From Gemmatimonadales bacterium (GTDB lineage Bacteria; Gemmatimonadota; Gemmatimonadetes; Gemmatimonadales; GWC2-71-9), in the NCBI GenBank assembly GCA_035693225.1, contig DASSGV010000009.1:16527-80526 (forward strand): a stretch of DNA of 64,000 bases, read 5' to 3'. This document shows, one piece after another, positions 1 through 64,000 of the stretch; within the stretch, counting starts at the first letter, position 1, and each line of letters opens with the position of its first letter. The notes under the pieces were generated by a model. The model saw only the letters and a program-made list of their open reading frames with translations. It had not been told where the DNA came from and did not search any database. The position numbers were made by a program, and so were the translations under genes.

Positions 1-63
1 CAGGCCAGCGCCCAGACCCGCGCCCAGGTGCAGACCGAGCTGATCCTCAAGCGACACGCATGA
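1..63 (+). CDS. 3' end of an upstream CDS (partial, product unknown)
   Basis: Frame 1 is open from the window edge to TGA at 61-63 (...QTELILKRHA*). Too short to identify. Confidence 0.3.
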   Translation, partial: QASAQTRAQVQTELILKRHA

Positions 64-97
64 TCCTGCCCCACACGGCCCGTCCCGGTACGGCCTG

Positions 98-3000
98 ATG
101 TCCTATCCGGTCTGGCCGTCCAGCCCCGCCGATGCATCGGAGCGCGAGCTCCTCGACCGCTGGAAGGCCGAGGGGCTCTTCCAGCGGGTGCAGGAGCAGG
201 GAAAGGATTCCCCCGGGTTCGTTTTCTTTGAAGGCCCGCCGACCGCCAACGGAAAGCCGGGGATCCACCACGTCTTTTCCCGGACCATCAAGGACCTGAT
301 CTGTCGCTACCAGGCGATGCTGGGGAAGCGGGTCACGCGCATCGCCGGGTGGGACACCCACGGCCTCCCGGTCGAGATCGAAGTGGAAAAGAGCCTAAAG
401 ATCTCGGGGAAGAAGGACATCGAGGCATACGGCGTCGAGAAGTTCAACGCGCTCTGCCGTGAGAGCGTCTTCCGCTATCGTGACGAGTGGGAAAAGCTCT
501 CCGACCGGATCGCCTACTGGCTGGACTACGAACATCCGTACGTCACCTGCTCGGCGGAGTACGTCGAGTCGGTGTGGGCGCTCCTGAAGCGCCTGCACGA
601 GCGCGATCTCCTCTACCGCGGCCATCGGGTGTTGCCGTACTGCCCGCGCTGCGGCACCGTGCTCTCCAGCCACGAGCTGGCGCTGGGGTACGAGGAGATC
701 CAGGACAACTCGGTCTACGTGACCTTCCCGCTCACCGACGGCAGCGGCCGGGAGCTCGTGGTGTGGACCACGACCCCTTGGACCTTGCCGAGCAACGTGG
801 CGGTGGCGGTCAATCCGGAACTGCCGTACGGCACCTACACCACCTCGGCGCATCCGGGGCGCAAGTTCGTGATCGCGGCCACGCTGGTGGAGAAGTTCGC
901 GGCGATCTTCGGCGCCGCGCTGATCCCGGTCGGCGAAACGCTCCCCGGCAGTGCGCTGGTGGGGCTCGCGTACACCCGCCCACTCGACGTGGTGCCGCTC
1001 CCCGACGATCGCCGGCACCAGATCGTCGTCCCCGGCGATTTCGTCACTGCGCACGACGGCTCGGGACTGGTGCATATGGCGCCGGCCTTCGGATCGGACG
1101 ACTTTGCCGCCGGCCAGGAGCACGGTCTGGCGTTGGTGCGTCCGGTGGCCGCCGACGGCACCTTCCGCGGCACCACCTGGCCGGCGCTGGAAGGGAAGCT
1201 GGTGACCGACAAGGCCACCAACGACCTCATCATCCGCCGGCTCAAGGAGCTTGGCCGCTGGCTCCACACCGAGTCGCACCAGCACAGCTATCCGCACTGC
1301 TGGCGCTGCCAGAGCAAGCTCATCTACTACGCCCGCGATTCCTGGTTCGTCCGCACCTCGGCGGTCAAGGAGCGGATGCTGGAGCTCAACCGCGTCGTGG
1401 CGTGGCATCCCCCCGAGGTGGGGAGCGGGCGCTTCGGGGAGTGGCTGGAGAACAATGTGGACTGGGCGCTCTCGCGCGATCGGTACTGGGGCACCCCGTT
1501 GCCGATCTGGAGCTGCGACCAGGAACCGACCCACATCGAGGTGGTGGGGTCGTATGCCCAGCTCTTTGCCAGCGCCGGCAAGGCCCGTCCCGAGGCATTC
1601 GATCCCCACAAGCCGTTCATCGACGCCTACACCTGGAGGTGCAGTTGCGGCGGCACGATGCGCCGCGCACCCGAGGTGATCGACACCTGGTTCGACTCGG
1701 GCGCGATGCCGTACGCGCAGTGGCACCAGCCCTTCGAGCATGACGCCGAGTTCAAGGCCCACTTTCCCGCCGACTACATCTGTGAAGGCGTCGACCAGAC
1801 GCGCGGATGGTTCTACTCGCTCCTCGCCATCGCGACGGCCGCGTTCGACGCGCCGGCCTACCGGAACGTGATCGTGAATGAGCTGGTGCTCGATGCCGAC
1901 GGCCAGAAGATGTCGAAGAGCCGCGGCAATGCGGTGGATCCGTGGGCGGTCATCGGGGAGTTCGGCGCCGACGCGGTGCGCCTGTTCCTGGTGGCGGGGA
2001 GCCAGGTCTGGCTCCCGAAGCGATTCGACAAGCGGGCCATCGCCGAGGTGGCCGGCGGCTTCTTCAACACCCTCCGCAACACCTACGGCTTCTTCCAGCT
2101 CTATGCCGGCGACTGGGCGCCCGGCGGATCGGTGACGCCCACCCGGGCCGATGCCTGGATCCTGGGCCGACTCGACCGCACGGTGGCGGCGGTCCGGGCC
2201 AGCTGGGACGGCTATGACGCCACGCAGGGCGCCCGCGCGATCATGGAGTTCGTGGTCGACGACCTGTCGAACTGGTACGTGCGGACCAACCGCGACCGGT
2301 TCTGGGCCCCCGACCGCTCGGCCGATCCGGCGGCGCTCGCGACGCTGCACGAATGCCTCGTGACCGTCGCCCGCCTGCTGGCCCCGGCCGCGCCCTTTGC
2401 CGCCGACCGCCTGCACCGGGCGCTCACGGCAAAATCGGCCCATCTTGCTACCTTTCCCGCCGATCCGGGCGGCCGTCTGCGCGGCGCGGCGGGGCTCGAC
2501 GCCGCGATGGATGCGGTCCGCCGGCTCACCTCGCTGGCTCGCGCGGCCCGGGATGAGGCGGGACTCAAGGTCCGCCAGCCGCTCGCCCGGCTCAAGGTCG
2601 CGGTGCCGGCGGAGGTCCTGGGGACGGAGTTCGAAGCACTCTTGCCGCTGCTCGCCCGCGAGGTCAACGTCAAGGCGGTCGAGGTGGTGGCCTCGGAAGA
2701 TTCGCTGGTCCGGCTCAAGGTGAAGGGCAACTTCCGGAACCTGGGCAAGCGCTACGGCAAGCGGACCCAGCAGGCGGTCAAGGCGCTCGACCTGCTGTCG
2801 GTGGAGCAGGTCCGCGCGGTCGAGGCGGGGCGGAGGGCGTCGGTCGCGGTCGAGGGTGAGACCTTCGACTTCGGCGTCGACGATGTCCTGATCGAGCGCG
2901 AGGTCGCCTCGGATTGGCTGGTCCAGAGCGCCGGCGCCTACGTCGCCGCGCTCGATCCGGCGCTCACCCCGGCGCTCGCGGCCGAAGGGCTGGCCCGGGA

Positions 3001-3256
3001 ACTGGTGAGCCGGGTGCAGCGGCTCCGCCGCGAGGCGGGGTTCGAACACACCGACCGGATCGCCCTGGCGGTGACGGGCGCGGAGCCGGTGCTGGCGGCG
3101 GCGCGGAACCACGAAGCGTTCCTGAAGGCGGAGACGCTCACCCGGCAGCTGGAGCTCGGCGCGCGCCTGGACGGCCCCGATGTCGAGCAGGTCGTCGACC
3201 TCGACGGCCACGCAGTGACGGTCGGACTCCGGCGCCAGCGTGGCGCGGCGGCCTGA
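98..3256 (+). CDS. ileS: Isoleucyl-tRNA synthetase (long, type-2-like form)
   Basis: 1052-aa ORF. Class I aaRS signatures PPTANGKPGIHHV (HIGH-type) and KMSKSRGN (KMSKS). Large CP1/editing insertion. The long C-terminal extension lacks a Cys cluster. Confidence 0.97.
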   Translation: MSYPVWPSSPADASERELLDRWKAEGLFQRVQEQGKDSPGFVFFEGPPTANGKPGIHHVFSRTIKDLICRYQAMLGKRVTRIAGWDTHGLPVEIEVEKSLKISGKKDIEAYGVEKFNALCRESVFRYRDEWEKLSDRIAYWLDYEHPYVTCSAEYVESVWALLKRLHERDLLYRGHRVLPYCPRCGTVLSSHELALGYEEIQDNSVYVTFPLTDGSGRELVVWTTTPWTLPSNVAVAVNPELPYGTYTTSAHPGRKFVIAATLVEKFAAIFGAALIPVGETLPGSALVGLAYTRPLDVVPLPDDRRHQIVVPGDFVTAHDGSGLVHMAPAFGSDDFAAGQEHGLALVRPVAADGTFRGTTWPALEGKLVTDKATNDLIIRRLKELGRWLHTESHQHSYPHCWRCQSKLIYYARDSWFVRTSAVKERMLELNRVVAWHPPEVGSGRFGEWLENNVDWALSRDRYWGTPLPIWSCDQEPTHIEVVGSYAQLFASAGKARPEAFDPHKPFIDAYTWRCSCGGTMRRAPEVIDTWFDSGAMPYAQWHQPFEHDAEFKAHFPADYICEGVDQTRGWFYSLLAIATAAFDAPAYRNVIVNELVLDADGQKMSKSRGNAVDPWAVIGEFGADAVRLFLVAGSQVWLPKRFDKRAIAEVAGGFFNTLRNTYGFFQLYAGDWAPGGSVTPTRADAWILGRLDRTVAAVRASWDGYDATQGARAIMEFVVDDLSNWYVRTNRDRFWAPDRSADPAALATLHECLVTVARLLAPAAPFAADRLHRALTAKSAHLATFPADPGGRLRGAAGLDAAMDAVRRLTSLARAARDEAGLKVRQPLARLKVAVPAEVLGTEFEALLPLLAREVNVKAVEVVASEDSLVRLKVKGNFRNLGKRYGKRTQQAVKALDLLSVEQVRAVEAGRRASVAVEGETFDFGVDDVLIEREVASDWLVQSAGAYVAALDPALTPALAAEGLARELVSRVQRLRREAGFEHTDRIALAVTGAEPVLAAARNHEAFLKAETLTRQLELGARLDGPDVEQVVDLDGHAVTVGLRRQRGAAA

Positions 3257-3280
3257 TATCACCCGATCCCCTGGGATTTT

Positions 3281-3664
3281 ATGAACAAGAAACAACTGAC
3301 CCACCTCGGCAAGCGCCTCCTCGAGGAGCGCGCCCGCGTGATGAAGGAGCTCGGCACCTATGACGAGTCCTTCAACGCGACGCTCCAGAACGAGGATGGC
3401 GACCTGTCGTCCTACTCGTTCCATATGGCCGACCAGGGCACCGACGCGATGGAGCGGGAAAAGCAGTTCCTGATGGCGTCGAAGGAAGGGCGCTATCTCT
3501 GGCACGTGAACCAGGCGCTCCGCCGGCTCTACAGCACCCCCGACACCTTCGGCCATTGCGAGACCTGCGGTGCCGAGATCCAGTTCGAACGGCTCGACGC
3601 GCTGCCCCACGCGCGGCTCTGCATCAACTGCAAGGAAAAGGAAGAGGATGCCAAGCGCCGGTGA
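3281..3664 (+). CDS. DksA/TraR-family C4 zinc-finger protein
   Basis: 127 aa. C-terminal CETCGAEI...(17 aa)...CINC four-Cys finger preceded by a coiled-coil-like region. Located in the conserved position between ileS and lspA. Confidence 0.85.
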   Translation: MNKKQLTHLGKRLLEERARVMKELGTYDESFNATLQNEDGDLSSYSFHMADQGTDAMEREKQFLMASKEGRYLWHVNQALRRLYSTPDTFGHCETCGAEIQFERLDALPHARLCINCKEKEEDAKRR

Positions 3665-4175
3665 GCGCCGGCTCTTCCTCGGGGTGGCCGTGGGGGTGGC
3701 GCTCGCCGACCTCGTGGCCAAGCTGGCCGCGGAGCTCTGGTTGGCGTCCTCCAGCGGCGTGTCGGTGATGGGCGACGTGGTGCAGTTGCGGCTGGTGTTC
3801 AATCCCGGTGCGGCCTTCGGCGTGAGCGTGGGAGCCTGGAGCCGCTGGGTGTTCCTGGTGGTGGCCCTCGTCGCGATCGTGGCGCTCGCGCGCGTGGCGC
3901 TCCGGAGCGAGCCCGGCGACACGCTCCGCCAGTTGGCGTGCGGACTGGTGGCGGGCGGGGCGGCCGGCAACCTGATCGACCGCATCCGCAGCGCGCGTGG
4001 CGTGGTGGACTTCCTTGACGTCGGCATCGGGGCACACCGCTGGCCGACCTTCAACGTCGCCGATATCGGGGTCACCACCGGTGCGTTGCTGCTGGCGTGG
4101 TCGTTGTGGAGCGAGGATCGCCGCTCGGCGCTGGCCGAGGCGGTCGTGACGCCGGGACCTGGCGCGCTCTCCTGA
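3648..4175 (+). CDS. lspA: Lipoprotein signal peptidase (signal peptidase II)
   Basis: In-frame ATG at 3648 (MPSAGERRLFLGVAVG...) inside the longer ORF 3570-4175. Four hydrophobic segments. Motifs FNPGAAFG and WPTFNVADIG. Overlaps the dksA-like stop by 17 nt. ileS-lspA synteny. Confidence 0.9.
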   Translation: MPSAGERRLFLGVAVGVALADLVAKLAAELWLASSSGVSVMGDVVQLRLVFNPGAAFGVSVGAWSRWVFLVVALVAIVALARVALRSEPGDTLRQLACGLVAGGAAGNLIDRIRSARGVVDFLDVGIGAHRWPTFNVADIGVTTGALLLAWSLWSEDRRSALAEAVVTPGPGALS

Positions 4176-4183
4176 CCGCTCCC

Positions 4184-5194
4184 GTGCCCGACATCCGGCG
4201 GTTCAGTGTCACCACCGCGGCGAGCGACCGGCTCGACCGCTTCCTTGCCGATCAGCTCGACCTCTCCCGGACCCAGGCCGCGCGGCTGGTGGCCCAGGGT
4301 GCCGTCACGGTCAACGGATCTCCGTCCCGCGCCTCCCGACTCCTGGGCCGCGGCGACGCGGTCGAGGTCACCTACCCCGAACTCGAACCGCCCCGCACCC
4401 TCCGCCCCGCGGACATCCCGCTGACCGTCGTCTACGAGGACGATGACCTGGCGGTCATCGACAAACCCGCCGGCCTGGTGGTGCATCCGGCCCCGGGCCA
4501 CTGGGACGATACGCTGGTCAACGCGCTGGTGGCACGCGGCACCACGCTCTCCGGCGGTGCGGCGGGACGGCCGGGGATCGTGCATCGGCTCGACCGCGAC
4601 ACCTCCGGTCTGATGGTGGTCGCCAAGACCGATCTGGCCCATCGCAAGCTCGGTGCGGCACTCGCCGCCCGGCGGATCACCCGCCATTACGCGGCACTCG
4701 CCTGGGGCCACCTCGATGCCAGCCCCACCGTGATCGAGGCTTCGATCGCCCGCAGTCCCAAGGATCGGACCCGGATGTCGGTCCAGGCCGGTGGGCGCGC
4801 GGCGCGGACCGACGCCTGGGTCATCGCGCGCTTCGGTGAGACCGAGCTCCTGCGCCTGGAACTCCACAGCGGACGCACCCACCAGATCCGGGTGCACCTC
4901 GACCACATCGGTCACCCGATCGTGGGAGACCCGGTGTATGCCGGGGGCGGCAGCCGCCGGATCGGCGGCCCCGCCCGCCAACGTGCCGAGGCGGTGGAGC
5001 GGGCGACGCCACGCCAGGCGTTGCACGCCGCGTTCCTGTCGTTCCGCCACCCGGCGTCCGGAGCGGTGGTGGAGTTCCGTTCCGAGTGGCCCGAAGATCT
5101 CCGCCGCGCCCTCCGATCCGCCGCCGGCACGGGGCCGGAAGTTGCTGATCCCCTTGGTCTTGGGTATCTTGGCTTCTTCAAGGAAAATGGCTGA
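4184..5194 (+). CDS. rluD: RluA/RluD-family 23S rRNA pseudouridine synthase
   Basis: S4-like N-terminus (RLDRFLADQLDLSRTQAARLV). Catalytic motif HRLDRDTSGLMVVAKT. GRTHQIRVH motif. Start placed at GTG 4184 just after the lspA stop; the ORF track starts earlier at 4097, so the start is uncertain. Confidence 0.9.
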   Translation: MPDIRRFSVTTAASDRLDRFLADQLDLSRTQAARLVAQGAVTVNGSPSRASRLLGRGDAVEVTYPELEPPRTLRPADIPLTVVYEDDDLAVIDKPAGLVVHPAPGHWDDTLVNALVARGTTLSGGAAGRPGIVHRLDRDTSGLMVVAKTDLAHRKLGAALAARRITRHYAALAWGHLDASPTVIEASIARSPKDRTRMSVQAGGRAARTDAWVIARFGETELLRLELHSGRTHQIRVHLDHIGHPIVGDPVYAGGGSRRIGGPARQRAEAVERATPRQALHAAFLSFRHPASGAVVEFRSEWPEDLRRALRSAAGTGPEVADPLGLGYLGFFKENG

Positions 5195-5621
5195 TCTGAC
5201 CTCCGTCCGGCTCCTGGTCTTCCGGGTTGGTGACCTCACCTGCGCCGTGCCGGTGGAGGCCGCCCGGGAGATCGTACCCCTCGAGGCCGCGACACGGATC
5301 CCGGGAGCGGCATCGGCGGTGCACGGACTGGTCAACGTCCGGGGCACCCTGCTGACGGTGGTGGATGGGCAGCGGCTGCTGGGACGTACGTCGGTCGATC
5401 CGCCCCGATCGGTGCTGGTCCTCGACAGCGGGGCGCGCGTGGTGGGACTCGCGGTGGACGAGGTGCGCGACCTGATCACCGTGCCGGCGTCGGAGTTGCA
5501 GGACCGCGAGGCGTTGCCGGGGCTCGATCCCACCCTGGTCCGCGCGGTGGGCCGGAATGACGGACAGCTGTTCGTGGTCCTCGATACCGATGCATTGCTG
5601 GCGCCGGTGATGGGAGTGTGA
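5187..5621 (+). CDS. cheW: CheW-like coupling protein (CheW-1)
   Basis: ATG 5187 within ORF frame 4791-5621 (MADLTSVRLLVFRVGDLTCAVPVEAAREIV...GLVNVRGTLLTVVDG...VGLAVDEVRDL). Typical single CheW-domain pattern. 8-nt overlap with the rluD stop. Confidence 0.85.
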   Translation: MADLTSVRLLVFRVGDLTCAVPVEAAREIVPLEAATRIPGAASAVHGLVNVRGTLLTVVDGQRLLGRTSVDPPRSVLVLDSGARVVGLAVDEVRDLITVPASELQDREALPGLDPTLVRAVGRNDGQLFVVLDTDALLAPVMGV

Positions 5622-5703
5622 CTCCCGCGCGCGCCGGCCGATCCAGCACCACTCCGGGCGTCCCCTGCGGCGCCGGCGAACCCCACGGTCGGGAGGAGGG
5701 CCA

Positions 5704-6066
5704 GTGAGCCACACGGTACTCGTCTGCGACGACGCCATCTTCATGCGGACGATGATCAGCGACATCCTGTCCCAGGCGGGGTTCGAGGTCGTCGGCGAGG
5801 CCGAGACCGGCCGCCAGGCGGTCGACCGATATTTCCAGCTCAAGCCCGACCTGGTCACGATGGACATCGTGATGCCGGACATGGGTGGCATCGACGCGGT
5901 ACGCGAGATCTGCAAGACCGACCCCGATGCCAAGATCCTGATGTGCAGCGCGATGGGCCAGCAGGCACTCGTCGTGGAGGCCATCCAGGCCGGCGCCAAG
6001 GACTTCGTGGTCAAGCCGTTCCAGCCTTCCCGAGTGCTCGAGGCCGTTCAGCGCGTCCTGGGCTGA
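5704..6066 (+). CDS. cheY: CheY-like single-domain response regulator
   Basis: 120 aa. Acidic pocket VCDDA. Phospho-acceptor context LVTMDIVMPDMGG. Conserved S (MCSAMG) and K (VVKPF). GGAGG-like RBS upstream. GTG start. Confidence 0.92.
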   Translation: MSHTVLVCDDAIFMRTMISDILSQAGFEVVGEAETGRQAVDRYFQLKPDLVTMDIVMPDMGGIDAVREICKTDPDAKILMCSAMGQQALVVEAIQAGAKDFVVKPFQPSRVLEAVQRVLG

Positions 6067-6069
6067 TCC

Positions 6070-7965
6070 ATGGACGCGTCGAAGTACACCGCCCTCTTTC
6101 TCGCCGAGAGCCGCGAGCACCTCAGCAGCTGCAACCAGTTGCTCCTCGAGTGGGAGCGCGATCCATCCGTCACCGGCGCCGTGGCGGGGCTCTTCCGGTC
6201 GGTCCATACCCTCAAGGGGATGGCGGCCACGATGGGGTTCGTCCGCCTGGCGGACCTGGCGCACCGGGCCGAAGACCTGCTCGATTCGATCCGCGCCGGA
6301 CGGCTGCAGGCCGATGGCGAGCTGATCGACCTGCTCTTCCGCACCGTCGACGGGCTGGAGAGCGGACTCGAGCCGGCGGCGGCGGGCCGGGATGGCCAGC
6401 TCGACTTCAACGAGTTGACCTCGGCGCTCGATGCGGCCGCGGGGGCCCCGGTGCCGGCGCCCCGCAAGGGTCGCCCCAAGGCGGAGGAGCGTGAGTCGGT
6501 CCCGGTCCGGTTGTCGGTGGCAGCACCGGTGCCGGGCACCGGTCGGGTGGTGAGGGTCAAGGTCGCTTCGGGTTCCGCGATGCCGGGTGTGCGGGCGATG
6601 CTGGCGCTCAAGCGGGCCGAGGCCCTCGGTTCCGTCGGCGGGGTGCAGCCGCCGGCCCAGCAGTTCGAGGGAGAGGCGTTCACCGGGGAGTTCAGCTTCC
6701 GGCTCGATGCGCCGTCGACCGACGCGGAGATCGAGGCCGCCCTGCGGGCCGCCGGAGAGATCGCCTCGGTCGAGATCACCGCAGCGGACGCCGAGGCCGC
6801 GGTCGCGGACCGGGATCAGGGGCGCAATCGTCACATCCGGGTCGATCTCCGCCGGCTCGACGCGCTGATGAACCAAGTGGGCGAGCTCGCCGTGACCCGG
6901 GGGCGGCTCCAGGAGCTGGTGGCGGGGCGCGGGATGCCGGAGGTCGAAGCACTTGCCACGCGGGTCGGGCGCCTGGTGGGCGAGATGCAGACCGAGATCA
7001 TCCAGGCACGGATGACGCCCGTCTGGCAGACCTTCGACCGGTTCCCGCGCGTGGTGCGCGACCTGGCACGGCAACTGGGCAAGCAGGTGCGGTTCGAGGT
7101 CGAGGGCGAGGGGATCGAGCTCGATCGCGCCATCCTCGATGAGATCGGCGATCCGCTCCTCCACCTGATCCGGAACGCCGTCGACCACGGACTGGAATCG
7201 CCGGCGGAGCGCAAGAAGGCCGGCAAGCCGGTCGAGGGACGGGTGACGCTCGCGGCGGCGCAGGCCCGCAACAGCGTCACGATCCGGGTGACCGACGACG
7301 GCCACGGGATCGACCGCGAGAAGCTGCTGGCCAAGGCCAGGCAGGAGGGGATCATCGATGCGTCGGTGGATCGGCTCACCGACGAGCAGATGCTCAAGGT
7401 GGTGGCGCGGGCCGGGTTCAGCACCGCGGCGGAGATCACCGACGTGTCGGGGCGGGGCGTCGGGATCGACGTGGTGGTGTCGCGGGTGCGGCAGCTGGGC
7501 GGCGTGGTGGAGGTCCAGTCGACGCTGGGGCAGGGGACGAGCTTCACCCTGCGGCTGCCGATGACGCTGGCGGTGGTGCGGGTGCTGCTGGCGCGGGTGG
7601 GGTCGGAGCGGTACGCGCTCCCGCTCACCCACGTGGCGGAGACGGTGGAGGTCACCGCGCAATCGCTGGCGGCGTCGCAGACGAAGGACGCGCTCATCCT
7701 CCGCGACCGCGTGGTCCCGATCCGCGACCTGCGGGAGCTCCTGTCGGTGGGCGGGGCCGCGCCGGCGCCCCCGCGGCGCCCGGGGATCGTGCTCGAGATC
7801 GGTGAGCGGCGCACCGCGGTGCTGGTCGATGCGCTGGTGGGACAGCAGGAGATCGTGGTCGAAACGTTCGAGGCGCCGCGGGGGACGCTCCCCGTCTTCA
7901 GCGGTGCCGCGATTCTCGGAGACGGTGCGCCGGCATTGATCCTTGATGCCGCCACGCTGGTGTGA
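6070..7965 (+). CDS. cheA: Chemotaxis histidine kinase CheA
   Basis: 631 aa. Hpt His in FRSVHTLKGMAATMGF. N-box HLIRNAVDHGLE. G1 DDGHGID. G2 SGRGVGIDVV. C-terminal CheW-like P5 domain. No receiver domain. Confidence 0.95.
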   Translation: MDASKYTALFLAESREHLSSCNQLLLEWERDPSVTGAVAGLFRSVHTLKGMAATMGFVRLADLAHRAEDLLDSIRAGRLQADGELIDLLFRTVDGLESGLEPAAAGRDGQLDFNELTSALDAAAGAPVPAPRKGRPKAEERESVPVRLSVAAPVPGTGRVVRVKVASGSAMPGVRAMLALKRAEALGSVGGVQPPAQQFEGEAFTGEFSFRLDAPSTDAEIEAALRAAGEIASVEITAADAEAAVADRDQGRNRHIRVDLRRLDALMNQVGELAVTRGRLQELVAGRGMPEVEALATRVGRLVGEMQTEIIQARMTPVWQTFDRFPRVVRDLARQLGKQVRFEVEGEGIELDRAILDEIGDPLLHLIRNAVDHGLESPAERKKAGKPVEGRVTLAAAQARNSVTIRVTDDGHGIDREKLLAKARQEGIIDASVDRLTDEQMLKVVARAGFSTAAEITDVSGRGVGIDVVVSRVRQLGGVVEVQSTLGQGTSFTLRLPMTLAVVRVLLARVGSERYALPLTHVAETVEVTAQSLAASQTKDALILRDRVVPIRDLRELLSVGGAAPAPPRRPGIVLEIGERRTAVLVDALVGQQEIVVETFEAPRGTLPVFSGAAILGDGAPALILDAATLV

Positions 7966-7973
7966 GGAGACCC

Positions 7974-8594
7974 ATGGACGACGTCCGCGACCTGCAGGCC
8001 CTGCAACTCGACGCGCTCCGCGAAGTGGCCAACATCGGCGCGGGCCACGCCGCCACGGCGCTGGGCCAGATGACCAACAGTCGCATCATGATCAGCGTGC
8101 CGCGGGTCACGGTGCTCCGCCTGGAGGAGGTCGCCGACCTCCTCGGTGCCGCCGACGAGCCCATCGCCGCGGTGATGATGCACATGCTGGGCGACCTGAC
8201 CGGCCGGACGCTGGTCATCTTCCCGGTGCCGTCCGCCAGGACGGTCTGCGATATCCTGCTCCGCCGGGCCCCCGGCACCACGACGGAGTTCGGCGAGATG
8301 GAGCAGTCCGGCATCAAGGAGGCCGGGAACATCCTGTCGAGCGCCTACATGACGGCGCTGAGCGATTTCATGGGGATGATGCTGTTGCCGTCGGTGCCGA
8401 GCCTGGTGATCGACCTCGCCGGCGCGGTGCTCACGACCGCGTACCTCAACTTCGGGCACGATCGCGACTACGTCTTCTGCGTGGAGACGGAATTCAAGTT
8501 CCTGGATTCGCCGATCCAGATCAAGGGACACTTCCTCCTGCTCCCTGACCTGGCCTCGCTGCGGGCCATCTTCGACGCCATCCGCCTGACGTGA
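7974..8594 (+). CDS. cheC: CheC/CheX/FliY-family CheY-P phosphatase
   Basis: Two copies of the D/S-x3-E-x2-N active-site motif (DALREVAN and SGIKEAGN). ATG 7974 is preferred because GAGGAG lies 5 nt upstream. An alternative GTG at 7962 would overlap the cheA stop. Confidence 0.85.
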   Translation: MDDVRDLQALQLDALREVANIGAGHAATALGQMTNSRIMISVPRVTVLRLEEVADLLGAADEPIAAVMMHMLGDLTGRTLVIFPVPSARTVCDILLRRAPGTTTEFGEMEQSGIKEAGNILSSAYMTALSDFMGMMLLPSVPSLVIDLAGAVLTTAYLNFGHDRDYVFCVETEFKFLDSPIQIKGHFLLLPDLASLRAIFDAIRLT

Positions 8595-8601
8595 GCGCGC
8601 C

Positions 8602-11310
8602 ATGACCGGACCGGCTCCGTCGGAACGTGACCTGGCGGTCCTCCGCTCGTTCGCGCGCCGGATCGATCCGTCGGACGCCGGGGCCCACAACAACCTCGGC
8701 GTTTTGTATTACCAGAAGGGCCTGGTGCCGGAGGCCATCGCCGCCTTCGAGCGCTCCCTGGCGCTCGATCCGAAGATGGGCGTGGCCCAGGCCAACCTGG
8801 CCATCGCCTACCAGAACACCGGCTACTACGATCGCCGCGTCGCCGAACTCCGCGAACAACTCCGTCGCCAGCCCGATGACCGCGCGCCCCGCTGGGAACT
8901 GGGGCGGATCTTCGCCGCACTCGGCCAGCACGCCGAAGCGATCGAGGAGTTCGAAGCACTGCTCGCGAGCGCGCCCAAGGACGTGCCGGCGCTCATCCAG
9001 CTCGGCCAGGCGGAGAAGGCGCGCGGCGGGATGGACGCGGCGGCCGAGTGGTTCCGTCGCGCCGCCGAGCTCGATCCGGAGAGCTCCGTGGCCCTCTTCT
9101 ACTTTGGCGAGGCGCTGTATAATCGCGGGCTCAACGAACCCGCCCTCACCGCCCTGACGAAGGCGGTGGCGCTCAATCCCGACAACGCCGACGCCCACTA
9201 CCTGCTCGCCTTCGTGCACGGCGACATGGGCCAGCACGAGGCCGCCCGCGCCTCTACCAAGCGGGCCATCGCGCTCAATCCGACCCTCGGGCGGGCCCAG
9301 GCCAACCTCTCCCTCGAAGAGCGGAAGGCGCAGGCCAGGCGCCGGCGCAACACGCTGGAGGCGCTCCGTCCGGCGGTGACCGAAGGCGGGGTGCTGGCCC
9401 ACTTCAACCTGGGCCTCGCCTTCCGCCAGAAGGGCTACTACGTCGAGGCGCTCCGGGAGTACCGGATGGCGCTGGAGCACGGCGAGGACCGCCGCCTGGT
9501 GCTGCAGGCGATGGCCGAGGTCCACCTCATCCGTCGTGACCTCCCCGCCGCGCTGGAGCTCTACGACCAGCTGGTGCAGGACTTCGCGGACTCTCCCAAG
9601 CTCTGGAACGAACGCGGTGTCTGCCTCCTGCAGGCCGGGCGCGGCGACGACGCGGCGGCCTGCTTTGCCCGCGCCACCGCGATCGATGCGCGGTATGCGC
9701 TGGCCTGGAACAACCTCGGCGTCCTCCGCAGCCAGCAGGCGGACGTCGAAGCGGCCCAGGAATCCTTTCATCAGGCGCTCCGGGCCGTTCCCGGCCTCGC
9801 GGCGGCCCGGCTCAACCTGGCGCTCCTGCTCTTCCAGCTGCGCCGATTCCAGCTGGCGCTCGAGGCATACCGCCAGGTGCTGGCCGACCATCCCCAGAAC
9901 GCCGTGGCATGGAACGGGGTGGGGCTGGTGCTGGTGGAGCTCAAGCGCTACGCCGACGGACGCAACGCGTTCGCGCGCGCCGTCGAGTCGGACGAGACGC
10001 TGGCGGCGGCGCATTACAACCTGAGCTTCACCCTGAGCCATCTCGGCGACTTCGACGGCGCCCTCCGGGAAACGAAGCGCGCGCTCGAACTCGAGCCGTA
10101 CTATGTGCCCCAGAAGTTCTCCCTCACGATCGACCTGCAGTACGAGGACCCCACCATCTCCATCGCGCCGGAGATCTCCGCCGATGTGACCACCGAAGGG
10201 GTGGGTGAGGAGTTCAACTTCGACCAGCGACTGCTCGATCAGCTCTTCACCGAGCTGGAGCCGACCGCACCGCGACCCACCGCGTCGGTCGCGACCGCAC
10301 CGAGCGCCCCTGCGGGAGACGACCCGTTCACCCTCGTGCGCGACTACCTCTCCAAGGGCCTCCTGGACCGGGCCGCGGCGGAGATCGATCGCGCCATCAC
10401 CCGCGGCGCCGACCGCGGCCGGGCGACCACACTCCTGGGCGAGGTCTTCAGTCGCCGCGGCCTCCACGGCGAGGCCCTGGAGCGCTTCCGGGAGGCGCGC
10501 GAGTTCTCTCCTGAGGAACCCGGCGCCCGCCTGGGGGAGGTCCGCGCCCTCCTGGCGATGGATCGCGGTGCCGAGGCGGTGGGCCTGGCGGAAGCGCTCG
10601 TCGTCGCGCGTCCCCACGACGTGGACGTGCTCGTGGTCGGTGCGCGCGCGCGCGCGGCGGCGGGGAACGCGGTCGGTGCGCTCGAGTACGTGCGCGCCGC
10701 GCAGGCGCGCACGCCGGGCCGACCCGAACTGCACCAGCTGCAGGCGGAGGTGGCCACCCAGCTCGGCGATCTCACCGCCGCGGCACAGGCCTACCGCTCG
10801 GCGCTCGAGCTCGATGGATCGCTGGCCCAGGTCTGGTACGGGCTGGGACGGGTGGAGTCCCGGCTGGGCGATCACCGCCAGGCACGCGCCGCCTACGAGC
10901 GCGCCCTCGACCTCCTGCCCACGTTCGTGGAGGCCACGCTCGCCCTCGCCGACCTGGTCCGGCGGGTGGAATCGCCGGCGGCCGCGGTCGATCTCCTCAT
11001 CCCGGTGCTCGAGGCCGATCCGTACGAGCTCGACGCGCTGGCGCTGCTGGGGCGCGCGCTCATCGAGGACGACCGCGCCGACCGGGGCAGCGAGGCCTTC
11101 ATCCGGCTGCTCAAGTTCGCGCCGGACGATGCCGAGGCGCACTACCACCTCGGGCAGGCGCTGGCGCAGCTGCGGCGCTATCCGGAGGCGGTGCAGTGCT
11201 GGGAACGGGTGATGCAGCTGCAGCCGGCGGGTGAGTTGGCCCAGCAGGCGCGTCGCAACGCCCGCTCGGCGCGCGACCTGCAGCACATCTTTGCCCAACG
11301 GAAGGGCTGA
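8602..11310 (+). CDS. Large TPR-repeat protein (902 aa)
   Basis: Repeated 34-aa TPR consensus throughout (e.g. AHNNLGVLYYQKGLVPEAIAAFERSLALDP, AWNNLGVLRSQQADVEAAQESFHQALRAVP). No TM segment, no MCP signalling hairpin. Confidence 0.85.
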   Translation: MTGPAPSERDLAVLRSFARRIDPSDAGAHNNLGVLYYQKGLVPEAIAAFERSLALDPKMGVAQANLAIAYQNTGYYDRRVAELREQLRRQPDDRAPRWELGRIFAALGQHAEAIEEFEALLASAPKDVPALIQLGQAEKARGGMDAAAEWFRRAAELDPESSVALFYFGEALYNRGLNEPALTALTKAVALNPDNADAHYLLAFVHGDMGQHEAARASTKRAIALNPTLGRAQANLSLEERKAQARRRRNTLEALRPAVTEGGVLAHFNLGLAFRQKGYYVEALREYRMALEHGEDRRLVLQAMAEVHLIRRDLPAALELYDQLVQDFADSPKLWNERGVCLLQAGRGDDAAACFARATAIDARYALAWNNLGVLRSQQADVEAAQESFHQALRAVPGLAAARLNLALLLFQLRRFQLALEAYRQVLADHPQNAVAWNGVGLVLVELKRYADGRNAFARAVESDETLAAAHYNLSFTLSHLGDFDGALRETKRALELEPYYVPQKFSLTIDLQYEDPTISIAPEISADVTTEGVGEEFNFDQRLLDQLFTELEPTAPRPTASVATAPSAPAGDDPFTLVRDYLSKGLLDRAAAEIDRAITRGADRGRATTLLGEVFSRRGLHGEALERFREAREFSPEEPGARLGEVRALLAMDRGAEAVGLAEALVVARPHDVDVLVVGARARAAAGNAVGALEYVRAAQARTPGRPELHQLQAEVATQLGDLTAAAQAYRSALELDGSLAQVWYGLGRVESRLGDHRQARAAYERALDLLPTFVEATLALADLVRRVESPAAAVDLLIPVLEADPYELDALALLGRALIEDDRADRGSEAFIRLLKFAPDDAEAHYHLGQALAQLRRYPEAVQCWERVMQLQPAGELAQQARRNARSARDLQHIFAQRKG

Positions 11311-11313
11311 GCG

Positions 11314-12462
11314 ATGGCCATCGAGGGACCGCTCAAGGAGCTCGGGATCCACGATGTCTTCCAGCTGCTCGACCTCAGCCGGAAGACCGGCGTGCTGCGC
11401 GTGTCATCGGAACTGCGCCAGAACGCGGGCACCGTGGTCTTTGCCCAGGGCGCGGTGACGTCGGCGGAGATCCGGTCCAATCCGCACCCGCTCGGGTCGG
11501 TGCTCCTCGCCGCCGGGAAGATCACCCAGGAGGACCTCACCCGCGCCCGCGACATGCAGAAGGCCGGTGATCCCCGCCGCCTGGGCGAGGTGCTGGTCGA
11601 GATCGGCGCGGTCAGCCGGCGGGAACTGGCCCGGCAGGTCCGGGCCCAGGTCGAGGAAGTGGTCTTCGAGCTGATGAGCTGGTCCGAGGGCTACTTCTCG
11701 TTCGAGGAAGGGGTCGCGGCGGGGGTCGCGGAGGCCGATGTCCGGATCACCACCGAAGCGCTGATGATGGAGGGTGCGCGCCGGATCGACGAGTGGTCGC
11801 AGATCCAGCAGCGGATCCCCCATCTGGGGATCGTACCGCGGCTGGCGCCGGGGACCGGTGCCGAGGCCGGGACGATCGACCTGCTGCCGGAGGAGTGGGA
11901 GGTGCTGACCGCGATGGACGGAGAACGGGATGTCCGTTCGGTGGCGGAGGCGCTGGGTCGCTCTGAATTCGACGTGGCGAAGACCCTCTTCGGCCTGGCG
12001 AGCGCCGGGGTGATCATCCTGGACGCGCCGGCCACGGTGTCCGGTGCGGCGCCGAGCCGGGAGCTGGCCATCCTCATTGCCCGGACCGAGGATCGCCTCG
12101 CCAGCAACGATGCGCCGGCGGCACTCCTGGCTGCACAGGAGGTGGTGGCCTCCCATCCGCACGAGCCGATGGCCCATCTGGTGCTCGGGCGTGGCCTCCT
12201 GGCCGTCGGCCGGACCGCCGATGCCGCCGAATCGTTCCGTCGCACGTTACAATACGATGCCGGCTCGGCGACGGCGTATCGTCTCCTGGGGCTCAGCCTG
12301 CTCGCCAGCGGGCGGTTTTCCGAGGGTGCCGAGCAGCTCGACCGCTGGGCGGCGCTGCCCGACCTGCCGCCGGAGGAGCAGGAAGCGACGGAGCAGGTGG
12401 AACGGGCCCGCCAGGCCGCCCGGTCGCTCGATGACGCACTGCGCGGAAAGGGGAGCTCGTGA
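11314..12462 (+). CDS. PATAN (DUF4388) domain protein with MshEN/T2SSE_N-like helical motifs and C-terminal TPR
   Basis: N-terminus GPLKELGIHDVFQLLDLSRKTGVLRV...VVFAQGAVTSA is the typical DUF4388/PatA-N signature. Two LGxxLLxxGxI...L...Q motifs follow (residues about 59-112). C-terminal TPR-like helices. Confidence 0.75.
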   Translation: MAIEGPLKELGIHDVFQLLDLSRKTGVLRVSSELRQNAGTVVFAQGAVTSAEIRSNPHPLGSVLLAAGKITQEDLTRARDMQKAGDPRRLGEVLVEIGAVSRRELARQVRAQVEEVVFELMSWSEGYFSFEEGVAAGVAEADVRITTEALMMEGARRIDEWSQIQQRIPHLGIVPRLAPGTGAEAGTIDLLPEEWEVLTAMDGERDVRSVAEALGRSEFDVAKTLFGLASAGVIILDAPATVSGAAPSRELAILIARTEDRLASNDAPAALLAAQEVVASHPHEPMAHLVLGRGLLAVGRTADAAESFRRTLQYDAGSATAYRLLGLSLLASGRFSEGAEQLDRWAALPDLPPEEQEATEQVERARQAARSLDDALRGKGSS

Positions 12463-13292
12463 ACGACGACATTCGCGCGCTCACCGCCCAGCTGGCTGCG
12501 GACCCGGCGAGCCTGGTCTTCCTTCCCCTGGGCGAGGCGCTGCGCCGTCGCGGCCAGCACGACGTGGCGCAGAAAGTGGCGCTGGCCGGGTTGGGTCGGT
12601 ATCCGCACCTGCCCGATGCCCACGACCTCTTTGCCCGGATCCTGGTCGATCGGAAGGACTTCGAGCGGGCGTTCGACGAGTGGGACATGACGCTGCGCCT
12701 CGATCCCCAGCACGCCGGGGCGCTCAAGGGTTTGGGTTTCCTCTACTACAAGGCCGGCGATCTGCCGCGCGCCCGGGAGCTGCTGGAAGCGGCGCAGCTC
12801 GAGAGCCCCGACGATCCGAGCGTGGTCGCGGCGTTGGCCCGGGTGCGGGCGGAATCGGGATCGGCGCCCGAGGCCGCGTCCGCCGGAGCGCCACCCCTGG
12901 CGCCCTCCACCGAGGCCGATCCGGTCGCGGCCCCGGCATCGGTTTTTGCGGGACTGGAAGGGGCCGAGAATGGACTGCTGCTGGTGGACACCGCCGGCCT
13001 TCGGCTGGGTGGCGGGCTGCTGGATCCATCGGGCGCCGATGTGGCCGATGTCGTGGCGGCGCACCTGGCGGGCGTGTCCCGCGAGGCGCAGCGGACCGTC
13101 CGGCTCCTGGACCTGGGCACCTGGGAGGCGGTCATCGTCGAGGCGCCGAAGGGCAACGCGGCGGTGGTGCCGGCCAACTCGGAATCGCTGCTGCTCCTGA
13201 TGCGGGACGGGAGCGTGCCGCTGGGCCGGCTCCACGTCCTGGCCGACCGCGCCGCCAAGGCCGCCCGCCAGTGGATGGAAGGGATCGCGTGA
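12459..13292 (+). CDS. TPR + Roadblock/LC7-domain fusion protein
   Basis: 277 aa. N-terminal TPRs (PDAHDLFARILVDRKDFERAFDEWDMTLRLDP, AGALKGLGFLYYKAGDLPRARELL). A low-complexity linker. The C-terminal roughly 100 aa has a Roadblock pattern (GLLLVDTAGLRLGGG...DVVAAHLAGVSREAQRTVRLLDLGTWEAVIVEAPKGNAAVVP...LLLLMRDGSVPLGRL). GTGA overlap at both ends. Confidence 0.7.
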   Translation: MNDDIRALTAQLAADPASLVFLPLGEALRRRGQHDVAQKVALAGLGRYPHLPDAHDLFARILVDRKDFERAFDEWDMTLRLDPQHAGALKGLGFLYYKAGDLPRARELLEAAQLESPDDPSVVAALARVRAESGSAPEAASAGAPPLAPSTEADPVAAPASVFAGLEGAENGLLLVDTAGLRLGGGLLDPSGADVADVVAAHLAGVSREAQRTVRLLDLGTWEAVIVEAPKGNAAVVPANSESLLLLMRDGSVPLGRLHVLADRAAKAARQWMEGIA

Positions 13293-13636
13293 CCGCCTGG
13301 ACCGATGCGCTCGAACTCATCACCCGGGTCTCCGGGATCCGGGGCGCGATGGTCGTCTCCGCGATCGACGGGATGGTCGTGGCCGAGTCGCTGATGGACG
13401 AGCTCAAGGGGAGTGCCGTGGCCGCGTTGGCCGCGAGCCTGACGGGCAGGATCGGACGGGCGACCGACGGCGCCGGGCGGGGGGCTCCGCGATTCCTCCA
13501 GCTGCAGGCGACCGGGGGCACCCTGCTGGTGGCGCCCCACGGTCCGGACCTGCTGATCGTCGCGGTGGCCGAACGCACGGTCAATGCCGGACTCGCGCGG
13601 CTGGAGATGTTCCGGGCCGCGGAGCTGGTGCGCTGA
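13289..13636 (+). CDS. Roadblock/LC7-domain protein (MglB/MglC-like, 115 aa)
   Basis: GTG 13289 within frame 12044-13636. LELITRVSGIRGAMVVSAIDGMVVAESL...SAVAALAASLTGRI...LQLQATGGTLLVAP...LLIVAVAE is the classic alpha-beta-alpha-beta-beta Roadblock pattern. Confidence 0.75.
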   Translation: MTAWTDALELITRVSGIRGAMVVSAIDGMVVAESLMDELKGSAVAALAASLTGRIGRATDGAGRGAPRFLQLQATGGTLLVAPHGPDLLIVAVAERTVNAGLARLEMFRAAELVR

Positions 13637-14097
13637 TGCGCGCCGTCGAACCGTGGGTGGAGGGGCCGGTGGCGGCATTCCTCGCCGAGTCGGAGGCGCG
13701 GCTGGTGCTGCTGATGACCTCCTCCGGCCAGGTCGTGGCCCAGCACGGATTTGCCCGGGCGGTGGACGTGATGGGGGCCGCCGCGCTCGGCGCCGCGATC
13801 GTCGCCTCCACCGGGGAGATCGCCCGTACGCTCCAGTGGACCCCCTTCGGCGTGATGGTCCACCAGGGACCGGCACAATCACACTTCCTGGCCGCTTTCG
13901 AGACGCCGCGCGGCCGGTGGATCGCGCTGGTGGTGTTCGGGGGCGATACGTCGCTCGGCATCGTGCAGCTGTTCTTCGAACAATTGGTCAAGGATCTCGC
14001 CGCCGCGGTGCCCGCGGCCCCGCCGGCGCAGCCCGTGCTGGCGGAGAACTTCGAAAGCGAGCTCAATTCGAGCTTGCGATCGCTCTTCGGACGCTGA
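13636..14097 (+). CDS. mglB: MglB-type Roadblock/LC7 GTPase-activating protein
   Basis: 153 aa, immediately upstream of mglA as in Myxococcus mglBA. By eye it aligns block by block with M. xanthus MglB: [16 protein letters not shown] ~ VVFLVDKNGQLISSAG, and [26 protein letters not shown] ~ VLVVIFDNRTSLGLVRLRIKKASDEL. It has an acidic/amphipathic C-terminal tail. Confidence 0.8.
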
Positions 14098-14101
14098 CGC
14101 C

Positions 14102-14704
14102 ATGTCCCTCGTCAACTTCACGACCCGCGAGATCACCTGCAAGATCGTCTACTATGGCCCCGGACGATCGGGCAAGACGACGAACCTGCACTATATATAC
14201 GGTCGGGTGCCGGACACCCGGCGGGGGAAGATGGTCTCCCTCGCCACCCAGACGGACCGTACCCTGTTCTTCGACTTCCTCCCGCTGGAGCTGGGGCAGA
14301 TCTCCGGCTTCACGACGCGGTTCCAGCTCTACACCGTCCCGGGGCAGGTGTACTACAACGCGACCCGCAAGCTGGTGCTCCAGGGCGCCGACGGCGTGGT
14401 CTTCGTCGGCGACAGCCAGGGACGCCGTCTCGAGGACAACATCGAGAGCCTCCAGAACCTGCAGACGAACCTGCTGGAGCAGGGGATCGACGTGCGCCAG
14501 TTCCCCACGGTGTTCCAGTACAACAAGCAGGATCTTCCTCCGGAGCTCATTCTGAGCGCCGCCGAGCTGGATGACGCCCTCAATTTCCGTGGCGCGAAGA
14601 GCTTCCCGGCCGACGCGGTCCACGGCAGCGGCGTCTTCGAGACGCTCAAGGGCATCTCCGAGCTCGTCCTCAAGCGCCTGGCGCAGAATTCCCCCGTGGG
14701 ATGA
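14102..14704 (+). CDS. mglA: MglA-family Ras-like small GTPase
   Basis: 200 aa. Near-collinear with M. xanthus MglA from memory: [21 protein letters not shown] (P-loop), [12 protein letters not shown] (Arg-finger-equivalent region), [10 protein letters not shown] (catalytic Gln), QYNKQDLP (NKxD). Confidence 0.93.
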
Positions 14705-16674
14705 CCGACCAGCTCAACCCGCGGTTCCGCCTGGACAGCTACGTCGTCGGTGCGGCCAATCGGCTGGCCGTGACGGCGGCGCGCGCGGTGGCCGAGTCGC
14801 CGGCGACGGCCTACAACCCGCTCTTCATCTATGCCGGTCCCGGCCTCGGCAAGACCCACCTCCTGATGGCGATCGGCCACCAGGCCCGGACCATCGACCC
14901 GCAGCTCTCGGTCGAGTATGTGACCCTCGATGACTTCGTGGAGGCGTACAACGCCGCCATCGCGGCGGGCCAGGGTGATGCCTACCGGAAGCGCTACGCC
15001 GAGACGGGCGCCCTGCTGATCGACGACGTGCAGTTCCTGACCCACCGGCGCGAGGTGCAGGCGGAGCTCCTTCGGCTGGTCAACACGATGACGGCGGCGG
15101 GCCGTCAGATCGTGATGACGAGCGACCGCCCGCCGGCCGAGATCGAGGCGCTGGACGAGCGGCTGATCCAGCGCTTTGCCGGCGGGCTCGTCATCGACAT
15201 CGGCGCCCCCGATTTCGAGACCCGTGTCGCGATCCTCCGCCGGCAGTGTGACGACCGGGGTGTGGCGTTCGCTCCCGGCGTCATCGAGGTCGTGGCGGAG
15301 ATGGGGGCGGGGAACGTCCGGGAGCTGATCGGCGGGCTCAACCGCCTGGTCGCGGTCCAGTCGGTCAGCGATCGTCCGATCGACGCCGAGCGGGCGCGCG
15401 ACGCCCTCGGTGGCGGGCCCCGGTCGACGGCACCGACGGGGGCCGGGTCGGTCCCGGGGAATGACGCCGCACCCCCGGCACCGCTGGAGACGGCGGAGTT
15501 CGACGCCTTCCTGAGCGAAGTGACGGTGACGCTGTCGCAGCAGGTCGAGGCGTGGCGCGCGCGCGTGGGCGAGGCGATCCTGCGCTGGGAAGGGGAGGGA
15601 TATCGCACCGCGCGACTCACCGAACTCCTCGACCAGGAGGCGCCTCCCGATCCGGAGGCGACGCTCAAGAGTTTCGTCGCCGACGTCGAGCGGTTGCGGC
15701 GGTTGGAACGGGAGGCCGCCGAGCTGGATCCCGAGCTCGCCGGGGTCGCGGCGTTCCGCGATCCCGACGGGTTGGTGGCCGCCGAATCGCTCCTGGCCCG
15801 GGCCCGCTCCGGCGCCACGCCGCCGCCGGGACCTTCACCGTTGTGGCGGCTGGAGGAGTTCGCCGAAGGACCCTCCAACCAGGTCGCGGTGCGCGCCGCG
15901 GGGACGATCATCCACGAACCCGCGGTCAAGTACAATCCGCTCGTGATCGTCGCCGGCAGCGGGCTCGGCAAGACCCACCTGCTCCACGCCATCGGCAACC
16001 AGCTCGCCGCCGCACCGGAGTCCGTGGTGGCGTGCCTGGGTGCCCAGGACTTCACCGAGAACCTCATCGAGGCCATCGACCGTGATCGGGTGGCGCTCTG
16101 GCGGGCGCGGTATCGCCGGGTCACCGCGTTCCTGCTCGACGACGTGCAGCTCCTGGCCGGGCGCGACCGGAGCCAGGAGGAGCTCTTCTGGCTCTTCAAC
16201 CAGCTGGCGGAGCAGGGGCGCCAGATGGTCTTCTCGAGTGCGGTGGCGCCGCGCGACCTGGTGGGCATCGAGCCGCGGCTGGTGAGCCGGTTGGAGGGTG
16301 GCCTGGTGGTGACGCTCGAGCCTCCCGGGCGCGACCTCCGGCTGATGGTCGCCCGCCGTGAATTGGTCGAGCGGACCGGTGCGGCGGACGATGAGCTGGC
16401 GCAGTATCTCGCGGCGCGGCCGGCGGATTCGCCCCGGGCGGTCCTGGGCCTGGTGCAGCGCGTGCTGCAGGCGGCGGAGGCCCAGCAGCTCCCGCCGAGC
16501 GCGGGGCTGGCGCGCGAGCTGCTCGAAGGGGCCACCGAGCGCCCGGCGCGCAAGAGCGGCGGCCGGCGCTCCAGCGGGATCGTGGTCTCGGCCAGCGGCG
16601 GCGTGAAGAGCGTCGAGAAGATGGTCTGGGCGTGGCCCGACACCGCCGACCGCCTGATCGAGGATCTCCGCTGA
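14701..16674 (+). CDS. Protein with two tandem DnaA/Hda-type AAA+ modules and no DnaA domain IV
   Basis: 657 aa. Module 1: Walker A GPGLGKTH (14836-14856), Walker B LLIDDVQ, sensor [10 protein letters not shown], box [29 protein letters not shown], sensor [14 protein letters not shown]. Module 2: GSGLGKTH (15955-15975), [44 protein letters not shown]. The roughly 150-aa linker is helical/low-complexity. No C-terminal HTH DnaA-box-binding domain is recognisable. ATGA overlap with the mglA stop. Confidence 0.85.
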
Positions 16675-18299
16675 TGGCGATCAAGGGATCCCTGAAGGAG
16701 GCGAGCCTTCCCGACGTGCTGCAGCTCCTTTCCCTGGGGCGCAAGAGCGGCTGCCTGGCGGTCGCGGACCGCCAGAACTTCGGGTACATCTACTTCGACG
16801 AGGGACGGATCTGTTTCGCGTCGATCGTCAACCGTCGCGACCGGCTCGGCGACCTCCTGGTCAAGAACGGGCGGATCTCCCAGTCGCAGCTGCAGCAGGC
16901 CGTGGATCTCCAGGAGGAGCTCCGCGACCAGAAGCTCGGCGAGATCCTCGTCAACAGCGGCGCCATCAAGCGGATCGACCTGGAGGAGTACATCCGGCTC
17001 CAGATCGAGGAGGCGGTGTACTTCCTGTTCACCTGGGCCTCGGGGACCTTCAACTTCGAGGCGGGGGTCCGCCCCGACCGCCAGGACTTCCTCGTCAACA
17101 TCAATCCCGAGTCGCTCTTGCTCGAAGGGGCGCGCCGGGTGGACGAGTGGAGCCTGATCGAGAAGAAGATCCCGTCGTTCGACCTCATCTTTTCGCTCGA
17201 CCAGAAGCACCTGGAGGGCTCCCAGGTCAGCCTCTCGCCGGAGCAGGAGCGGTTGCTCCCGCTCCTCGACGGCCGCCACGACATCCACCAGCTCGTGGAG
17301 GACAGCGGCCTGGTGGAGTTCGAGGTCGGCAAGGCGCTCTACGGGTTCATCACCGCCGGGTTCGCCCATCGGGTGGGGAGTTCGACCGGGGCCGCGGAGC
17401 CCAGTGTCAGCGCCGCGCGGGTGGACGAACATCGCAACCTCGGCATCGCCTTCTACAAGACCGGGATGCTCGATGAGGCGCTGCGGGAGTTCCGCCGGGT
17501 GGCCGACCTCCGCCCCTCGGAGGCCAGCGCGCCCTTCTACGTCGGGCTGATCGCGCTCAAGCAGGCCAAGTGGTCCGAGGCCGTCGAATCGCTCCGCCTG
17601 GCGCTGGATCGGGGCGGGCCGCGGTCGGCGGCGCTCTACAACCTCGCCTTCGGCCTGGAGCGGATGGGCAAGCTGGACGACGCCGAGGCGACCTACGGCG
17701 AGGCGGTGACCCGGGCGCGCGACGACGCGCGGATCATGACCGGCTGGGCGATCGCGGCGCTCAAGCGGGGCGACGCCTCCGTCGCGTCGGGGCGGCTGCA
17801 GCGCGCCCGGGAATTGTGGGGCGCGAAAGCACCGCCGGCGATCTGGTACTGGGCCACGGCGCTTGCCCATGCGGTCGAATCCGACCTGGAACAGGCGATC
17901 CTGGTGGCCCAGGAGGGTGTGACGGCCTTTCCCACGCACGCGGTGCTCAAGAACAACCTGGCGGTGCTCCTGGAGCTGACCGGCGATGTCGCCGGCGCGG
18001 AGGCGGCCGTCCGCGAGGGGTTGAGCGAGGATCCCTCGGTGCCGCAGTTGTCGAAGAACCTGGGCGACCTGCTCTATCGGGCCGGCAAGTACGACGAGGC
18101 GGACGAGGCGTACCAGCGCGCGGCCAAGCTCGCCCCCGACCTCGGCGACGACCTCTACTTCAAGCTCGGGAACATCGCGTTCCGCCAGCGCGACACCGAT
18201 CGCGCGCGCGCCCAGTGGCAGCGGACCGTCGAGCTCAATCCCGATCACCAGCTGGCGCGGAGCAACCTGGAGTCGATGTCCTCCGAGGCCGCGGGATGA
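16674..18299 (+). CDS. PATAN (DUF4388) domain protein with MshEN/T2SSE_N-like motifs and C-terminal TPR (paralog of 11314-12462)
   Basis: ATG 16674 within frame 16632-18299. GSLKEASLPDVLQLLSLGRKSGCLAV...IYFDEGRICFA. RLGDLLVKNGRISQSQLQQAVDLQ + KLGEILVNSGAIKRIDLEEYIRLQ. The blocks WASGTFNFEAG and LLLEGARRVDEWSLIEKKIP mirror WSEGYFSFEEG and LMMEGARRIDEWSQIQQRIP in the paralog. At least 5 C-terminal TPRs. Confidence 0.78.
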   Translation: MAIKGSLKEASLPDVLQLLSLGRKSGCLAVADRQNFGYIYFDEGRICFASIVNRRDRLGDLLVKNGRISQSQLQQAVDLQEELRDQKLGEILVNSGAIKRIDLEEYIRLQIEEAVYFLFTWASGTFNFEAGVRPDRQDFLVNINPESLLLEGARRVDEWSLIEKKIPSFDLIFSLDQKHLEGSQVSLSPEQERLLPLLDGRHDIHQLVEDSGLVEFEVGKALYGFITAGFAHRVGSSTGAAEPSVSAARVDEHRNLGIAFYKTGMLDEALREFRRVADLRPSEASAPFYVGLIALKQAKWSEAVESLRLALDRGGPRSAALYNLAFGLERMGKLDDAEATYGEAVTRARDDARIMTGWAIAALKRGDASVASGRLQRARELWGAKAPPAIWYWATALAHAVESDLEQAILVAQEGVTAFPTHAVLKNNLAVLLELTGDVAGAEAAVREGLSEDPSVPQLSKNLGDLLYRAGKYDEADEAYQRAAKLAPDLGDDLYFKLGNIAFRQRDTDRARAQWQRTVELNPDHQLARSNLESMSSEAAG

Positions 18300-19120
18300 T
18301 CGAGGCCGGTGACGTCGACGGCTTCGCCGCGCTCACGCGGACGATCTCGACGACCGCCGGGCTCGCGCTCGAGGGGTACAAGGACAAGTGCCTCCGGCGC
18401 CGGATCGCGGTGCGGATGCGGGCGCGCGGCGTCCACACCTTTGCGGACTACGAGCGCCTGCTCGGTCAGGATCCCGGTGAGTACGAGAAGCTCACCGACG
18501 CGCTCACGATCAACGTCACCCGATTCTATCGGAACGCCGACACCTGGGGCCGCCTGACGCGTGACCTCCTGCCCGAGCTCTGGGCCGCCCGTCAGGGTGC
18601 GGTGCGGGTCTGGAGCGCGGGATGCTCGTCGGGAGAGGAGCCCTATACGATCGCGATGCTCCTGGCCGCGGAGGCGGAGCGGAGCGCCCGGCGGTCGTGG
18701 CTGGAGCGCGGCAGCATCGTGGCGACCGACATCGACAAGGTGTGCCTGGAGCGCGCCCGTGCCGCGCGGTACCCGGAGGCGGCCTTCTCGGAGACGCCTC
18801 CGGCGCTGACCGCCCGGTACACCGTCCCGGTGCCGTCCGGGCGGGAGATCGTCCCTGAGCTCCGCGCGCTGGTCGACTGCCGTCGGGCCGACCTGTTCCT
18901 CGACCCCGTACCGGGGCCGTCCTTCGACCTCATCACCTGTCGCAACGTGATCATCTATTTCGATCGTGGCAGTCAGGAGCAGCTCTTTTCCCGGTTCGCG
19001 GACGCGCTGGTGCCCGGGGGCCTCCTGGTGCTGGGCAAGGTGGAGACCCTCTTCGGGCCGGTGCGGGAGCGGCTCGAGCTCATCGACGTGCGCGAGCGGA
19101 TCTTCCGGAGGCCGGCGTGA
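18296..19120 (+). CDS. cheR: CheR chemoreceptor glutamate O-methyltransferase
   Basis: ATG 18296 within frame 17570-19120. N-terminal helical CheR domain (LRRRIAVRMRARGVHTFADY), TRFYRN, SAM-binding VWSAGCSSGEEPYTIAM, CRNVIIYFD. Confidence 0.9.
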   Translation: MIEAGDVDGFAALTRTISTTAGLALEGYKDKCLRRRIAVRMRARGVHTFADYERLLGQDPGEYEKLTDALTINVTRFYRNADTWGRLTRDLLPELWAARQGAVRVWSAGCSSGEEPYTIAMLLAAEAERSARRSWLERGSIVATDIDKVCLERARAARYPEAAFSETPPALTARYTVPVPSGREIVPELRALVDCRRADLFLDPVPGPSFDLITCRNVIIYFDRGSQEQLFSRFADALVPGGLLVLGKVETLFGPVRERLELIDVRERIFRRPA

Positions 19121-19611
19121 CCGGCCCTGACGCCGTCATCGTCAAGGTGGCTGAGCTCCGCGCCGGTGGGGCCGGCGCCGAACTCGTCACCCTCGGCCTG
19201 GGAAGTTGCGTCGCGATCATCCTCCACGATGCCGAGGCGCAGGTGGGCGGGATGGCGCACGTGATGCTCCCGTCGAAGTCCCTCTCGCATCGCGGTGCGG
19301 CGCAGGCGGCCAAGTTCCCCGAGACCGCGGTGCCGGCGCTGATCGAAGCGATGGCGGCGCTCGGCGCCCAACCCCGGCGGATGTCGGCGCGCCTGGTCGG
19401 AGGCGCCAGCATGTTCGCCGCGTTGACGCCCATGGGCGCGGTCCAGATGGGGGAGCGCAACGTGGTGGCCAGCCGCCAGGCGCTCGCGCTGGCGGGGATC
19501 CCGGTCGTGGGCGAGGCCACCGGTGGGACGGCGGGGCGGTCGGTGCGTCTCTTGGTGGCCGATGGGTCGGTCTCGATCCGGACGCTGGCCGATGGCATCC
19601 GCAAGCTCTGA
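19117..19611 (+). CDS. cheD: CheD chemoreceptor glutamine deamidase
   Basis: 164 aa. [14 protein letters not shown]...GGMAHVMLP (catalytic Cys/His context), [19 protein letters not shown] overlap with cheR. Confidence 0.88.
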
Positions 19612-20674
19612 CCTGCCGTCGGTCCTGGTGGTCGACGACAGTGCCCTGTTCCGTCGGGTGCTGACCGAGATCATCGACGCGACCGGCGAGTTCCGGGTGG
19701 CGGCCACCGCGCGCGACGGCCTGGACGCGCTGCGGAAGCTGCACAAGTACGTGCCGGACATCGTCACGATGGACCTGGAGATGCCCGAACTCGACGGGCT
19801 GGGCACCATCGGCTACATCATGTCCGAGTCGCCCCGGCCGATCGTCGTGGTGAGCGCGTACGCCGGAGCGGGGACCGCCGGCGCCATCCGCGCGCTCGAG
19901 CTCGGCGCCGTGGAGCTGGTGCCGAAGGAACTCGATCCGTCCACCGAGTCGATCCGACGGCTCGCCCCCAGGATCCTCGCGGCGCTTCGGGCGGCGCGGG
20001 CCGCGGACATCCATCGGGTGAGCCCGCTCGCGCGCCCCCCGCGGCCGGAGCCGCCCCGGTCGGCCGACGTCTTTGCCTTGCCGGGCCGGGCCCGCTGGTG
20101 CGTCGCGATCGCCGCATCGACCGGCGGGCCCCGGGCGTTGGCCGAGGTGGTCCCGGCGCTCAAGCCGGGGCAGGGGGCCGCGGCCCTCATCGTCCAGCAC
20201 ATGCCGCCAAAGTTCACGCGCTCCCTGGCGGAGCGGCTGGCCACCCAGAGCCGCATGACCGTGGTCGAGGCGGAGGATCAGGCGCCGGTGCTGGCCGATA
20301 CCGCGTACATCGCCCCGGGCGATTATCATATGCGGGTGACCGCCGGCGAGAACGGGATCCGGATCGTGCTGGGCCAGGACGCGGCACAGCACGGGGTCCG
20401 CCCCGCCGCCGATCCCCTGTTCGAGTCGGTGGCCCAGGTCTTCGGACGCCGCAGCGTGGGCGTGGTGCTCACCGGCCTCGGTCGCGATGGCGCCGCGGGG
20501 CTCAAGCAGATCCACGATGCCGGCGGGGTCGGCGTGGCACAGGATCGGGAGAGCGCCACGATCTATGGAATGCCCAAGGCCGCCTTCGAGTCGGGTGGGG
20601 CCGACGCCGTGCTCCCGCTGGACCGGATCGCCGGGCGCATCGGCGAGGAGCTCGAACGGATGAAGCGCGGATGA
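19592..20674 (+). CDS. cheB: CheB protein-glutamate methylesterase (REC + CheB_methylest)
   Basis: ATG 19592 ([22 protein letters not shown]...). REC Asp in [13 protein letters not shown]. Esterase motifs [36 protein letters not shown]. Overlaps cheD by 20 nt. Confidence 0.92.
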
Positions 20675-21117
20675 CCGCCACGGCGGTGCGCTACCTCGAG
20701 CTGACCGCCGGAGGCCGCCGCTACGGATTGCCGGTCTCCCAGGTGGTCGAAGTGGGCGAACCGGGCCCGGTGCTCGCGGCACCGACCCAGGCGCCGTCCC
20801 TCCGCGGCGTAAGCGAGGCGCGGGGCAGGCTCGTCCCGGTGCTGCACCTGGCCGCTTTCCTGGCCGGTGCGCCGTGCCCCTCCGAGCGGGGGACCGCCTT
20901 GGTGCTGGTTCGTTCCGGCGACGGCGCCGGAGACGGCCTGGTGGCGCTGGAAGTGGATGACGTCTTTGCGGTGGTGCGCGGGCCGGTGCTGCCGGCCGCC
21001 GAGCTGCCCTCGCTGCCCTGGGCCACCGGCCTGGCGCAGCGGGACGATGGGACCCTCCCGATCCTTGACCTCAGCACGCTTGCGGATCGACTCCGCGGCC
21101 TCGGAGTTCCGGCATGA
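20671..21117 (+). CDS. cheW: CheW-like coupling protein (CheW-2, divergent)
   Basis: ATG 20671 within frame 20098-21117. [21 protein letters not shown]...[17 protein letters not shown]...[14 protein letters not shown] fits the CheW-domain pattern. ATGA overlap with cheB. Confidence 0.75.
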
Positions 21118-21581
21118 CGACGACCGGCGATGAGATCCAGATCGTGACCTTCCGCGTCGGGACGCAGGAATTCGGCCTGAACGTGTTCCAGGTCGAGCGC
21201 ATCCTGCGCTACGAAGCGCCCTCCGCACTGCCGAAGGCGCCCGATTTCCTCGAGGGCGTGGTGCAGTTCGACGGCAGCGTCGTTCCCGTCGTCGACCTGC
21301 GCAAGCGGCTCACCCTTCCGGCGGAGCGGCAGGAGGACACCCGGCTGATGGTGCTGGATGTCGACGGCCAGCGGGTCGGGATCATCGTCGATCAGGTGCT
21401 CGACGTGCTGCGGGTGGACGGTGGTGCGGTCACGGCCCCGCCCCCGATCGTGCGCGGGCTCGCGGCCGAGTACATCAGCGGGCTCCTGGCGCAGGGTCCG
21501 CGCACCGTCGTCATCCTGAATGCCGGGCGCCTGTTGACATCCAAGGAACGGCTGGCACTCGCCAAGGTCGGCGCCGCCTGA
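21114..21581 (+). CDS. cheW: CheW coupling protein (CheW-3)
   Basis: 155 aa. IVTFRVGTQEFGLNVFQVERILRY...FLEGVVQFDGSVVPVVDLRKRL...VGIIVDQVLDVLRV. Confidence 0.88.
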   Translation: MTTTGDEIQIVTFRVGTQEFGLNVFQVERILRYEAPSALPKAPDFLEGVVQFDGSVVPVVDLRKRLTLPAERQEDTRLMVLDVDGQRVGIIVDQVLDVLRVDGGAVTAPPPIVRGLAAEYISGLLAQGPRTVVILNAGRLLTSKERLALAKVGAA

Positions 21582-21594
21582 CCGCCCCCATCCC

Positions 21595-22467
21595 ATGACC
21601 GACACCCTCATCGAACCACTCCGCGCCGAGTACCAGGCGATCGCTGCCCGCGTCGATGCCGTCACCGGCTTTGCCGAGCGGGAGGGGCTGAAGCGGGAGA
21701 TCATCGCGTTCTTCAAGCGGGTCGACGGCGCCCTCACCGACCTGACCCAGCTGAAGGAGGACATCCGGACGCTGGTGGAGAAGTACAAACAGGTGAGTGC
21801 GGCCTCCGACACCGCCCAGGCCCCCCAGTTCACCGGCGCGCGCCCGATCGTGCAGGTCGATCACATCGGTGCCTCGACCTTCATCGAGAAGGGGTGGAGC
21901 CTCATCTCCCTCGGCGATTACGCCGGGGCCATCCAGGCGCTGCAGAAGGCGCTGGCGCTCTCGCCCAACGAGGTGCAGGCGCAGTCGCTCCTGGGGTGGG
22001 CGCAGATGCTCCACGAGGAGTACGATGACGCCCTCGCCACCTTCTCCAAGGTGCTGATGAAGGAGCCGGCCAACTCGCTGGCCCGCATCAACGTCGGCTA
22101 CATCTGCCTGAAGAAGCGGATCTTCGGCGAGGCCATCGAGCACCTCTCCAAGGCCATCCGGCTGGACAACGACCGCAAGGCCACGCTGTACGCCCACTAC
22201 TACCTCGGCCTGGTGTACCTGGAGCGCGAGATGTTCGAGGACGCCCAGGTGTTCTTCCAGAAGACCCTCCAGCTCGGTCCCAATCTGATCGAGGCGTTCT
22301 ACGAACTGGGCCGGGCGCAATGGTTCGCCGGAGAACCCGACGCCGCCAAGCAGACCTGGACCGACGGGCACAAGGCCAACAAGTTCAATCCGTGGGGCAA
22401 ACGCTGCAAAGAGATGCTCGACCTGGTCGCCTCGGGAGGAGAGCCGCCGCGCTCACCGCCGGCCTGA
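21595..22467 (+). CDS. Coiled-coil + TPR-repeat protein (290 aa)
   Basis: N-terminal heptad-like region, then TPRs (GDYAGAIQALQKALALSPNE, YDDALATFSKVLMKEPAN, FGEAIEHLSKAIRLDND, FEDAQVFFQKTLQLGPN). Last gene of the che-mgl block. Confidence 0.8.
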   Translation: MTDTLIEPLRAEYQAIAARVDAVTGFAEREGLKREIIAFFKRVDGALTDLTQLKEDIRTLVEKYKQVSAASDTAQAPQFTGARPIVQVDHIGASTFIEKGWSLISLGDYAGAIQALQKALALSPNEVQAQSLLGWAQMLHEEYDDALATFSKVLMKEPANSLARINVGYICLKKRIFGEAIEHLSKAIRLDNDRKATLYAHYYLGLVYLEREMFEDAQVFFQKTLQLGPNLIEAFYELGRAQWFAGEPDAAKQTWTDGHKANKFNPWGKRCKEMLDLVASGGEPPRSPPA

Positions 22468-23351
22468 TCCTGGTCGGATGGGCGGCGCTCATCGGTGGCG
22501 CGCCTCCGGACTCCCTCCAGAGCATCCGCGTCGGCCGGGTGACGGCCTACGCCACCGCGCCACATCTCGACCTGGCCACGGCGCTGGCGGATCTGGCCGA
22601 CCGGCCCGCCGCCTGGCCCGGCCTCGGCGTGCGGGACGCCGGTCCGCTGCGCCTGATCGTGGTCGCGGACAGCAAGGCGTTCGGCGCCGTGACGCGTGGG
22701 CGGGTACCGGGCTGGGGTGCCGGCGTGGCCCTCCCTTCGGCGCGGATCATCGTGCTCCGCGCCGACCTTCCGGACGTGACCACCACCCTTCGACATGAAC
22801 TTGCGCACGTGGTGCTGCACGGCGCCATCCGGACCCGCGTGCCGCTCTGGTTCGACGAGGGGTACGCGACCGTCGCGTCGGGCGGGTGGGACCTGAGTCA
22901 GCGGTTCGCACTCCATCTGTCCGTGGCACTGGGTGGGGTACCGGAGTTCCGGGACCTCGACGGGGCACTGCGGGGGACGGAGCCCACGGCCGATCGCGCC
23001 TACGGGTTGGCCGCGGCCGCCGTCCTCGGCCTGGCCCGCCGGATCCCCGGTGGGGACCTGGGTCCGCTCCTCTCCCAACTCGCGGAGGGCCAGTCCTTCG
23101 ATTCCGCGGTGCATCTGGTGACCGGGCGGACGCTGCCCCAGTTCGAGTATGAATGGCGCCACGACACCCGGCGTCAGTACGGCGGCGTCACCTGGGTCGC
23201 CGGGGCGGGGCTCTGGCTGCTGATGACCTTCGGGGTCGTGATGGCGTGGGCACTGCACCGGCGGATCGAGGCGCCACGACGCGCCGCACTCGACGTCGAC
23301 TGGCCCGCCCCCGAGCCGGAGCAACTTGACCATCACGATCCGACCGGCTAA
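22320..23351 (+). CDS. Membrane-anchored peptidase-MA-like (gluzincin) protein
   Basis: HExxH in TLRHELAHVVLHG, followed by WFDEGYA (third-ligand Glu motif). N-terminal and C-terminal hydrophobic segments. The annotated ATG 22320 overlaps the upstream TPR gene by 148 nt, so the true start is probably internal (about 22440-22470) and is unresolved. Confidence 0.65.
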   Translation: MVRRRTRRRQADLDRRAQGQQVQSVGQTLQRDARPGRLGRRAAALTAGLILVGWAALIGGAPPDSLQSIRVGRVTAYATAPHLDLATALADLADRPAAWPGLGVRDAGPLRLIVVADSKAFGAVTRGRVPGWGAGVALPSARIIVLRADLPDVTTTLRHELAHVVLHGAIRTRVPLWFDEGYATVASGGWDLSQRFALHLSVALGGVPEFRDLDGALRGTEPTADRAYGLAAAAVLGLARRIPGGDLGPLLSQLAEGQSFDSAVHLVTGRTLPQFEYEWRHDTRRQYGGVTWVAGAGLWLLMTFGVVMAWALHRRIEAPRRAALDVDWPAPEPEQLDHHDPTG

Positions 23352-23362
23352 CCTCCTGCGAT

Positions 23363-23554
23363 ATGTCGACTTCCAGCACTCCCGGCCGTACCGCAGGATC
23401 CGTTCTCGGCCGGAAGAACTTCCTGTTGTTGGGCGCCGGTGTGCTCGTCCTGGTGGCGGGCTACGTCCTGCTCACCAGCGGGCATCCGTCGTTCGCCGCC
23501 GCGGTGCTGGTCCTCGGCTACTGCGTCCTCGTCCCTCTCGGCCTCGCCCTGTAG
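23363..23554 (+). CDS. Small two-TM membrane protein (63 aa, hypothetical)
   Basis: ATG ORF with two hydrophobic helices (FLLLGAGVLVLVAGYVLL, FAAAVLVLGYCVLVPLGLAL). GC3-rich codon use consistent with neighbours. No recognisable family. Confidence 0.5.
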   Translation: MSTSSTPGRTAGSVLGRKNFLLLGAGVLVLVAGYVLLTSGHPSFAAAVLVLGYCVLVPLGLAL

Positions 23555-23572
23555 GGTCGGGAGGACCGCTCG

Positions 23573-23646
23573 GGGCGAATAGCTCAGCGGTTCAGAGCGC
23601 CTGCCTTACACGCAGGATGTCGGGGGTTCGAATCCCTCTTCGCCCA
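23573..23646 (+). tRNA. tRNA-Val (anticodon TAC)
   Basis: Cloverleaf read by eye. Acceptor GGGCGAA/TTCGCCC, D-arm AGCTCAGCGGTTCAGAGC, anticodon stem-loop CCTGC-CTTACAC-GCAGG, T-arm GGGGGTTCGAATCCCTC, discriminator A. CCA is not encoded. Confidence 0.9.
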
Positions 23647-23705
23647 GTCTGCCGGAGTCCCCGCCGGCGCGATCTGTCCGTCGGCCACCCCTCAGTGGAG
23701 GCGTA

Positions 23706-25475
23706 GTGATGACATTGCTGCAGCGTCCCACCTCGACCCTCCGACCCGGTGCCATCCTGACCGGCTTGATGCTCGTGGGAGCTGTCGTGCCCGGGGCCGC
23801 CCAGATCCCGTTGCAGCAGCGGACGGTCAACCACGCTCCCCGCCTGCTGGTGGCCAACCCCTCCATCGACCGGGCCGCCGACTCGGCAGCCTCCGTCGCG
23901 ATCGGGGACGGGATGCGGCAGCGGATGCCCCACACCGCGGGCGACCGGTTCGTGGTGGTGACCCGCAAGGAGATGGGCGACGCGCTCGACCAGTTCGGTT
24001 TTCCGCGGGACGCCATCCTGACCCCCGAAGTGGCGCGCAAGCTGGCCAGCGCGCTCAACGCCCGGATCCTGGTCACCAGCGTGCTGGGGAAGGACGGCGG
24101 GTCGCGCTATCGCCTGGTGGCCCGATTCGTCGGTTTGAGCGATGACGCGGGGCGGACGATCGTGCAGGTGCAGGGGCAGGGCCAGTCCCTTGACGCCTTC
24201 GGGGCGGCGGGGGCCGACGCGTTCGAGGCGGCGCTGCGGGCCCACCAGGACGCGAAGGCCTGCCTCGACAAGCTGCAGGATGTGAAGCCCGATTCGACCA
24301 AGGCCGGCGACCTGGCCCGGCACGCGCTGCGCACCGATCCGGACAACGGGTTGGCGCATTTCTGCCTGGCCCAGTCACTCAAGTCACAGCACGCCCCCGA
24401 CTCCGCCTGGGTCGGCGAGCTCGACCGTGCCGTGCAGGGCGACTCGCTGAGCCTTCCGGCGATGACGCAGCTGGCCCAGTACTACCAGGCCCACGCCGAC
24501 ACCGCCGCGGTGGTGCTCAAGTTCCAGCAGATGGTGCAGGCGGCCCCGACCAACGTGCCGCTGATCGAGGCGGCGTCGAAGGTCTTCCGCCAGTATGGGC
24601 ATCCGGAGGCGGCCGAACAGGTGGCCGATCGCGGCATCGCGCTCGATTCCACCGACGCCGCCATGTGGGACTTGAAGAGCAGCGCGTGCGTCTATCAGTC
24701 GAAGTACACCTGCGCCGTCCACGCCCTGGAAGAGCTCCTGGCGGCGGACAGCACCAAGGGTGACTCGATGTTCTACGTCCGCCTGACCGTCACCGCGGCC
24801 GCCAACACCGACACCGCCTCGCTGGTACAGTCCGCCCTCAAGTGGGGCCAGGTGGGGCTGCGGAAATATCCGGGGAACGCCACGTTGCTGGGACAGCTGC
24901 TGACCCTGTACTCGACGTCGAAGATGTGGGACAGTGTCGTGGCGTTCACCAGCCGGGTGATGGCGCTCGACTCGACCGACATGACCACCCCGCAGGCGAC
25001 CATCCAGGCGCTGACCGCGGCCAAGCAGCGTTTCGACTTCGTCGACTCGCTGGCGCGGCGGGTCATTGCCCGGGGCGATGCCCAGGCCAAACAGAACGTG
25101 GCCGGCATGCTGGTGAACGCCGGCCTGCCGTTGCTCCAGGTCAAGCCGCCGGTCGCCGACACGGCCGGGATGCTCTTCACCACCGCCATCGCCGCGATGG
25201 ACTCGACCAACTCGGTCTGGGCCACGGCGCACTACCTCAACGGGATCGCGGCGTTCATCGGCGTGACGCAGATGGACTCCGTGACGCTGGCGACGAAGAA
25301 CTGCGACCGCGTCAAGGTCGAGGCGGCCAGGCTGGTGCAGGCCCGGGCCGACCTGACCGTCGGCAAGTCCTCCACCCAGGCGCAGATCGCCCAGCAATCG
25401 GCGACCTACCTCGGATACATCGACAAGTACGAACCGCACGTCACGTCGATGCTCAAGGCGTTCAAGTGCCAGTAA
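23706..25475 (+). CDS. Secreted helical-repeat (TPR-like) protein, hypothetical
   Basis: 589 aa. N-terminal signal-like segment (GAILTGLMLVGAVVPGAAQ). Alpha-helical repeat character (e.g. GLAHFCLAQSLKSQHAPDSA, HPEAAEQVADRGIALDSTD). Starts GTG 23706 / ATG 23709. Confidence 0.6.
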   Translation: MMTLLQRPTSTLRPGAILTGLMLVGAVVPGAAQIPLQQRTVNHAPRLLVANPSIDRAADSAASVAIGDGMRQRMPHTAGDRFVVVTRKEMGDALDQFGFPRDAILTPEVARKLASALNARILVTSVLGKDGGSRYRLVARFVGLSDDAGRTIVQVQGQGQSLDAFGAAGADAFEAALRAHQDAKACLDKLQDVKPDSTKAGDLARHALRTDPDNGLAHFCLAQSLKSQHAPDSAWVGELDRAVQGDSLSLPAMTQLAQYYQAHADTAAVVLKFQQMVQAAPTNVPLIEAASKVFRQYGHPEAAEQVADRGIALDSTDAAMWDLKSSACVYQSKYTCAVHALEELLAADSTKGDSMFYVRLTVTAAANTDTASLVQSALKWGQVGLRKYPGNATLLGQLLTLYSTSKMWDSVVAFTSRVMALDSTDMTTPQATIQALTAAKQRFDFVDSLARRVIARGDAQAKQNVAGMLVNAGLPLLQVKPPVADTAGMLFTTAIAAMDSTNSVWATAHYLNGIAAFIGVTQMDSVTLATKNCDRVKVEAARLVQARADLTVGKSSTQAQIAQQSATYLGYIDKYEPHVTSMLKAFKCQ

Positions 25476-25525
25476 GGCCCCTACCGTCGGGCCGGGGCGG
25501 CGTGTATTATTGCGCCCGCCGTGCA

Positions 25526-25600
25526 GGGGCTGTAGCTCAGCTTGGTTAGAGTGCCGCACTGTCACTGCGGAGGTCGCGGGTTCGAGCCCCGTCAGCCCCG
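25526..25600 (+). tRNA. tRNA-Asp (anticodon GTC)
   Basis: Acceptor GGGGCTG/CAGCCCC, D-arm TAGCTCAGCTTGGTTAGAG, anticodon stem-loop CCGCA-CTGTCAC-TGCGG, T-arm GCGGGTTCGAGCCCCGT, discriminator G. CCA is not encoded. Confidence 0.9.
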
Positions 25601-25669
25601 CTCACTGCACGATGTCCCGCACCCCGGAAGCCCAACAGCTCCCGGGGTGTCGGCCTTTCCGGCCTGTTC

Positions 25670-26581
25670 GTGAACCCTCCCGCGCCCTCCCATGTGCCGG
25701 TCCTCGCCGGTCCCCTGCAGGCCGTCGCACCCGGCGCCCGCCGCGTGGTGGACGCGACGCTGGGCCACGGTGGGCACGCCGCACTCTTCCTCGCGTCGGG
25801 CGCCGAGGTGCTGGGGGTCGATCGCGATCCGGATGCCCTCGAGATCGCCCGGCATCGCCTGGCAGGCGCGGCGGTCACCTTCCTGGCCGGATCCTTCGGC
25901 GACGCGGCAGTGCACCAGGCGGTCGTCGAGTTCCGACCCGATTTCATCCTGCTCGACCTCGGCGTGTCGTCCCGCCAGCTGGACGAGGATCCCAGGGGAT
26001 TCACCTTCCGCCCCGGAGCGCCGCTCGACATGCGGATGGACCGCACCGGCCCCACCGCCGCCGACGTCCTGAACACGGCGGACGAGGCCGAGCTCACGGC
26101 GATCTTCCGGGATTTCGGCGATGAACGCCGGGCCCGCGGACTCGCCCGGGAGGTCGCGCGCCGGCGCACGAGGGCGCCGTTCGCCGTCAGCGACGACCTG
26201 GTCAACGCCATTCGGGCCGTGCTCGGACCGCAGTCCGGCGCCGCGGACTTTGCGCGCCTCTTCCAGGCGGTGCGGATCGCGGTCAACGGCGAGCTTGAGG
26301 TGCTGGAGCGGTCGTTGCCCCTCTTCCGGGATGCCCTGACGCCGGGCGGGACGCTCGCCGTCATCAGTTATCATTCGGGTGAGGACCGGATCGTGAAGCG
26401 CTATTTTCACGAATGGGCGCGCGCCTGCGTCTGCCCCCCCGAACAGCCGGTGTGCACCTGCCGCGGTCGTCCCCTCGGCGCCGCCGAACCGCGACGCGCG
26501 ATCACCGCCGACGCCGCCGAGATCGAGGCCAATCCCCGCTCGCGCAGCGCCAGGCTCAGGATCTTCCGGAAGGCCGAATGA
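25670..26581 (+). CDS. rsmH: 16S rRNA (cytosine1402-N4)-methyltransferase RsmH (MraW)
   Basis: 303 aa. HVPVL, DATLGHGGH, LLDLGVSSRQLD, FRPGAPLDMRMD, ISYHSGEDRIVK. First gene of the dcw cluster. GTG start. Confidence 0.93.
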   Translation: MNPPAPSHVPVLAGPLQAVAPGARRVVDATLGHGGHAALFLASGAEVLGVDRDPDALEIARHRLAGAAVTFLAGSFGDAAVHQAVVEFRPDFILLDLGVSSRQLDEDPRGFTFRPGAPLDMRMDRTGPTAADVLNTADEAELTAIFRDFGDERRARGLAREVARRRTRAPFAVSDDLVNAIRAVLGPQSGAADFARLFQAVRIAVNGELEVLERSLPLFRDALTPGGTLAVISYHSGEDRIVKRYFHEWARACVCPPEQPVCTCRGRPLGAAEPRRAITADAAEIEANPRSRSARLRIFRKAE

Positions 26582-26874
26582 CATTGAAGGGCCGCCATTG
26601 GGTGATGCTCTGGCTGGTGGTGTTCCTCGCCGTGGCGGGAGTGGTGGTGGCGCGCTCGACCGCCGGGCTGGCCACCGCCCGGGCGCTCGGTGATGCGCGC
26701 GAGGAGCGCGCGGCGCTCGAAGCCCGACGCGGCGACCTCGAACGGCGGATCCGTGAGGGCTCGAGCCGTCAGGTGCTGATCCCGCGCGTCGAATCTTCGT
26801 TGGGCCTCCACCTTCCCTCCGACAGCGACTTCGTCCTCTTCCAGCCCGCTCCGGCGGGGACCGGCGGACACTGA
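26578..26874 (+). CDS. ftsL: FtsL-like division protein (single TM + coiled coil)
   Basis: ATG 26578 within frame 26413-26874. 98 aa. TM HWVMLWLVVFLAVAGVVVA followed by a heptad-like region. Canonical position between rsmH and ftsI. Overlaps both neighbours. Confidence 0.7.
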   Translation: MTLKGRHWVMLWLVVFLAVAGVVVARSTAGLATARALGDAREERAALEARRGDLERRIREGSSRQVLIPRVESSLGLHLPSDSDFVLFQPAPAGTGGH

Positions 26875-28838
26875 TGGCCCGCGCCGAGGTGCGGCTCGGG
26901 GTCGTGCAGGCCGGCCTGGTGCTCGCGCTGGCTGCGATCGTCGGCCGCGCGGCCTATGTCCAGGTGTGGCAGGGGGCGACCTACGCCCGGGAGGCCGCCA
27001 AGGATCGCACCGAGCACCTGATCCTGCCGGCCCGGCGCGGCACCATCCGTGACCGCAACGGCGTGCCGCTCGCGGTGACCCAGGAGTACTACCACGTCGG
27101 GGTGGCGCCGAACGAACTCGCCGATCGCGATGCCGCGGTGCGCCAGCTCTCCCGCGCGCTCGGCATCAACACATCGCGCTTGCGCGCCGACCTTCGGGGC
27201 CCCCGCCGATGGTTGTATTACTACGGCCCCTTCAGCGCGGCGCAGGTCGATCCGGTCCGCAGCCTCCACGGCGTACACCTCGATCGCGAATACGCCCGGT
27301 TCTACCCGGCGCGCGGCCTGGCCCGCCCCATCATCGGCGCCCTGGCCTCCGACAGCGCCCGGGGGGCGTCGGGGCTCGAATTGGTCCTCGATTCGGTGTT
27401 GCGCGGTGAACCCGGAGCGGCGGTGGTCATCAAGGACCGCGCCGGCCGGACCTACGACTCGCCCTCGCGCCAGGTGCGCGATCCGGTGGCTGGCGGCGAC
27501 GTGCTCCTCACCATCGACGCGGAGCTGCAGGACATCGCGGAGCAGGGGCTCGCCGAGGCGCTGCAGGCCCTCCACGCCGAAGGCGGGGACGTCGTCTTCC
27601 TCGACCCGCGCACCGGTGAAGTGCTGGCGCTCGCGTCACGTCAGAGCGCCGCGAGCGGGGACGCCGGGGTCCGCCCCTCCACCATCACCGATCCGTTCGA
27701 GCCCGGCTCGACGGCCAAGCTCTTCACCGCGGCGGCCCTCCTGGCCGATCGGCTGGTCGACAGTACCGCGACGGTGAGTGGTCACGACGGTCACTGGCTG
27801 ATGCCCATCAACAGCCGGGGCGAGACCCGCCCCATCGACGACGTGCATCCGCTGCACGGGCGGGTGACCCTCGCCGAGGCGATCGGCGTGTCGAGCAATA
27901 TCGCGATGGCGCAGTTCTCCTCCCGCCTCACCGACGACCAGCAGTATGACATGCTCCGCAACTTCGGCTTCGGCAGCCCGACCGGGATCGAGTTCCCGGC
28001 GGAGTCCCGCGGGCGGCTGACCCGTCCCGACCAATGGACCTCGCTCTCGCGCGCGAGCCACGCGATGGGCTACGAGATGGGCGTCACCCCGCTCCAGCTG
28101 GCGGCGGCCTACGCCGCGATCGCCGACGACGGCGTCCTCCTCACGCCGACCCTGGTCAAGGAGATCCGCGGACCGGATGGACGGATCCTGTATCAGCACC
28201 GCCCGGAGCCGGTGCGGCGCGCGGTGTCCCCGGAAGTGGCGGCCAGGTTGCGGGCCTTCATGCGCGGTGCGGTCGCGGAAGGGGGCACCGGTGAGCGGGC
28301 CCAGCTTGCCAACTACCAGCTCATCGGCAAGACCGGCACGGCCAAGCACTTCGAGAACGGCGTGTATGTCCAGGGGGAGTACGTCGCCAGTTTTGCGGCC
28401 TTGTTCCCCGCCGACGACCCGCAACTCGTCGTCATCGTGAAGCTCGATGCACCGAGGGGGGAGTTCGGCGGCGCCACGGCGGCGCCGGTGACCCGCACGA
28501 TGCTCGAACAGGCGCTGGCGAGCCGCCGGGTCGCGATCGACCGGTCCCGCCTGACCGAACGCCTCGCCTCCTCCCTGCCGGTGGCGGCGGCCCCGGATCC
28601 GACCGACCCCGACCCGTCGATGGTCGTGATCCCCTGGCCACCGGTACCCGACTCGGCGGCGTCGACCCCCGTCACGGTGCCCGCCGTGATCGGTTCGACG
28701 GTGCGTCAGGCGTCGCTCGCCCTCCATCGCCGCGGATTCAGGGTCGATCTGCGCGGCCTGGGACTCGTGGAACGGACCGACCCCGGCGCCGGCGCATCCG
28801 CACCCCGCGGCACCACCATCACCGTCTGGACCCGCTGA
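26874..28838 (+). CDS. ftsI: Peptidoglycan D,D-transpeptidase FtsI (class B PBP) with C-terminal PASTA domain
   Basis: 654 aa. SxxK (GSTAKLF), SxN (VSSNIAM), KTGT (GKTGTA). The C-terminal roughly 65 aa (VPAVIGSTVRQASLALHRRGFRVDLRG...GTTITVW) fits a PASTA fold. Confidence 0.93.
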   Translation: MARAEVRLGVVQAGLVLALAAIVGRAAYVQVWQGATYAREAAKDRTEHLILPARRGTIRDRNGVPLAVTQEYYHVGVAPNELADRDAAVRQLSRALGINTSRLRADLRGPRRWLYYYGPFSAAQVDPVRSLHGVHLDREYARFYPARGLARPIIGALASDSARGASGLELVLDSVLRGEPGAAVVIKDRAGRTYDSPSRQVRDPVAGGDVLLTIDAELQDIAEQGLAEALQALHAEGGDVVFLDPRTGEVLALASRQSAASGDAGVRPSTITDPFEPGSTAKLFTAAALLADRLVDSTATVSGHDGHWLMPINSRGETRPIDDVHPLHGRVTLAEAIGVSSNIAMAQFSSRLTDDQQYDMLRNFGFGSPTGIEFPAESRGRLTRPDQWTSLSRASHAMGYEMGVTPLQLAAAYAAIADDGVLLTPTLVKEIRGPDGRILYQHRPEPVRRAVSPEVAARLRAFMRGAVAEGGTGERAQLANYQLIGKTGTAKHFENGVYVQGEYVASFAALFPADDPQLVVIVKLDAPRGEFGGATAAPVTRTMLEQALASRRVAIDRSRLTERLASSLPVAAAPDPTDPDPSMVVIPWPPVPDSAASTPVTVPAVIGSTVRQASLALHRRGFRVDLRGLGLVERTDPGAGASAPRGTTITVWTR

Positions 28839-30307
28839 TGCGCTCACTCACCGACCTGTGCGCCGCCTTGGCCCGCGCCGATCTCCTCGTCCAGGCCCCC
28901 GCGGGTGACGTGACGGTCGGGTCCATCGAGACCGACAGCCGACTGGTCCGTCCCGGTGCGCTCTACATCGCGGTCCGTGGCAGCCAGGTCGACGGGCACA
29001 AGTTCATTTCCGATGCCGTGGCCCGGGGTGCCGTAGCGGTGGTGGTGGAGCGGTCCACCGGCGCCACGCTGCCGGAGGTGGTCGTGTCGGACGGCCGCCT
29101 TGCCGCGAGCGCCCTGGCCCGTCACTGGTATGACGATCCTTCCGCCGGGCTCACGCTGATCGGCATCACCGGCACCAACGGCAAGAGCACCACCACCGGG
29201 ATCGTGCGCCACCTGTTCAATGCCGAGGGCACCGCGGGCAGCATCGGGACCCTCGGCGCCTTCGACGGCGCCGGGCTCGCGGTGCCGTCGACCGCGGGGG
29301 TGCTGACGACGCCGGGGCCGGTGGATCTCCAGGCGACCTTCGCCGCGCTGGTGGCCCGCGGGGTACGGACGGTCGCGATGGAGGCCTCATCCCACAGCCT
29401 CGATCAGGGCCGGCTCGACGCCGTGCGCTTCCGGGCGGCGGTCTTCACCAACCTGACCCGCGAGCATCTCGACTACCACGTCACGATGGAGGCGTACCTC
29501 GCGGCCAAGCTCCGGCTCACCGCGCTCCTCGAGGCCGATGGCGTGGAGATCGTCAACCGCGACGACGACGCGTGGCTTGCCATACCACCGACGCCGCCCT
29601 CCCGCCGCCTCACGTTCGGCGTGCATCCCGACGCGGCGGTCCGGGCCGAGGACGTCGTGACCGACCCGGCGGGGACCACCTTCGCGCTCCGGAGCCGTTG
29701 GGGGAATGCGGACGTCCGGACGCCGTTCCTCGGCGACTTCAACGTGGCCAACGCGCTCGGCGCCATCGCCGCGGCACTCGCGCTGGGGCGCCCGTTCGCC
29801 GAAGTGGTGGAGCGCATCGCCACCGCGCCGCAGGTGCCGGGACGGATGGAGGTGCTCCACCGTGGTGAGTTCGTGGTCCTCTGCGACTACATGCACACCC
29901 CCGACGCCTACGAGCGGGTCCTCGGCACCCTCCGCCCCCTCACACCGGGTCGGTTGATCGTGCTCTTCGGCTGCGGCGGAGATCGCGACCGCGGCAAGCG
30001 GCCGATGATGGGACGCATCGCGGTGGAGCGGGCCGACCTGGTCATCCTCACCACCGACAACCCGCGCACAGAAGACCCCGAGCGGATCCTCGCCGACATC
30101 CTCGCCGGCACCGCGGGTGCCCCGGCGGGCAAGGTGGTGACGATCCCGGACCGGGAAGAGGCGATCCACGCGGCGGTGGCGCTGGCCGGTGCCGGTGACA
30201 CGATCATCCTGGCGGGGAAGGGGCCCGACCGATACCAGATCTACGGCACCGAGAAGGTCCCGTTCGACGAACCGGGGATCGTGGCCAGCGCGGTGGGGCG
30301 GCGGTGA
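28838..30307 (+). CDS. murE: UDP-MurNAc-L-Ala-D-Glu:meso-DAP ligase MurE
   Basis: 489 aa. GITGTNGKSTT. The DNPR motif (TTDNPRTEDP) indicates DAP specificity. dcw position. Confidence 0.95.
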   Translation: MRSLTDLCAALARADLLVQAPAGDVTVGSIETDSRLVRPGALYIAVRGSQVDGHKFISDAVARGAVAVVVERSTGATLPEVVVSDGRLAASALARHWYDDPSAGLTLIGITGTNGKSTTTGIVRHLFNAEGTAGSIGTLGAFDGAGLAVPSTAGVLTTPGPVDLQATFAALVARGVRTVAMEASSHSLDQGRLDAVRFRAAVFTNLTREHLDYHVTMEAYLAAKLRLTALLEADGVEIVNRDDDAWLAIPPTPPSRRLTFGVHPDAAVRAEDVVTDPAGTTFALRSRWGNADVRTPFLGDFNVANALGAIAAALALGRPFAEVVERIATAPQVPGRMEVLHRGEFVVLCDYMHTPDAYERVLGTLRPLTPGRLIVLFGCGGDRDRGKRPMMGRIAVERADLVILTTDNPRTEDPERILADILAGTAGAPAGKVVTIPDREEAIHAAVALAGAGDTIILAGKGPDRYQIYGTEKVPFDEPGIVASAVGRR

Positions 30308-31629
30308 GTCGCTGGTCCAGGGCGGCGGTGGCCGAGGCGCTCGGTGTCCCGGTGCCGGGCGCCGGCTTCGGGTCGATCTCGACCGACACCCGGACCCTCA
30401 CGGCGGGCGCGCTCTTCGTGGCGCTCGCCGGCGCTCGATTCGACGGACACGACCATCTCGCGGCCGCCAAACGTGCCGGCGCCGCGGCCGCGGTCGTGCG
30501 ACGGGGTACCGCGGCGGTCGAGGGGCTCCCGTTGGTCGAGGTGGACGACACCCTCGTCGCGTACGGTCACCTGGCCCGGGCCCGCCGGCGCGAGATCCAC
30601 GGGCCGGTCGTCGCCATCACGGGGAGTAACGGAAAGACCAGCACCAAGGAATTCCTCGCCGCAGTCCTCGGCACGGCGTATCGGGTCCACGCCACCGCGC
30701 AGAACCTGAACAACCTGGTGGGCGTGCCGCAGACCATCCTGGCGGCGCCACCCGGCACCGACGCGCTCGTCATCGAGGCGGGCGCGAGCGAACCGGGAGA
30801 GCTGGCGCGGGCGCGTGCCATCATTGAACCCACGGTGGTGGTGATCACCAACGTCGCGCCATCTCATCTCGATGGATTCGGGTCGGTGGCGGGGATCCTG
30901 GCGGAAAAGCTCTCGCTCGCCGCGGGAGCACCGCTCGCGGTGGTGGGTGCGGAACCGCCGGCGCTTGCCGCCGGCGCCCGCACGATCGCGGCGCGGGTGC
31001 TGGTGGCGCCCGCACCGGTGGCCACGGTCGATCGGGAGGGGCGGGCGTCGTTCACCGCCGACGGACACGCCGTGACGCTCGCGGTGCGCGGACTGCAGCA
31101 GGCCGGCAACGCGCTGCTGGCGTGGATGGTGGGCACGGAACTCGGGTTGGCGCCGACGGCGATGGCGACGGCGCTCGGCCGCACGATGCTCCCCGGCGGT
31201 CGGGGTCAGCTGCTGCAACACGGCGGGCTCACGGTGCTCGACGACAGCTACAACGCCAATCCCGCCTCGTTCCTGGCGGCGATCGCCACGGCGCAGGCGA
31301 TGCGTGCCGGGCGCCGGCTGGTCTTCGTGGCCGGCACGATGAAGGAGCTGGGGCCAGGGTCCACGATGTACCATCGGGAGGTGGCGGCGGCGCTGGTGGC
31401 GCTTCACCCCGACCTGCTGGCGGCGGAAGGGGAGTTCGTGCCGGCGCTGGAGTCCCATCGGGCGGCCCTAGGCAATGCGCTCCTGACGGCGCCTGACGCC
31501 CCGGCCCTCGGCGCCTTGCTCCGGGAGCGCCTGCGCGGGGACGAACTCATCGTCCTCAAGGCGTCCCGCGGCGCGGCGCTGGAACGTATACTTCCCTATC
31601 TCGGTCTCACCCCGACCACTTCGCACTGA
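30304..31629 (+). CDS. murF: UDP-MurNAc-tripeptide:D-Ala-D-Ala ligase MurF
   Basis: 441 aa. AITGSNGKTSTKE, DSYNANP, KASRG. GTGA overlap with murE. Confidence 0.93.
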   Translation: MSRWSRAAVAEALGVPVPGAGFGSISTDTRTLTAGALFVALAGARFDGHDHLAAAKRAGAAAAVVRRGTAAVEGLPLVEVDDTLVAYGHLARARRREIHGPVVAITGSNGKTSTKEFLAAVLGTAYRVHATAQNLNNLVGVPQTILAAPPGTDALVIEAGASEPGELARARAIIEPTVVVITNVAPSHLDGFGSVAGILAEKLSLAAGAPLAVVGAEPPALAAGARTIAARVLVAPAPVATVDREGRASFTADGHAVTLAVRGLQQAGNALLAWMVGTELGLAPTAMATALGRTMLPGGRGQLLQHGGLTVLDDSYNANPASFLAAIATAQAMRAGRRLVFVAGTMKELGPGSTMYHREVAAALVALHPDLLAAEGEFVPALESHRAALGNALLTAPDAPALGALLRERLRGDELIVLKASRGAALERILPYLGLTPTTSH

Positions 31630-31635
31630 GGGACG

Positions 31636-32763
31636 ATGTTCTACCATCTACTCGCTCCCCTCGGCAGCAAGTACCTCCTGTTCAACCTGTTCAACTACTT
31701 GAGCTTCCGCGCGGCCGGTGCCACCGTCACTGCGCTGGTGATGGCGTTCGTCGTGGGGCCCGGGATCATCCGGCGCCTGCGCGCGCACAAAGTGGGGCAG
31801 GTCATCCGGGCCGAGGGCCCGGCCAGCCACCAGGGGAAGCGAGGCACCCCGACGATGGGCGGGCTGATCATCCTGCTCTGCACCATCGTGCCGACCCTCC
31901 TGTGGGCCCCGCTCACCAACCGCTTCGTGCTGGTGGCCATCGGCGCCACGATCTGGATGGGTGCCATCGGCTTCATCGACGACTACCTGAAGGTGGTGCA
32001 GGGGCGGTCGCGCGGGTTGGTGGCCAAATGGAAGCTCGCCGGGCAGGTCACCTTCGGCGTGGCGCTGGGCATCACCCTGCTCGTCTGGCCGGCGGTGCCT
32101 CCCGACACCATTCCGGCGTCGGCCACGACGGTACCGGTCTTCAAGTACGTGGTGGTGATGATGGCGCCGGTGCTCTATGTGGTGTTCGTGACCGGCGTGG
32201 TCACCGGCTTCTCCAATGCGGTCAACCTCACCGACGGCCTCGACGGCCTGGCCACGGGGCTCACGGCCATCGCCGCGGGCGCCTTTGCGCTCTTCGCGTA
32301 CATATTCGGCCGGGTCGACGTCACCCAGTATCTCTTCCTCTTCTACCTGCCGGGGGCGGGGGAATTGGCGGTCTTCTGTGCGGCGCTGATGGGGGCCGCC
32401 CTCGGGTTCCTCTGGTTCAACGCGCACCCCGCCGAAGTGTTCATGGGCGACACCGGGAGCCTCGCCATCGGCGGGGCCTTCGGCACCATCGCGATCCTCC
32501 TCAAAGCCGAGTTCCTGCTGGTGATCCTCGGCGGGGTGTTCGTGGCGGAAACGGTGTCGGTGATGATCCAGACCGGCACCTTCAAGTGGTTCAAGCGGAC
32601 CCGGGGCAGGGAATACGCCGACGCGCACCGCGTGTTCCGGATGGCGCCCCTTCACCACCACTTCGAAAAGCTCGGGTGGCCGGAAGCGACGGTGGTGACC
32701 CGATTCTGGATCCTCGGTATCTTCTGCGCGCTCCTGGCCCTCGGCACACTCAAGGTCCGCTGA
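31636..32763 (+). CDS. mraY: Phospho-MurNAc-pentapeptide translocase MraY
   Basis: 375 aa polytopic membrane protein. GTPTMGG, NAVNLTDGLDGLA, FMGDTGSLAIGG, PLHHHFE. Confidence 0.96.
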   Translation: MFYHLLAPLGSKYLLFNLFNYLSFRAAGATVTALVMAFVVGPGIIRRLRAHKVGQVIRAEGPASHQGKRGTPTMGGLIILLCTIVPTLLWAPLTNRFVLVAIGATIWMGAIGFIDDYLKVVQGRSRGLVAKWKLAGQVTFGVALGITLLVWPAVPPDTIPASATTVPVFKYVVVMMAPVLYVVFVTGVVTGFSNAVNLTDGLDGLATGLTAIAAGAFALFAYIFGRVDVTQYLFLFYLPGAGELAVFCAALMGAALGFLWFNAHPAEVFMGDTGSLAIGGAFGTIAILLKAEFLLVILGGVFVAETVSVMIQTGTFKWFKRTRGREYADAHRVFRMAPLHHHFEKLGWPEATVVTRFWILGIFCALLALGTLKVR

Positions 32764-34109
32764 TGCTCGATCGCTGGCTGCGGGACGGGCGGGAGGTCGC
32801 CGTCATCGGACTCGGACGGAGCGGCATCGCCGCCACGCGGCTCCTGCGCTCCCGCGGCGTACCGGTCTATGCCAGCGACTCCGGCCCCGGCGGCGATCCG
32901 CAGCAGCTGGAGGAACTCCGGGGGGCCGGTGCCGCGGTCGACACCGGCGGCCACGACCTTTCCCGGATCGGCAGGTCGCAGGTGGCCGTGGTGTCGCCGG
33001 GCATCCCGCCGGAGGCACCACCGCTCCAGGCCGCGAGGCGCGCCGGTGTCCCGGTCATCGCCGAGGCGGGACTGGGCCTGGCCGAGCTGCCGCACACCCG
33101 CACCATCTGCATCACCGGGACCAACGGGAAGACCACCACCACGGCGCTGGCGGGACATCTGTTGCAGGTGGCCGGCAAGGGTGCGGAGGTGGCCGGGAAC
33201 ATCGGGCGACCGGTCTGCGACGTGGCGCTCGAGGCCTCCCCGCCGGAGTGGCTGGTCGTCGAGCTGTCGAGCTTCCAGCTCCACGACATGCCGCAGCTGG
33301 CCCCGACCATCGGTGCGCTCACCAACCTCGCGCCGGATCACCTCGACCGGTACGCCAGCCTCGGGGACTACTATGGTGACAAGGCGCGGCTCTTCCGGAA
33401 TGCCGGCCCCGGATCGGTCTGGATCGTCAACGGCGACGACGTCGCAGTCCAGGAGCTCATCCGCGGGGTCGCCGGGACCGTGCTCCGCTTTTCGCTGACC
33501 CATCGGGCCGATGCCTGGTTCGATCGGCCCGCCGGACAGTTGATGCTGCACGATGCCGCCGTGTTGCCGCGGACGGAGCTGCCGCTCCTCGGCGACCACA
33601 ACGTGGCCAACGCGTTGGTGGCGGCACTCGCGACCGTGCAGGCGGGAGGCGACCTCGACAGGATCGCCGCAGGATTGCGGAGCTTCCGCGCATTGCCGCA
33701 CCGGATGGAGCCGGTCCGCGAAGTGGGCGGGGTGCTCTGGATCAACGACTCGAAGGCGACCAACGTCGCGTCCACCGACGTGGCGGTCCGCGCGATGACC
33801 CGGCCCTTCGTGCTCCTTCTGGGCGGGCGCCACAAGGGCGAGCCCTACACCAGGCTGGCGGAGGGGTTCGACGGACGCTGTCGGGCGGTGATCGCCTTCG
33901 GTGAATCGGCGGCGCTGGTGGAGGGGGATCTCGGCGCGCGGGTCCCGGTGGTGCGGGGCGGGGACTTTGCGGATGTCATAACCCGGGCGCGAGCCCTGGC
34001 CCGGCCAGGCGATGCGGTCCTTCTCTCACCGGCCTGCTCGAGCTACGACATGTTCAGGAACTACGAGGAGCGCGGGGCGCGCTTCCGCGCCGCCGTCGAG
34101 GCGATGTGA
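32763..34109 (+). CDS. murD: UDP-MurNAc-L-Ala:D-Glu ligase MurD
   Basis: ATG 32763 within the over-extended frame 31902-34109. VIGLGRSGIAA Rossmann N-terminus, ITGTNGKTTT, NDSKATN. Confidence 0.93.
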   Translation: MLDRWLRDGREVAVIGLGRSGIAATRLLRSRGVPVYASDSGPGGDPQQLEELRGAGAAVDTGGHDLSRIGRSQVAVVSPGIPPEAPPLQAARRAGVPVIAEAGLGLAELPHTRTICITGTNGKTTTTALAGHLLQVAGKGAEVAGNIGRPVCDVALEASPPEWLVVELSSFQLHDMPQLAPTIGALTNLAPDHLDRYASLGDYYGDKARLFRNAGPGSVWIVNGDDVAVQELIRGVAGTVLRFSLTHRADAWFDRPAGQLMLHDAAVLPRTELPLLGDHNVANALVAALATVQAGGDLDRIAAGLRSFRALPHRMEPVREVGGVLWINDSKATNVASTDVAVRAMTRPFVLLLGGRHKGEPYTRLAEGFDGRCRAVIAFGESAALVEGDLGARVPVVRGGDFADVITRARALARPGDAVLLSPACSSYDMFRNYEERGARFRAAVEAM

Positions 34110-35269
34110 GCGCGACCGCGATCCGGCATCCGGGAGAGCTCCGGTGGGAGACCCGGCTCCTGGCGGTCATCACGGCGACGCTCGTCGTCTTCGGGATCGC
34201 GTCCAGCTATGGTGCCGCGAGCCTCCTGACCGACCGCGCCGGTGTCAACATCGGGATGTCGTTCGCGTTGAAGCAGCTCTCCGGCGCAGTGGGGGGCGGG
34301 ATCCTGCTCCTCATCGCGGCGCGGATGGACTATCACCACTGGCGTCGGCTCGCGTGGCCGCTCCTCGGGTTCACGGTGCTGGCGCTCCTGATCCCGCTCC
34401 TGCCTTTTACCCACCGGATCGCACCGAGCATCCACGGGGCCCGTCGCTGGATCGACGTGGGGCCCGTCAACTTCCAGCCTTCCGAGCTGGCCCGCCTGGC
34501 GGTGGTGGTGTGGGCGGCCACCCTTGCCGCCAAGAAGGGCGACCAGCTCCGCGATTTCAAGCGTGGCGTGATGCCGTTCGTGATCGTCATCGGGTTCGTC
34601 TCGCTCCTGATCCTGCTGGAGCCCAACCTCTCGATGGCCACCCTCGTCGCGTTCATCGCCGGCGTCGTGCTCTTCACCGCCGGGGCCAAGATCGGGCACT
34701 TCCTCCTGCTCGGCGGCATCGGCACCGTGCTGGTGTGGCACAAGATCGTCGATACCCAGTACCGTGCCGCCCGGCTGCTCACCTTCCTCAACCGGGACGA
34801 GGCGTCGAGCCAGGCGAGCTTCCAGATCACCCAGTCGCTCGTGGGGATGGGATCGGGACGGATCTTCGGCGTGGGGTTCGGCGCCGGTCAGCAGAAGCTC
34901 GGTTACCTGCCATTCGGTTACTCCGACTTCCTCTTCAGCGTCATCGGGGAGGAGTGGGGCTTCGTCGGCGTCTGCGTCGTCGTGTTCCTCTTCGGGCTCT
35001 TCGTCTGGCTCGGGTTCCGGATCGCGCGCACCGCGCCGGACGCCTTCGGGCAGTACCTCGCGGCCGGCATCACCAGCGCAGTCGGCATCACCGCTTTCCT
35101 TCATATGGCGGTGACCCTGGGCCTGATGCCCACCACCGGCCTCACCCTCCCGTTCATGTCCTACGGCCGGTCGAGCCTGGTCATCACCCTCCTCGGGACC
35201 GGGATCCTGCTCAGCGTCGGCCGGCAGCGGGGCAAGGTCCCGACGCCCGCGAAGTCGGCCAGAAGGTGA
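34106..35269 (+). CDS. ftsW: SEDS-family peptidoglycan polymerase FtsW
   Basis: 387 aa, about 10 TM. QPSELARL, SDFLFSVIGEEWGFVG, PTTGLTLPFMSYGRSS. Confidence 0.92.
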   Translation: MSATAIRHPGELRWETRLLAVITATLVVFGIASSYGAASLLTDRAGVNIGMSFALKQLSGAVGGGILLLIAARMDYHHWRRLAWPLLGFTVLALLIPLLPFTHRIAPSIHGARRWIDVGPVNFQPSELARLAVVVWAATLAAKKGDQLRDFKRGVMPFVIVIGFVSLLILLEPNLSMATLVAFIAGVVLFTAGAKIGHFLLLGGIGTVLVWHKIVDTQYRAARLLTFLNRDEASSQASFQITQSLVGMGSGRIFGVGFGAGQQKLGYLPFGYSDFLFSVIGEEWGFVGVCVVVFLFGLFVWLGFRIARTAPDAFGQYLAAGITSAVGITAFLHMAVTLGLMPTTGLTLPFMSYGRSSLVITLLGTGILLSVGRQRGKVPTPAKSARR

Positions 35270-35279
35270 CTGCGCAACG

Positions 35280-36434
35280 ATGACCGATGAACGGGCCACG
35301 GCCGGACCTCCGACCCTCCCGCCCTCCGACCCTCCGCCGGCCCAACACACCGTGCTCATTGCCGGCGGCGGCACCGGCGGGCACCTCATCCCGGCGCTCG
35401 CCATCGCGACGGCGCTCCGAAACGCGGGGGCCGGCATCCTGCCGGTGCTGGTCGGCGCCGAACGGGGGGTGGAGTCGTGGCTCCTGCCCCAGCGTGACTA
35501 CCCCTACCATCTCCTCCCGATCCGCCCGCTCTTCCGCCAGCGCATCTGGCGCAACGCGGGGCTGCCGTGGAGCGTGCTCCGCACCATCGTGCAGCTTCGC
35601 GCGGTGTTCGCCGCCCGGCGCCCCGCGCTCGTGATCGGTACTGGTGGTTATGCATCGGGCCCGGCGGTGTGGTGGGCGGCCCGACGCGGCATCCCGGTCG
35701 CGATCCAGGAGCAGAATGCATGGCCCGGCCTCGCCACGCGTATGCTCGCCGGCCGGGTGGATCACATCTACCTCGGCGCCCCCGAAGCGCGGGCCCGGCT
35801 CCGACCGGGACCGCGCACCCAGGTCTTCGACACCGGCAATCCGATCACGCCACCCGACCGGACGCGGCGGGCCGCCGCCCTGCGGCGCTTCGGCCTCGAC
35901 GGATCGGAGTCGGTGGTCTTGGTGACCGGGGCGAGCCAGGGTGCCGTCCCGATCAACCGCGCCGTGGCCGGCTGGATCGACATGGGTCGGAACGAAGGCC
36001 TGGTGGTCCTCTGGGCCACCGGTCGGGGGAGCTACGAGGAGTTCCGGTCGTACCACCGCCCGCCGGCGGTGCAGGTCTTCGATTTCCTCGATCCCATCGC
36101 CGACGCCTATGCGGTGGCGGCGCTCGCGGTGGCGCGCGGCGGGATGATGACCGGCGCCGAGCTGTGCGCGTGGGGGATCCCGTCGATCATCATCCCGCTG
36201 CCGAGTGCCGCGGATGATCACCAGACCGCGAACGCCATCGCGCTGGAGGTCGCCGGGGCCGCCCGGCACCTGCCGCAGCACGAGCTGAGCGCGACCACGC
36301 TCGGCCGGACCATCCGGGAACTGATGGTGGACGGATTGCGCCGTGAAGAGATGTCCGAACGCGCCCTGGCACGGGGCCGACCCGACGCGGCGGCCGACAT
36401 CGTGTCGCATTGTTTGACGCTCCTGAAGGCCTGA
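35280..36434 (+). CDS. murG: Lipid II synthase MurG (UDP-GlcNAc transferase)
   Basis: 384 aa. GGGTGGHLIPALA, GTGGYASGP, ARGGMMTGAELCAWGIPSIIIP...DDHQTANA. Confidence 0.94.
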   Translation: MTDERATAGPPTLPPSDPPPAQHTVLIAGGGTGGHLIPALAIATALRNAGAGILPVLVGAERGVESWLLPQRDYPYHLLPIRPLFRQRIWRNAGLPWSVLRTIVQLRAVFAARRPALVIGTGGYASGPAVWWAARRGIPVAIQEQNAWPGLATRMLAGRVDHIYLGAPEARARLRPGPRTQVFDTGNPITPPDRTRRAAALRRFGLDGSESVVLVTGASQGAVPINRAVAGWIDMGRNEGLVVLWATGRGSYEEFRSYHRPPAVQVFDFLDPIADAYAVAALAVARGGMMTGAELCAWGIPSIIIPLPSAADDHQTANAIALEVAGAARHLPQHELSATTLGRTIRELMVDGLRREEMSERALARGRPDAAADIVSHCLTLLKA

Positions 36435-36481
36435 CGCTCTTTCGCAACTGCTGACAGGAGCTTAAATTAGCTGTCCAACCA

Positions 36482-37852
36482 ATGGATCTGTTCTCCCCCG
36501 AAGACCCCCGCCCGGTGCATTTCATGGGCATCGGCGGCGCCGGCATGAGCGCGCTGGCCCTCATTGCCCGGCGCCGCGGGGTGACGGTGAGCGGATGTGA
36601 CACCGATCCGGGTGGCGCTGCCGATGTTGCGGCCCTGGGCGCGACCGTGGTGGCGGGACACGATCCCGCGCACGTCGCCGGTGCCCGCGCAGTGGTGGTG
36701 ACCGCGGCGATCCCGAACGGACATCCTGAACTGGAACGGGCTCGGATCCTCGGCATCCCGGTGGTACCCCGCAAACAGGCGCTCGCGGAGCTGGTCGGCG
36801 TCGGCCGGGTGGTGGGGGTGAGCGGGACCCACGGGAAGACCACGACGACGGTGATGACCACCGAGGCGCTTACGGCGGCCGGACTCGGCCCCACCGGCTT
36901 GGCGGGCGGGAGGGTGAGCGCCTGGGGCGGCAACGCCAAGCTCGCGAGTGACGCCCTCTTCGTGGTCGAGGCCGATGAGTATGACCAGGCCTTCCTGGCG
37001 CTCCATCCCGAGATCGCGGTGGTGAACAACGTCGAGGCCGATCACCTCGAGTGCTACGGGACCGTGGCGGCGCTGGAGCAGGCGTTCATCGAGTTCGCGG
37101 GACGGTCGGCGCGGGCCATCGTCGGCACCGACGATCCCGGCGCGGCGAGGGTCGCCGCCCGGCTCGATGTCCCGGTCTGGCGGTTCGGCCAGGGCGATGC
37201 CGACCTCCGCATCGTGACCGTGGACGGGGGGCCGCAGGGATCACTGGCCCGGATCCGGATGCCCGACGGCGCGGACCTCACCCTCCGACTCCGCGTGCCG
37301 GGCCTCCATAACGTGAAGAACGCCATCGCCGCGCTCGGTGTGGTCGCAGCGCTCGGCGGACCGATCGGTCCCGCGCTCGAGGCGCTGGCGGCGTTCGACG
37401 GGGTGGGGCGGCGGTTCGAGCGCCTGGGCGAGGCACGCGGAGTGACCTTCGTCGACGATTACGCGCATCACCCCTCGGAACTGGCGGCGACCTTGCAAGC
37501 GGCGCGGCAGGCATTCCCGGGACGGCGTCTGGTGGCGGTGTTCCAGCCGCATCTCTATTCCCGCACCGACCGCCACGGTGAAGCGATGGGCCGGGAACTG
37601 GCCGCCGCGGACCTCGCGATCGTGACCGAGGTGTATGCCGCCCGCGAGGCGCCGATTCCGGGAGTGAGCGGCCGGCGGGTGGCACAGGCGGTGACCGCGA
37701 CCGGCGGCCGGGCCCTCTTCGAGCCCGCTCTCGCCGGGGTGGTGGACCAGCTGAATGCGATCGCGACGTCCGGTGACGTGGTCCTGACGCTCGGGGCCGG
37801 GGATGTGACCCGGGTCGGGCGCGAGTTGCTGGCGGCATGGCGCGCTTCCTGA
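36482..37852 (+). CDS. murC: UDP-MurNAc:L-alanine ligase MurC
   Basis: 456 aa. HFMGIGGAGMSALA, VSGTHGKTTTT, EADEYD, DDYAHHPSE. Confidence 0.95.
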   Translation: MDLFSPEDPRPVHFMGIGGAGMSALALIARRRGVTVSGCDTDPGGAADVAALGATVVAGHDPAHVAGARAVVVTAAIPNGHPELERARILGIPVVPRKQALAELVGVGRVVGVSGTHGKTTTTVMTTEALTAAGLGPTGLAGGRVSAWGGNAKLASDALFVVEADEYDQAFLALHPEIAVVNNVEADHLECYGTVAALEQAFIEFAGRSARAIVGTDDPGAARVAARLDVPVWRFGQGDADLRIVTVDGGPQGSLARIRMPDGADLTLRLRVPGLHNVKNAIAALGVVAALGGPIGPALEALAAFDGVGRRFERLGEARGVTFVDDYAHHPSELAATLQAARQAFPGRRLVAVFQPHLYSRTDRHGEAMGRELAAADLAIVTEVYAAREAPIPGVSGRRVAQAVTATGGRALFEPALAGVVDQLNAIATSGDVVLTLGAGDVTRVGRELLAAWRAS

Positions 37853-38523
37853 AGCCGGGTTGGCTCGCCCTGTACGCGGTGATCGGGGTGGGGGCGGTCT
37901 GGTACGGTGCCCCGCGGTTCTTCCGGCGGATGGACTTCTTCCGGGTGCGGCAGGTGGAACTGGTCGGATTGAGCTCCTTGTCGGCGCCTGATGTGCTCCG
38001 TGCGCTGGCCATCCCGCCGGGCGAGAACGTGTTCGACGACCTGCGGCCCATCACGGCGCGGGCGGCGCGGATCGGGGGAGTGGCCCACGCGGAGGTGTCC
38101 CGCCGGATCCCGGGCACCATCCGGGTGACGCTCGTCGAGGTCGAACCGGTGGCACTGGTGCCCGGTCGCGGTGCGATGGTCCCGATGGACGCGGAGGGGC
38201 GGACACTGCCGTTCGACCCGACGGTCGCCGCTCCCGACCTGCCGGTGACGCCGCGGGCCGATTCCCTGGTGGGGGAGCTCCTCGGGCGGGTGCGCGAGGC
38301 CGACCCGGGGCTCTTCGAGCAGGTGGTCACCGCCGTACGGAGCGGTTCCGACGTGACGCTGGACCTCGGCGGGCACACCTATCGGTTCCGTCCGGACGCC
38401 ACGGTGGAGACCATCCGGGCGATGACGGCGGTGGCGCAGGATCTCGCGCGGCGGGGCCGCGCATTCTGGGAACTCGACGGCCGCTTTGCCGGCCAGGTCG
38501 TGGTCAGATGGGGGACCGCTTGA
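37837..38523 (+). CDS. ftsQ: Cell division protein FtsQ (POTRA)
   Basis: 228 aa. N-terminal TM (WLALYAVIGVGAVWY), POTRA-like FFRVRQVELVG, position between murC and ftsA. Overlaps murC by 16 nt. Confidence 0.8.
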   Translation: MARFLKPGWLALYAVIGVGAVWYGAPRFFRRMDFFRVRQVELVGLSSLSAPDVLRALAIPPGENVFDDLRPITARAARIGGVAHAEVSRRIPGTIRVTLVEVEPVALVPGRGAMVPMDAEGRTLPFDPTVAAPDLPVTPRADSLVGELLGRVREADPGLFEQVVTAVRSGSDVTLDLGGHTYRFRPDATVETIRAMTAVAQDLARRGRAFWELDGRFAGQVVVRWGTA

Positions 38524-39776
38524 GCACTGCACCGCAGCGGCTTGTCGCCGCGCTCGACCTCGGCTCCACCAAGGTGACCGCCATCGTCGCGGAGATGACC
38601 GGCGACGCCCGGAACCCGGGTGCCAAGATCCTGGGCGTGGGCGTCGAGCGGAGCGCCGGCGTGCGCCGGGGCGTGGTGCGAGACATCGAGGAGACCACCC
38701 GCGCCATCACCAAGGCCATGCGCGATGCGCAGCGGATGGCCGGGGTGGAGGTCGGGTCGGTGTATTGCGGCGTGGCGGGCGAGCACGTCGCGGGCCGGAC
38801 CACCAAGGGGCTGGTGTCGGTCACCGGGGCGGAGATCCGCACCGGCGACGTCGCCCGCGTCAACGACGTGGCGAGCAACGTCTCCTTCGGGCGCGACCAC
38901 GAACTGCTGCACGCCATCCCCCAGGAATACCTGATCGACGAGCAGCCCGGGATCAACGACCCGATCGGGATGACCGGCTCCCGCCTCGAGGCCGAGGTGT
39001 ACCTGGTGACCGTGATGGCGAGCGCCCCGCAGAATCTTCGGAAGTGCGTGGAGCGCGCCGGGTTCCGGGTCGAGGAGTTCGTGCTGGAACCGCTGGCGGC
39101 CTCGCTCGCGGTACTGACGCCCGATGAGCTCGAGCTGGGGTGCGCCCTGGTGGAACTCGGCGGGGGCAGCACCAACGTGGCCATCTTCCAGAACGGGAAG
39201 ATCCGCCACACCGCCTCGCTGTTGTGCGCGGGCGGGCACGTCACCAGCGACATCGTCCACGGCCTGCAGGTGACCCAGGTCGACGCGGAGCGGCTGAAGG
39301 AACGGTTCGGGGCGGCCTACGAGCCGCTGGTGCCGGAGAGCGACGTGATCGAGCTCCCCAGCACCCCGGGACAGGGGCCCCGGAGCGCGGCGCGGCGGGT
39401 GCTCTCCCACATCATGCACATGCGGATGCAGGAGGTCCTGGAGTACGCCTGGGACGAGATCACCCGGGCGGGCTACCAGCAACGCCTCCCTGCGGGCATC
39501 ATTCTGACCGGCGGCGCCGCCCAGGCCCCGGGCATCATCGAGCTGGCGCGCGAAGTGTGCGCGGTGCCGGTGCGGGTGGGAGTGCCGGGCCAGGGGCTCA
39601 CCGGGCTGGCGGACAGTGTCGAGTCACCCCGGATGGCGGTCCCCGCAGGACTGGTGCTGTACGGCGCGCGCCAGATGGCGCTGGGGAATGTGTTCGGGAT
39701 GGGCGGGCGCCGGGGCAATGCATCGGTGGAAAAGATCTTTGCCCCCGTCAAGAAATGGCTGCAGGACTTCTTCTGA
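38508..39776 (+). CDS. ftsA: Cell division protein FtsA (actin-like ATPase)
   Basis: 422 aa. ALDLGSTKV, VELGGGSTNVAIF, ILTGGAAQAPGI. C-terminal amphipathic tail KKWLQDFF. Confidence 0.95.
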   Translation: MGDRLSTAPQRLVAALDLGSTKVTAIVAEMTGDARNPGAKILGVGVERSAGVRRGVVRDIEETTRAITKAMRDAQRMAGVEVGSVYCGVAGEHVAGRTTKGLVSVTGAEIRTGDVARVNDVASNVSFGRDHELLHAIPQEYLIDEQPGINDPIGMTGSRLEAEVYLVTVMASAPQNLRKCVERAGFRVEEFVLEPLAASLAVLTPDELELGCALVELGGGSTNVAIFQNGKIRHTASLLCAGGHVTSDIVHGLQVTQVDAERLKERFGAAYEPLVPESDVIELPSTPGQGPRSAARRVLSHIMHMRMQEVLEYAWDEITRAGYQQRLPAGIILTGGAAQAPGIIELAREVCAVPVRVGVPGQGLTGLADSVESPRMAVPAGLVLYGARQMALGNVFGMGGRRGNASVEKIFAPVKKWLQDFF

Positions 39777-39798
39777 GACCACCCGGAGGGGAACGTCC

Positions 39799-40983
39799 AT
39801 GAAATTCGAGCTCGAGGAGCCGCTCGCGCAGAGCGCGAACATGAAGGTCCTCGGCGTCGGCGGCGGCGGCGGCAACGCCGTCAACCGCATGATCGAAGAA
39901 GGCCTGCGCGGCGTGCAGTTCGTGTCGGTGAACACCGACGCCCAGGCGCTCGCCGCCGCCCGCTCCGACCTCAAGGTCCAGATCGGGAAGAAGCTGACCC
40001 GCGGGCTCGGGGCCGGCGCCCGGCCCGAGATCGGCCGGCAGGCCATCGAGGAGAGCCGCGACGAGGTCCTCCAGATGTTGCAGGGGGCCGACATGGTCTT
40101 CGTCACCTGCGGGATGGGGGGCGGCACCGGCACCGGGGCCGCGCCGATCATCGCGCAGCTCGCGCGGGACATCGGCGCCCTGACCGTCGGGATCGTGACC
40201 AAGCCGTTCCTCTTTGAGGGGCGCAAGCGCATCCGCCAGGCCGACATGGGGATCGCCGAGCTGCGCAAGAACGTCGATACCATGATCGTGGTGCCGAACG
40301 AGAAGCTCCTGGCCGTGGTCGGCAAGCAGATCCCCTTCCAGCAGGCGCTCAAGAAGGCGGACGAGGTCCTGCTGCACGCCACCCAGGGGATCTCCTCGCT
40401 CATCACCAGCACCGGGCTCATCAACGTGGACTTTGCCGACGTGCGGACCGTGATGCAGAACGGCGGCGCGGCGCTGATGGGGACCGGCATCGGCCGCGGG
40501 GAACATCGGGCGATGGAGGCCGCGCAGCAGGCGATCTCGAGTCCGCTGCTCGACGACATCTCGATCCAGGGCGCCACCGGCGTGTTGCTCAACATCACCG
40601 GCGGCGGCGACCTGACCCTCGAGGACGTCAACCGCATCGCGGACATCATCCACGATGCGGCCGGCGACGAGGCCGAGATCATCTTCGGCCACACTCCGGA
40701 TGACGCGATGCAGGGCGAGGTCCGTGTCACCGTCATCGCGACGGGCTTCGACCGCCAGGTCACCGGCGAGCCGGGCCTGCGCACGTCGACGGGCGGGGCC
40801 GGTGTCCTGAACTTCCCGGCCAAGCGTCCGTCGGCGTCGGTCCCGCCGCCGCTGGCGCCCAAGCCGCGTCCCTCGGTGGCACCGGTCGCCGATGATGCCG
40901 GGACCAAGCGCGCGGAACCCCGCCATCCCGCCGCCGGCGACGACATGGACATCCCGACATTCATCCGGCGCCAGATGGATTGA
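39799..40983 (+). CDS. ftsZ: Cell division GTPase FtsZ
   Basis: ATG 39799 (GGAGGG RBS 9 nt upstream) within frame 39616-40983. GVGGGGGNAVNRM, tubulin signature GGGTGTGAAP, NVDFADV. C-terminal DIPTFIRRQ peptide. Confidence 0.97.
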   Translation: MKFELEEPLAQSANMKVLGVGGGGGNAVNRMIEEGLRGVQFVSVNTDAQALAAARSDLKVQIGKKLTRGLGAGARPEIGRQAIEESRDEVLQMLQGADMVFVTCGMGGGTGTGAAPIIAQLARDIGALTVGIVTKPFLFEGRKRIRQADMGIAELRKNVDTMIVVPNEKLLAVVGKQIPFQQALKKADEVLLHATQGISSLITSTGLINVDFADVRTVMQNGGAALMGTGIGRGEHRAMEAAQQAISSPLLDDISIQGATGVLLNITGGGDLTLEDVNRIADIIHDAAGDEAEIIFGHTPDDAMQGEVRVTVIATGFDRQVTGEPGLRTSTGGAGVLNFPAKRPSASVPPPLAPKPRPSVAPVADDAGTKRAEPRHPAAGDDMDIPTFIRRQMD

Positions 40984-42233
40984 TGCGCCGGGCCCTGCGC
41001 GTCCTTCCGGGCGTGGTCTTGCTGGCCGCGTTGGCGGCGGCGCTCGTCGGTCGCTGGCCCTGGCCTCGCCTGGTGAGCGCCGCGCCGATCGTGGTGGAAT
41101 CGCCCTGGGTCTCCACCACCGACACCCTGCGCAACGGCGAGACGCTCTCGGGCCTCTTTGCTCGCAACGGCGTGGCCGGGCTGTCGTTTGCGCGGGTGAG
41201 CCGGGAGCTTTCGCTCGACCTGCGCAAGCTCCGCCCCGGCACCGGCTTCACCTTCCGTCGCACTCCTGCCGAATCCCTGCCGTCCCGCGTCCTCTTCCGG
41301 ACCGACCCGTCCCGCGACCTCGCGATCGCGCGGGGCGACAGCGGCTGGTACGGGACCGCGATCCCGATCGATTGGCGCACCGACACGGTCCGGGTCGGCG
41401 GCCGGATCGATAACTCGCTCTATGTCGCACTCGATGCACAGGTGCCGGATTCGGTGCTCGATGCCGGGGAGCGGATCCGGCTGGCGTGGGACCTGGCCGA
41501 CATCTACCAGTGGCAGGTGGACTTCACCCGCGACCTGCGCGTCGGCGACCAGTTCAACGTCGTGCTGGAACGGCTCATCGCCCCCGACGGCGAGGTGCGC
41601 TACGGCCGGGTCCTGGGCGGCGACCTCACGGTCGATCGCGGCCACTTGACGGCGTATCGCTTCGACGCTCCCGACGGCACCACCGGCTTCTTCGACGAGC
41701 AGGGGCGCTCGCTGCGACGCGCCTTCCTCATGGCACCGCTCCAGTTCCGGCGCATCTCCTCGAGCTTCAGCCGGGCCCGCTTCCATCCGATCCTCGGGAT
41801 CTGGCGCCACCACGAAGGCACTGACTACGCCGCCGACTACGGTACGCCGGTCCGCGCGGCCGGCAACGGCACGGTGCTCCGCGCGGGCCGCTACGGCGGT
41901 TACGGCAACCTGATCGAACTGCGCCACGCCAACGGCATCACCACCCGCTACGGGCATCTGTCCCGCTTTGCGAGCGGGATCCGGCCGGGGGTGCGCGTCA
42001 CCCAGGGCGAGACGATCGGATTCGTCGGCGCCACCGGCCTCGCCACCGGTCCGCATCTCCACTACGAATTCCGGGTCAACGGCGTCGCCAAGGATCCCCG
42101 TCGCCTCGACTTGGGCACCGGCGATCCGGTGCCCGCACGCGACCGCGCCGCGTTCGAATCCACGCGGACGGAGCTCGCGGCCCTCCTCGGCGCCAACGCT
42201 CCCGCGGCCATCCTCGCCGCCACGTCGCACTGA
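40980..42233 (+). CDS. M23-family (LytM-type) metallopeptidase
   Basis: 417 aa. N-terminal TM/signal. Catalytic HEGTDYAADYGTPV...GNG...HLHYEFRVNG (HxxxD...HxH). ATGA-type overlap with the ftsZ stop. Confidence 0.88.
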   Translation: MMRRALRVLPGVVLLAALAAALVGRWPWPRLVSAAPIVVESPWVSTTDTLRNGETLSGLFARNGVAGLSFARVSRELSLDLRKLRPGTGFTFRRTPAESLPSRVLFRTDPSRDLAIARGDSGWYGTAIPIDWRTDTVRVGGRIDNSLYVALDAQVPDSVLDAGERIRLAWDLADIYQWQVDFTRDLRVGDQFNVVLERLIAPDGEVRYGRVLGGDLTVDRGHLTAYRFDAPDGTTGFFDEQGRSLRRAFLMAPLQFRRISSSFSRARFHPILGIWRHHEGTDYAADYGTPVRAAGNGTVLRAGRYGGYGNLIELRHANGITTRYGHLSRFASGIRPGVRVTQGETIGFVGATGLATGPHLHYEFRVNGVAKDPRRLDLGTGDPVPARDRAAFESTRTELAALLGANAPAAILAATSH

Positions 42234-42249
42234 GTCGGGCGTCCTCGCA

Positions 42250-42969
42250 GTGGAGCTCCTCCCCGCCATCGAGGTCCGCAGTGGCCGACTGATCCGGTCG
42301 GCCGGTCCTGACACGCCCGCTCGGCCGGGCGTCTGCATCGATCCGGTGGCACGGGCCGAGGAACTGGTGTGGCAGGGCGCGAAGTGGCTGCACCTGGTCG
42401 ATCTCGACCGGATGTTCGCCGACGGCGACAACGACGCACTCATCGGACGCATCGTGACCAGGGTCGGGTCATACGTACGGATCCAGCTGGTGGGCGGTCT
42501 CCGGGGTCGGGAGGGACTGGAGGCGGTCCGGGACCTCGAGGTGACGCGATTCGTGGTGGAGGCGGGGGCGATCGCGGAGCGACGCGTCGAGCTGGCGGTC
42601 GAGGTGCTCGGGATGCTGCGCGTGGCGCTCGGCATCACGGTGCGCAACGGACTGGTGACCCAGCGGGAGTGGGGCGCCATCACCGGACTCCACGCCAGCG
42701 ACGTGTTGCGCCATGCCGTGGGAGCCGGGGTCCGGACCGCGGTCCTCAACGATGCGGCCCGCCACGGCCGGCTGACCGGACTCGACATCGCGGCCGCCCA
42801 GGCCCTGCAGAATGAGGGCGCCGGGATCCTCGCGAGCGGGGGCGTCGCGGGGCTCAAGGACATCGTGGCGGCGCGGGAGGCGGGGCTGGCGGGCGTGCTG
42901 GTCGGGCGAGCGCTCGACGAGGGGCGCTTCACGCTCGCCGACGGGCTGCACGCCGCGTCCGGTGACTGA
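42250..42969 (+). CDS. HisA/HisF-superfamily (beta/alpha)8 barrel protein, divergent orphan
   Basis: GTG 42250 within frame 41968-42969. LLPAIEVRSGRL (HisA has PAIDL), LHLVDLD, phosphate-binding-like VGGLRG, ASGGVAG, GVLVGRAL. No other his genes nearby. Confidence 0.65.
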   Translation: MELLPAIEVRSGRLIRSAGPDTPARPGVCIDPVARAEELVWQGAKWLHLVDLDRMFADGDNDALIGRIVTRVGSYVRIQLVGGLRGREGLEAVRDLEVTRFVVEAGAIAERRVELAVEVLGMLRVALGITVRNGLVTQREWGAITGLHASDVLRHAVGAGVRTAVLNDAARHGRLTGLDIAAAQALQNEGAGILASGGVAGLKDIVAAREAGLAGVLVGRALDEGRFTLADGLHAASGD

Positions 42970-44761
42970 CCTGGGAGCGCTCGCCGCCGTCCTCCTCCTC
43001 TCCGTCGCGGCCGCGGTCTGGAGTTACCATCGGTGGGAACGCCTTGGCCGCCGGGGCTGGCCTCTCGCCGCCTGTCGCGCCGCGGCGCTCACCGCGCTCG
43101 GTGTCCTCCTGCTTGATCTCTCCTGCGGCATCCGCCCCGCATCCCGTGCCCCGCTCGTCCTCCTCGATGGATCGCTCAGCATGGCCGCCGCGGGCGGTCA
43201 GTGGTCGGTGGCCCGTGATTCGGCGCAGCGTTGGGGCACCGTCCGGACCTTCGGGGACGCGCGCACCGACGATCCGATGCCCGATCGCGGCACCTCGCAG
43301 CTCGGTCCCGCCCTGGCGGCGGCGGTGGGGACCGGACGCCCGATCGTCGTCGTGACCGACGGGGAGGTCGATGACGCGGCGGAACTGCCGGCCGATCTCC
43401 TCGCCAGCGCCAGCATCCGGGTCTTCCCGCGACGGCAGCTGCCGGACATTGCCGTGATGGCACTGACCGCACCGGAACGCGCCTCGCTCGATGACACGCT
43501 CGATGTAAGTGTTACCCTGGGTCGCTGGGGAGCGGCGCCCGATTCGGTACGGCTGACGCTCGCCGCCGACCGGCCCATCGCCGCGCGCACGATCCATTTC
43601 GGAGGGTCGGAGCAGCGCGAGGTCCGCTTCCGGGTGCCGGCCCGCCAGCTCGGCGCGGGGGATCCACTCCTGCGGGCGACGGTCCGATCGGGCGTGGATC
43701 CCGGATCCGGGGACGACGAGCGTTGGGCCCTGGTCCACGTGGCCACGACCCCGGGCATCGTGGTCCTGGCGGCACCACCCGATTGGGACAGCCGCCAGCT
43801 GGTCCGCACCCTGCGCGATGTCTCCGATCTGCCGGTCCGTGCCTTCGTCCGGATGGGCACGCGGTGGTGGACCGCCGATGCGTTGGCGCCGGTGCGCGAA
43901 TCCGAGGTGCGCGAGGCCGCCCGAAAGGCCGACCTCCTGGTCGTCAGGGGAGATCCCGGTCCCGCCTTCGATCGCTCGGCGGCACGCGCGCGGTGGCACT
44001 GGCCCAGCGGTACCACGGGGGCGCCACCCCTCCCGGGAGACTGGTACGTTTCGAGCGCCGCCCCGTCGCCGCTCGCCGGTGCCTGGACGGCGATCCCGGT
44101 GGACTCGCTGCCACCACTGGTCGAAGTGGAGCCGATCGAGCCCGTCGCTGGCGATTGGATCGGCTTGACGGCACGGAAGGGGCGCCGTGGGGAGGATCGC
44201 CCGGTCATCGTGGGGCGAACGTCGGGCGGACGCCGGGAACTGCTGGTGGTGGGGGATGGATTCTGGCGCTGGGCATTTTCCGGCGGAGCGAGCGAGGAGG
44301 TGTATCGTGGTCTCGTTGCCTCCGCGACGGCGTGGTCGCTCGGCGCCACCGACCCGCGCACCGGCGCCGCACGGCCGGTCCAACGCGTGGTGAGCCGCGG
44401 CGTGCCGGTGACATTCGAGTGGACGGCCCCCGACCGGCCGGCACCGCTCGCAGTCACCTGGACGGGCGACTCCATCCGCCGCACCGACACGCTGCACTTC
44501 GACGGAGCCCATCGCGCCAGCGTCCTGTTGCCGGTGGGCGCGTATCGGTATCGCCTGGCCGATGGCGGCAGCGGGGCGGTGGCGGTGGAACCCTGGTCGC
44601 GGGAGTTCATTCCGCACCCGCCGACCCTCACCGCGCGGCCGGCATCGGTCGCGGTGATCGGTACGCCACGCGCGGCGCGCGATCGGCTCTGGATCTTCGC
44701 GCTGGCACTCGCAGCATTCTCGGCGGAATGGGCGCTTCGGCGCCGCCGCGGGCTCAGGTGA
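42962..44761 (+). CDS. Membrane-anchored vWA-like domain protein (BatA/BatB-like architecture)
   Basis: GTG 42962 within frame 42812-44761. Two N-terminal TM helices (LAAVLLLSVAAAVW, AAALTALGVLLLDL). MIDAS-like PLVLLDGSLSM (DxSxS) and IVVVTDGEVDD. Long C-terminal region of unknown fold plus a terminal TM (LWIFALALAAFSAEWAL). Confidence 0.6.
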   Translation: MTDLGALAAVLLLSVAAAVWSYHRWERLGRRGWPLAACRAAALTALGVLLLDLSCGIRPASRAPLVLLDGSLSMAAAGGQWSVARDSAQRWGTVRTFGDARTDDPMPDRGTSQLGPALAAAVGTGRPIVVVTDGEVDDAAELPADLLASASIRVFPRRQLPDIAVMALTAPERASLDDTLDVSVTLGRWGAAPDSVRLTLAADRPIAARTIHFGGSEQREVRFRVPARQLGAGDPLLRATVRSGVDPGSGDDERWALVHVATTPGIVVLAAPPDWDSRQLVRTLRDVSDLPVRAFVRMGTRWWTADALAPVRESEVREAARKADLLVVRGDPGPAFDRSAARARWHWPSGTTGAPPLPGDWYVSSAAPSPLAGAWTAIPVDSLPPLVEVEPIEPVAGDWIGLTARKGRRGEDRPVIVGRTSGGRRELLVVGDGFWRWAFSGGASEEVYRGLVASATAWSLGATDPRTGAARPVQRVVSRGVPVTFEWTAPDRPAPLAVTWTGDSIRRTDTLHFDGAHRASVLLPVGAYRYRLADGGSGAVAVEPWSREFIPHPPTLTARPASVAVIGTPRAARDRLWIFALALAAFSAEWALRRRRGLR

Positions 44762-44762
44762 A

Positions 44763-45716
44763 ATGACCGACGGACGGATCACCAACGACGCGCGGCCGGG
44801 GCTCTGGGCCCGGATCAAGCGGATGGGTCGCACCGATGTCGGCGCACTCTTCCGCGGGCTCAACGCCGCCGACCTCCAGGCGCTCGAACAGGTGCTGCTT
44901 GAGGCCGACTTCGGCGTCCCCGCCACGCTCGACCTGGTCGAGTGGCTGGAGGCTGAGGTCCGTGCCGGTCGGCTCAAGACCGAGCCAGCCCTGCGGGAAG
45001 CGTTGCAGGGCAGGATCGCGGCGCTCCTGTCGACGTCGGGTGATCCCGGTCGGGTGGCCCGCGCCGATCCCCCCGGACCCACGGTCATCCTGGTGGCGGG
45101 GGTCAATGGCGCCGGCAAGACCACCACCATTGCCAAGCTCGCCACTCGGCTGGGAGGCGAAGGGCGGCGGGTGCTCCTTGCCGCCGCCGACACCTACCGC
45201 GCCGGAGCCGTGGCGCAGTTGGAGCGTTGGGCGGAGCGCATCGGCGTGCCGTGCGTGGCCGGCGCGCCCGGCGGCGATCCTGCCGCAGTGGCCTTCGACG
45301 CCATTGCGGCGGCGCGGGCGCGCGGTGCGGACACCGTGCTGGTGGACACCGCCGGGCGGCTGCACACCCAGGATGGGCTGATGGACGAGCTCACGAAGGT
45401 GGTGCGTGTCGTGTCCCGGCAAGGCAATGGTGCGCCCCACGAGACCTTCCTTGTCCTCGACGGCACGGTCGGGCAGAACGCCGTCCAGCAGGGGCGTCGG
45501 TTCGCCGAGGTGCTGACACCCACCGGCCTCATCGTGACCAAGCTCGACGGGACCGCGCGGGGCGGCGCCCTGGTGGCGTTGCGCCGTGAGCTTGCGGTGC
45601 CGATCCGTTTCATCGGCACCGGCGAAGGGGTCGAGGACCTGCAGCCGTTCGATCCGGCGGCATTCGCTGAGCGGATACTCGGCCGGGACAGCGACCCCAG
45701 CACCGCCACCTCCTGA
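44763..45716 (+). CDS. ftsY: Signal recognition particle receptor FtsY
   Basis: 317 aa. NG domain: VAGVNGAGKTTT, DTAGRLH, TKLDGTARGG, IGTGEG. Confidence 0.95.
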   Translation: MTDGRITNDARPGLWARIKRMGRTDVGALFRGLNAADLQALEQVLLEADFGVPATLDLVEWLEAEVRAGRLKTEPALREALQGRIAALLSTSGDPGRVARADPPGPTVILVAGVNGAGKTTTIAKLATRLGGEGRRVLLAAADTYRAGAVAQLERWAERIGVPCVAGAPGGDPAAVAFDAIAAARARGADTVLVDTAGRLHTQDGLMDELTKVVRVVSRQGNGAPHETFLVLDGTVGQNAVQQGRRFAEVLTPTGLIVTKLDGTARGGALVALRRELAVPIRFIGTGEGVEDLQPFDPAAFAERILGRDSDPSTATS

Positions 45717-47791
45717 TGCCGCCCCTCCGCCTCGATACGCCGATCAAGTTCCTGAAGGGAATCGGGGAGCGTCGGGCCGAGCTCCTCGGGAAGCTGGGCG
45801 TGGAGACCGCGCAGGATCTCCTCTGGCACCTGCCGCATCGGTACCTCGATGCGTCGACCATCACGCCGCTCGCGGCGGCGCGGGTCGGGGTGGAGTGCAG
45901 TTGCATCGGCCGGGTGGTGGCAAAGCGGATCGTGCCGATGCGCCGGCTCCGCGTCTTCCGGGCGGTGCTGCGGGATGAGAGCGGGCTCCTGGAATGCGCC
46001 TGGCCGGGCCAGCCCTTCCTCGATCGAAGCATTCGTGAGGGACAGACCCTCCTGGTGACCGGCCCGGTCCGCTTCTACCACGGCCGCCAGATGGTGCCGC
46101 GGGAGTTCCTGGTGTTGGGCGAAGGGGATGCCGATGGCGAGGAGGATGCGCCGACCGCAGGTGGGCGGGTGCTGCCGGTGTATCCCGCTACCGAGGGACT
46201 GAGCCATAAGGTCATCCGGGGGCTGATCGACCGGCATCTGGACGAGCTCATCGCGCTGGCGCGCGATCCCTTTCCACCGGCGTGGGCCCGCAGTCTTGAT
46301 CTGCCGGACCTTCCGGCCGCGCTCCGGGCGGTGCATCACCCGGCCACCATCGCCGAGGCCGAAGCGGGACGCCGGCGGCTGGCGTTCGACGAGCTCTTCG
46401 ACCTGCAGTTGACGCTCGCGCGGGCGCGGCTCCTTGCCAAGCGCTCACGGGCGGGGATCCGCTTCGAACCGCATCGGACCCTGACCACCCAGCTCCGGGA
46501 GACGCTGCCCTTCACCCTCACCGCCGGCCAGCGCGAGGCGGTGAAGGCGATCTTTGCAGACATGGCGGCGCCGGAGCGGATGCATCGACTCCTGATGGGC
46601 GATGTCGGCACCGGCAAGACCGTGGTGGCGCTCTTCGCGATGCTCCTGGCGGTGGAGAATGGCCACCAGGCGGCGCTGATGGCGCCGACCGAGCTCCTCG
46701 CGGAACAGCACGCCGAGACCCTTCGAACACTCCTGGCGCCCCTGGGGCTCGCACCGGAACTTCTGCTCGGACGTCACTCTCCGGCAGAGAAGAGTGCCAT
46801 CCGCGCTCGCCTGGCCTCGGGGGCGGCGCCGATCGTGGTCGGCACTCACGCCCTCCTGCAGGACCGGGTGGGGTTCGCCAAGCTCGGCTTGGTCGTGATC
46901 GACGAACAGCATCGGTTCGGCGTCGACCAGCGAGCGGCGCTGATCGGGAAGGGGGCCGCACCGGACGTGCTGCTCCTGACGGCGACGCCGATCCCCCGGT
47001 CGCTGGCGCTCACCGTCTACGGCGACCTCGACCAGTCGGTGCTCCGGGAACGTCCCCCGGGACGCGGCAGCATCAGGACCCTCGTCCGGACCGGCACCGG
47101 TCGGGACAAGGTGTTCGACTTCGTTCGGGCAGAGGCCCGGGCGGGGCGACAGGGCTATGTGGTGCTGCCGATCATCGCGGAGTCGGAGAAGGCCGACCTG
47201 CGGGCGGCCACGACGATGGCCGAGGCGCTCCAGGCGCGCTGGCCCGATGTGACCGTCGGGCTGGTGCACGGGAGGCTCAAGCCCGATGAACGTGACGGCG
47301 TGATGCGGGAGTTCCGGGCCGGGCGGGTGCAGGTGCTCGTATCGACCACCGTCATCGAGGTCGGGATCGACGTCCCCGCCGCCACCGTGATGGTCATCGA
47401 GCATCCGGAGCGGTTCGGGTTGGCGCAGTTGCATCAGTTGCGGGGTCGGGTAGGGCGAGGGGGCAACGACAGTCAGTGCATCCTGCTCGTCGATGGAAGG
47501 ATCCCGGAGCGGCTCAAGGCCTTCGCCGTCACCGACGACGGCTTCCGCATCGCCGAGCTCGACCTGGCGGAGCGGGGAATGGGCGACCTCATCGGGCAGC
47601 GGCAGTCGGGGACGTTCGAGATCCGCCACGCCCGCCTTCCCGACGACCAGGACCTCCTGACGCGGGCACGGGAACTGGCCCGGGAGGTGGTGGCCGCCGA
47701 CCCGGCGCTGGAGCGTCCCGCGAGCGCCGCGATCCGGGCGCGGGCGGTGCTACGGTACCCGAGGGCGGTGGAGCTGTTCCGGGTCGGGTAG
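45716..47791 (+). CDS. recG: ATP-dependent DNA helicase RecG
   Basis: 691 aa. Wedge/OB N-terminus. GDVGTGKTVVA (Walker A), DEQHRFG (DEAH-type), TATPIPRS, QLHQLRGRVGRG. Confidence 0.95.
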   Translation: MPPLRLDTPIKFLKGIGERRAELLGKLGVETAQDLLWHLPHRYLDASTITPLAAARVGVECSCIGRVVAKRIVPMRRLRVFRAVLRDESGLLECAWPGQPFLDRSIREGQTLLVTGPVRFYHGRQMVPREFLVLGEGDADGEEDAPTAGGRVLPVYPATEGLSHKVIRGLIDRHLDELIALARDPFPPAWARSLDLPDLPAALRAVHHPATIAEAEAGRRRLAFDELFDLQLTLARARLLAKRSRAGIRFEPHRTLTTQLRETLPFTLTAGQREAVKAIFADMAAPERMHRLLMGDVGTGKTVVALFAMLLAVENGHQAALMAPTELLAEQHAETLRTLLAPLGLAPELLLGRHSPAEKSAIRARLASGAAPIVVGTHALLQDRVGFAKLGLVVIDEQHRFGVDQRAALIGKGAAPDVLLLTATPIPRSLALTVYGDLDQSVLRERPPGRGSIRTLVRTGTGRDKVFDFVRAEARAGRQGYVVLPIIAESEKADLRAATTMAEALQARWPDVTVGLVHGRLKPDERDGVMREFRAGRVQVLVSTTVIEVGIDVPAATVMVIEHPERFGLAQLHQLRGRVGRGGNDSQCILLVDGRIPERLKAFAVTDDGFRIAELDLAERGMGDLIGQRQSGTFEIRHARLPDDQDLLTRARELAREVVAADPALERPASAAIRARAVLRYPRAVELFRVG

Positions 47792-47810
47792 GAGGAGAGG
47801 ATAAGAAGAG

Positions 47811-47854
47811 GGGAGGGAGAAGAAGGCCCTCGGTTTTCCCATCATCTCCTTCCC
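47811..47854 (+). terminator. Imperfect stem-loop 20 nt downstream of the recG stop (possible terminator)
   Basis: GGGAGGGAGAAGAAGG (47811-47826) can pair with CCATCATCTCCTTCCC (47839-47854). 13 Watson-Crick pairs plus 1 G-U over 16 positions, 12-nt loop. No 3' U-tract. Confidence 0.3.
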
Positions 47855-47934
47855 GAGCGGAGCGCCTGCCCTGAGCCTGCCGAAGGGAGGGACCTGTTCA
47901 GGCGAATGTGATGACCGATGCCGATCTTCTGGTT

Positions 47935-47976
47935 CGCCACTCGCCACTCGCCACTCGCCACTCGCCACTCGGCACT
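47935..47976 (+). repeat. Heptanucleotide microsatellite (CGCCACT)x6, one variant unit CGGCACT
   Basis: Read directly: cgccact cgccact cgccact cgccact cggcact cgccact. Intergenic, 51 nt upstream of the ATG of the methyltransferase gene (48027). Confidence 0.95.
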
Positions 47977-48026
47977 CGCCACTCGGGTGGTGGCGCCCCG
48001 GCCCCGACCGCCGTACCCTTCCGCCC

Positions 48027-48926
48027 ATGCCCGCCGTCCCCCGCTCTGACCGTGCCGCCGTCGTCCGGCCGCCGTACCGTCCCGCCCACTGGGAAGAGGT
48101 GCCCTGTCCCTTCTGCGGGTCGCGGTCGTTTGTACCGTACGATCGTTTCGGACACGAACTGCAGTACACCTATGTGCTCTGCCGAGACTGCCAGCTGGTG
48201 TACCAGTCGCCGCGGCCCCGGTTCGACGCCGATTTCCTCCAGGCGGCGTACGGCGACTATTTCGCCTTCGAGGACGGATTCAAGCTGAGCGACACCGTCG
48301 GCGGGCGGGAATATCGCGCCTGGCAGGACGAGGTGGCGGAGATCCTGGAATTCGACCAAGCCCACACCGCACTGCTCGATGTCGGCGCCTGCATGGGCGA
48401 ATTCCTGTATGTAGCGCGGGAGCACTACCAGCAGGTCGCCGGGGTCGAGGTATCGACCAAGATGGCGGCGTTCACCCGCGACGCTCTCGGGATCGAGGTG
48501 TGGCAGGACACCTTCGATCAGGTGACCACCACCCAGCGGTTCTCCTGCATCCACCTGAGCCACGTGCTGGAGCACATCCCGAACCCGGCGGTGTGGCTGG
48601 CCAAGGCACGGGAGCTGCTACAACCCGGCGGCGTGATCGTGATCAACGTGCCGCATATGTTCTCGCTCGACCGGAGGGTCAAGCGATTCCTCAAGGGGAT
48701 CGGTCTCCGGAGCGGTCGGTGGACCGAGGCGTGGCGGACACCGGACCACCTCTTCGAGCCGACGATCCCCGCAATGCTCCGGTTCCTCGATGCCCAGGGG
48801 TTCGACGTCCTGTCCTACTACACCTACAGCCGCAGTGATGCGGCGGCACGCACCCTCTGGGGCCGCATCTACCGTCGCCACCTCAAGCTCGGCTCGAATC
48901 TCCGCTTCTACATCCGACCCCGCTGA
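48027..48926 (+). CDS. Class I SAM-dependent methyltransferase with N-terminal Cys4 ribbon
   Basis: 299 aa. CPFCGS...(19 aa)...CRDC zinc-ribbon-like. SAM motif I LLDVGACMGEF. Post-I/II elements (CIHLSHVLEHIPNP, LLQPGGVIVINVP). Confidence 0.8.
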   Translation: MPAVPRSDRAAVVRPPYRPAHWEEVPCPFCGSRSFVPYDRFGHELQYTYVLCRDCQLVYQSPRPRFDADFLQAAYGDYFAFEDGFKLSDTVGGREYRAWQDEVAEILEFDQAHTALLDVGACMGEFLYVAREHYQQVAGVEVSTKMAAFTRDALGIEVWQDTFDQVTTTQRFSCIHLSHVLEHIPNPAVWLAKARELLQPGGVIVINVPHMFSLDRRVKRFLKGIGLRSGRWTEAWRTPDHLFEPTIPAMLRFLDAQGFDVLSYYTYSRSDAAARTLWGRIYRRHLKLGSNLRFYIRPR

Positions 48927-48936
48927 CCGGTCCAGG

Positions 48937-49401
48937 TCAGAACCGCACCGATGCGCCGATCTCCAGCCGGTCCTGATGCTGCTCCACCAGCGGTGCGAAG
49001 GGGATGTTCCCCGGCGGGCCGCTCGGGCGTGTGAGCTCCCAGATGATCCCCGCCGCCGCACTCAGGAAGAGCGCCTCGCCCCCGAAGAGCCAGTGCCCCG
49101 CGCGGCGGTCGTGGGTCAGTGAGGACTGGTAGTAACCCTCTGATACGGGATCGAGATAGTGCCCGTTAGGGCCGGTGTCGCAGCGGGTCTGGTCATCGAA
49201 GCAGTAGTCGCTCAGGGCATTGTAGGCCCGATCGGCGTCGGCGTGTTCCCCCTGGGCCAGGAGTCCGAACGCGATCGACGTCCCCAACGCGATCCACTTG
49301 CCGTACTTGATCAATGGCGGCGATGTCCGGATGGGTGCCTGTCCCTGGAGCGCCGGTGCACCAGGACCGAGCACGCCCAGTACCAGCAGGGCGACCAGCA
49401 T
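48937..49401 (-). CDS. Small secreted/outer-membrane-associated hypothetical protein
   Basis: 154 aa from ATG 49401 (an in-frame GTG at 49416 is also possible). Signal peptide MLVALLVLGVLGPGAPALQGQA. Ends in aromatic ...GASVRF. The ORF track shows an over-extended 352-aa frame. Confidence 0.55.
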   Translation of the reverse strand: MLVALLVLGVLGPGAPALQGQAPIRTSPPLIKYGKWIALGTSIAFGLLAQGEHADADRAYNALSDYCFDDQTRCDTGPNGHYLDPVSEGYYQSSLTHDRRAGHWLFGGEALFLSAAAGIIWELTRPSGPPGNIPFAPLVEQHQDRLEIGASVRF

Positions 49402-49412
49402 CGGAGACCGGT

Positions 49413-50498
49413 TCACCGCAGCACCATACGGTGGATATCGCCGCGACCGCCGACGATGATGATGCCGTCGGGGAGCGCGATCGGCGTTTCGACGAGCGGA
49501 CGCCCCACCGCCACCCGCCACGCTTCCACGCCATCGGCGCCCAGGGCGCGGAGGGTGCCGTCGGCCATCCCCACCAGGACCCAGGAGCGCCACGGCGTCG
49601 GCGGTGCGCTCACCGGATCGGCGAACTCGGCAAATCGCTCGACCTTGGGGTCCTGCATCGGGATCCGATATATGCTCCCGGTCTGTGTCACGATCCAGAG
49701 GGTATCGCCGAAGACCGCAGGCGGGACGAGGACCGGGCCATCGACGTGCAGGTGCCACGCGATGCTGAGGTCCCCAGGGCGGATGGCGGAGACGTCGCCG
49801 GTGCCGGCGGCCAGGACGAGCAGGGGATCGGCTCGGACCCACGACGCCGACGCCGAACCGCTCGTCGGCACGGCTGCGATCACTTTCCCGTCCGCGAGGG
49901 AAAGGCGATAGATGCTGTCGCTGGTGAGGGCCACCAACTCGCCTGGGGCGCCCAGCTGGGCAGGTGCCACCAGCGGGGCCATCCGGCGGGTCCATCGCCG
50001 GTCGCCGTTGGCCCGGTCGAGAGCCAGGACGCTCCCGGTGCTCGGCGCGGCGATGACCAGCGAGTCGGTGAGCAGCAGCGGCAAGGCGATCCGACCGGTA
50101 TGGCGGCGGCGCCAGACCACGGCGCCAGACGCCCGACGCATCGCCTGCACCGATCCGTCGGGACGGTCGCTGGCGGAAAAGATGGTGTCGCCGGTCCCGA
50201 CGACCCCGGCGGACGCCCCACCGTTGAGTCGGAGTTCCCAGACCTTGCTGCCGCGCGACAATTCCACCGCGACGACCCGGCGGTCATAGCCCGCCCCGAT
50301 CAGCGTGTCATTCCGCAGGAGCATCGGACCCAGGAACCCCTGGTTGACCCGTGCCAGCCAGCGCTGGGTGAGGGGCGCGGCGTGGGTCGAGTCAGCCGCG
50401 AGGGGCGCGTCGGGGATCGGGCGCACGTAGGCACAGGCCGCGTTGACCAGTCCTGCGCCCACGGCTACACTCCACGCTCGTCGCAGTGCTCGTCCCAT
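49413..50498 (-). CDS. PQQ-like beta-propeller repeat protein (BamB-like)
   Basis: 361 aa from ATG 50498 within the over-extended frame 49413-51701. Lipobox-like LVNAAC. Repeated ...G.V.AL....G...W blocks (VVAVELSRGSKVWE, SVLALDRANGDRRWT, TLRALGADGVEAWR). Confidence 0.65.
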   Translation of the reverse strand: MGRALRRAWSVAVGAGLVNAACAYVRPIPDAPLAADSTHAAPLTQRWLARVNQGFLGPMLLRNDTLIGAGYDRRVVAVELSRGSKVWELRLNGGASAGVVGTGDTIFSASDRPDGSVQAMRRASGAVVWRRRHTGRIALPLLLTDSLVIAAPSTGSVLALDRANGDRRWTRRMAPLVAPAQLGAPGELVALTSDSIYRLSLADGKVIAAVPTSGSASASWVRADPLLVLAAGTGDVSAIRPGDLSIAWHLHVDGPVLVPPAVFGDTLWIVTQTGSIYRIPMQDPKVERFAEFADPVSAPPTPWRSWVLVGMADGTLRALGADGVEAWRVAVGRPLVETPIALPDGIIIVGGRGDIHRMVLR

Positions 50499-50513
50499 TC
50501 CACGGATCCCTCG

Positions 50514-51809
50514 ATGGCGGCAGTGACCATCTCCGAGCTCGGCGGCCACGTCGGCGAGTCGGTGACCGTCCGCGGTTGGGCCATGACCACGCGGTCGAGC
50601 GGCAAGATCGCGTTCCTCGTGCTGCGCGACGGCACCGGGTACCTGCAGGCAGTCTTCAGCCGCAAGGAGGTGTCGGACGCGGTCTGGGATGCCTTCCAGC
50701 GACTGACCCAGGAGACCTCCCTCGCGGTGACCGGCACGGTGCGGGCGGAGCCCCGCTCGCCGGGTGGGTTCGAGCTCACGGCCACGGACCTGACGCTGAT
50801 CGGGCCGAGCGCCGACTTTCCCATCTCCCCTAAGGAGCATGGGACGAGTTTCCTCTTCGAACATAGACATCTCTGGCTCCGGAGCCGCCGCCAGGTGGCC
50901 ATCGCCCGGGTCCGCCACGAGGTGGTGCAGGCCATCCGGGACTTCTTCTACGAGCGCGGATTCACCCTCGTCGACACCCCGATCCTGACCGGGTCGATCG
51001 GCGAGCAGGCCGGCGAACTCTTTGCCACCGACTACTTCGATCTCGGAAAGGCGTACCTGGCCCAGACCGGCCAGCTCTACGGCGAGGCGGCGGCAGCGGC
51101 CCTGGGGAAGATCTACTGCTTCGGTCCTACGTTCCGGGCGGAGAAGTCGAAGACCCGCCGTCACCTGACCGAGTTCTGGATGGTGGAGCCGGAGGTGGCC
51201 TGGAACGACTCCGCCGCCAACATGCGGCTCCAGGAGGAATTCGTCGCGTACATCGTGGCCCGGGCGCTCGACCGTGCGCGCGAGCCGCTCAAGGAGCTCG
51301 AGCGCGACACGGCACCGCTCGAACGCGCCACGGCGCCCTTCCACCGCATCTCCTACACCGACGCCGTCGCCAAGCTCAACGCCCTCGGCTCCGACATCAC
51401 CTGGGGGCACGACCTGGGCGGAGACGACGAGACACTTCTCACCAAACAGTTCGACCGACCGGTCTTCGTCTTCAACTACCCGAAGGCCATCAAGGCCTTC
51501 TATATGAAGGAGAACCCCGAGGATCCGCGGACCGTCCTCTGTGATGACTGCCTGGCCCCTGAGGGGTACGGGGAGATCATCGGAGGTTCGCAGCGGGAGG
51601 ACGATTACGACCGGCTCCTGGCGCGGATCACCGCGCAGGGGCTCGATCCCGCCGCCTACGGCTGGTACCTCGATCTCCGGAAGTACGGCACCTTCGTGCA
51701 CTCAGGGTTCGGGCTCGGCCTTGAACGGACTGTCGCGTGGATCTGCGGGAATCCGCATATCCGCGAGAGCATCGCATTCCCGAGACAGATCCATCGGCTG
51801 TACCCGTAG
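50514..51809 (+). CDS. asnS: Asparaginyl-tRNA synthetase
   Basis: ATG 50514 within the over-extended frame 49314-51809. OB-fold N-terminus (VTVRGWAMTTRSSGKIAFLVLRDGTGYLQ). Class II motifs FRAEKSKTRRHLTEFWMVEPE, GYGEIIGGSQRE, GFGLGLERTVAWI. Confidence 0.95.
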   Translation: MAAVTISELGGHVGESVTVRGWAMTTRSSGKIAFLVLRDGTGYLQAVFSRKEVSDAVWDAFQRLTQETSLAVTGTVRAEPRSPGGFELTATDLTLIGPSADFPISPKEHGTSFLFEHRHLWLRSRRQVAIARVRHEVVQAIRDFFYERGFTLVDTPILTGSIGEQAGELFATDYFDLGKAYLAQTGQLYGEAAAAALGKIYCFGPTFRAEKSKTRRHLTEFWMVEPEVAWNDSAANMRLQEEFVAYIVARALDRAREPLKELERDTAPLERATAPFHRISYTDAVAKLNALGSDITWGHDLGGDDETLLTKQFDRPVFVFNYPKAIKAFYMKENPEDPRTVLCDDCLAPEGYGEIIGGSQREDDYDRLLARITAQGLDPAAYGWYLDLRKYGTFVHSGFGLGLERTVAWICGNPHIRESIAFPRQIHRLYP

Positions 51810-51810
51810 G

Positions 51811-51831
51811 GTGGCGAGTGGCGAGTGGCGC
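51811..51831 (+). repeat. Heptanucleotide repeat (GTGGCGA)x3, the reverse complement/rotation of the CGCCACT array at 47935
   Basis: Read directly: gtggcga gtggcga gtggcgc. Begins 2 nt after the asnS stop. Confidence 0.9.
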
Positions 51832-51836
51832 GTCGG

Positions 51837-51988
51837 GTCATCCTGAGGGGGCTTCAGCTCCCGAAGGATCTCCGCTCCGTCGGCCCGCGATCCGATCAGC
51901 CGGTCCGCGACCGGATCGCCCGATCCGCATTGGATCGCGATAGTACAGGCCGGAGATCCTTCGCGGCCTGAAGGCCGCTCAGGATGAC
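51837..51988. repeat. 152-bp element bounded by 38-nt imperfect terminal inverted repeats (MITE-like / large hairpin; probable bidirectional terminator)
   Basis: Left arm 51837-51874: gtcatcctgagggggcttcagctcccgaaggatctccg. Reverse complement of right arm 51951-51988: gtcatcctgagcggccttcaggccgcgaaggatctccg. 31/38 identical by my count. The right arm supplies the last codons and the stop of mazG (...EASS*). Confidence 0.85.
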
Positions 51989-52830
51989 GCCTCGCGGGCC
52001 TTCACCTCATCCCACAGCTCGTCCAGCTTTGCCAGTCCCGCGGTGGCCACGTCGACCTTCCGTTCTGCGGCCAGCCGCTCGACCTGTTCGAACCTTCGCC
52101 GGAACTTTCGATTGGCGCGGTCGAGCGCCACCGTCGGCTGGACCCGTGCTTTCCGCGCGAGATTGACGACGGCAAAGAGGAGGTCGCCGATCTCCTCGAC
52201 CAGCGGGTCGGTGGCGTCTCGTTCTATCCCGCTATCCGCCACACCGGATCCGCGTTCCCCTCCTCCCCTCATCTCCTCTTCTCCTCGCCTCATCTCCTCC
52301 TCTCCTCCCCTCCTCATCTCTTTGATCTCCGCCTCCACCTCCGCCAGCTCCTCCCGCACCTTCTCCGCCGGTCCCGCGGTGTCGGGCCAGTCGAACCCGA
52401 CGCTCGCCGCCTTCTGCTGGAGCCGATATGCACTCTGGAGCGAAGGGAGCGTCGGCGGCAGGCCATCGAGGAGCGCGCGCGGCGTCTCGCGGCGCTTCAA
52501 GGTCTCCCATGACTCCTTCGGGCCCAGGTCGAAGAGATGCGGGTGACGCCGCTGCATCTTGTGCACGGTGCGATCGGCCACCTCGTCGGCGGTGAACTCA
52601 CCCCGCTCCTCGCCCAGCACCAGCTGCCAGGCGAGGTGGAGCATCAGATCTCCCGTCTCATCCCGGATCGCGTCGGTGTCCCCATTCCCCAGCGCGTCGT
52701 CGAGTTCAAGGGCCTCTTCGACCAGGTAGGGACGCAGCGTGGCCCGGGTCTGGACCCGGTCCCAAGGGCAGCGCACCCGCAGGTCGCGAACGATCGCCTG
52801 GACGCGTCCAAGCGCTGAATTCTCTTGCAT
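51979..52830 (-). CDS. mazG: Nucleoside triphosphate pyrophosphohydrolase MazG (tandem MazG domains)
   Basis: 283 aa. RCPWDRVQT, EEALELDDA, ETGDLMLHLAW (EExxE/D metal motif) in domain 1. EEIGDLLFAVVNLAR in domain 2. A roughly 22-aa EEMRRG repeat insert lies in the interdomain linker. Confidence 0.92.
   Translation of the reverse strand: MQENSALGRVQAIVRDLRVRCPWDRVQTRATLRPYLVEEALELDDALGNGDTDAIRDETGDLMLHLAWQLVLGEERGEFTADEVADRTVHKMQRRHPHLFDLGPKESWETLKRRETPRALLDGLPPTLPSLQSAYRLQQKAASVGFDWPDTAGPAEKVREELAEVEAEIKEMRRGGEEEMRRGEEEMRGGGERGSGVADSGIERDATDPLVEEIGDLLFAVVNLARKARVQPTVALDRANRKFRRRFEQVERLAAERKVDVATAGLAKLDELWDEVKAREASS
52255..52320 (-). repeat. In-frame 21/21/24-nt purine-rich tandem repeat inside mazG (encodes EMRRGGEE-EMRRGEE-EMRGGGE)
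   Basis: + strand units: ttcccctcctcccctcatctc / ctcttctcctcgcctcatctc / ctcctctcctcccctcctcatctc. Each ends in CATCTC (GAGATG on the coding strand). Confidence 0.85.
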
Positions 52831-52866
52831 TTAGCCTCCGGCGTCGGTTATCATACCGCCCGAATC

Positions 52867-53946
52867 GTGACTACGTCAATCGCCTCCGTGCCCGAGCGCG
52901 TCTGGGTCGATGTCGACCGGTCGGCGCTGATCGCCAACGCGCGCACGCTCGCGGCCTCGGCCCGGGTGCCGCTCCTTCCGATGATCAAGGCCGACGCCTA
53001 TGGGCTCGGCGCCATCGCCGTGGCACGGGCGCTCGACCCGGTCGATCCGTGGGGCTTCGGCGTCGCGGCCCTCGACGAAGCGGCGGCCCTGCGCGCCGCC
53101 GGCATCACCCGACCCATCATCGTCTTCACCCCGATTGCGCCCGACCAGGTGGCCCGCTACCGGTCGCTCGAACTCCGTCCGCTGGTCTGCGACATTCCGG
53201 GGCTCGACGCCTGGCTCCAGGCGGGATCGGGTCCCTTCCATGTTGGCGTGGACACGGGGATGGGGCGGGTCGGATTCCCCTGGCGCGATGGTGCACTTGT
53301 CTCCGCCGTGGCAGACCGGTTGCACGGCGCGCCCGGCTGGGAAGGGATCGCGACCCATTTCCACTCCGCCGATGTGGACGTCGAGGCCACTGCCCTCCAA
53401 TGGGGCCGGTTCCAGGAATTCCTGCGGGCGATGCCGCGGCGGCCGACGATGGTCCACGCCGCCAATAGTGCGGCGGCGCTGCGAGGTACCGCTTACGCGG
53501 GCGACCTGGTCCGACCCGGCATCTTCATCTATGGCGGGGGCGTGGGAGAGTGGGCTCCGGCTCCGCGTCCGGTCGCCGCGTTACGCTGCCGGGTGGTCGC
53601 GGTGCGGGAACTCGGCGCCGGTGAGTCGGTGAGCTACGGGGCCACGTGGCGCGCGTCGAGACCGACGACGATCGCGACGCTGGCGGTCGGCTACGGCGAT
53701 GGCCTGCTCCGCAGTGGATCTGGTCGTGCCCGCGTAGAACTCAACGGCGTGGTGGTGCCGGTGGTGGGGAGGATCACGATGGACCTGACGATGGTGGCGG
53801 TGGCGCCCGGCGGGGCCCGGCTCGGGGATATGGCGACGGTGTTCGGGGGAATGGTCACGCTGGCCGAACACGCCGAGGCATTGGGGACCATCAGCTATGA
53901 GGTGCTGACGGCGCTGAGCCCGCGGGTCCTGCGGAGGTACGTCTGA
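52867..53946 (+). CDS. alr: Alanine racemase
   Basis: PLP-Lys motif LLPMIKADAYGLG. C-terminal GYGDG, GRITMD. Start placed at GTG 52867. The ORF-track start (TTG 52825) would overlap the divergent mazG start codon, so the start is uncertain. Confidence 0.9.
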   Translation: MTTSIASVPERVWVDVDRSALIANARTLAASARVPLLPMIKADAYGLGAIAVARALDPVDPWGFGVAALDEAAALRAAGITRPIIVFTPIAPDQVARYRSLELRPLVCDIPGLDAWLQAGSGPFHVGVDTGMGRVGFPWRDGALVSAVADRLHGAPGWEGIATHFHSADVDVEATALQWGRFQEFLRAMPRRPTMVHAANSAAALRGTAYAGDLVRPGIFIYGGGVGEWAPAPRPVAALRCRVVAVRELGAGESVSYGATWRASRPTTIATLAVGYGDGLLRSGSGRARVELNGVVVPVVGRITMDLTMVAVAPGGARLGDMATVFGGMVTLAEHAEALGTISYEVLTALSPRVLRRYV

Positions 53947-54191
53947 TGGATCAGCATTTCGCATCGCTGGTGGTGGGGCTCGCCACCCAGGCGGGGCAGG
54001 CGCTGGATGGCACCCTCGCCGGGCTGCCCGATGGCGCGTCGCCGCGCGATGCCGCCCGTGCGCTCATCGACACCCTGGCGATGCTCGAGACCAAGACCGC
54101 CGGGCGGCTGGACGACCAGGAGCGCCAGCTCCTGTCCCAGGCGCTCACGGCACTCCGGTTCCGGTTCGTACAGACCGACGTGAAGCAATGA
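53946..54191 (+). CDS. DUF1844-family small protein
   Basis: 81 aa. FASLVVGLATQAGQAL...ARALIDTLAMLETKTAGRLDDQERQLLSQALTALRFRFV matches my recollection of the DUF1844 consensus. Overlaps both the alr stop and the deoB start. Confidence 0.65.
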   Translation: MDQHFASLVVGLATQAGQALDGTLAGLPDGASPRDAARALIDTLAMLETKTAGRLDDQERQLLSQALTALRFRFVQTDVKQ

Positions 54192-55354
54192 GCCGTCGCG
54201 CCGCCATCATCGTGCTGGATGGCCTGGGAGCGGGGCCGGCGCACGACACCGACCGCTATGGCGATGCCGGCAGCGACACGCTGGGCAACACCCTCCGTGC
54301 GGTGGGCGGCGTCTCCCTGCCGAACCTGGCGGCATTCGGCTTCGGGAACCTGGCGTCGCTGGCAGGAGTCCCCGCCGCCGCCGCCCCCCAGGCGGCGTAC
54401 GGACGGGCGCAGCCGATGAGCGCGGGGAAGGACAGCACCACCGGGCACTGGGAGCTCTGCGGCGTGATCCTCGACACGCCGTTCCCCACCTTCCCGCACG
54501 GGTTCCCGGAGCAGGTCATCGCGGAATTTTCCCGTCGCACCGGACGCGGCGTCATCGGCAACGTGGCGGGCTCCGGCACCGCCCTCCTCGACCGCTACGC
54601 GGAAGAGCACCTGCGGACCGGCGCCTGGATCGTGTACACCTCGGCGGACAGCGTCTTCCAGGTGGCGGCGCACGAGGAGAAGGTGCCGCTGGCCGAGCTG
54701 TATGCGGCGTGCGGGATCGCGCGGGAGATGCTCACTGGTGCCGCTGGCGTGTCGCGGGTCATCGCCCGGCCGTTCGTCGGCGGGCCGGGGGCGTGGAAGC
54801 GCACGCCCAGGCGCAAGGACCTGAGCGTCCCGCCGCCGGAGCCGACGCTGCTCGACCATCTGGCGGACGCCGGCGTGCCGCGGGTCGGGGTGGGGAAGGT
54901 CGACGACCTGTTCGCCGGTCGGAACATCGCGAGCGTGCACACGCCGACCAACGCCGACGCGTACCGCCTCATCATCGACGCGCTTGCCACGATGCCGTCA
55001 GGATTCCTCTTCGTCAACGTGATCGAGTTCGACCAGAGCTGGGGGCATCGCAACGACGTGCCGGGCTTCGTGGGCGGGCTCCGCGAGCTCGACGCCGCCC
55101 TCCCGGCGATCCTCACGCACGTGCGGGAGGACGACCTCATTATCTTTACCGCCGATCACGGGAACGACCCCACCACCGCGTCGACCGATCATGCCCGCGA
55201 GATGGTGCCGGTGCTGGCGTACGGCCCGCGGGTGCGGCCGGTGGCGCTGGGTGAACGGGCGACCTTCGCCGACCTGGGCCAGACGGTGGCGGAGTTCCTT
55301 GGGGCCCGGCCGCTCCGGGTGGGGACCTCCTTCCTGCGAGAGGTGTGGCGATGA
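54188..55354 (+). CDS. deoB: Phosphopentomutase
   Basis: 388 aa. IVLDGLGAG, metal-binding DSTTGHWE, NVIEFDQSWGHRND, TADHGNDPT. Confidence 0.93.
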   Translation: MSRRAAIIVLDGLGAGPAHDTDRYGDAGSDTLGNTLRAVGGVSLPNLAAFGFGNLASLAGVPAAAAPQAAYGRAQPMSAGKDSTTGHWELCGVILDTPFPTFPHGFPEQVIAEFSRRTGRGVIGNVAGSGTALLDRYAEEHLRTGAWIVYTSADSVFQVAAHEEKVPLAELYAACGIAREMLTGAAGVSRVIARPFVGGPGAWKRTPRRKDLSVPPPEPTLLDHLADAGVPRVGVGKVDDLFAGRNIASVHTPTNADAYRLIIDALATMPSGFLFVNVIEFDQSWGHRNDVPGFVGGLRELDAALPAILTHVREDDLIIFTADHGNDPTTASTDHAREMVPVLAYGPRVRPVALGERATFADLGQTVAEFLGARPLRVGTSFLREVWR

Positions 55355-55743
55355 GCGAAGACGGCGTGCTCGCCGCCGCGCGCGGTGCCCAGGCCCGCGC
55401 CTATGCGCCCTACTCTCGATATCGGGTCGGGGCCGCGATCGAGGCGGAGGACGGACGGGTCTTTGTCGGCTGCAACGTGGAGAACGCCTCCTACGGGCTC
55501 ACGATCTGTGCTGAACGTGGTGCGGTGATGGCCGGGGTGGCTGCCGGAGCGGCCCGTTTCCGTCGGATCGTGGTGGTGACCGATTCGGAGCCGCCGGCGG
55601 CGCCGTGCGGTGCGTGCCGGCAGTTCCTCGCCGAGTTCGGGCCGGACCTCGAGGTCGAGGGGGTGGGTCCGCGGAGCACGCGGCGGTGGCGGCTGTCCGA
55701 GCTGCTGCCCGCGTCATTTGACAAAGGTTTCCTCGAACGATGA
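55345..55743 (+). CDS. cdd: Cytidine deaminase (homotetrameric type)
   Basis: 132 aa. APYSRYRVGAA, CAERGAV (Zn/H-C-A-E-type motif), PCGACRQFLAEF. Confidence 0.92.
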   Translation: MAMSEDGVLAAARGAQARAYAPYSRYRVGAAIEAEDGRVFVGCNVENASYGLTICAERGAVMAGVAAGAARFRRIVVVTDSEPPAAPCGACRQFLAEFGPDLEVEGVGPRSTRRWRLSELLPASFDKGFLER

Positions 55744-56984
55744 CACGAATGGCGCGGCGGTCGATGCGGACGTGGTCCGGCTGGGGGCTCGCCATCCTGG
55801 CCCTTGGCGGGCTCGGTATGATCTCGTGCCAGGAGCAGCTGACCGCCCCGGCCCAGTGCCCCCAGGCGTGCCCGGGCGGGCGCCCGGTCATTCGTGACAC
55901 CGTGCTGACCGCGCTGATCGGCGGCGACTCGGCGTACTCCGGCTACGTCATCTCGGGATCGAGCCTGGGCGGCCTCCTGGTGTCGGACAGCCTGGGCGGG
56001 TTGGATGACCGGGCTTTCCTGCGGATGCTGCCACGCCCCGATTCCATCTATGTGGACAGCGCCCTTGGCTACCGCATGTTCACCGTCGATTCGGTGGCGC
56101 TCTCCGTCACGGTGATGGCGCACGACACCGCCGTCCACGGCCTCTTCCTCTATCTCTACCGCCTCCCCGCCGCCACCGACTCCGGCCAGACCTTTGCGGC
56201 GATCGACACGCTCCTGACCCCGGGGAACCTCGTCGACAGCGTCGCGGTCGCGGACACGCTGGTGTCGCAGACGCTCCGGCTCGTGTACTTCGATTCAACG
56301 CTCGCCAAGGTGGCCATCCCGCCGGCCGACAGCGGCAAGCTGGCGCTCGGATTCCGGGTCCGGGCCTCGGCGCACACCGGCGCCCGGCTCGGCGGCATCG
56401 GCAGCGGGTCGGCGATCCCGGTGCTCACCACGTACGTCACCGTGGCCGGGGACACCGATACCACCACGATGCACCAGCCGATCGTCCGGGCGCCGGAATA
56501 CACCAAGTTCGTGGAGCGCTCGACCTTCACGCCCGATCCCAACCTGCTGGTGGTGGGCGGGCAGGACGGCTCCCGGGCGCTGGTGCGCTTCCCGTTCCCC
56601 GCCTACCTGACGGACTCCGTCGTCCTCGTGCGGGCGACGCTGCAGCTGACGCCCAACGACACCATCGGCGGACTGCGCGGTGATTCGACCGCGGTGGTCG
56701 CCAAGGGCATCCTCGCCGATTTCGGCGCCAAATCGCCGCGGTTCTCGCTCTCCAGCTCCACCACCCTGGTCCCCGGGTCCATCGACACGATCGGCATCGA
56801 AGTGGTGAACCAGGTCAAGGTGTGGCAGACCGCCAATCCGGCGGTCCCGTACGCCTTCATGGTCAATCTCAACCCTGAAGGCGCGAGCTTTTCCGAACCG
56901 CGCTTCCGGTCGACCCGTTCTGCGGGCGGCGCGCCGACGCTCCGCATCACCTATCAGGTCCCCTTCAATTTCCAGAGACCCTGA
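55740..56984 (+). CDS. Hypothetical lipoprotein (414 aa)
   Basis: Signal + lipobox-like LALGGLGMISC. Beta-rich composition. No recognisable family. The stop abuts the next gene's start (56984/56985). Confidence 0.6.
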   Translation: MTRMARRSMRTWSGWGLAILALGGLGMISCQEQLTAPAQCPQACPGGRPVIRDTVLTALIGGDSAYSGYVISGSSLGGLLVSDSLGGLDDRAFLRMLPRPDSIYVDSALGYRMFTVDSVALSVTVMAHDTAVHGLFLYLYRLPAATDSGQTFAAIDTLLTPGNLVDSVAVADTLVSQTLRLVYFDSTLAKVAIPPADSGKLALGFRVRASAHTGARLGGIGSGSAIPVLTTYVTVAGDTDTTTMHQPIVRAPEYTKFVERSTFTPDPNLLVVGGQDGSRALVRFPFPAYLTDSVVLVRATLQLTPNDTIGGLRGDSTAVVAKGILADFGAKSPRFSLSSSTTLVPGSIDTIGIEVVNQVKVWQTANPAVPYAFMVNLNPEGASFSEPRFRSTRSAGGAPTLRITYQVPFNFQRP

Positions 56985-58157
56985 GTGCGTCGCCTCCTCC
57001 TGACCGGCGCGCTCGTCCTCGGCGCCACGCCGCTCCTGGCCCAGGCCTCGACCTTCGGCATTCGGGGGCTCGGGTTCCCCAACCAGCCCTATTCCGCCCA
57101 CGCCCGCGGACTGGGCGGGAGCTCGTCGCTGTTCGACGCCGAATCAGGGATGAACCCTGCCACCCTCGGCACGCTCCACACGCTGACCGCCGGCATCACC
57201 ACGCTCCCCAGCTGGACCGCGGTCGAATCACCGGCCGGGACCGGCTCGGTGCGTGGCATGCGCTTTCCGCTGATCGCGGCCGGCGGCCCGATCCCCGGAT
57301 CGCGCTTTGCCATCGGCATCTCGGCGTCGTCCTACACCATCCGGGACTTCTCCCAGGCGTTCGTCGACACCCTCACGGTGCGGGGGGCCTCGGAAGAAGT
57401 GCACGACACCCTCTCGGGGCGGGGCGGCATCAGCGACCTGCGCCTCGCCGTGGCCTGGCGGGCGACGCCGACGCTCGATCTTGGCGGATCCATCCACGCG
57501 CTCACCGGCACCGACCGGGCGGCGCTCGTGCGGCACTTCACCGACACCGTGAGCTACGCGACCGCATCCGAATCGACCGAGCTCTCCTACGCCGGGTTCG
57601 GCATCGACCTCGGCGCGAGGGCCCGGCTCGGTCCGACGCTGGATCTCGCGGTCATCGCGCGATCCGACGGCAACGTGACGGTGCAACGCGATTCGCTGAA
57701 CGACAAGTATCCGGTCGACCTTCCCTACACCTTCGGAGCGGGGCTGCGGTACCGTCCCACGGCCACGCTCACCGTCACCGGGCAGGGGATCTTCAAGACC
57801 TGGTCGGGTGCCAACAGCGACCTGCTGCTCCAGGGCGGCACCGGCAGCCGGAACGTGTGGGACCTCTCCGCCGGCGCCGAGCTGATCCGCGATCCGTCCC
57901 GGCCCTTCGACCTGCCGTTGCGGGTCGGGGCACGGTATGCCGACCTGCCATTCCCGTTCACCGCCGGCGATGCGCCGAAGGAGTGGGCCCTCTCCGTCGG
58001 GACCGGCAAGCTCTTCGCCAAGGGGATGGGCGGATTCGACGCCGCCCTTGAGCGGGTCTGGCGCAGCGAGGCGGGCGGTTTCAGCGAACGGGCCTGGCTC
58101 CTCACCATCAGCGTCACGGTGCGGCCGTACTTCCAGCCGACGCCGGGTGGCCGCTGA
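56985..58157 (+). CDS. Putative outer-membrane beta-barrel protein (FadL/PorV-like N-terminal motif)
   Basis: 390 aa, GTG start. Signal peptide LVLGATPLLAQA. ARGLGGSSSLFDAESGMNPATLG resembles the N-terminal plug/hatch motif of FadL/OMPP1-like barrels. Alternating-hydrophobicity strands throughout. Confidence 0.6.
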   Translation: MRRLLLTGALVLGATPLLAQASTFGIRGLGFPNQPYSAHARGLGGSSSLFDAESGMNPATLGTLHTLTAGITTLPSWTAVESPAGTGSVRGMRFPLIAAGGPIPGSRFAIGISASSYTIRDFSQAFVDTLTVRGASEEVHDTLSGRGGISDLRLAVAWRATPTLDLGGSIHALTGTDRAALVRHFTDTVSYATASESTELSYAGFGIDLGARARLGPTLDLAVIARSDGNVTVQRDSLNDKYPVDLPYTFGAGLRYRPTATLTVTGQGIFKTWSGANSDLLLQGGTGSRNVWDLSAGAELIRDPSRPFDLPLRVGARYADLPFPFTAGDAPKEWALSVGTGKLFAKGMGGFDAALERVWRSEAGGFSERAWLLTISVTVRPYFQPTPGGR

Positions 58158-58195
58158 CCCACGCTCCTCCGGTCATTCCGCTAGCTTACGAGCCG

Positions 58196-59511
<1,316 letters not shown>

Positions 59512-59515
<4 letters not shown>

Positions 59516-59796
59516 TCAGGAACATGGTCGAAGAGCACGTGACCCAGGGCTACGACGCGTTGCGCGGATCGGTCCCCGGCTTCTGCGGCTGCCCCCTCTG
59601 CCGGAGCGACGTGCTGGTCTACGCCCTGAATCGGCTGCCGGCACGGTATGTCGCGACCACCGAGGGCGCGGTGCTGAGCGAGATCTCCCTCGACAAGGAC
59701 CAGAGCCGGACGGTCATCGACGTGGTGTTGCTCGAGGCATTCCGGAAGGTGGGGATGGCCCCGCGCTGCGGAGCGAAGCCGATGCCCACGCCGTAG
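59512..59796 (+). CDS. ComFB-family (late competence development) protein
   Basis: 94 aa. NMVEEHV...FCGCPLCRSDVLVYALNRLPARYV matches the ComFB signature as I recall it (C-x-C-x2-C, ALN.LPP.Y). GTGA overlap with the miaB stop; an alternative ATG is at 59524. Confidence 0.7.
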
Positions 59797-59815
59797 GCGG
59801 CCGGGGGCGCGCCCG

Positions 59816-62089
59816 ATGAGGGCGACGCCTGCCGTGGTGCTGGCGCTCGGCTATGGGGCCGGTCTCGCGACCGGCCTCCTGCGTTTGGGGGATCCGGTGA
59901 GCGCACTCCTGCTCCTGGGCGTGCTTGCCGCGGCGACGCGCGCCAACTCCCCGATGGTATGCTTGGCTCTCCTGGCGGCGGGGGCGGGCCGGGTCGCCGC
60001 CTGGAGCGCGTGGCAGGTCGAGCCCGGCCGGTGCGCCGCGGGGCTGCGGGCCGGACCGGTGCGAGTCTCCGGCGTGCCGCGCGATCCGGCCGGGGAGCTT
60101 GCGCCGGTGCGCTTCCAGGTCATCGGCGATTGCGGGGGGGATATCCTCGTGCGGTGGCCCTCCGGCGCCGCACCGTCGGTCGGGACCCGCGTCCAGGTCG
60201 AGGGCCGGTGGATTCCACGGCTTGACGGCCCGGCGCACCGTCCCGGCGGCGCACTGATCGCCCGGAGCTTTGTCGCCGAGCCCGGGCCGGTGCCGCGGAC
60301 CACGGCGTGGCGGGGCCGGCTCTTTGCCACCACGGCCGAACTCTATGGCACCCGGGCACCGCTGGTCGACGCGCTGCTGTTCGATCGACGCGGCGCGGTC
60401 GATCGGACGGTGCGGACGGCGTACGCCGAGGCCGGCCTGGTGCATCTGCTCTCGATCTCGGGGTTCCACGTCGGCCTGATCGTGGCGTGGATCTTCCTCG
60501 CGGCCCGCGGTGCCGGCCTTGGCCGCTCCCGCGCGTGGATCGTCGCGACCCTTGCGGCGCTGGCCTACGTTGCCTGGTTGGGATGGCCCCCGCCCGCCAC
60601 CCGCGCGGCAGCGCTGGCCCTGGTCACCTGCCTGGCCCGGCTCCGCCAGCGGGCGCCAGCCTGGGGAAGCCTGCTGGCCGTCACCGGGCTCGGCGTGCTG
60701 GTCGTCGATCCCTGGGCCATCTTCGAGATCGGCGCGTGGTTGTCAGTGGGCTCGCTCTGGGGGGCGACCCACTTTGCGCGCTGGAGCGACGCCGCCCTGG
60801 GGCCACGCGCGCTCTGGCGGGACCTGGCCGGCTCGGTCGGTGCCACCGTCGCCACCGCTCCGGTCACGGCGGGCGCGCTCGGCACCGTGGCACTGGCGGG
60901 CATCGGGCTCAACTTCGTCGGGATCCCGTTGGCGGCGCTGGCGGTCCCCGGTGCGCTGGCGAGCGTGCTGGTGGCGCCCTTGTCGTCGGTGCTGGCCCGT
61001 GCGTTCGCGGCAGGGGCGGGGATGGCGCTGGAACTCCTGGACCGGCTGGCGCACTGGGGTGCCCGGATCCCGTTCGGTCACCTCACCACGGCCACCGGTG
61101 CCGCGAGCGCCATTCCGTGGGTGCTGGTGCTCATCGCGCTCTTGTGGGTGACGGGGCGCCGCAACCGGCGCGGCGTGGCGATGACGCGGGCGAGCGTGCT
61201 CGCCGCCGCGGCGCTCTGGATCGCGCTGGTCGCCCGCGCCGGCGCCGCGTGGTCGAATGGCCCGACCTCCGACCTCCGGTTAGATTTTCTCGATGTCGGC
61301 CAGGGCGACGCGACGGTCATCCGGACCCCGCACGGGCACGCGATCCTGGTCGACGCCGGCCCCCGGTTCGGCGGACGCGATGCCGGTCGCAGCGTGGTGG
61401 CGCCGTTCCTGGTCCGCGGCGGTATCGACCGGCTCGATGCGGTGATCCTCTCGCACGCGCACCTCGATCATTTCGGCGGCATCCCCGCCGTGCTCGATCG
61501 GGTCCCCTCGGCTCTGCTGCTGGAACCTGGTGAGGTGGTCCCTGATCCCGCCTACCTCGGGATGCTCGATGCGGCGGCGGAGGACGGGGCGGGGTGGGCC
61601 TCGCTGCGGGTGGGAGACACGCTGCGGGTCGATGGTGTCGAGTTCGTGGTCCTCCATCCCGACACCGCATGGGCGGAGTGGGGCCTCGACCTCAACGAGG
61701 ATTCCGCGGTGCTTCTGGTGCGGTGGGGACGGTTCCGCGCCCTTCTGTCCGGCGACGCCGGGATCGCCGCCGAGGACAGGATGCGGGGACACGCCGGGCA
61801 CGTGGACCTGCTCAAGGTCGGACATCACGGGAGTCGGGGTGCGTCGGGCGCCGCCTGGCTCAAGGAACTCGCGCCGGAGGTGGCGGTGGTGAGTGTCGGG
61901 GCGGGGAACCGCTATGGGCACCCGACGCCGGAGGCGCTCCAGCGGCTGCGGAACGCCGGTGCATCGGTCTGGCGCACTGACCGCGATGGCGCCGTGGCAG
62001 TGGCCGTCGACAGCGTGATGATGGAAGTGCGAGGCGCGGGACGTCGGGAGCGATACCCGCTTCCGGCGGCGGCACCCGAAGGACCCTGA
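59816..62089 (+). CDS. comEC: DNA internalization competence protein ComEC/Rec2 (competence + metallo-beta-lactamase domains)
   Basis: 757 aa. Polytopic. [14 protein letters not shown] competence-domain motif. C-terminal MBL: [27 protein letters not shown]. Confidence 0.92.
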
Positions 62090-62118
62090 CCGTTCACCGT
62101 CCACCCAGCGGAGCCCGT

Positions 62119-63132
62119 GTGCAGAGCCGCACCTCGGTCACCACCATCGAGCGGTTCATCGTCGACCAGGAGCAGCGCTTCCCCGACGCCACCGGGGAGC
62201 TCTCCAACCTGCTCTACGATATCGCGCTCGCGGCCAAGATCATCTCGGCCAACATCCGGCGGGCGGGGCTGGTCAACATCCTCGGGGCCACCGGCGTCAC
62301 CAACGTCCAGGGGGAAGAGCAACAGCAGCTCGACGCGTTCGCCAACGAGACCCTCAAGAACGCGCTCAACCACACCGGCCGCGTCTGCGTGATGGCGTCG
62401 GAGGAGGACGACGGTCCCATTCCGATCCCCGCAGAATACAAGGCCGGGAAATACGTGGTCCTCTTCGATCCGCTCGATGGCTCCTCCAACATCGACGTCA
62501 ACGCCGCGGTGGGGACCATCTTCAGCATCTACCGACGGGTCACCACGACCGGCGGCGGGGCGCTGGAGGACCTGCTGCAGCCGGGGCGGAAGCTCGTGGC
62601 GGCGGGGTACGTGATGTACGGGTCCAGTACGATGCTCATCTATTCCACCGGCATCGGTGTCCACGGATTCACTCTCGATCCGTCGATCGGTGAATTCCTG
62701 CTCTCCCGGGAACAGATCACCATCCCGCGCAGCGGCAGGTACTACAGCGTCAACGAGAGCAACTTCGCGCGGTGGGACCGACGGACCCAGAAGTCGGTCC
62801 GCGGCTTCCACGGCGACTTTCCCGACCGGATCGGCGGGAAGAACAGCCGGTACATCGGCTCGCTGGTGGCGGACTTCCATCGCAACCTGATGGCCGGCGG
62901 CATCTTCATGTACCCGGCCGACACGAAGAACCCGCAGGGGAAGCTCCGGCTCCTCTACGAGGCCTCGCCGATGGCGTTCATCGCCGAGCAGGCCGGGGGT
63001 GCGGGCACCGACGGAAGCTTTCCGATCCTCGACATCGTGCCCCATTCGCTCCACCAGCGCACGCCGCTCGTCATCGGCTCCCGTGACGACGTCGATTGGG
63101 TCCGCCAGGTGATGTCGGAGCCGATGCCGTGA
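62119..63132 (+). CDS. fbp: Fructose-1,6-bisphosphatase class 1
   Basis: 337 aa. [51 protein letters not shown] start. Confidence 0.94.
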
Positions 63133-64000
63133 CCGGCGATCCGTCGCTCGACGAGCAGGTGGTCTTCGGGCCCGGCGATCCCCATACCCCCGCCGGGGAT
63201 CCCGGGGCGTTCCCCTTCACCCGCGGCATTCACCCGGGGATGTACACCGCTCGCCTCTGGACGATGCGGCAGTACGCGGGGTTCGGCACCGCCGAGGAGA
63301 CCAACGAGCGCTTCCGCCAGCTTCTCGCCGCGGGGCAATCGGGCCTTTCCACCGCCTTCGACCTCCCCACCCAGATGGGTTACGACTCCGACCACCCGAT
63401 GGCAGGCGGCGAGGTCGGCCGGGTGGGTGTGGCGATCGACACGGTGGACGACCTGGCCGTGCTCTTCCGTGGCATCGCGCTCGACCAGGTGAGCACGTCG
63501 ATGACGATCAACGCGACCGCGGCCATCCTGCTCGCGATGTACGTGGTGGTGGGCGAGGAGCAGGGCGTGGCGCGCGCCCAGCTCAGCGGCACGGTGCAGA
63601 ATGACGTGCTCAAGGAATACATCGCCCGGGGCACCTACATCTACCCGCCCGAGCCCTCGCTCCGGCTCACGACGGACATCTTCAGCTTCGTGGTCACGGA
63701 GCGGATGCGCTTCAATCCGATCTCGATCTCCGGCTATCATATCCGCGAGGCGGGGGCCACCGCGGCCCAGGAGGTCGCGTTCACGCTGGCCAATGGACTG
63801 GAATACGTGCGGCACGGCGTGGCCGCCGGGGTGCCGCTGGCCGGGTTCGGGCCGCGGCTCAGCTTCTTCTTTGCGGCGCACAACGACCTCTTCGAGGAGG
63901 TCGCCAAGTTCCGCGCCGCGCGGCGCCTCTGGGCCACGCTGGTGCGCGAGCGGTTCCAGGCCGATGACGCCACCGCCCGGCTCCGCTTCCACACCCAGAC
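63129..64000 (+). CDS. Methylmalonyl-CoA mutase family, catalytic (beta/alpha)8 subunit (5' partial, runs off window)
   Basis: My own translation from GTG 63129 (not in the ORF track because there is no stop): ...[59 protein letters not shown]...[12 protein letters not shown]...[13 protein letters not shown]...NDVLKEY. These are hallmark MCM N-terminal-domain motifs. GTGA overlap with fbp. Confidence 0.88.

Follow-up and report, generated by a model that had tools for sequence, protein, structure and literature searches.

The Frz and MglA/MglB/RomR-RomX/MglC system of Myxococcus xanthus combines a pathway of the CheA/CheW/CheY type with an MglA GTPase whose GAP has a Roadblock fold, and MglC is an extra Roadblock paralogue. 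TPR effector logic is also known there. MglA brings in the TPR protein SgmX, SgmX in turn recruits PilB, and PATAN proteins are among the candidates in the co-occurrence screen of the same study (PMC11580455). The frz and mglBA genes of Myxococcus are separate loci, as the initial annotation of the DNA analysed here had stated (PMC4316618). Wuichet & Sogaard-Andersen 2014 state that mglA lies away from its partners in Myxococcus and Bdellovibrio, and list 'MglB>MglA>' and 'PATAN>MglA>-PATAN>' as the only arrangements of G. aurantiaca.

Che genes are genetically coupled to PATAN proteins in the cyanobacterial Tax/Pix (Tfp-class) systems with PatA-type PATAN-REC regulators. The output of these Che-linked regulators is carried by the PATAN domain, which binds PilB1 and PilC (10.1101/2021.06.11.447907). 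The actinobacterial conservons (CvnA-D) combine a histidine kinase with a Roadblock protein and an MglA-family GTPase in one unit and are a precedent for hard-wired kinase-GTPase modules (PMC4316618). The F1 operons of Thermotoga maritima and Bacillus subtilis contain CheA, CheW, CheY, CheC, CheD, CheR and CheB. CheC and CheD are typical of the F1 class, and a receiver domain on CheA is typical of Frz-type and Tfp-type kinases.

Here we describe a locus from Gemmatimonadales, a group of soil bacteria, whose gene order suggests a direct wiring of chemosensing to cell polarity that, if true, has not been described so far. We give a probability of about 0.5 to the reading that it encodes a chemosensory polarity module gated by c-di-GMP and ATP, in which CheY-P would act beyond the flagellar switch and MglA would act on machinery at the pole, with the type IV pilus motor as the most likely target. 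The initial annotation had taken this composition to be new, and the literature searched contained no description of such a Che-MglA/MglB-PATAN-g11 arrangement.

The window is the whole 64-kb stretch of DNA that was analysed. Between 5187 and 22467 it carries 18 consecutive genes (Table 1), with identities, positions and junctions as first annotated. The Pfam assignments agree with these identities, and g09, which has no Pfam match, was placed through its PDB match. The open reading frames contain no internal stops and have GC3 values of 0.84-0.94, which are coding-type for a 70% GC genome. None of the products has a TM segment; they are soluble cytoplasmic proteins.

Table 1. Features of the locus and its borders, by position in the window
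Feature	Position	Strand	Evidence and remarks
rluD, pseudouridine synthase	4097..5194	+	Pfam PseudoU_synth_2 + S4; left border
g01 CheW-1	5187..5621	+	Pfam CheW 2.7e-29
g02 CheY, single-domain response regulator	5704..6066	+	Pfam Response_reg 3.1e-30
g03 CheA	6070..7965	+	Pfam Hpt-P2-dimerisation-HATPase-CheW
g04 CheC-type CheY-P phosphatase	7962..8594	+	Pfam CheC 3.2e-20, two stretches
g05 all-TPR protein, 902 aa	8602..11310	+	Pfam TPR families; no TM segment
g06 PATAN (DUF4388) + TPR	11314..12462	+	Pfam DUF4388 1.8e-31
g06 MshEN-type tandem motif, residues 59-112, inside PATAN	11488..11649	+	NCBIfam NF053729 39.3 bits, cut-off 38
g07 TPR + Roadblock/LC7	12459..13292	+	Pfam TPR_19 2.7e-9, Robl_LC7 3.4e-6
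g08 stand-alone Roadblock/LC7	13289..13636	+	Pfam Robl_LC7 2.2e-10; PDB generic Roadblock proteins 1.2e-5
g09 MglB-like Roadblock protein	13636..14097	+	PDB M. xanthus MglB 7.6e-8; no Pfam match
g10 MglA small GTPase	14102..14704	+	PDB MglA 1.4e-72
g11 tandem DnaA-type AAA+, 657 aa	14701..16674	+	Pfam Bac_DnaA x2, 3.1e-95
g11 N-terminal DnaA domain III-like module, residues 1-236	14701..15408	+	alignment A4
g11 C-terminal Hda-like AAA+ module, about residues 401-612	15901..16536	+	alignments A1, A4; PDB Hda matches
g12 PATAN + TPR	16674..18299	+	Pfam DUF4388 3.3e-36
g12 MshEN-type tandem motif, residues 57-110	16842..17003	+	NCBIfam NF053729 46.6 bits, cut-off 38
g13 CheR methyltransferase	18296..19120	+	Pfam CheR 4.9e-49
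g14 CheD	19117..19611	+	Pfam CheD 3.5e-26
g15 CheB (REC + methylesterase)	19592..20674	+	Pfam CheB_methylest 3.6e-64
g16 CheW-2	20671..21117	+	Pfam CheW 4.1e-18
g17 CheW-3	21114..21581	+	Pfam CheW 3.3e-32
g18 TPR protein, 290 aa	21595..22467	+	Pfam TPR
Peptidase_MA_2 gene	22478..23351	+	Pfam Peptidase_MA_2 1.3e-9; right border; exact start codon uncertain

Ten start/stop overlaps had been claimed and all ten are correct (-4, -4, -1, -4, -1, -4, -4, -20, -4 and -4 nt). An eleventh is possible between cheA and cheC (7965/7962), where cheC has a GTG start and an alternative ATG 12 nt downstream. Also as annotated, cheW-1 begins before the end of rluD; the two genes share 8 nt. The remaining gaps measure 3, 7, 3, 4 and 13 nt, within the claimed limit of 13 nt, and the only long one is the 82 nt before cheY, which has a GGAGG Shine-Dalgarno sequence upstream. 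A search of 3000-22999 revealed neither a consensus terminator nor a consensus promoter. Judged from the sequence, a single transcript with translational coupling of the block is plausible.

The Che core appears to resemble most the Thermotoga/F1 type, going by CheY and CheA. The top PDB match of CheY is T. maritima CheY (1tmy, E 2.1e-51). CheA matches CheA 6s1k (2e-88) and T. maritima 1b3q (2.7e-87), has no receiver domain by Pfam, and reaches 477 bits against NCBIfam CheA_Halo, under the equivalog cut-off. The block differs from Frz in its single row of interleaved Che and mgl genes, in this core, in a CheA that has no receiver domain, in having no FrzCD-like receptor, FrzZ, FrzX, RomR or RomX, and in adding CheC, CheD, a DnaA-like ATPase and PATAN-MshEN proteins. 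It differs from the F1 operons in its eight non-Che genes between cheC and cheR and its three CheW genes, and MCP, CheV and flagellar genes are not adjacent to it. In place of the membrane sensor kinase of the conservons it has CheA and CheW; the conservon GTPase belongs to MglA group 2 and has no PATAN, TPR or AAA+ partners.

The pathway was overstated as complete, because no receptor gene was found: a motif scan detected no MCP in the block or the 64-kb window, and none lies within 10 kb in the related loci with Pfam matches to their called genes. The block contains no RomR/RomX-like protein or additional receiver domain that could serve as adaptor, and there are no pilus or flagellar genes in the window and the flanks examined. 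Flagellar and pilus genes are both present in Gemmatimonas, and with an F1-like Che core this makes a flagellar output for CheY possible. An alternative that we consider unlikely, though deserving of attention, is that an ordinary F1-type flagellar chemotaxis operon is transcribed together with a polarity or pilus module to which it is unrelated, that CheY-P acts on the flagellar switch, that MglA, MglB, g11 and the Roadblock, PATAN and TPR proteins have another task, for instance in organising pili or the pole, and that their co-location serves co-expression with motility genes only. It is favoured by the closeness of CheY to T. maritima CheY and of CheA to Thermotoga and full-length flagellar CheAs, by a CheA with P2 but no receiver domain, by the presence of CheC and CheD, and by the flagella encoded by G. 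groenlandica (PMC7844134). The absence of flagellar genes nearby speaks against it.

The MglA/MglB module lies between the Che halves. MglA (g10) is 58% identical to M. xanthus MglA and keeps the hallmark residues, including YTVPGQ. The MglB-like g09, directly upstream, is the candidate GAP of MglA. It scores 25 bits against the NCBIfam MglB (Thermus) model, far under the cut-off of 200. Like Myxococcus with MglC, the block has extra Roadblock paralogues, here g07 and g08. The long TPR protein g05 is kept in related loci. It is a candidate for a scaffold or for an effector of MglA, and its likeness to SgmX is one of role only.

The PATAN domains of g06 and g12 carry tandem 24-residue RLGxxLVxxGxIxxxxLxxxLxxQ motifs like those of the MshEN modules, which bind c-di-GMP, in the pilus ATPases MshE, PilB and PilF (motif from PMC5013675). 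They differ from MshEN in being inserted inside PATAN rather than at the N-terminus of a secretion ATPase, in a spacer of 6 residues as against 5 in MshE, and in the first g06 motif, which starts with P and not R. The g06 motif (PLGSVLLAAGKITQEDLTRARDMQ / RLGEVLVEIGAVSRRELARQVRAQ) is kept across orthologues, and that of g12 matches PilF (6f8l, 1.2e-7), MshE (5htl, 1.1e-5) and PilB (3.3e-4) in the PDB. On these motifs, both proteins are probable c-di-GMP binders. Tax/Pix differs from the block in that PATAN here is fused to TPR and not to a receiver domain, in the MglA/MglB and tandem AAA+ genes here, and in the position of the receptor, which here is outside the cluster. With its only CheY as a separate protein, the arrangement looks like a 'split PatA'.

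The two DnaA-like AAA+ units of the initial annotation are indeed Bac_DnaA ATPase domains, but both lie within the single protein g11. Hda is the DnaA inactivator, and the PDB matches of g11 are DnaA domain III (7.6e-57) and, for the second half, Hda-like (2.6e-9). An AF2 model of g11 (pLDDT 87.8) places the N-module on B. subtilis DnaA domain III with a TM of 0.93 (Foldseek). This module has the domain III fold and contains the Walker A/B, sensor and box VII arginines. It shares about 50% identity with DnaA domain III and retains the oligomerisation arginines. Its ATPase and arginine-finger motifs are all invariant among the 68 sequences of alignment A4 (G48, G50, K51, D108, D109, S141-D142-R143, R154 and R207-E208). 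In Longimicrobiales the P-loop of the C-module is degenerate and the box VII-like arginines are retained. A conserved helical linker joins the modules, and a WxWP...E tail is conserved at the C-terminus. Named homologues are from Gemmatimonadota only. Unlike DnaA and Hda, g11 has two modules in one chain and is encoded with signalling genes rather than at an origin.

This protein raises the quite improbable alternative of a module for the cell cycle, division or budding polarity, in which g11 and g12 regulate replication initiation, polar growth or division-site choice and, in Gemmatimonadales, the Mgl and Che genes add environmental and polarity input. The kinship of g11 to DnaA and Hda is in its favour, and so is the neighbourhood. 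The locus always follows rluD, which in Longimicrobiales is preceded by ylmE-divIVA-ileS-(lspA), and in the window, L001, L002 and L099 it sits just ahead of rsmH and the dcw cluster. Gemmatimonas also divides by both binary fission and budding (PMC7844134). However, g11 lacks DnaA domain I and the DNA-binding domain IV and shows no obvious clamp-binding motif, its constant partner is a PATAN protein whose pilus-ATPase-type c-di-GMP motif points to pili rather than replication, and adjacency to division genes may be historical only.

A module that links chemosensing to MglA draws its strongest computational evidence from the conserved interleaved order, which appears to tie Che and MglA/MglB functionally. 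All 18 genes recur in the same order between rluD and Peptidase_MA_2 in Gemmatimonadales MAGs and metagenome contigs. The interleaving and the overlapping junctions are kept in many Gemmatimonadales genomes (L001, L002, L003, L006, L086 and the metagenome loci L090, L092, L093, L095 and L098), at g11 identities of roughly 36-60%, so that the arrangement is not a one-off. The rluD border is kept in L001, L002, L086, L093, L099 and the Longimicrobiales loci L083-L085, and the Peptidase_MA_2 border is common to all related loci, Longimicrobiales included. A cluster produced by chance placement or by an error of assembly or annotation is an explanation to which we give almost no weight. Nothing was found in its favour, and it is refuted by the same order in independent NCBI, JGI, ENA and Logan assemblies and by the coding-type GC3 of all ORFs.

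The block is modular. The pair g11-g12 is its persistent core; the two genes adjoin in every locus. In the three Longimicrobiales genomes they occupy the rluD/Peptidase_MA_2 site on their own, with the Che, MglA/B and Roadblock genes all absent, and part of the block thus has a Che-independent function. Linkage is strongest for g11-g12, followed by the kinase half with the Mgl module, and the adaptation half (CheR/D/B/W/W) is missing or reduced to varying degrees (L099, L007, L093, L090). L099 has lost CheR, CheD, CheB and two CheW genes and still joins the kinase half to the Mgl genes. The TPR gene g18 is retained even there, directly after g12, and follows cheD or cheB in L007, L090 and L093. 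The solitary g11-g12 and the dispensable adaptation half argue for modular assembly rather than one indivisible machine. The proposal of a hard-wired chemosensory-to-GTPase machine is partly supported: the Che-Mgl order is conserved, and several lineages do without a full adaptation half. The layout of Che halves flanking the Mgl genes is conserved, but to speak of a Che pathway that an Mgl module splits is misleading for a block whose core occurs without either. Separable adaptation genes and free-standing g11-g12 would also suit a flagellar operon beside an unrelated module. That alternative is opposed by Che genes that flank the Mgl genes on both sides with overlapping stop and start codons and form no contiguous cassette, by the maintenance of this interleaving over large sequence divergence, and by L099.

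In the polarity module that we propose, receptors encoded elsewhere would act through the CheW proteins to activate CheA. CheA would phosphorylate the single CheY, CheC would dephosphorylate CheY-P, and CheR, CheB and CheD, where present, would adapt the receptors. The target of CheY-P would be the TPR/PATAN/Roadblock proteins between the Che halves and not, or not only, the flagellar switch. These proteins may set the nucleotide state or polar location of MglA, with g09 as GAP and g07 and g08 as accessory Roadblock partners. MglA-GTP, the long TPR protein and the PATAN domains would then position or activate machinery at the pole, for which the type IV pilus extension motor is the likeliest candidate. 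The MshEN-type inserts of g06 and g12 would supply a c-di-GMP input, and g11, with g12, may form an ATP-dependent oligomeric platform or timer. What the data show is the identity of the genes, their tight packing, conserved synteny and modular hierarchy, and the intact motifs; from this gene context we infer each protein-protein step, the output to pili and what g11 does. Counting against it are the F1-like CheY and CheA, the CheA without receiver domain and the flagellar genes of Gemmatimonas, and also the Che-free g11-g12, the lack of an MCP, of a RomR/RomX-like protein or extra receiver domain as adaptor, and of pilus or flagellar genes in the window and the flanks examined.

Every gene called between 98 and 42233 is on the + strand (37 genes in a crude GC3 gene call). 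The window is thus one long co-directional run, and co-directionality alone is weak evidence. Tight junctions begin upstream of the block already, in ileS-dksA-lspA-rluD.

The 18 genes of the block (g01 to g18) are present as the initial annotation listed them. All are open on the plus strand with no internal stops, and third-position GC lies between 0.84 and 0.94. Every protein assignment holds in domain and structure-database searches. In order, Pfam identifies a CheW, a CheY, a five-domain CheA, a CheC, a 902-aa TPR protein (g05), a PATAN+TPR protein (g06), a TPR+Roadblock protein and a Roadblock protein. The MglB-like, MglA and ATPase genes (g09 to g11) follow and, 3' of the 657-aa ATPase g11, a second PATAN+TPR protein (g12), CheR, CheD, CheB, two CheW and a TPR protein. 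The annotation of two DnaA-like AAA+ units is correct as to the two DnaA-type ATPase domains (Pfam), but both reside in one protein. No membrane-spanning segment occurs in any of the 18 products. PADLOC matches for g11, g12, g06 and g05 are trivial only, and a role in defence was rejected for them.

The ten start/stop overlaps reported for the block are correct, as are the small gaps, and the first cheW overlaps the stop of rluD by 8 nt. The cheA/cheC junction is a possible eleventh overlap, which hinges on the start codon chosen. Because all genes called between 98 and 42233 are on the plus strand, co-directionality by itself carries little information. The tight junctions, rather than the shared strand, are the informative feature of the block. 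Tight packing already begins upstream of it, at ileS-dksA-lspA-rluD. A scan for consensus promoters and terminators, which is uninformative at 70% GC, found none in the block, and an Rfam search for RNA elements returned two tRNAs only, both downstream.

The arrangement is conserved in related genomes. The complete row recurs, with the same overlapping junctions, at loci L001, L002, L006 and L086 (a Gemmatimonadaceae MAG). It runs rluD, cheW, cheY, cheA, cheC, TPR, PATAN, TPR-Roadblock, Roadblock, mglB-like, mglA, g11, g12, cheR, cheD, cheB, cheW, cheW, TPR, Peptidase_MA_2. In L003 the order is identical, but there is one terminal cheW instead of two. When more distant relatives of g11 were used to scan metagenomes, the same order appeared in L090, L092, L093, L095 and L098. 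Agreement among independent assemblies from four sources shows the arrangement of the cluster to be real and selected.

Several loci carry partial gene sets. L099 keeps the kinase half (cheW-cheY-cheA-cheC), the Roadblock and Mgl genes, g11, g12 and the terminal TPR gene, and is without cheR, cheD, cheB and the two cheW. Both terminal cheW genes are also absent from L007 (together with cheB), from L093 (together with cheD) and from L090. Three Longimicrobiales genomes, one of them that of the cultured Gaopeijia maritima, have at the same chromosomal site ylmE, divIVA, ileS, (lspA), rluD, g11, g12, Peptidase_MA_2; Che, MglA/MglB and Roadblock genes are found there in none of the three. Divergent g11 paralogues elsewhere are again near PATAN genes. 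The partial sets thus reveal a linkage hierarchy of modules: g11 is always with g12 or another PATAN gene, the kinase half and the Mgl module come next, and the adaptation half is facultative. The earlier picture of a Che pathway split by an Mgl module stands as to order and conservation, but the cluster is modular, and g11-g12 stands alone in Longimicrobiales. The Che and Mgl genes may have been added around an old g11-g12 pair or may have been lost from it.

The small proteins beside two of the divergent paralogues (241 aa in L087, 203 aa in L088) were considered as MglA candidates and are not MglA-like. The gene arrangement in L088 suggests further g11/PATAN systems with two-component inputs.

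The Che pathway had been called complete. As encoded it is incomplete, since no receptor (MCP) gene lies in the block, in the window or near the related loci checked. The MCP signalling-hairpin motif is absent from all six frames of the window, and no MCPsignal gene was found within 10 kb in L001, L002 and L086 among called genes with Pfam hits. The best PDB match of CheY (g02) is T. maritima CheY (E 2.1e-51), with archaeal CheYs second. The nearest PDB matches of CheA (g03) are full-length and Thermotoga CheA, and its best NCBIfam model is archaeal CheA, at a score below the cut-off. By Pfam, CheA has the layout Hpt-P2-dimerisation-HATPase-CheW with no receiver, and both CheC and CheD are encoded. 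With its Thermotoga-like CheY and CheA, its CheC and CheD, and a CheA that lacks a receiver, the set looks like an ancient F1-type system rather than a Frz-type or pilus-type one, as judged by domain layout and best PDB matches. The Frz-type (ACF) cluster of Myxococcus includes a CheA-receiver fusion (FrzE), a cytoplasmic receptor (FrzCD) and a dual-receiver protein (FrzZ), whereas the CheA of the block carries no Response_reg domain, receivers occur solely in CheY and CheB, and an MCP is absent. A rival reading, favoured by the resemblance of CheY to that of Thermotoga and by the presence of flagellar genes in Gemmatimonas, is a flagellar F1 operon that has no more than its transcription unit in common with a polarity module. 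The conserved interleaving of Che and Mgl genes argues against it, and we consider it rather unlikely.

The GTPase of the block, g10, is a bona fide group-1-like MglA. It matches M. xanthus MglA with a phmmer E value of 1.4e-72 (58% identity over 195 residues) and T. thermophilus MglA at 1.3e-66. It retains the P-loop, TDRTLFF and TVPGQ motifs of Myxococcus MglA; in the alignment, YTVPGQ and [11 protein letters not shown] are in register with the corresponding M. xanthus residues. The hallmarks of MglA are therefore present, namely the switch-2 threonine (TVPGQ in place of DxxGQ) and, within TDRTLFF, the intrinsic arginine. The significance of these residues is established. Their meaning is described in PMC3000849 and PMC3199381. 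The preceding gene product, g09, is MglB-like and a candidate Roadblock-fold GAP of MglA. It matches M. xanthus MglB at E 7.6e-8, has no Pfam Robl_LC7 match and reaches 25 bits with the NCBIfam MglB equivalog, for which the cut-off is 200. Its stop is 4 nt upstream of mglA, and this tandem order is common to all related Gemmatimonadales loci. Two further Roadblock proteins are encoded, one of them fused to TPR repeats.

The PATAN domains (PF14332) of g06 and g12 score 109.1 and 124.4 bits against a cut-off of 25. Inside this domain both proteins carry, in tandem, two copies of the 24-residue MshEN-type motif, for which the consensus is RLGxx(L/V/I)(L/V/I)xxG(L/V/I)(L/V/I)xxxxLxxxLxxQ. The motifs agree with the published consensus (PMC5013675), but the spacer between them is 6 residues, whereas that of the MshEN domain is 5, and motif I of g06 starts with P. 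The NCBIfam c-di-GMP motif model NF053729 scores 39.3 bits for g06 and 46.6 for g12 (cut-off 38). Residues 51-112 of g12 match the MshEN modules of Thermus PilF (1.2e-7), Vibrio MshE (1.1e-5) and PilB. The motif is kept in most orthologues, Longimicrobiales included. Both proteins probably sense c-di-GMP through this pilus-ATPase-type motif. In PatA-type regulators PATAN is fused to a receiver (PATAN-REC), whereas g06 and g12 combine PATAN with TPR and have no Response_reg match, the receiver being a separate CheY. Elsewhere in the window is a ComFB-domain protein (Pfam 1e-15) that is not adjacent to the cluster; ComFB proteins are c-di-GMP/c-di-AMP receptors with effects on motility and competence (PMC12448109).

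The ATPase g11 starts at the first residues of DnaA domain III, and its second half is another AAA+ module. The N-module is about 50% identical to domain III of B. subtilis DnaA (7.6e-57), with Walker A/B, sensor I/II and the box VII arginines all aligned, and its ATPase and arginine-finger motifs are invariant among 68 homologues. The C-module resembles Hda (2.6e-9) and keeps box VII-like arginines; its P-loop lysine is variable and has been lost in Longimicrobiales. Neither DnaA domain I nor the DNA-binding domain IV was detected in g11 (no PF08299 or PF11638 match). Hda is one short AAA+ module that binds the beta-clamp through an N-terminal motif, whereas the C-module is half of a fusion, and no QL[SP]LPL-like motif is read at its start. 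The AlphaFold model is confident (pLDDT 87.8, pTM 0.79) and has two AAA+ modules with a helical linker between them and two disordered stretches. In Foldseek the first module superposes on domain III of DnaA (TM 0.93, rmsd 1.7 A), and no full-length structural analogue was returned. With an arginine-finger donor fused to its DnaA-like ATPase, g11 may be an ATP switch complete in itself or may oligomerise in an ATP-dependent way.

More than 100 close relatives of g11 (at least 60% identity, full length) were found, and every named one is from Gemmatimonadota, the nearest being in a Gemmatimonadales MAG (92% identity). A g11 identical to that of the block is carried only by a 2.3-kb Logan contig. 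The names given by the sources remain within Gemmatimonadota for the most divergent clades. A genome-collection scan with the second Walker A pattern was dominated by genuine DnaA genes, and 5 of 80 loci were family members. The g11-g12 core might instead serve the cell cycle, division or budding, as suggested by the DnaA/Hda ancestry of g11, by the location of the core, with divIVA-ileS-rluD on one side and the dcw cluster on the other, and by the budding of Gemmatimonas. We regard such a role as improbable.

The reading that we prefer, with a probability of about one half, is a chain from chemosensory signalling to a polar machine. CheA, CheY and CheC would act on the TPR, PATAN and Roadblock proteins, and these would control MglA. 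MglA together with the TPR and PATAN proteins would in turn control the machine, most likely type IV pili, with c-di-GMP and the g11 ATPase as further gates. In Myxococcus the MglA/MglB polarity axis is inverted by Frz signalling, and the TPR protein SgmX, recruited by MglA-GTP, brings PilB to the pilus machine (PMC3441718, PMC11580455). PATAN proteins were among the candidates of the co-occurrence screen in the SgmX paper (PMC11580455). Che-linked regulators of the PatA type in cyanobacteria use PATAN as their output domain, and it binds PilB1 and PilC (10.1101/2021.06.11.447907). The same kinds of parts are found here, but they are encoded together, with PATAN fused to TPR and CheY separate.

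A bolder reading, which we think unlikely, is that g11, as a DnaA/Hda-derived tandem ATPase, was taken from the replication-initiation toolkit into cell-polarity signalling. Together with g12, its obligate PATAN-MshEN-TPR partner, it would form an ATP- and c-di-GMP-gated platform. The free-standing CheY of Gemmatimonadales would act on this platform in trans, like a 'split PatA', and would wire the chemosensory kinase directly to MglA/MglB without RomR- or FrzZ-type adaptors.

The initial annotation held that this composition had not been described, and full-text searches indeed found no paper on such a cluster. In these searches MglA and Gemmatimonadetes were joined only in one survey (PMC4316618), no paper joined MglA with a DnaA-like protein, and DUF4388 and CheA occurred together only in cyanobacterial work. 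The proximity of PATAN genes to mglA/mglB has been noted before (Makarova 2006, as cited in PMC4316618). The supplementary table of that survey gives the G. aurantiaca MglA loci as 'MglB>MglA>' (GAU_1115) and 'PATAN>MglA>-PATAN>' (GAU_1409), and neither Che genes nor the ATPase are mentioned in this table. Both the parts and the overall concept (Che to MglA, PATAN to pili) were known before. New are the physical joining of an F1-like Che set to MglA/MglB in a conserved form, the obligate pairing of g11 with PATAN and the modular series across the phylum.

To our knowledge, the path from a chemosensory kinase to the MglA switch has been worked out, in part, in Myxococcus only. There the genes for this wiring are scattered, and several adaptors are lineage-specific. 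In the block one conserved row encodes the kinase set together with the GTPase, the Roadblock partners of the latter and candidate adaptors, which makes a short, defined list of proteins among which to look for the missing link. Lineages without the adaptation half, and lineages with the ATPase-PATAN pair only, form a natural 'deletion series'. Of wider interest are a DnaA-family ATPase apparently active outside replication and PATAN proteins with probable c-di-GMP sensing. The result is a concrete, testable parts list drawn entirely from comparative genomics. Cultured Gemmatimonas strains exist, so these ideas can be tested.

Features of the window and of related loci, with positions where available
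Locus	Position	Strand	Feature
Window	98-5194		lspA-rluD group on one side of the block
Window	3281-3664	+	DksA/TraR-type zinc-finger protein, tightly packed between ileS and lspA; conserved in L099
Window	5187-22467	+	g01-g18
Window	23326-23706		mechanical ORF overlapping the tRNA-Val gene; probably no gene
Window	23363-23554	+	63-aa ORF after the Peptidase_MA_2 gene; no family match on record
Window	23573-23646	+	tRNA-Val(TAC), between block and dcw cluster
Window	25526-25601	+	tRNA-Asp(GTC), between block and dcw cluster
Window	25670-42233		rsmH and presumed cell-wall/division cluster on the other side of the block
Window	32764-34105		1.3-kb stretch in the presumed division cluster, no gene by crude GC3 filter; real gene probably missed
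Window	59512-59796	+	94-aa ComFB-domain protein
L084 (Longimicrobiales)	14561-21974	opposite to g11-g12	gas-vesicle genes GvpA, F, L, G and K, clustered immediately downstream of the g11-g12-peptidase site
L087			PATAN, unknown gene, g11-like, another unknown gene
L088			REC-PATAN-REC, TPR-like protein, g11-like, PAS, TPR
L088	61-1380		REC-PATAN-REC protein near the divergent g11 paralogue

The gas-vesicle cluster was seen in one Longimicrobiales genome; in that order ylmE-divIVA-ileS precede rluD. The 63-aa ORF is matched, at the equivalent position, by ORFs of about the same size in L001 (63 aa), L002 (63 aa), L086 (57 aa) and the Longimicrobiales loci (66-67 aa).

Follow-up and report, generated by a model that had tools for sequence, protein, structure and literature searches.

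Three Roadblock-domain genes, one fused to TPR repeats, beside a second mglA in Gemmatimonadales: a candidate regulator set for an MglA switch

The assembly of Roadblock proteins around small GTPases is a subject of current research, in bacterial polarity (MglB, MglC, RomR) as well as with regard to the origin of eukaryotic platforms of the Ragulator type. In Myxococcus, the partners are reportedly scattered across the genome and were discovered one by one. The window analysed here, a 64,000-nucleotide stretch of a Gemmatimonadales contig, contains three Roadblock-domain genes in succession directly 5' of a clear mglA gene (14102-14704), which raises the question of how these three proteins are related to each other and to MglB, and whether they serve the adjacent GTPase as one set. 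The literature searched yielded no account of a TPR-Roadblock fusion or of three Roadblock genes at one mglA locus, and as far as the sequences can tell, the three-Roadblock set is a new, putative elaboration of the known bacterial polarity switch. The genes concerned are the following (positions in the window):

11314 to 12462, forward strand: PATAN (DUF4388)-TPR protein 1 (PATAN1); DUF4388 at 109 bits plus TPR matches (Pfam)
12459 to 13292, forward strand: TPR-Roadblock fusion, 277 aa; Pfam TPR families plus Robl_LC7
13289 to 13636, forward strand: Robl115, stand-alone Roadblock/LC7 protein, 115 aa; Robl_LC7
13636 to 14097, forward strand: MglB2, divergent MglB-family Roadblock protein, 153 aa; profile match to MglB
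14102 to 14704, forward strand: MglA2, group-1-type MglA paralog, 200 aa; match to M. xanthus MglA
14701 to 16674, forward strand: double DnaA-like AAA+ protein; Bac_DnaA at 317 bits in two stretches (Pfam)

An earlier note on this DNA had proposed three consecutive Roadblock genes, one of them TPR-fused, upstream of mglA and linked by GTGA/ATGA overlaps. All three ORFs are present at the coordinates proposed, and their starts are consistent with those of their homologues. The overlaps were confirmed in part: at the fusion/Robl115 junction, GTGA (13289-13292) joins the fusion stop to the GTG start of Robl115, whereas the Robl115/MglB2 junction reads TGATG (13634-13638), a 1-nt overlap, and not ATGA. 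Besides, the end of PATAN1, which also carries an NCBIfam MshE-related c-di-GMP motif (39.3 bits, cut-off 38), overlaps the start of the fusion gene directly downstream, 4 nt separate the mglB2 stop from mglA2, and the AAA+ gene overlaps the mglA2 stop. Spurious ORFs, a concern in a genome of 70% GC, could be ruled out by HMM and structure matches, by homologues numbering from more than 300 to 1400 for each gene, and by dN/dS values against the closest relative of 0.13 (fusion), 0.08 (Robl115), and 0.12 (MglB2), which indicate purifying selection on all three Roadblock genes.

Robl115 scored 40.5 bits against the Pfam Robl_LC7 model (cut-off 23), and its AF2 model (pLDDT 92.7) displays a complete alpha-beta-beta-alpha-beta-beta-beta-alpha Roadblock fold, for which Foldseek returned TM-scores of 0.87-0.89 to 9jue and 0.80-0.86 to M. 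xanthus MglB. The fusion protein reached 27.1 bits against Robl_LC7 over aa 172-247, in addition to its matches to TPR families. Its AF2 model (mean pLDDT 83) comprises eight TPR helices in about four hairpins (aa 2-133), a disordered, variable, Ala/Pro-rich linker (aa 136-170), and a C-terminal domain of beta-beta-alpha-beta-beta-beta-alpha order (aa 173-276), with an F-x-G-L-E-G-A motif (aa 163-169), invariant in the homologue alignment, just ahead of beta1. Foldseek matched this C-terminal domain to the archaeal Roadblocks 9jue and 7f8m (E 6e-6, target-normalised TM 0.74), and the fusion also to TPR structures. The Roadblock identity of these first two regions, as put forward in the earlier note, is thus borne out by Robl_LC7 and structural matches alike; for the C-terminal third of the fusion, the fold was recovered by Pfam, AF2, and Foldseek, but the N-terminal alpha1 helix is missing from the model.

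Comparison of family profiles with the PDB revealed that generic Roadblocks outscore MglB for both proteins. The Robl115 profile retrieved 7f8m (5.4e-12), dynein roadblock, and MglB (3e-4), and the profile of the fusion C-terminal domain retrieved 7f8m (3.5e-5), 9jue (5e-5), and Thermus MglB (1.6e-3). Asgard archaeal Roadblock homodimers (9jue, 7f8m, 7yh1; PMC10933270) are accordingly the best sequence and structure matches of both, while differing in being stand-alone proteins outside any MglA operon and free of a TPR fusion. When aligned with each other by hhalign, Robl115 and the fusion Roadblock domain matched with a probability of 91% (E 1.1e-6), whereas each gave a probability below 1% against MglB2. 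The idea that the three Roadblocks are recent copies of each other was therefore rejected, and judging from these profile comparisons, Robl115 and the fusion C-terminal domain are sister paralogs of the generic Roadblock type. Roadblock proteins dimerise through the edge of the beta-sheet and alpha2, and Ala/Gly-rich alpha2 segments are conserved in all three families, the N-terminal half of alpha2 being nearly invariant in the fusion and in Robl115. Neither the Robl115 nor the fusion-domain profile retrieved an MglC chain from the PDB at E up to 1, and none occurred among the 50 structural matches listed for the Robl115 model.

The 153-aa protein, MglB2, aligns to MglB over residues 15-123 and matched M. 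xanthus MglB with an E of 7.6e-8 when searched as a single sequence; its family profile reached 1.5e-14 against the same protein, also found Thermus MglB (2e-9), and had one further PDB match, 9jue, which was non-significant (E 0.51). MglB2 itself is without a Pfam match, the Robl_LC7 model missing it, although some of its orthologues do have a precomputed PF03259 match. The NCBIfam MglB (Thermus) model, whose cut-off is 200 bits, yielded only 25, implying that MglB2 is a divergent member of the MglB family. Its homologues are mostly listed as 'hypothetical protein' in databases. The earlier note had taken this protein for the MglB ortholog, an assignment that has to be abandoned, since contig C25 carries a canonical mglB-mglA pair that reaches 116 and 293 bits against the M. 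xanthus proteins, compared with 36 and 246 bits for the pair in the window. MglB2 shares 32% identity with the canonical MglB1 of its genome (E 2e-16, C-terminal ...LFG included), and MglA2, which matches M. xanthus MglA with an E of 1.4e-72, is about 50% identical to MglA1. By these alignments, MglA2/MglB2 is a second, divergent paralogous system beside the canonical pair. In the alignment, MglA2 has an intact P-loop, the Arg finger DRT, TVPGQ, which is of the TxxGQ type that replaces DxxGQ in group 1 MglA, and the NKQD motif, so that an MglB-type GAP would have a target. The C-terminal helix of MglB2 carries a nearly invariant VLAENFExELNxSLRxLFGR motif, whose end, LFGR, aligns with ...IDKLFG of MglB1 and resembles ...IDNLF of M. 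xanthus MglB.

Our preferred reading of these data, adopted with moderate confidence, is that MglB2 is the GAP of MglA2 and that the other two proteins, which may form a heterodimer, work as an accessory pair in the manner of MglC and link the GAP to TPR, PATAN, or Che partners. The three genes would then constitute a dedicated regulator set of the MglA2 switch within the Che/PATAN/TPR cluster that these uncultured Gemmatimonadales carry. Going by the solved MglB structures, MglB2 as the predicted cognate GAP would form a Roadblock homodimer, place its two-helix face on MglA2-GTP, and position MglA2's own Arg and Gln, while its conserved C-terminal helix may touch MglA2 in the same way as the Ct-helix of Myxococcus MglB touches MglA. 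We infer that Robl115 and the fusion Roadblock domain most likely pair as a heterodimer, that this heterodimer may bind either the MglB2 dimer or MglA2, much like MglC, and that the flexible linker and TPR domain could connect GAP activity to the Che proteins, the PATAN-TPR proteins, or the 902-aa TPR protein of the cluster. In this way, chemosensory signalling could determine the place and time of MglA2 switch-off.

The closest precedent for this arrangement is the M. xanthus module of MglA, MglB, and MglC with RomR (PMC10329633, PMC4719450), with which the locus shares a group-1-type MglA that contains intrinsic Arg and Gln residues, an MglB-family protein (here a candidate GAP) with a C-terminal helix, further non-MglB Roadblock proteins for the same system, and a linked chemosensory (Frz-like) pathway. 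It differs in that two accessory Roadblock domains, one of them TPR-fused, stand in place of the single MglC, that all genes lie in cis in a translationally coupled operon within a Che cluster, and that the system exists alongside a canonical mglB-mglA pair. RomR, RomX, and RomY were not identified here; the last of these does not belong to the Roadblock proteins. In M. xanthus, the contact between MglB and MglC is made by a KRK patch on MglB that faces the FDI surface of MglC (PMC10329633), and this patch is not conserved in MglB2, where R115 aligns with Q111 and K120 with Q116; moreover, G68 of the MglA-contact helix aligns with E61. These substitutions speak against the preferred reading, as does the failure to retrieve an MglC chain described above. 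On the alignment, the loss of the KRK patch lowers the likelihood that an MglC is present, not that the pair works like MglC, and docking, if any, would have to use a different chemistry. Group 1 mglA genes with more than one Roadblock gene nearby are known from the mglA_1 loci with two mglB-family genes (Wuichet and Sogaard-Andersen 2014, PMC4316618; McLoon et al. 2016, PMC4719450), in which, as here, just one Roadblock gene belongs to the co-evolving MglB clade; in seven mglA_1 loci, one MglB-clade and one MglC-clade gene are adjacent (PMC4719450). The ratio in those loci is 1:2, compared with 1:3 plus a TPR fusion here, and that survey's only Gemmatimonadetes entries are MglB>MglA> and PATAN>MglA>-PATAN>, with no Roadblock genes.

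We also considered whether Robl115 and the TPR-Roadblock protein might form a Ragulator- or Mon1-Ccz1-like platform, acting as a GEF or nucleotide-state-specific scaffold for MglA2 and opposing MglB2 instead of docking on it. Roadblock/longin heterodimers do serve as GTPase platforms in eukaryotes (PMC10933270, PMC3747258), Foldseek superposed the Robl115 model on p14/MP1 (LAMTOR2/3) with TM-scores of 0.82-0.86, the near-invariance of the alpha2 N-terminal half in both proteins would suit such a role, and the matter of a dedicated MglA GEF has been reopened by the dispute over RomR/RomX (PMC13408092). The likeness to LAMTOR is, however, no greater than that to MglB or to archaeal homodimers, there is no established bacterial Roadblock GEF besides MglB itself, and the accessory genes never occur without MglB2 in the loci examined, which makes this proposal rather improbable in our view. 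A GEF function, one of the options named in the earlier note, finds no support in these data. Ragulator/LAMTOR, in which stacked Roadblock heterodimers scaffold Rag GTPases, likewise has several Roadblock subunits per GTPase system, but no sequence relationship exists beyond the common fold, and neither a LAMTOR1-like wrapping subunit nor Rag-type GTPases with Roadblock domains of their own are present here.

The earlier note had suggested checking whether the triplet co-occurs in related genomes, and in these the three genes are either all together or all absent. In 127 of 129 Gemmatimonadales loci from six families, the genes follow each other as PATAN1, TPR-Roadblock, Roadblock, MglB2, MglA2, the two exceptions being one weak match and one contig end. 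The fusion/Robl115 stop/start overlap of 4 nt occurs in 115 of 126 loci, and that between mglA2 and the double DnaA-like gene in 100 of 121; Robl115 and MglB2 overlap by 4 nt (80/128) or 1 nt (38/128), and the mglB2-mglA2 gap is 2-7 nt in most of 128 loci and 20 nt or less in 121. Four genomes from two genera retain an intact CheC-TPR902-PATAN1-MglA2-2xDnaA-PATAN2 cluster from which the triplet is gone, PATAN1 abutting MglA2, while in two further genera just MglA2-PATAN is left, again without the triplet. Six relatives in all thus retain MglA2 without any of the three genes, and no locus with one or two of them was found among those examined. One block, translational coupling, and joint absence fit the view that the three genes act together on MglA. 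Nevertheless, the triplet is adjacent and one deletion removes it entirely, with probably few independent events, so that co-loss is weak evidence of interdependence. The persistence of MglA2 in the six genomes implies that the triplet is dispensable for the core, and one genus retains the triplet with degenerate MglA2 switch motifs, suggesting that it may not need an active GTPase.

The same genomes bear on the proposal that the two extra Roadblocks regulate the double DnaA-like AAA+ protein, or are general PATAN/TPR adaptors, independently of MglA2/MglB2. A general role in NTPase regulation has been proposed for the Roadblock/LC7 superfamily (Koonin and Aravind 2000, cited in PMC4316618), and the AAA+ gene belongs to the same operon and is translationally coupled to mglA2. 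However, the AAA+ and PATAN genes are unchanged in the four genomes that lack the triplet, the extra Roadblocks again keep to the company of MglB2, and their genes lie between PATAN1 and mglB2, away from the AAA+ gene. We regard this explanation as very unlikely.

Another arrangement would consist of three separate homodimers under shared regulation and not of a single hetero-oligomer; MglB2 would be the GAP, Robl115 would serve as a polar adaptor in the manner of MglC, and the TPR-Roadblock protein would act as a dimeric MglA2-GTP effector. The solved prokaryotic Roadblocks among the matches listed (MglB, archaeal Roadblocks) are all homodimers, and in M. xanthus, MglA-GTP has TPR proteins such as SgmX among its effectors (PMC11580455). 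A fusion domain modelled without alpha1 would nonetheless make an unusual homodimer, and its gene shares the widespread 4-nt overlap with that of its sister paralog, so that we consider three homodimers unlikely. Gene overlaps of 4 nt often go with matched synthesis of partner subunits.

Returning to the preferred reading of a GAP with an accessory pair, a bolder version can be entertained tentatively as a possibility, in which an obligate Robl115/fusion heterodimer is stacked on the MglB2 homodimer as a bacterial, cis-encoded counterpart of Ragulator, whose TPR arm hands the complex to chemosensory output. Stacking is hypothetical here; if true, it would amount to compact wiring from Che to a small GTPase, with every part named by one operon. 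The whole candidate set is found in this one translationally coupled operon: besides the putative GAP and the two accessory Roadblock domains, it includes the TPR arm, PATAN proteins, an AAA+ protein, and the Che pathway. The host organisms are uncultured. The operon supplies a defined protein list for reconstitution, and the natural variants that miss exactly the three Roadblock genes provide a comparison set. As to distribution, nearly all of the 1080 homologues of the fusion are labelled Gemmatimonadales, and a contig search with the Robl115 alignment returned matches labelled Gemmatimonadota/Gemmatimonadales almost throughout. The outliers of that search were one contig labelled only 'uncultured bacterium' and one each from Acidimicrobiia and Thermoleophilaceae, the latter two being probably mis-binned.

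The three Roadblock genes (the triplet) lie between the genes for PATAN1 and MglA2, in a window of about 70% G+C whose nearest database relatives are MAGs labelled Gemmatimonadales and whose own genome is 2.68 Mb in size and 99% complete:

7962-8594, forward strand: cheC
8602-11310, forward strand: TPR902, a 902-aa TPR protein
11314-12462, forward strand: PATAN1, PATAN/DUF4388-TPR protein 1
12459-14097, forward strand: the triplet, encoding a 277-aa TPR-Roadblock fusion, the 115-aa Robl115 and the 153-aa MglB2
14102-14704, forward strand: mglA2
14701-16674, forward strand: double DnaA-like AAA+ gene (2xDnaA)
16632-18299, forward strand: PATAN2, PATAN-TPR protein 2, followed by cheR

In the window sequence, the gene junctions read GTGA at 12459 and 13289 and TGATG at 13634-13638, so that the overlaps described inside the triplet by the earlier note are real, although the 'ATGA' was slightly off. 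Both PATAN proteins exceed the NCBIfam cut-off of 38 bits for an MshE-related c-di-GMP-binding motif (PATAN1 39.3, PATAN2 46.5).

The PF03259 search proposed earlier returned the fusion and Robl115 and no match for the 153-aa protein, and the Roadblock domains claimed for the first two were borne out by Robl_LC7 scores of 27.1 and 40.5 bits, with which AF2 models and structure matches agree. In the fusion, whose homologues are automatically labelled as TPR or Roadblock/MglB-family proteins, TPR matches are combined with Robl_LC7 at aa 172-247, over the Pfam cut-off. Its AF2 model (pLDDT 83) contains eight helices at aa 2-133, a disordered, variable and Ala/Pro-rich linker at 136-170, and a domain at 173-276 that is predicted to lack the usual N-terminal helix alpha1, because its order is beta-beta-alpha-beta-beta-beta-alpha. 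In Foldseek, TPR structures matched the first half, and the archaeal Roadblock structures 9jue and 7f8m matched the last domain. An invariant F-x-G-L-E-G-A at aa 163-169 (window 12945-12965), just before beta1, falls in the segment left unstructured by AF2 (pLDDT below 50 up to residue 170), at the position where Roadblock domains normally carry helix alpha1, and is a candidate partner-binding motif. Robl115, a clear Pfam match, was modelled as a complete Roadblock fold (pLDDT 92.7), with TM-scores of 0.87-0.89 to 9jue, 0.80-0.86 to M. xanthus MglB and 0.82-0.86 to p14/MP1. In one rival reading, the fusion's Roadblock domain and Robl115 would make up a Ragulator-type platform with a GEF or scaffold function.

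MglB2, whose family is mostly labelled 'hypothetical protein', had no match at all in the Pfam search. As a single sequence it matched solved M. xanthus MglB at E 7.6e-8, and its family profile retrieved M. xanthus MglB (1.5e-14), Thermus MglB (2e-9) and, as the sole other match, a non-significant 9jue (E 0.51). The downstream gene at 14102-14704 encodes an MglA (E 1.4e-72 to M. xanthus MglA) with intact P-loop, Arg finger, TVPGQ and NKQD motifs. Profile-profile comparison of the fusion's domain with Robl115 gave a probability of 91% (E 1.1e-6, 97 columns), whereas each fell below 1% against the MglB2 family, so the triplet is one MglB-type protein plus a sister paralog pair of generic Roadblock type. 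In profile searches, the solved structures that matched this sister pair best were Asgard archaeal homodimers; three independent homodimers would be an alternative arrangement of the triplet proteins.

The own genome also encodes a canonical mglB-mglA pair on contig C25, adjoining ybaB/recR. Against their M. xanthus counterparts, MglB1 and MglA1 of this pair score 116 and 293 bits, compared with 36 and 246 bits for MglB2 and MglA2. Judged by these scores, the MglA2/MglB2 system of the window is a second, paralogous one, and the 153-aa protein, previously called an MglB ortholog, keeps its family membership and loses its orthology. MglB2 and MglB1 share 32% identity, and their alignment includes a C-terminal ...LFG motif that is almost invariant across the MglB2 family and is similar to the ...IDNLF with which M. 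xanthus MglB ends. The C25 genes (L002 1399-2637) encode 180 aa (mglB) and 224 aa (mglA), and MglA1 has an insertion of ~32 aa near the C-terminal third relative to MglA2 and M. xanthus MglA. A fifth Roadblock gene is solitary on contig C112 (L001 1420-1839; 139 aa; PDB 7f8m 1.4e-9, CvnB5 1.4e-6), with no GTPase gene adjoining; its product could serve MglA1/MglB1, the canonical pair, as their adaptor. Of 201 genomes sampled from the phylum, 142 gave a match to MglB1 and 130 to Robl115; leaving aside two borderline matches (E ~4e-4 to 8e-4) in f7, a family without MglB1 in this sample, Robl115 turned up only in families where MglB1 is present too.

The order CheC ... PATAN1, TPR-Roadblock, Roadblock, MglB2, MglA2, 2xDnaA, PATAN2 is kept in 50 loci from six families, as far as each locus sequence reaches (30 of the 50 span ~3.3 kb around the Roadblock genes). 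After 80 loci from named genome records had been added to the first ones, tblastn found all three triplet genes in 127 of 129 loci, the exceptions being one divergent match and one contig end. A 4-nt overlap links the fusion's stop to the start of Robl115 in 115 of 126 loci, and mglA2 to the AAA+ gene in 100 of 121. Of 128 loci, 80 have a 4-nt and 38 a 1-nt overlap between Robl115 and MglB2; the mglB2-mglA2 gap is 2-7 nt in most loci. Relative to the closest relative, dN/dS is 0.13 for the fusion, 0.08 for Robl115, 0.12 for MglB2 and 0.01 for mglA2. Two module contigs labelled Acidimicrobiia and Thermoleophilaceae in MAG records (L070, L106) show 54-60% identity to the Gemmatimonadales genes and are probably mis-binned.

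Roadblock domains, MglB, MglC and 1:2 MglA:MglB loci are already known. Our literature search found no paper on a 1:3 MglA:Roadblock locus or a TPR-Roadblock fusion, and, for the Gemmatimonadota module, nothing besides the 2014 table of Wuichet and Sogaard-Andersen, in which the MglA loci of Gemmatimonas aurantiaca are given as 'MglB>MglA>' and 'PATAN>MglA>-PATAN>' (PMC4316618). We observed the latter arrangement in four genomes of two genera (L055-L058; G067, G094, G135, G102), where CheC, TPR902, PATAN1, MglA2, 2xDnaA and PATAN2 are intact, the whole triplet is missing from the cluster, and mglA2 directly adjoins the PATAN1 ORF. Each of these genomes has only two Robl_LC7 matches, MglB1 and a lone Roadblock, the second of which may be the counterpart of the C112 protein. 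In two further genera (L139, L140; G113, G167) MglA2 is followed by a PATAN-TPR gene only. No locus with just one or two triplet genes was found among those examined, and the MglA2 catalytic motifs are retained in genomes without the triplet. The triplet is also present in further families and orders of the class, and the triplet-less genera fall within the same order, so that loss is more parsimonious than gain, as judged from taxon distribution rather than a rooted tree; three adjacent genes can be removed by one deletion. A rival reading, in which the sister pair regulates the AAA+ protein, is weakened by the finding that the AAA+ and PATAN genes are still there where the triplet was lost. 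What is new here is the composition of the triplet from an MglB-type gene and a sister pair, the predicted lack of alpha1 in the fusion's Roadblock domain, the paralogy of the MglA2/MglB2 system, and the all-or-none occurrence of the triplet.

In genus g11 (G038, L048 7776-8354), all three Roadblock genes are kept and the MglA2 counterpart is 39% identical, with the Arg finger/switch I lost (SGVAALLD versus TDRTLFFD), TVPGQ changed to AIPDQ (G to D) and NKQD to TKHD; this protein is a possible pseudo-GTPase.

By analogy with known systems, the best-supported reading is that MglB2 would act as MglA2's GAP and the sister pair as an accessory MglC-like adaptor, whose TPR arm would connect the GAP to other cluster proteins. 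A precedent exists in the M. xanthus RomR/MglC/MglB complex, where an MglC dimer docks onto two MglB dimers at their four-helix faces, contacting the K14/R115/K120 patch of MglB (PMC10329633). Seven mglA_1 loci, each combining an MglB-clade with an MglC-clade gene, offer another (PMC4719450). However, simple homology of mechanism with M. xanthus MglC is disfavoured, because R115 and K120 of this patch align with Q111 and Q116 in MglB2, because no MglC chain was recovered in the profile searches or structure matches listed for the sister pair, and because one genus keeps the triplet beside an MglA2 with a degenerate switch.

As for the output of the system, we infer that flagella are less likely than a type IV pilus or another polar machine, since the 99%-complete own genome has no match to FHIPEP (FlhA, flagellar export) and at least nine matches to T2SSE-family ATPases, and its four MCP genes all lie away from the MCP-less Che cluster.

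Follow-up and report, generated by a model that had tools for sequence, protein, structure and literature searches.

A DnaA-like ATPase and its closest described relatives

DnaA domain III is, to our knowledge, known almost only from the initiation and control of replication, in DnaA and Hda and, more distantly, in DnaC/IstB. Hda acts at the replisome and has one module (~230-250 aa), whose N-terminus carries a beta-clamp-binding motif. Here we describe a double DnaA-like ATPase (dDnaA) that is encoded in a signalling operon of a Gemmatimonadales bacterium. The protein shares with DnaA domain III the Pfam family PF00308, found in both of its modules, together with Walker A and B, box VII, an arginine finger and sensor 2. 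Unlike DnaA, it has two modules per chain, lacks domains I, II and IV, lies outside an oriC context and adds a helical insert and a tail with a W-x-W-P motif; furthermore, the H and B single-stranded DNA (ssDNA) motifs and AID-1 are missing from module 1, and the sensor-1 Asp from module 2. The domain III-only composition, the absence of a DNA-binding domain and the retained arginine finger are reminiscent of Hda and HdaA, but dDnaA differs from Hda by its two modules (657 aa in total), the missing clamp motif, a sub-threshold score for the Hda model and a different gene context.

Two functionally asymmetric AAA+ modules in one polypeptide, as appear to be present here, are also the plan of the Type II AAA+ proteins (ClpB, p97/Cdc48, NSF). 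Those proteins belong to the classic clade and form stacked hexameric rings with pore loops, whereas the modules of dDnaA are of the initiator clade and are separated by a helical domain of ~110 aa and a disordered spacer. A Type II identity was therefore rejected (Foldseek TM 0.23-0.29, rmsd 22-29 A).

MshE/PilB-type ATPases are regulated by the c-di-GMP-binding MshEN domain (PMC5013675). At the present locus an NTPase is likewise paired with an MshEN-type element, which here resides in the translationally coupled PATAN-TPR neighbour, and in the relatives at locus L090 MshEN is fused straight to DnaA modules beside pilB, pilT and pilC. The fold of dDnaA is nevertheless that of an initiator-clade AAA+ and not that of a T2SSE/PilB secretion ATPase. 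In Myxococcus xanthus, the MglA-MglB polarity module works with the Frz chemosensory system (PMC4316618, PMC3441718). The dDnaA locus resembles this arrangement in that a GTPase and GAP pair occurs with a che system, TPR and PATAN proteins; unlike the Myxococcus module it includes an AAA+ ATPase, and RomR/RomX-type partners were not seen at the dDnaA locus. A 2014 survey recorded the corresponding Gemmatimonas aurantiaca neighbourhood as 'PATAN>MglA>-PATAN>' and left the gene between MglA and PATAN unnamed; we infer that this gene encodes a dDnaA-type ATPase. In the culturable strain G. aurantiaca T-27, the locus appears to lie around GAU_1409. Our literature search found no published description of a double DnaA-like ATPase family, which agrees with an earlier note on this DNA whose author knew of no family with such an architecture or context.

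The signalling locus and its conservation

The dDnaA gene was mapped together with its neighbours in the window, by which we mean the whole 64 kb stretch of DNA that was analysed. The features are as follows:

4791..8594, + strand: upstream che genes (Pfam CheW, Response_reg, Hpt/P2/H-kinase_dim/HATPase_c/CheW, CheC), namely cheW ending at 5621 (real start near 5190), cheY 5704-6066, cheA 6070-7965 and cheC 7962-8594
8602..11310, + strand: large TPR protein, 902 aa (many TPR families)
11314..12462, + strand: PATAN-TPR protein, 382 aa (PF14332, E 1.8e-31; NF053729, 39.3 bits against a cutoff of 38)
12459..13292, + strand: TPR-Roadblock protein, 277 aa (TPR families and PF03259)
13289..13636, + strand: second Roadblock/LC7 protein, ~115 aa (PF03259; start inferred from homologues)
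13636..14097, + strand: MglB-like Roadblock protein, 153 aa (E ~8e-8 to M. xanthus MglB)
14102..14704, + strand: mglA, 200 aa (M. xanthus MglA matched at E 1.4e-72); the TGA stop overlaps the dDnaA ATG
14701..16674, + strand: dDnaA gene, double DnaA-like ATPase, 657 aa (ORF and translation)
16674..18299, + strand: PATAN-TPR protein, 541 aa (PF14332, E 3.6e-36; NF053729, 46.6 bits against a cutoff of 38)
18296..21581, + strand: downstream che genes (starts approximate; Pfam CheR, CheD, CheB_methylest with Response_reg, CheW), namely cheR ~18296-19120, cheD 19117-19611, cheB ~19600-20674, cheW ~20690-21117 and cheW 21114-21581
21595..25475, + strand: conserved tail of the module, with a TPR protein (21595-22467) and a TPR-like protein (23706-25475; Pfam)
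inside ORF 22320-23351, + strand: Peptidase_MA_2-like protein (Pfam)

The start of dDnaA overlaps the stop of mglA (gggATGAcc at 14701), and its own stop TGA overlaps the ATG of the following PATAN-TPR gene (cgcTGATGgcg at 16672-16676). Both junctions read as the earlier note had described them; the start of the downstream PATAN gene, placed by a mechanical ORF call at GTG 16632, was corrected to ATG 16674. Both PATAN-TPR proteins score above the cutoff of NF053729, the NCBIfam model for the MshE-type c-di-GMP-binding motif, and on this motif model they are predicted to bind c-di-GMP. The large TPR protein occupies the same position in related loci (L002, L003, L084, L086, L087), and at the position of the second Roadblock/LC7 protein a gene for 115-118 aa is called in L002, L003, L086 and L087. 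The order of the downstream che genes is identical in L002 and L003, and that of the module tail is shared with L002, L003, L086, L087 and L089. Past the tail, rsmH and the dcw cluster start at 25670. Structural genes for pili, flagella or gliding are absent from the surroundings of the module in the 64 kb window.

To place this gene order in a wider frame, species-representative genomes were scanned with a linker-specific pattern built from a second linker alignment (A5), the first (A4) being too diverse for pattern design. This returned 241 relatives, the best 80 of which were all Gemmatimonadota. In the resulting synteny sample (the best 80 of the 241; Gemmatimonadota species-representative loci), MglA adjoins dDnaA in 75 of 78 testable loci, the MglB-like Roadblock protein is present in 76/76, PATAN-TPR abuts the dDnaA stop codon in 71/71 and CheA is present in 54/55. 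Such strong synteny is far from the random, non-conserved contexts that the earlier note had considered as an outcome.

The divergent loci show which neighbours are constant. MglA is missing from L084, L088, L089 and L093, which still have dDnaA, and L087 keeps dDnaA without cheA, cheW, cheR, cheD or cheB. Two of the MglA-less loci, L088 and L093, have a gene for a Roadblock-domain protein as the immediate upstream neighbour of dDnaA. This protein is weakly similar to the MglB-like protein (BLASTP E 0.03-0.14); a comparable C-terminal FE-x-SL...LF stretch was recognised by eye. In these minimal loci a Peptidase_MA_2 gene follows PATAN-TPR. The constant neighbours are thus the PATAN protein (PATAN-TPR in Gemmatimonadota-type loci) and, in the MglA-less L088 and L093, an MglB-like Roadblock protein. 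The association with the mglA module claimed in the earlier note accordingly holds as adjacency in most loci, but not in the sense that MglA is the defining partner. Because MglA is missing in some lineages, the input to dDnaA cannot be the GTPase alone. Loci of the Gemmatimonadota type consistently occupy the interval between ileS-rluD and the dcw cluster; L084 and L093 have lost the dcw linkage.

Two DnaA domain III modules in one chain

In dDnaA, a family-specific helical insert connects the two DnaA domain III modules, and a flexible tail completes the chain:

14701..15414, + strand: module 1, DnaA domain III-like AAA+, aa 1-238 (matching B. subtilis DnaA domain III at E 7.6e-57), with K51 (Walker A), D108/D109 (Walker B), D142 (sensor 1), R154 (box VII), R158 (arginine finger) and R207 (sensor 2)
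15415..15489, + strand: variable spacer, aa 239-263, predicted disordered (pLDDT < 50; length and sequence vary in alignments)
15490..15816, + strand: family-specific helical insert, aa ~264-372 (confident helices in full-length and insert-only models)
15826..16536, + strand: module 2, divergent DnaA domain III-like AAA+, aa ~376-612 (second PF00308 stretch), with K424 (Walker A), D480/D481 (Walker B), R526, R530 (arginine finger), R579 (sensor 2) and Ala514 at the sensor-1 position
16537..16671, + strand: C-terminal tail, aa 613-657, predicted disordered (pLDDT < 50 over aa 613-647) and closing with a short helix (648-656)
~16609-16671, + strand: tail peptide E639-K640-x-V-W643-x-W645-P646...D650-R651-L-x-E654

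In the Pfam search, two Bac_DnaA (PF00308) stretches were found (E 3.1e-95) and neither DnaA_N (PF11638) nor Bac_DnaA_C (PF08299) matched at E <= 0.01, as had been predicted in the earlier note, all of whose quoted motif strings are present in the 657 aa translation. The N-terminus opens directly with the start of domain III (LNPRFRLD), with no domain I ahead of it. When the inter-module region was compared with a domain IV alignment by profile-profile search (hhalign), the probability was 0.13%, and the stretch after module 2 is predicted to be disordered (AlphaFold2), so there is no cryptic domain IV. Pfam, hhalign and the structure model hence all uphold the absence of domain IV and of a hidden DnaA_C domain.

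The AlphaFold2 model of the full-length protein has a pLDDT of 85.7 and a pTM of 0.52, the latter meaning that the geometry between the modules is not confident. Module 1 of the model matches B. subtilis DnaA domain III (8bv3) with TM 0.95, rmsd 1.6 A and 44% identity (Foldseek). The two modules are 36% identical, and their identities to canonical DnaA are 36-44% (module 1, to domain III) and 30-37% (module 2), which means that they are no nearer to each other than either is to canonical DnaA. The description of the protein as tandem-duplicated is therefore apt for its architecture, but not as a statement about a recent duplication. The insert alone was modelled with a pLDDT of 89.9, and its fold had no counterpart in the PDB (best Foldseek E 4.5).

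Residue conservation was assessed in a census of 195 members of 30-92% identity. The Walker A Lys, Walker B Asp, arginine finger and sensor-2 Arg are kept in ~85-100% of these members in both modules (K51 in 195, D108 in 194, R158 in 169 and R207 in 189 for module 1; K424 in 191, D480 in 191, R530 in 184 and R579 in 185 for module 2), the arginine fingers being a feature shared with Hda. This conservation of both ATP sites implies that nucleotide binding, and probably hydrolysis, matters. The exceptions are divergent: Walker A is absent from module 2 of P0190 and P0194, the arginine finger of module 2 from P0150, P0158 and P0182, and that of module 1 from some divergent members. Sensor 1 differs between the modules. 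The Asp of the DnaA TSD motif is kept in module 1 (D142 in 160), while in module 2 it is Ala in the SSA of the present protein and Ala or Ser in most members. Of the motifs reported intact in both modules by the earlier note, Walker A and B, the box VII Arg and sensor II stand, whereas sensor I is intact in module 1 only.

The opposite pattern is seen at positions for which we took the roles in DnaA (H and B ssDNA motifs, AID, sensor) from PMC5742627. The equivalents of the ssDNA-binding V211 and R245 of E. coli are His or Asn and Glu in module 1 (H-motif His in 140 and B-motif Glu in 158 of the 195), but Ile and Arg in module 2 (149 and 164 of 195, respectively). Module 2 further keeps AID-1 (Arg in 173/195), AID-2 and a basic residue equivalent to K243; module 1 has the AID-2 Leu but has not kept the AID-1 Arg, Ala being the commonest residue (70/195). 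At the level of residues the asymmetry is thus complementary, module 1 having kept the sensor-1 Asp and lost the ssDNA-contact residues, and module 2 the reverse. The ssDNA-contact residues and AID-1 of module 2 would also suit a role related to nucleic acids. Outside the modules, insert residues E266, F267, F270, W285, W296, G300, L306, D354 and P355 are each present in at least 187 of the 195 members, and the tail peptide (E639 in 189, K640 in 189, W645 in 191, P646 in 187) is kept even in the most divergent ones.

More than 190 full-length homologues of 30-92% identity, typically ~640-730 aa long, place the ORF far beyond chance. Carriers from other phyla are named proteins of 'Cand. Cloacimonetes 4572_55', Cand. 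Fermentibacteria and Cand. Sumerlaeia, and the spread beyond Gemmatimonadota rests on these few proteins, as the best 80 of the 241 loci all belong to that phylum. DnaA modules also occur fused to TPR (P0227) and, as at L090, to MshEN. A shared clade of the MshEN-DnaA fusions and dDnaA was rejected: per module, the fusions are 38-50% identical to canonical DnaA and 28-34% to the dDnaA family, in line with a crude NJ tree, and we treat them as separate recruitments for this reason. That Gemmatimonadota proteins outranked canonical DnaA in the search with the fusions is probably an artefact of summing two modules. A canonical dnaA of the same phylum was not found. All three candidates were dismissed, P0245 (59% identity to module 1) because it appears to be a chimeric assembly in which an unrelated DnaA_N-bearing DnaA and module-1 sequence of the family's kind meet at the Walker A region, P0184 as a mis-started fragment of the dDnaA family and P0216 as deltaproteobacterial.

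Candidate mechanism and alternative roles

Since dDnaA, without a DNA-binding domain, is fixed in a signalling cluster across Gemmatimonadota, a replication-type DnaA ATPase has probably been reused for signalling. Our best explanation is that dDnaA is a constant part of a signalling module in the cytoplasm, in which this non-replicative, initiator-clade AAA+ protein would act as an ATP-dependent assembly switch or scaffold; taken as a whole, we give this reading about an even chance of being correct. The invariant members of this module are an MglB-like Roadblock protein, dDnaA, a PATAN-TPR protein with the MshE-type c-di-GMP motif and a Peptidase_MA_2-like protein. In most Gemmatimonadales it is enlarged by MglA, a further two Roadblock proteins, another PATAN-TPR protein and large TPR proteins, and lies inside a che operon. 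Both modules would bind ATP, and the arginine fingers would make DnaA-style head-to-tail contacts within a chain, between chains or both, such that ATP binding and hydrolysis toggle dDnaA between assembled and disassembled states. Module 1, with its full catalytic set, would be the hydrolysing site, and module 2, lacking the sensor-1 Asp, a slower regulatory site. The insert and the C-terminal peptide may serve as docking sites for TPR or PATAN partners. As inputs we envisage MglA/MglB, c-di-GMP via PATAN and CheY-P, and as output the control of polarity or motility. The earlier note had suggested an ATP-dependent oligomeric switch or scaffold, and such a mechanism would be consistent with the conserved ATP-site and arginine-finger residues.

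The 36-44% likeness of module 1 to DnaA, its box VII and its arginine finger could instead mean that it engages DnaA itself. An Hda-like regulator would dock one or both modules head-to-tail on the real DnaA and either cap the filaments or stimulate ATP hydrolysis through its arginine fingers, so that chemosensory, GTPase or c-di-GMP signals would gate replication initiation and the cell cycle. Such a role would suit the closeness of module 1 to the B. subtilis domain, its R154, R158 and AID-2 Leu, the AID-1, AID-2 and arginine finger of module 2, and the fact that rsmH and the dcw cell-division cluster directly follow the Gemmatimonadota-type clusters. We nevertheless consider it unlikely, given that the N-terminus is a domain III start with no beta-clamp-binding motif of the QL[SP]LPL type (only L5, N6 and P7 are conserved, Q4 is not), that the Hda model TIGR03420 scores 164.8 against a cutoff of 194.8 (HdaA models 36-61 against 297-300), that the conserved neighbours are all signalling proteins with nothing replication-related linked, and that the dcw link is gone in L084 and L093. 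Binding of ssDNA or RNA by the H and B residues of module 2, which would tie signalling to the nucleoid or to pilus-machine DNA, appears distinctly unlikely. The Ile, Arg and K243-equivalent residues and the type IV pilus context of the related MshEN-DnaA fusions speak for it; on the other side, the duplex-DNA-binding domain is absent, even among canonical DnaA proteins only 7 of 12 sampled have the B-motif Arg, no competence or DNA-processing genes are nearby, and the His/Glu replacements in module 1 make a continuous DnaA-like ssDNA-binding filament surface unlikely.

It would be quite improbable, in our estimate, that the DnaA folds merely form a platform for TPR, PATAN and Roadblock proteins with dispensable nucleotide turnover. 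The scattered losses of Walker A or arginine finger in divergent members and the widespread lack of the sensor-1 Asp in module 2 would fit such a pseudo-ATPase, but in each module at least 191 of the 195 members retain the Walker A Lys and Walker B Asp and at least 185 the sensor-2 Arg, and the arginine fingers are kept in 169 (module 1) and 184 (module 2). The earlier note regarded a replication initiator as unlikely, and the evidence supports this view; an unusual true initiator, or an IstB/DnaC-type loader of a mobile element, is extremely improbable. The DnaA equivalog model TIGR00362 does score dDnaA at 459.7 against a cutoff of 343.9, many family members are labelled 'chromosomal replication initiator protein DnaA' in IMG, and weak IstB_IS21 matches exist. 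The TIGR00362 match, however, consists of two stretches, one per module, domains I and IV are absent, and the 64 kb window contains neither a DnaA box (TTATCCACA, within one mismatch) nor a second DnaA homologue, with no dnaN near dDnaA and with che, mgl, PATAN and TPR genes in place of an oriC-type context. A loader is further contradicted by the scores for IstB (NF038214, 89.8 against 200) and DnaC (PRK07952, 28.2 against 357), by the stable chromosomal position of Gemmatimonadota-type loci and by the absence of transposase genes at L002, L003, L086 and L087. An anti-phage defence ATPase was rejected as well, PADLOC giving only a 28.7-bit partial AAA+ match to mad8 and no qualifying stretch.

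Returning to the signalling reading, the phylum-wide dDnaA and the MshEN and TPR fusions elsewhere suggest that the DnaA fold was recruited for signalling more than once. One practical consequence is that dnaA-based origin prediction and gene counts in Gemmatimonadota may mislead, as dDnaA exceeds the TIGR00362 cutoff and is named DnaA in IMG. A bolder proposal, which we hold to be rather unlikely as it stands, is that DnaA-type AAA+ proteins constitute an unrecognised class of signalling ATPases whose head-to-tail assembly would be gated by c-di-GMP (PATAN/MshEN) and a GTPase/Roadblock pair, and which in Gemmatimonadota would serve as a polar landmark or switch of the chemosensory-MglA system, or as a coupler to the true DnaA and replication initiation. 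With G. aurantiaca T-27 a culturable model is on hand, and dDnaA would give MglA-type polarity systems a component powered by ATP, and c-di-GMP possibly a new output.

Gene, fold and domain content

The window has a G+C content of ~70%, which is why long ORFs occur on both of its strands. Two of these overlap in the region of the double DnaA-like ATPase (dDnaA):

14701-16674, plus strand: dDnaA, 657 aa
15105-18248, minus strand: antisense ORF of 1047 aa across dDnaA and the adjoining PATAN gene, expected at 70% G+C and not a gene

The plus-strand ORF is a real gene despite its antisense counterpart. Every motif string listed for it in an earlier note, made from sequence alone, was found in the 657-aa translation, and the Pfam search proposed there returned Bac_DnaA (PF00308) with an E-value of 3.1e-95 in two stretches, with DnaA_N and Bac_DnaA_C absent. 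In a search of PDB sequences, residues 3-236 matched domain III of Bacillus subtilis DnaA (E 7.6e-57), and the C-terminal module (module 2) gave weak matches, to Hda-like chains only. An AlphaFold2 model computed from 48 family sequences reached a pLDDT of 85.7, and its Foldseek superposition with domain III of B. subtilis DnaA gave a TM score of 0.95, an rmsd of 1.6 Å and 44% identity. Since modules 1 and 2 are only 36% identical to each other, 'tandem-duplicated' in the original description applies to the architecture rather than to any recent duplication.

The modules are separated by a disordered spacer (aa 239-263) and a confidently modelled helical domain (aa ~264-372), hereafter the insert. 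No structural relative of the insert was found in the PDB (best Foldseek E 4.5, using an insert-only model with pLDDT 89.9), and a profile of the inter-module region did not match DnaA domain IV (hhalign probability 0.13%). Beyond module 2 the modelled chain is disordered and ends in a short helix. Pfam, profile comparison and structure model were thus all negative for a hidden DNA-binding domain, as the earlier note had anticipated. Its view that dDnaA is unlikely to be a replication initiator was also supported: the 64-kb window contains neither another DnaA homologue nor a match to TTATCCACA at up to one mismatch.

The NCBIfam DnaA equivalog model TIGR00362 scores 459.7 on dDnaA against a cutoff of 343.9, in two matched stretches, one per module; on the same type of score test dDnaA fell well below the cutoffs of the Hda, HdaA, DnaC and IstB models. 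Many family members are named 'chromosomal replication initiator protein DnaA' in IMG. Together, the exceeded cutoff and this naming constitute an annotation trap in origin prediction.

Spread of the family and conserved residues

A word-indexed search retrieved over 120 full-length proteins, 640-680 aa long and with 60-92% identity to dDnaA; the named matches belonged to Gemmatimonadales or Gemmatimonadota and were labelled 'DnaA/Hda family protein'. An exhaustive search of 50%-identity representatives added dozens of full-length, single-stretch matches, with identities down to ~33%. Two peptide patterns specific to the linker, scanned over species-representative genomes, gave 241 relatives, of which the best 80 were all from Gemmatimonadota MAGs. 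Two loci of 4070 bp (L028 and L030) have identical match coordinates and identity, one filed under 'Solirubrobacterales' and the other under a Gemmatimonadales MAG; the former probably reflects misbinning. Among the relatives of the most divergent group (P0161, 29-33% identity), one carries the name 'Candidatus Cloacimonetes bacterium 4572_55' and others are called Gemmatimonadetes. Spread beyond Gemmatimonadota is known from few named MAG proteins. One ENA protein (P0245, on a 1602-bp contig) with 59% identity to module 1 was rejected as a canonical DnaA because the assembly is apparently chimeric: it looks like an unrelated DnaA_N-bearing DnaA that continues, from the Walker A region on, as module-1 sequence of the family type. 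We take its N-terminus to resemble alphaproteobacterial DnaA.

Residue conservation was counted in an alignment of 195 members with 30-92% identity to the window dDnaA. Positions were mapped by ungapped alignment to B. subtilis DnaA and by motif spacing, with residue roles taken from a review (PMC5742627).

Conservation of DnaA functional residues in the two modules of dDnaA
Walker A Lys: module 1 K51, 195/195; module 2 K424, 191/195
Walker B Asp: module 1 D108, 194/195; module 2 D480, 191/195
Arginine finger: module 1 R158, 169/195; module 2 R530, 184/195
Sensor-2 Arg: module 1 R207, 189/195; module 2 R579, 185/195
Sensor-1 Asp: module 1 D142, 160/195; module 2 mostly Ala or Ser
H motif (ssDNA contact): module 1 His, 140/195; module 2 Ile, 149/195
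B motif (ssDNA contact): module 1 Glu, 158/195; module 2 Arg, 164/195
AID-1: module 1 not Arg (Ala commonest, 70/195); module 2 Arg, 173/195

These counts place both nucleotide sites under purifying selection. Some divergent members lack the module 2 Walker A motif or one arginine finger. Sensor I had been thought intact in both modules; this is true of module 1 (D142), but the DnaA sensor-1 Asp is missing from module 2. The asymmetry of the modules is complementary: module 1 retains the sensor-1 Asp and has its ssDNA-contact and AID-1 residues replaced, and in module 2 the reverse applies. In 12 sampled canonical DnaAs the H position was I or V in all 12, AID-1 was Arg in all 12 and the B motif was Arg in 7. 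The insert (E266, F267, F270, W285, W296, G300, L306, D354 and P355) and the E-K-x-V-W-x-W-P peptide of the disordered tail (E639, K640, W645 and P646) are conserved to the same degree as the catalytic residues (≥187/195 at each position). By its residues dDnaA is a two-site ATPase of the DnaA clade that has no DNA-binding domain and carries a conserved insert and terminal peptide.

Gene neighbourhood and c-di-GMP motifs

The genes of the window run ileS, rluD, cheW, cheY, cheA, cheC, TPR(902), PATAN-TPR(382), TPR-Roadblock, Roadblock, MglB-like, MglA and dDnaA (numbers in brackets are lengths in aa), followed by PATAN-TPR(541), cheR, cheD, cheB, cheW, cheW, TPR, Peptidase_MA_2-like, a small ORF, TPR-like, and rsmH with the division/cell-wall (dcw) cluster. 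This order is collinear with that in relatives at ~61% identity. The mglA assignment was borne out by a match to M. xanthus MglA (E 1.4e-72), and the gene 5' of it encodes an MglB-like Roadblock protein. Both overlaps reported previously are present: in gggATGAcc the mglA stop is shared with the dDnaA ATG, and in cgcTGATGgcg the dDnaA stop overlaps the ATG that opens the adjoining PATAN gene, whose corrected start is 16674. Neighbours were counted by tblastn of the window proteins on 80 species-representative loci, the denominators being loci where the position was testable.

Conservation of dDnaA neighbours
MglA ending at the dDnaA start: 75/78 (contig edges or frameshifts account for the other three)
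MglB-like: 76/76
PATAN-TPR starting at the dDnaA stop: 71/71
CheA: 54/55
CheB: 56/59

The context is thus conserved rather than random, as the MglA, MglB-like and PATAN-TPR counts demonstrate, and the neighbours of dDnaA are obligate and translationally coupled. Divergent loci reduce this set. At 36% identity, L087 retains cheY, cheC, TPR, PATAN, Roadblock, MglB, MglA, dDnaA and PATAN-TPR, without cheA, cheW, cheR, cheD and cheB. L088 and L093 contain only rluD, the MglB-like Roadblock gene, dDnaA, PATAN-TPR and Peptidase_MA_2, with an ATGA overlap between the Roadblock gene and dDnaA in L088; MglA is likewise absent 5' of dDnaA in L089. L084 has cheW, cheY, cheA, an extra P-loop gene, cheW, cheC, a TPR gene, PATAN(248) and dDnaA, and lacks MglA and MglB. 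Because these divergent loci lack MglA or most che genes, the 'MglA module' of the earlier note stands as the common state in Gemmatimonadales, but not for L084, L088, L089 and L093. The obligatory partners of dDnaA are a PATAN protein and, in Gemmatimonadota-type loci, an MglB-like Roadblock protein.

Several further features of these loci were recorded. The window che genes (4791-8594 and 18296-21581; cheW, cheY, cheA, cheC, cheR, cheD, cheB and two further cheW) are interrupted between cheC and cheR by the mgl/PATAN/TPR/dDnaA block, and the genes of this operon that were inspected included none for a methyl-accepting chemotaxis protein. An orphan CheY and CheC pair is attached to the block, without cheA/W/R/D/B, in L087 (3024-13563), L035 and L037. 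The extra P-loop protein of L084, a 'Cloacimonetes-like' variant, has 272 aa (4035-4853; AAA_16, AAA_22, nSTAND-like) and lies between cheA and a long cheW of 344 aa. Gemmatimonadota-type loci have the signalling module wedged between ileS-rluD and rsmH/dcw; in the window, rsmH (25670-26581) is followed by ORFs sized like a dcw cluster (25670-40000), and a PBP (ftsI-type) gene follows rsmH in L086 and L087, the latter also having a Mur ligase gene. The Peptidase_MA_2-like gene (window 22320-23351), always 3' of the module, weakly matches the flagellinolysin HExxH model NF033876 (33 bits, cutoff 205).

The NCBIfam MshE-related c-di-GMP-binding motif NF053729 (cutoff 38) scored 39.3 bits in the window PATAN gene at 11314-12462, 46.6 bits in that at 16674-18299 and 51.3 bits in the PATAN-TPR encoded at the minimal locus L093 (12180-13802). 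The motif falls within the PATAN domain, which makes these PATAN-TPR proteins predicted c-di-GMP receptors. The representative search also revealed MshEN domains fused directly to DnaA modules, among them P0200 (1990 aa; MshEN plus two Bac_DnaA modules). At L090, the locus of P0200 (4309-15923; GCA_030620115.1, JAUXFG010000024.1), four MshEN genes lie in a row, flanked by pilD and pilB(MshEN-T2SSE)-pilT-pilC-pilS-pilR; three encode fusions with DnaA domain III modules (983, 398 and 1990 aa). The 398-aa type forms ~15 clusters, one named Candidatus Fermentibacteria. These fusions appear to make up a second class of DnaA-like proteins without a replicative role, as yet undescribed. P0227 from Candidatus Sumerlaeia (L091, 10001-14065; 1354 aa) carries TPR repeats over ~900 aa and, C-terminal to them, one DnaA domain III module; its gene lies next to uvrB, prfB, dnaG and rpoD, without che or mgl context. 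Per-module identities and an NJ tree placed the fusion modules nearer to canonical DnaA than to the Gemmatimonadota dDnaA family; we read them as parallel recruitments of one fold into MshEN, PATAN and TPR partnerships rather than as a single clade.

Proposed function and precedent

DnaA domain III self-assembles head to tail in an ATP-dependent manner via its arginine finger (PMC5742627), Roadblock/MglB proteins are regulators of NTPases, and PATAN proteins have roles in signalling for motility and polarity (PMC4316618, PMC9090330). We consider that dDnaA may be an ATP-dependent assembly switch or scaffold, a proposal that in full has about an even chance of being right. The module 1 site would hydrolyse ATP, and that of module 2 would be regulatory. 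Short terminal peptides are commonly bound by TPR domains; the insert and the W-x-W-P peptide could tether dDnaA to TPR or PATAN partners, and the assembly might integrate inputs from MglA/MglB, c-di-GMP and CheY-P.

An Hda-like regulator acting on the real DnaA of the cell seems unlikely for a protein well below the Hda cutoffs. The H and B residues retained in module 2 would allow a nucleic-acid-binding role, which we judge a little less probable again for a protein devoid of a DNA-binding domain. Slightly behind it comes a scaffold that works independently of nucleotide, set against two ATP sites that selection has maintained. A true initiator, as the TIGR00362 score would suggest, or a loader is scarcely credible given the domain content and the locus.

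No account of a protein like dDnaA turned up in full-text searches on DnaA with signalling partners or with Gemmatimonas, consistent with the earlier note being aware of none; the MshEN paper (PMC5013675) mentions neither DnaA nor PATAN. A 2014 survey of prokaryotic small GTPases gives the neighbourhood of G. aurantiaca GAU_1409 as 'PATAN>MglA>-PATAN>' (PMC4316618, table S2), and by inference the unnamed gene behind the dash is dDnaA. The same table lists two Group 1 MglA genes in Gemmatimonas aurantiaca T-27, GAU_1115 (MglB>MglA>) and GAU_1409, so this cultured strain has a second paralogue besides the MglA of the dDnaA cluster. Database names for the family are generic only, or wrongly DnaA. 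In dDnaA an established fold occurs in a new architecture and a new context, and its role is probably new as well.
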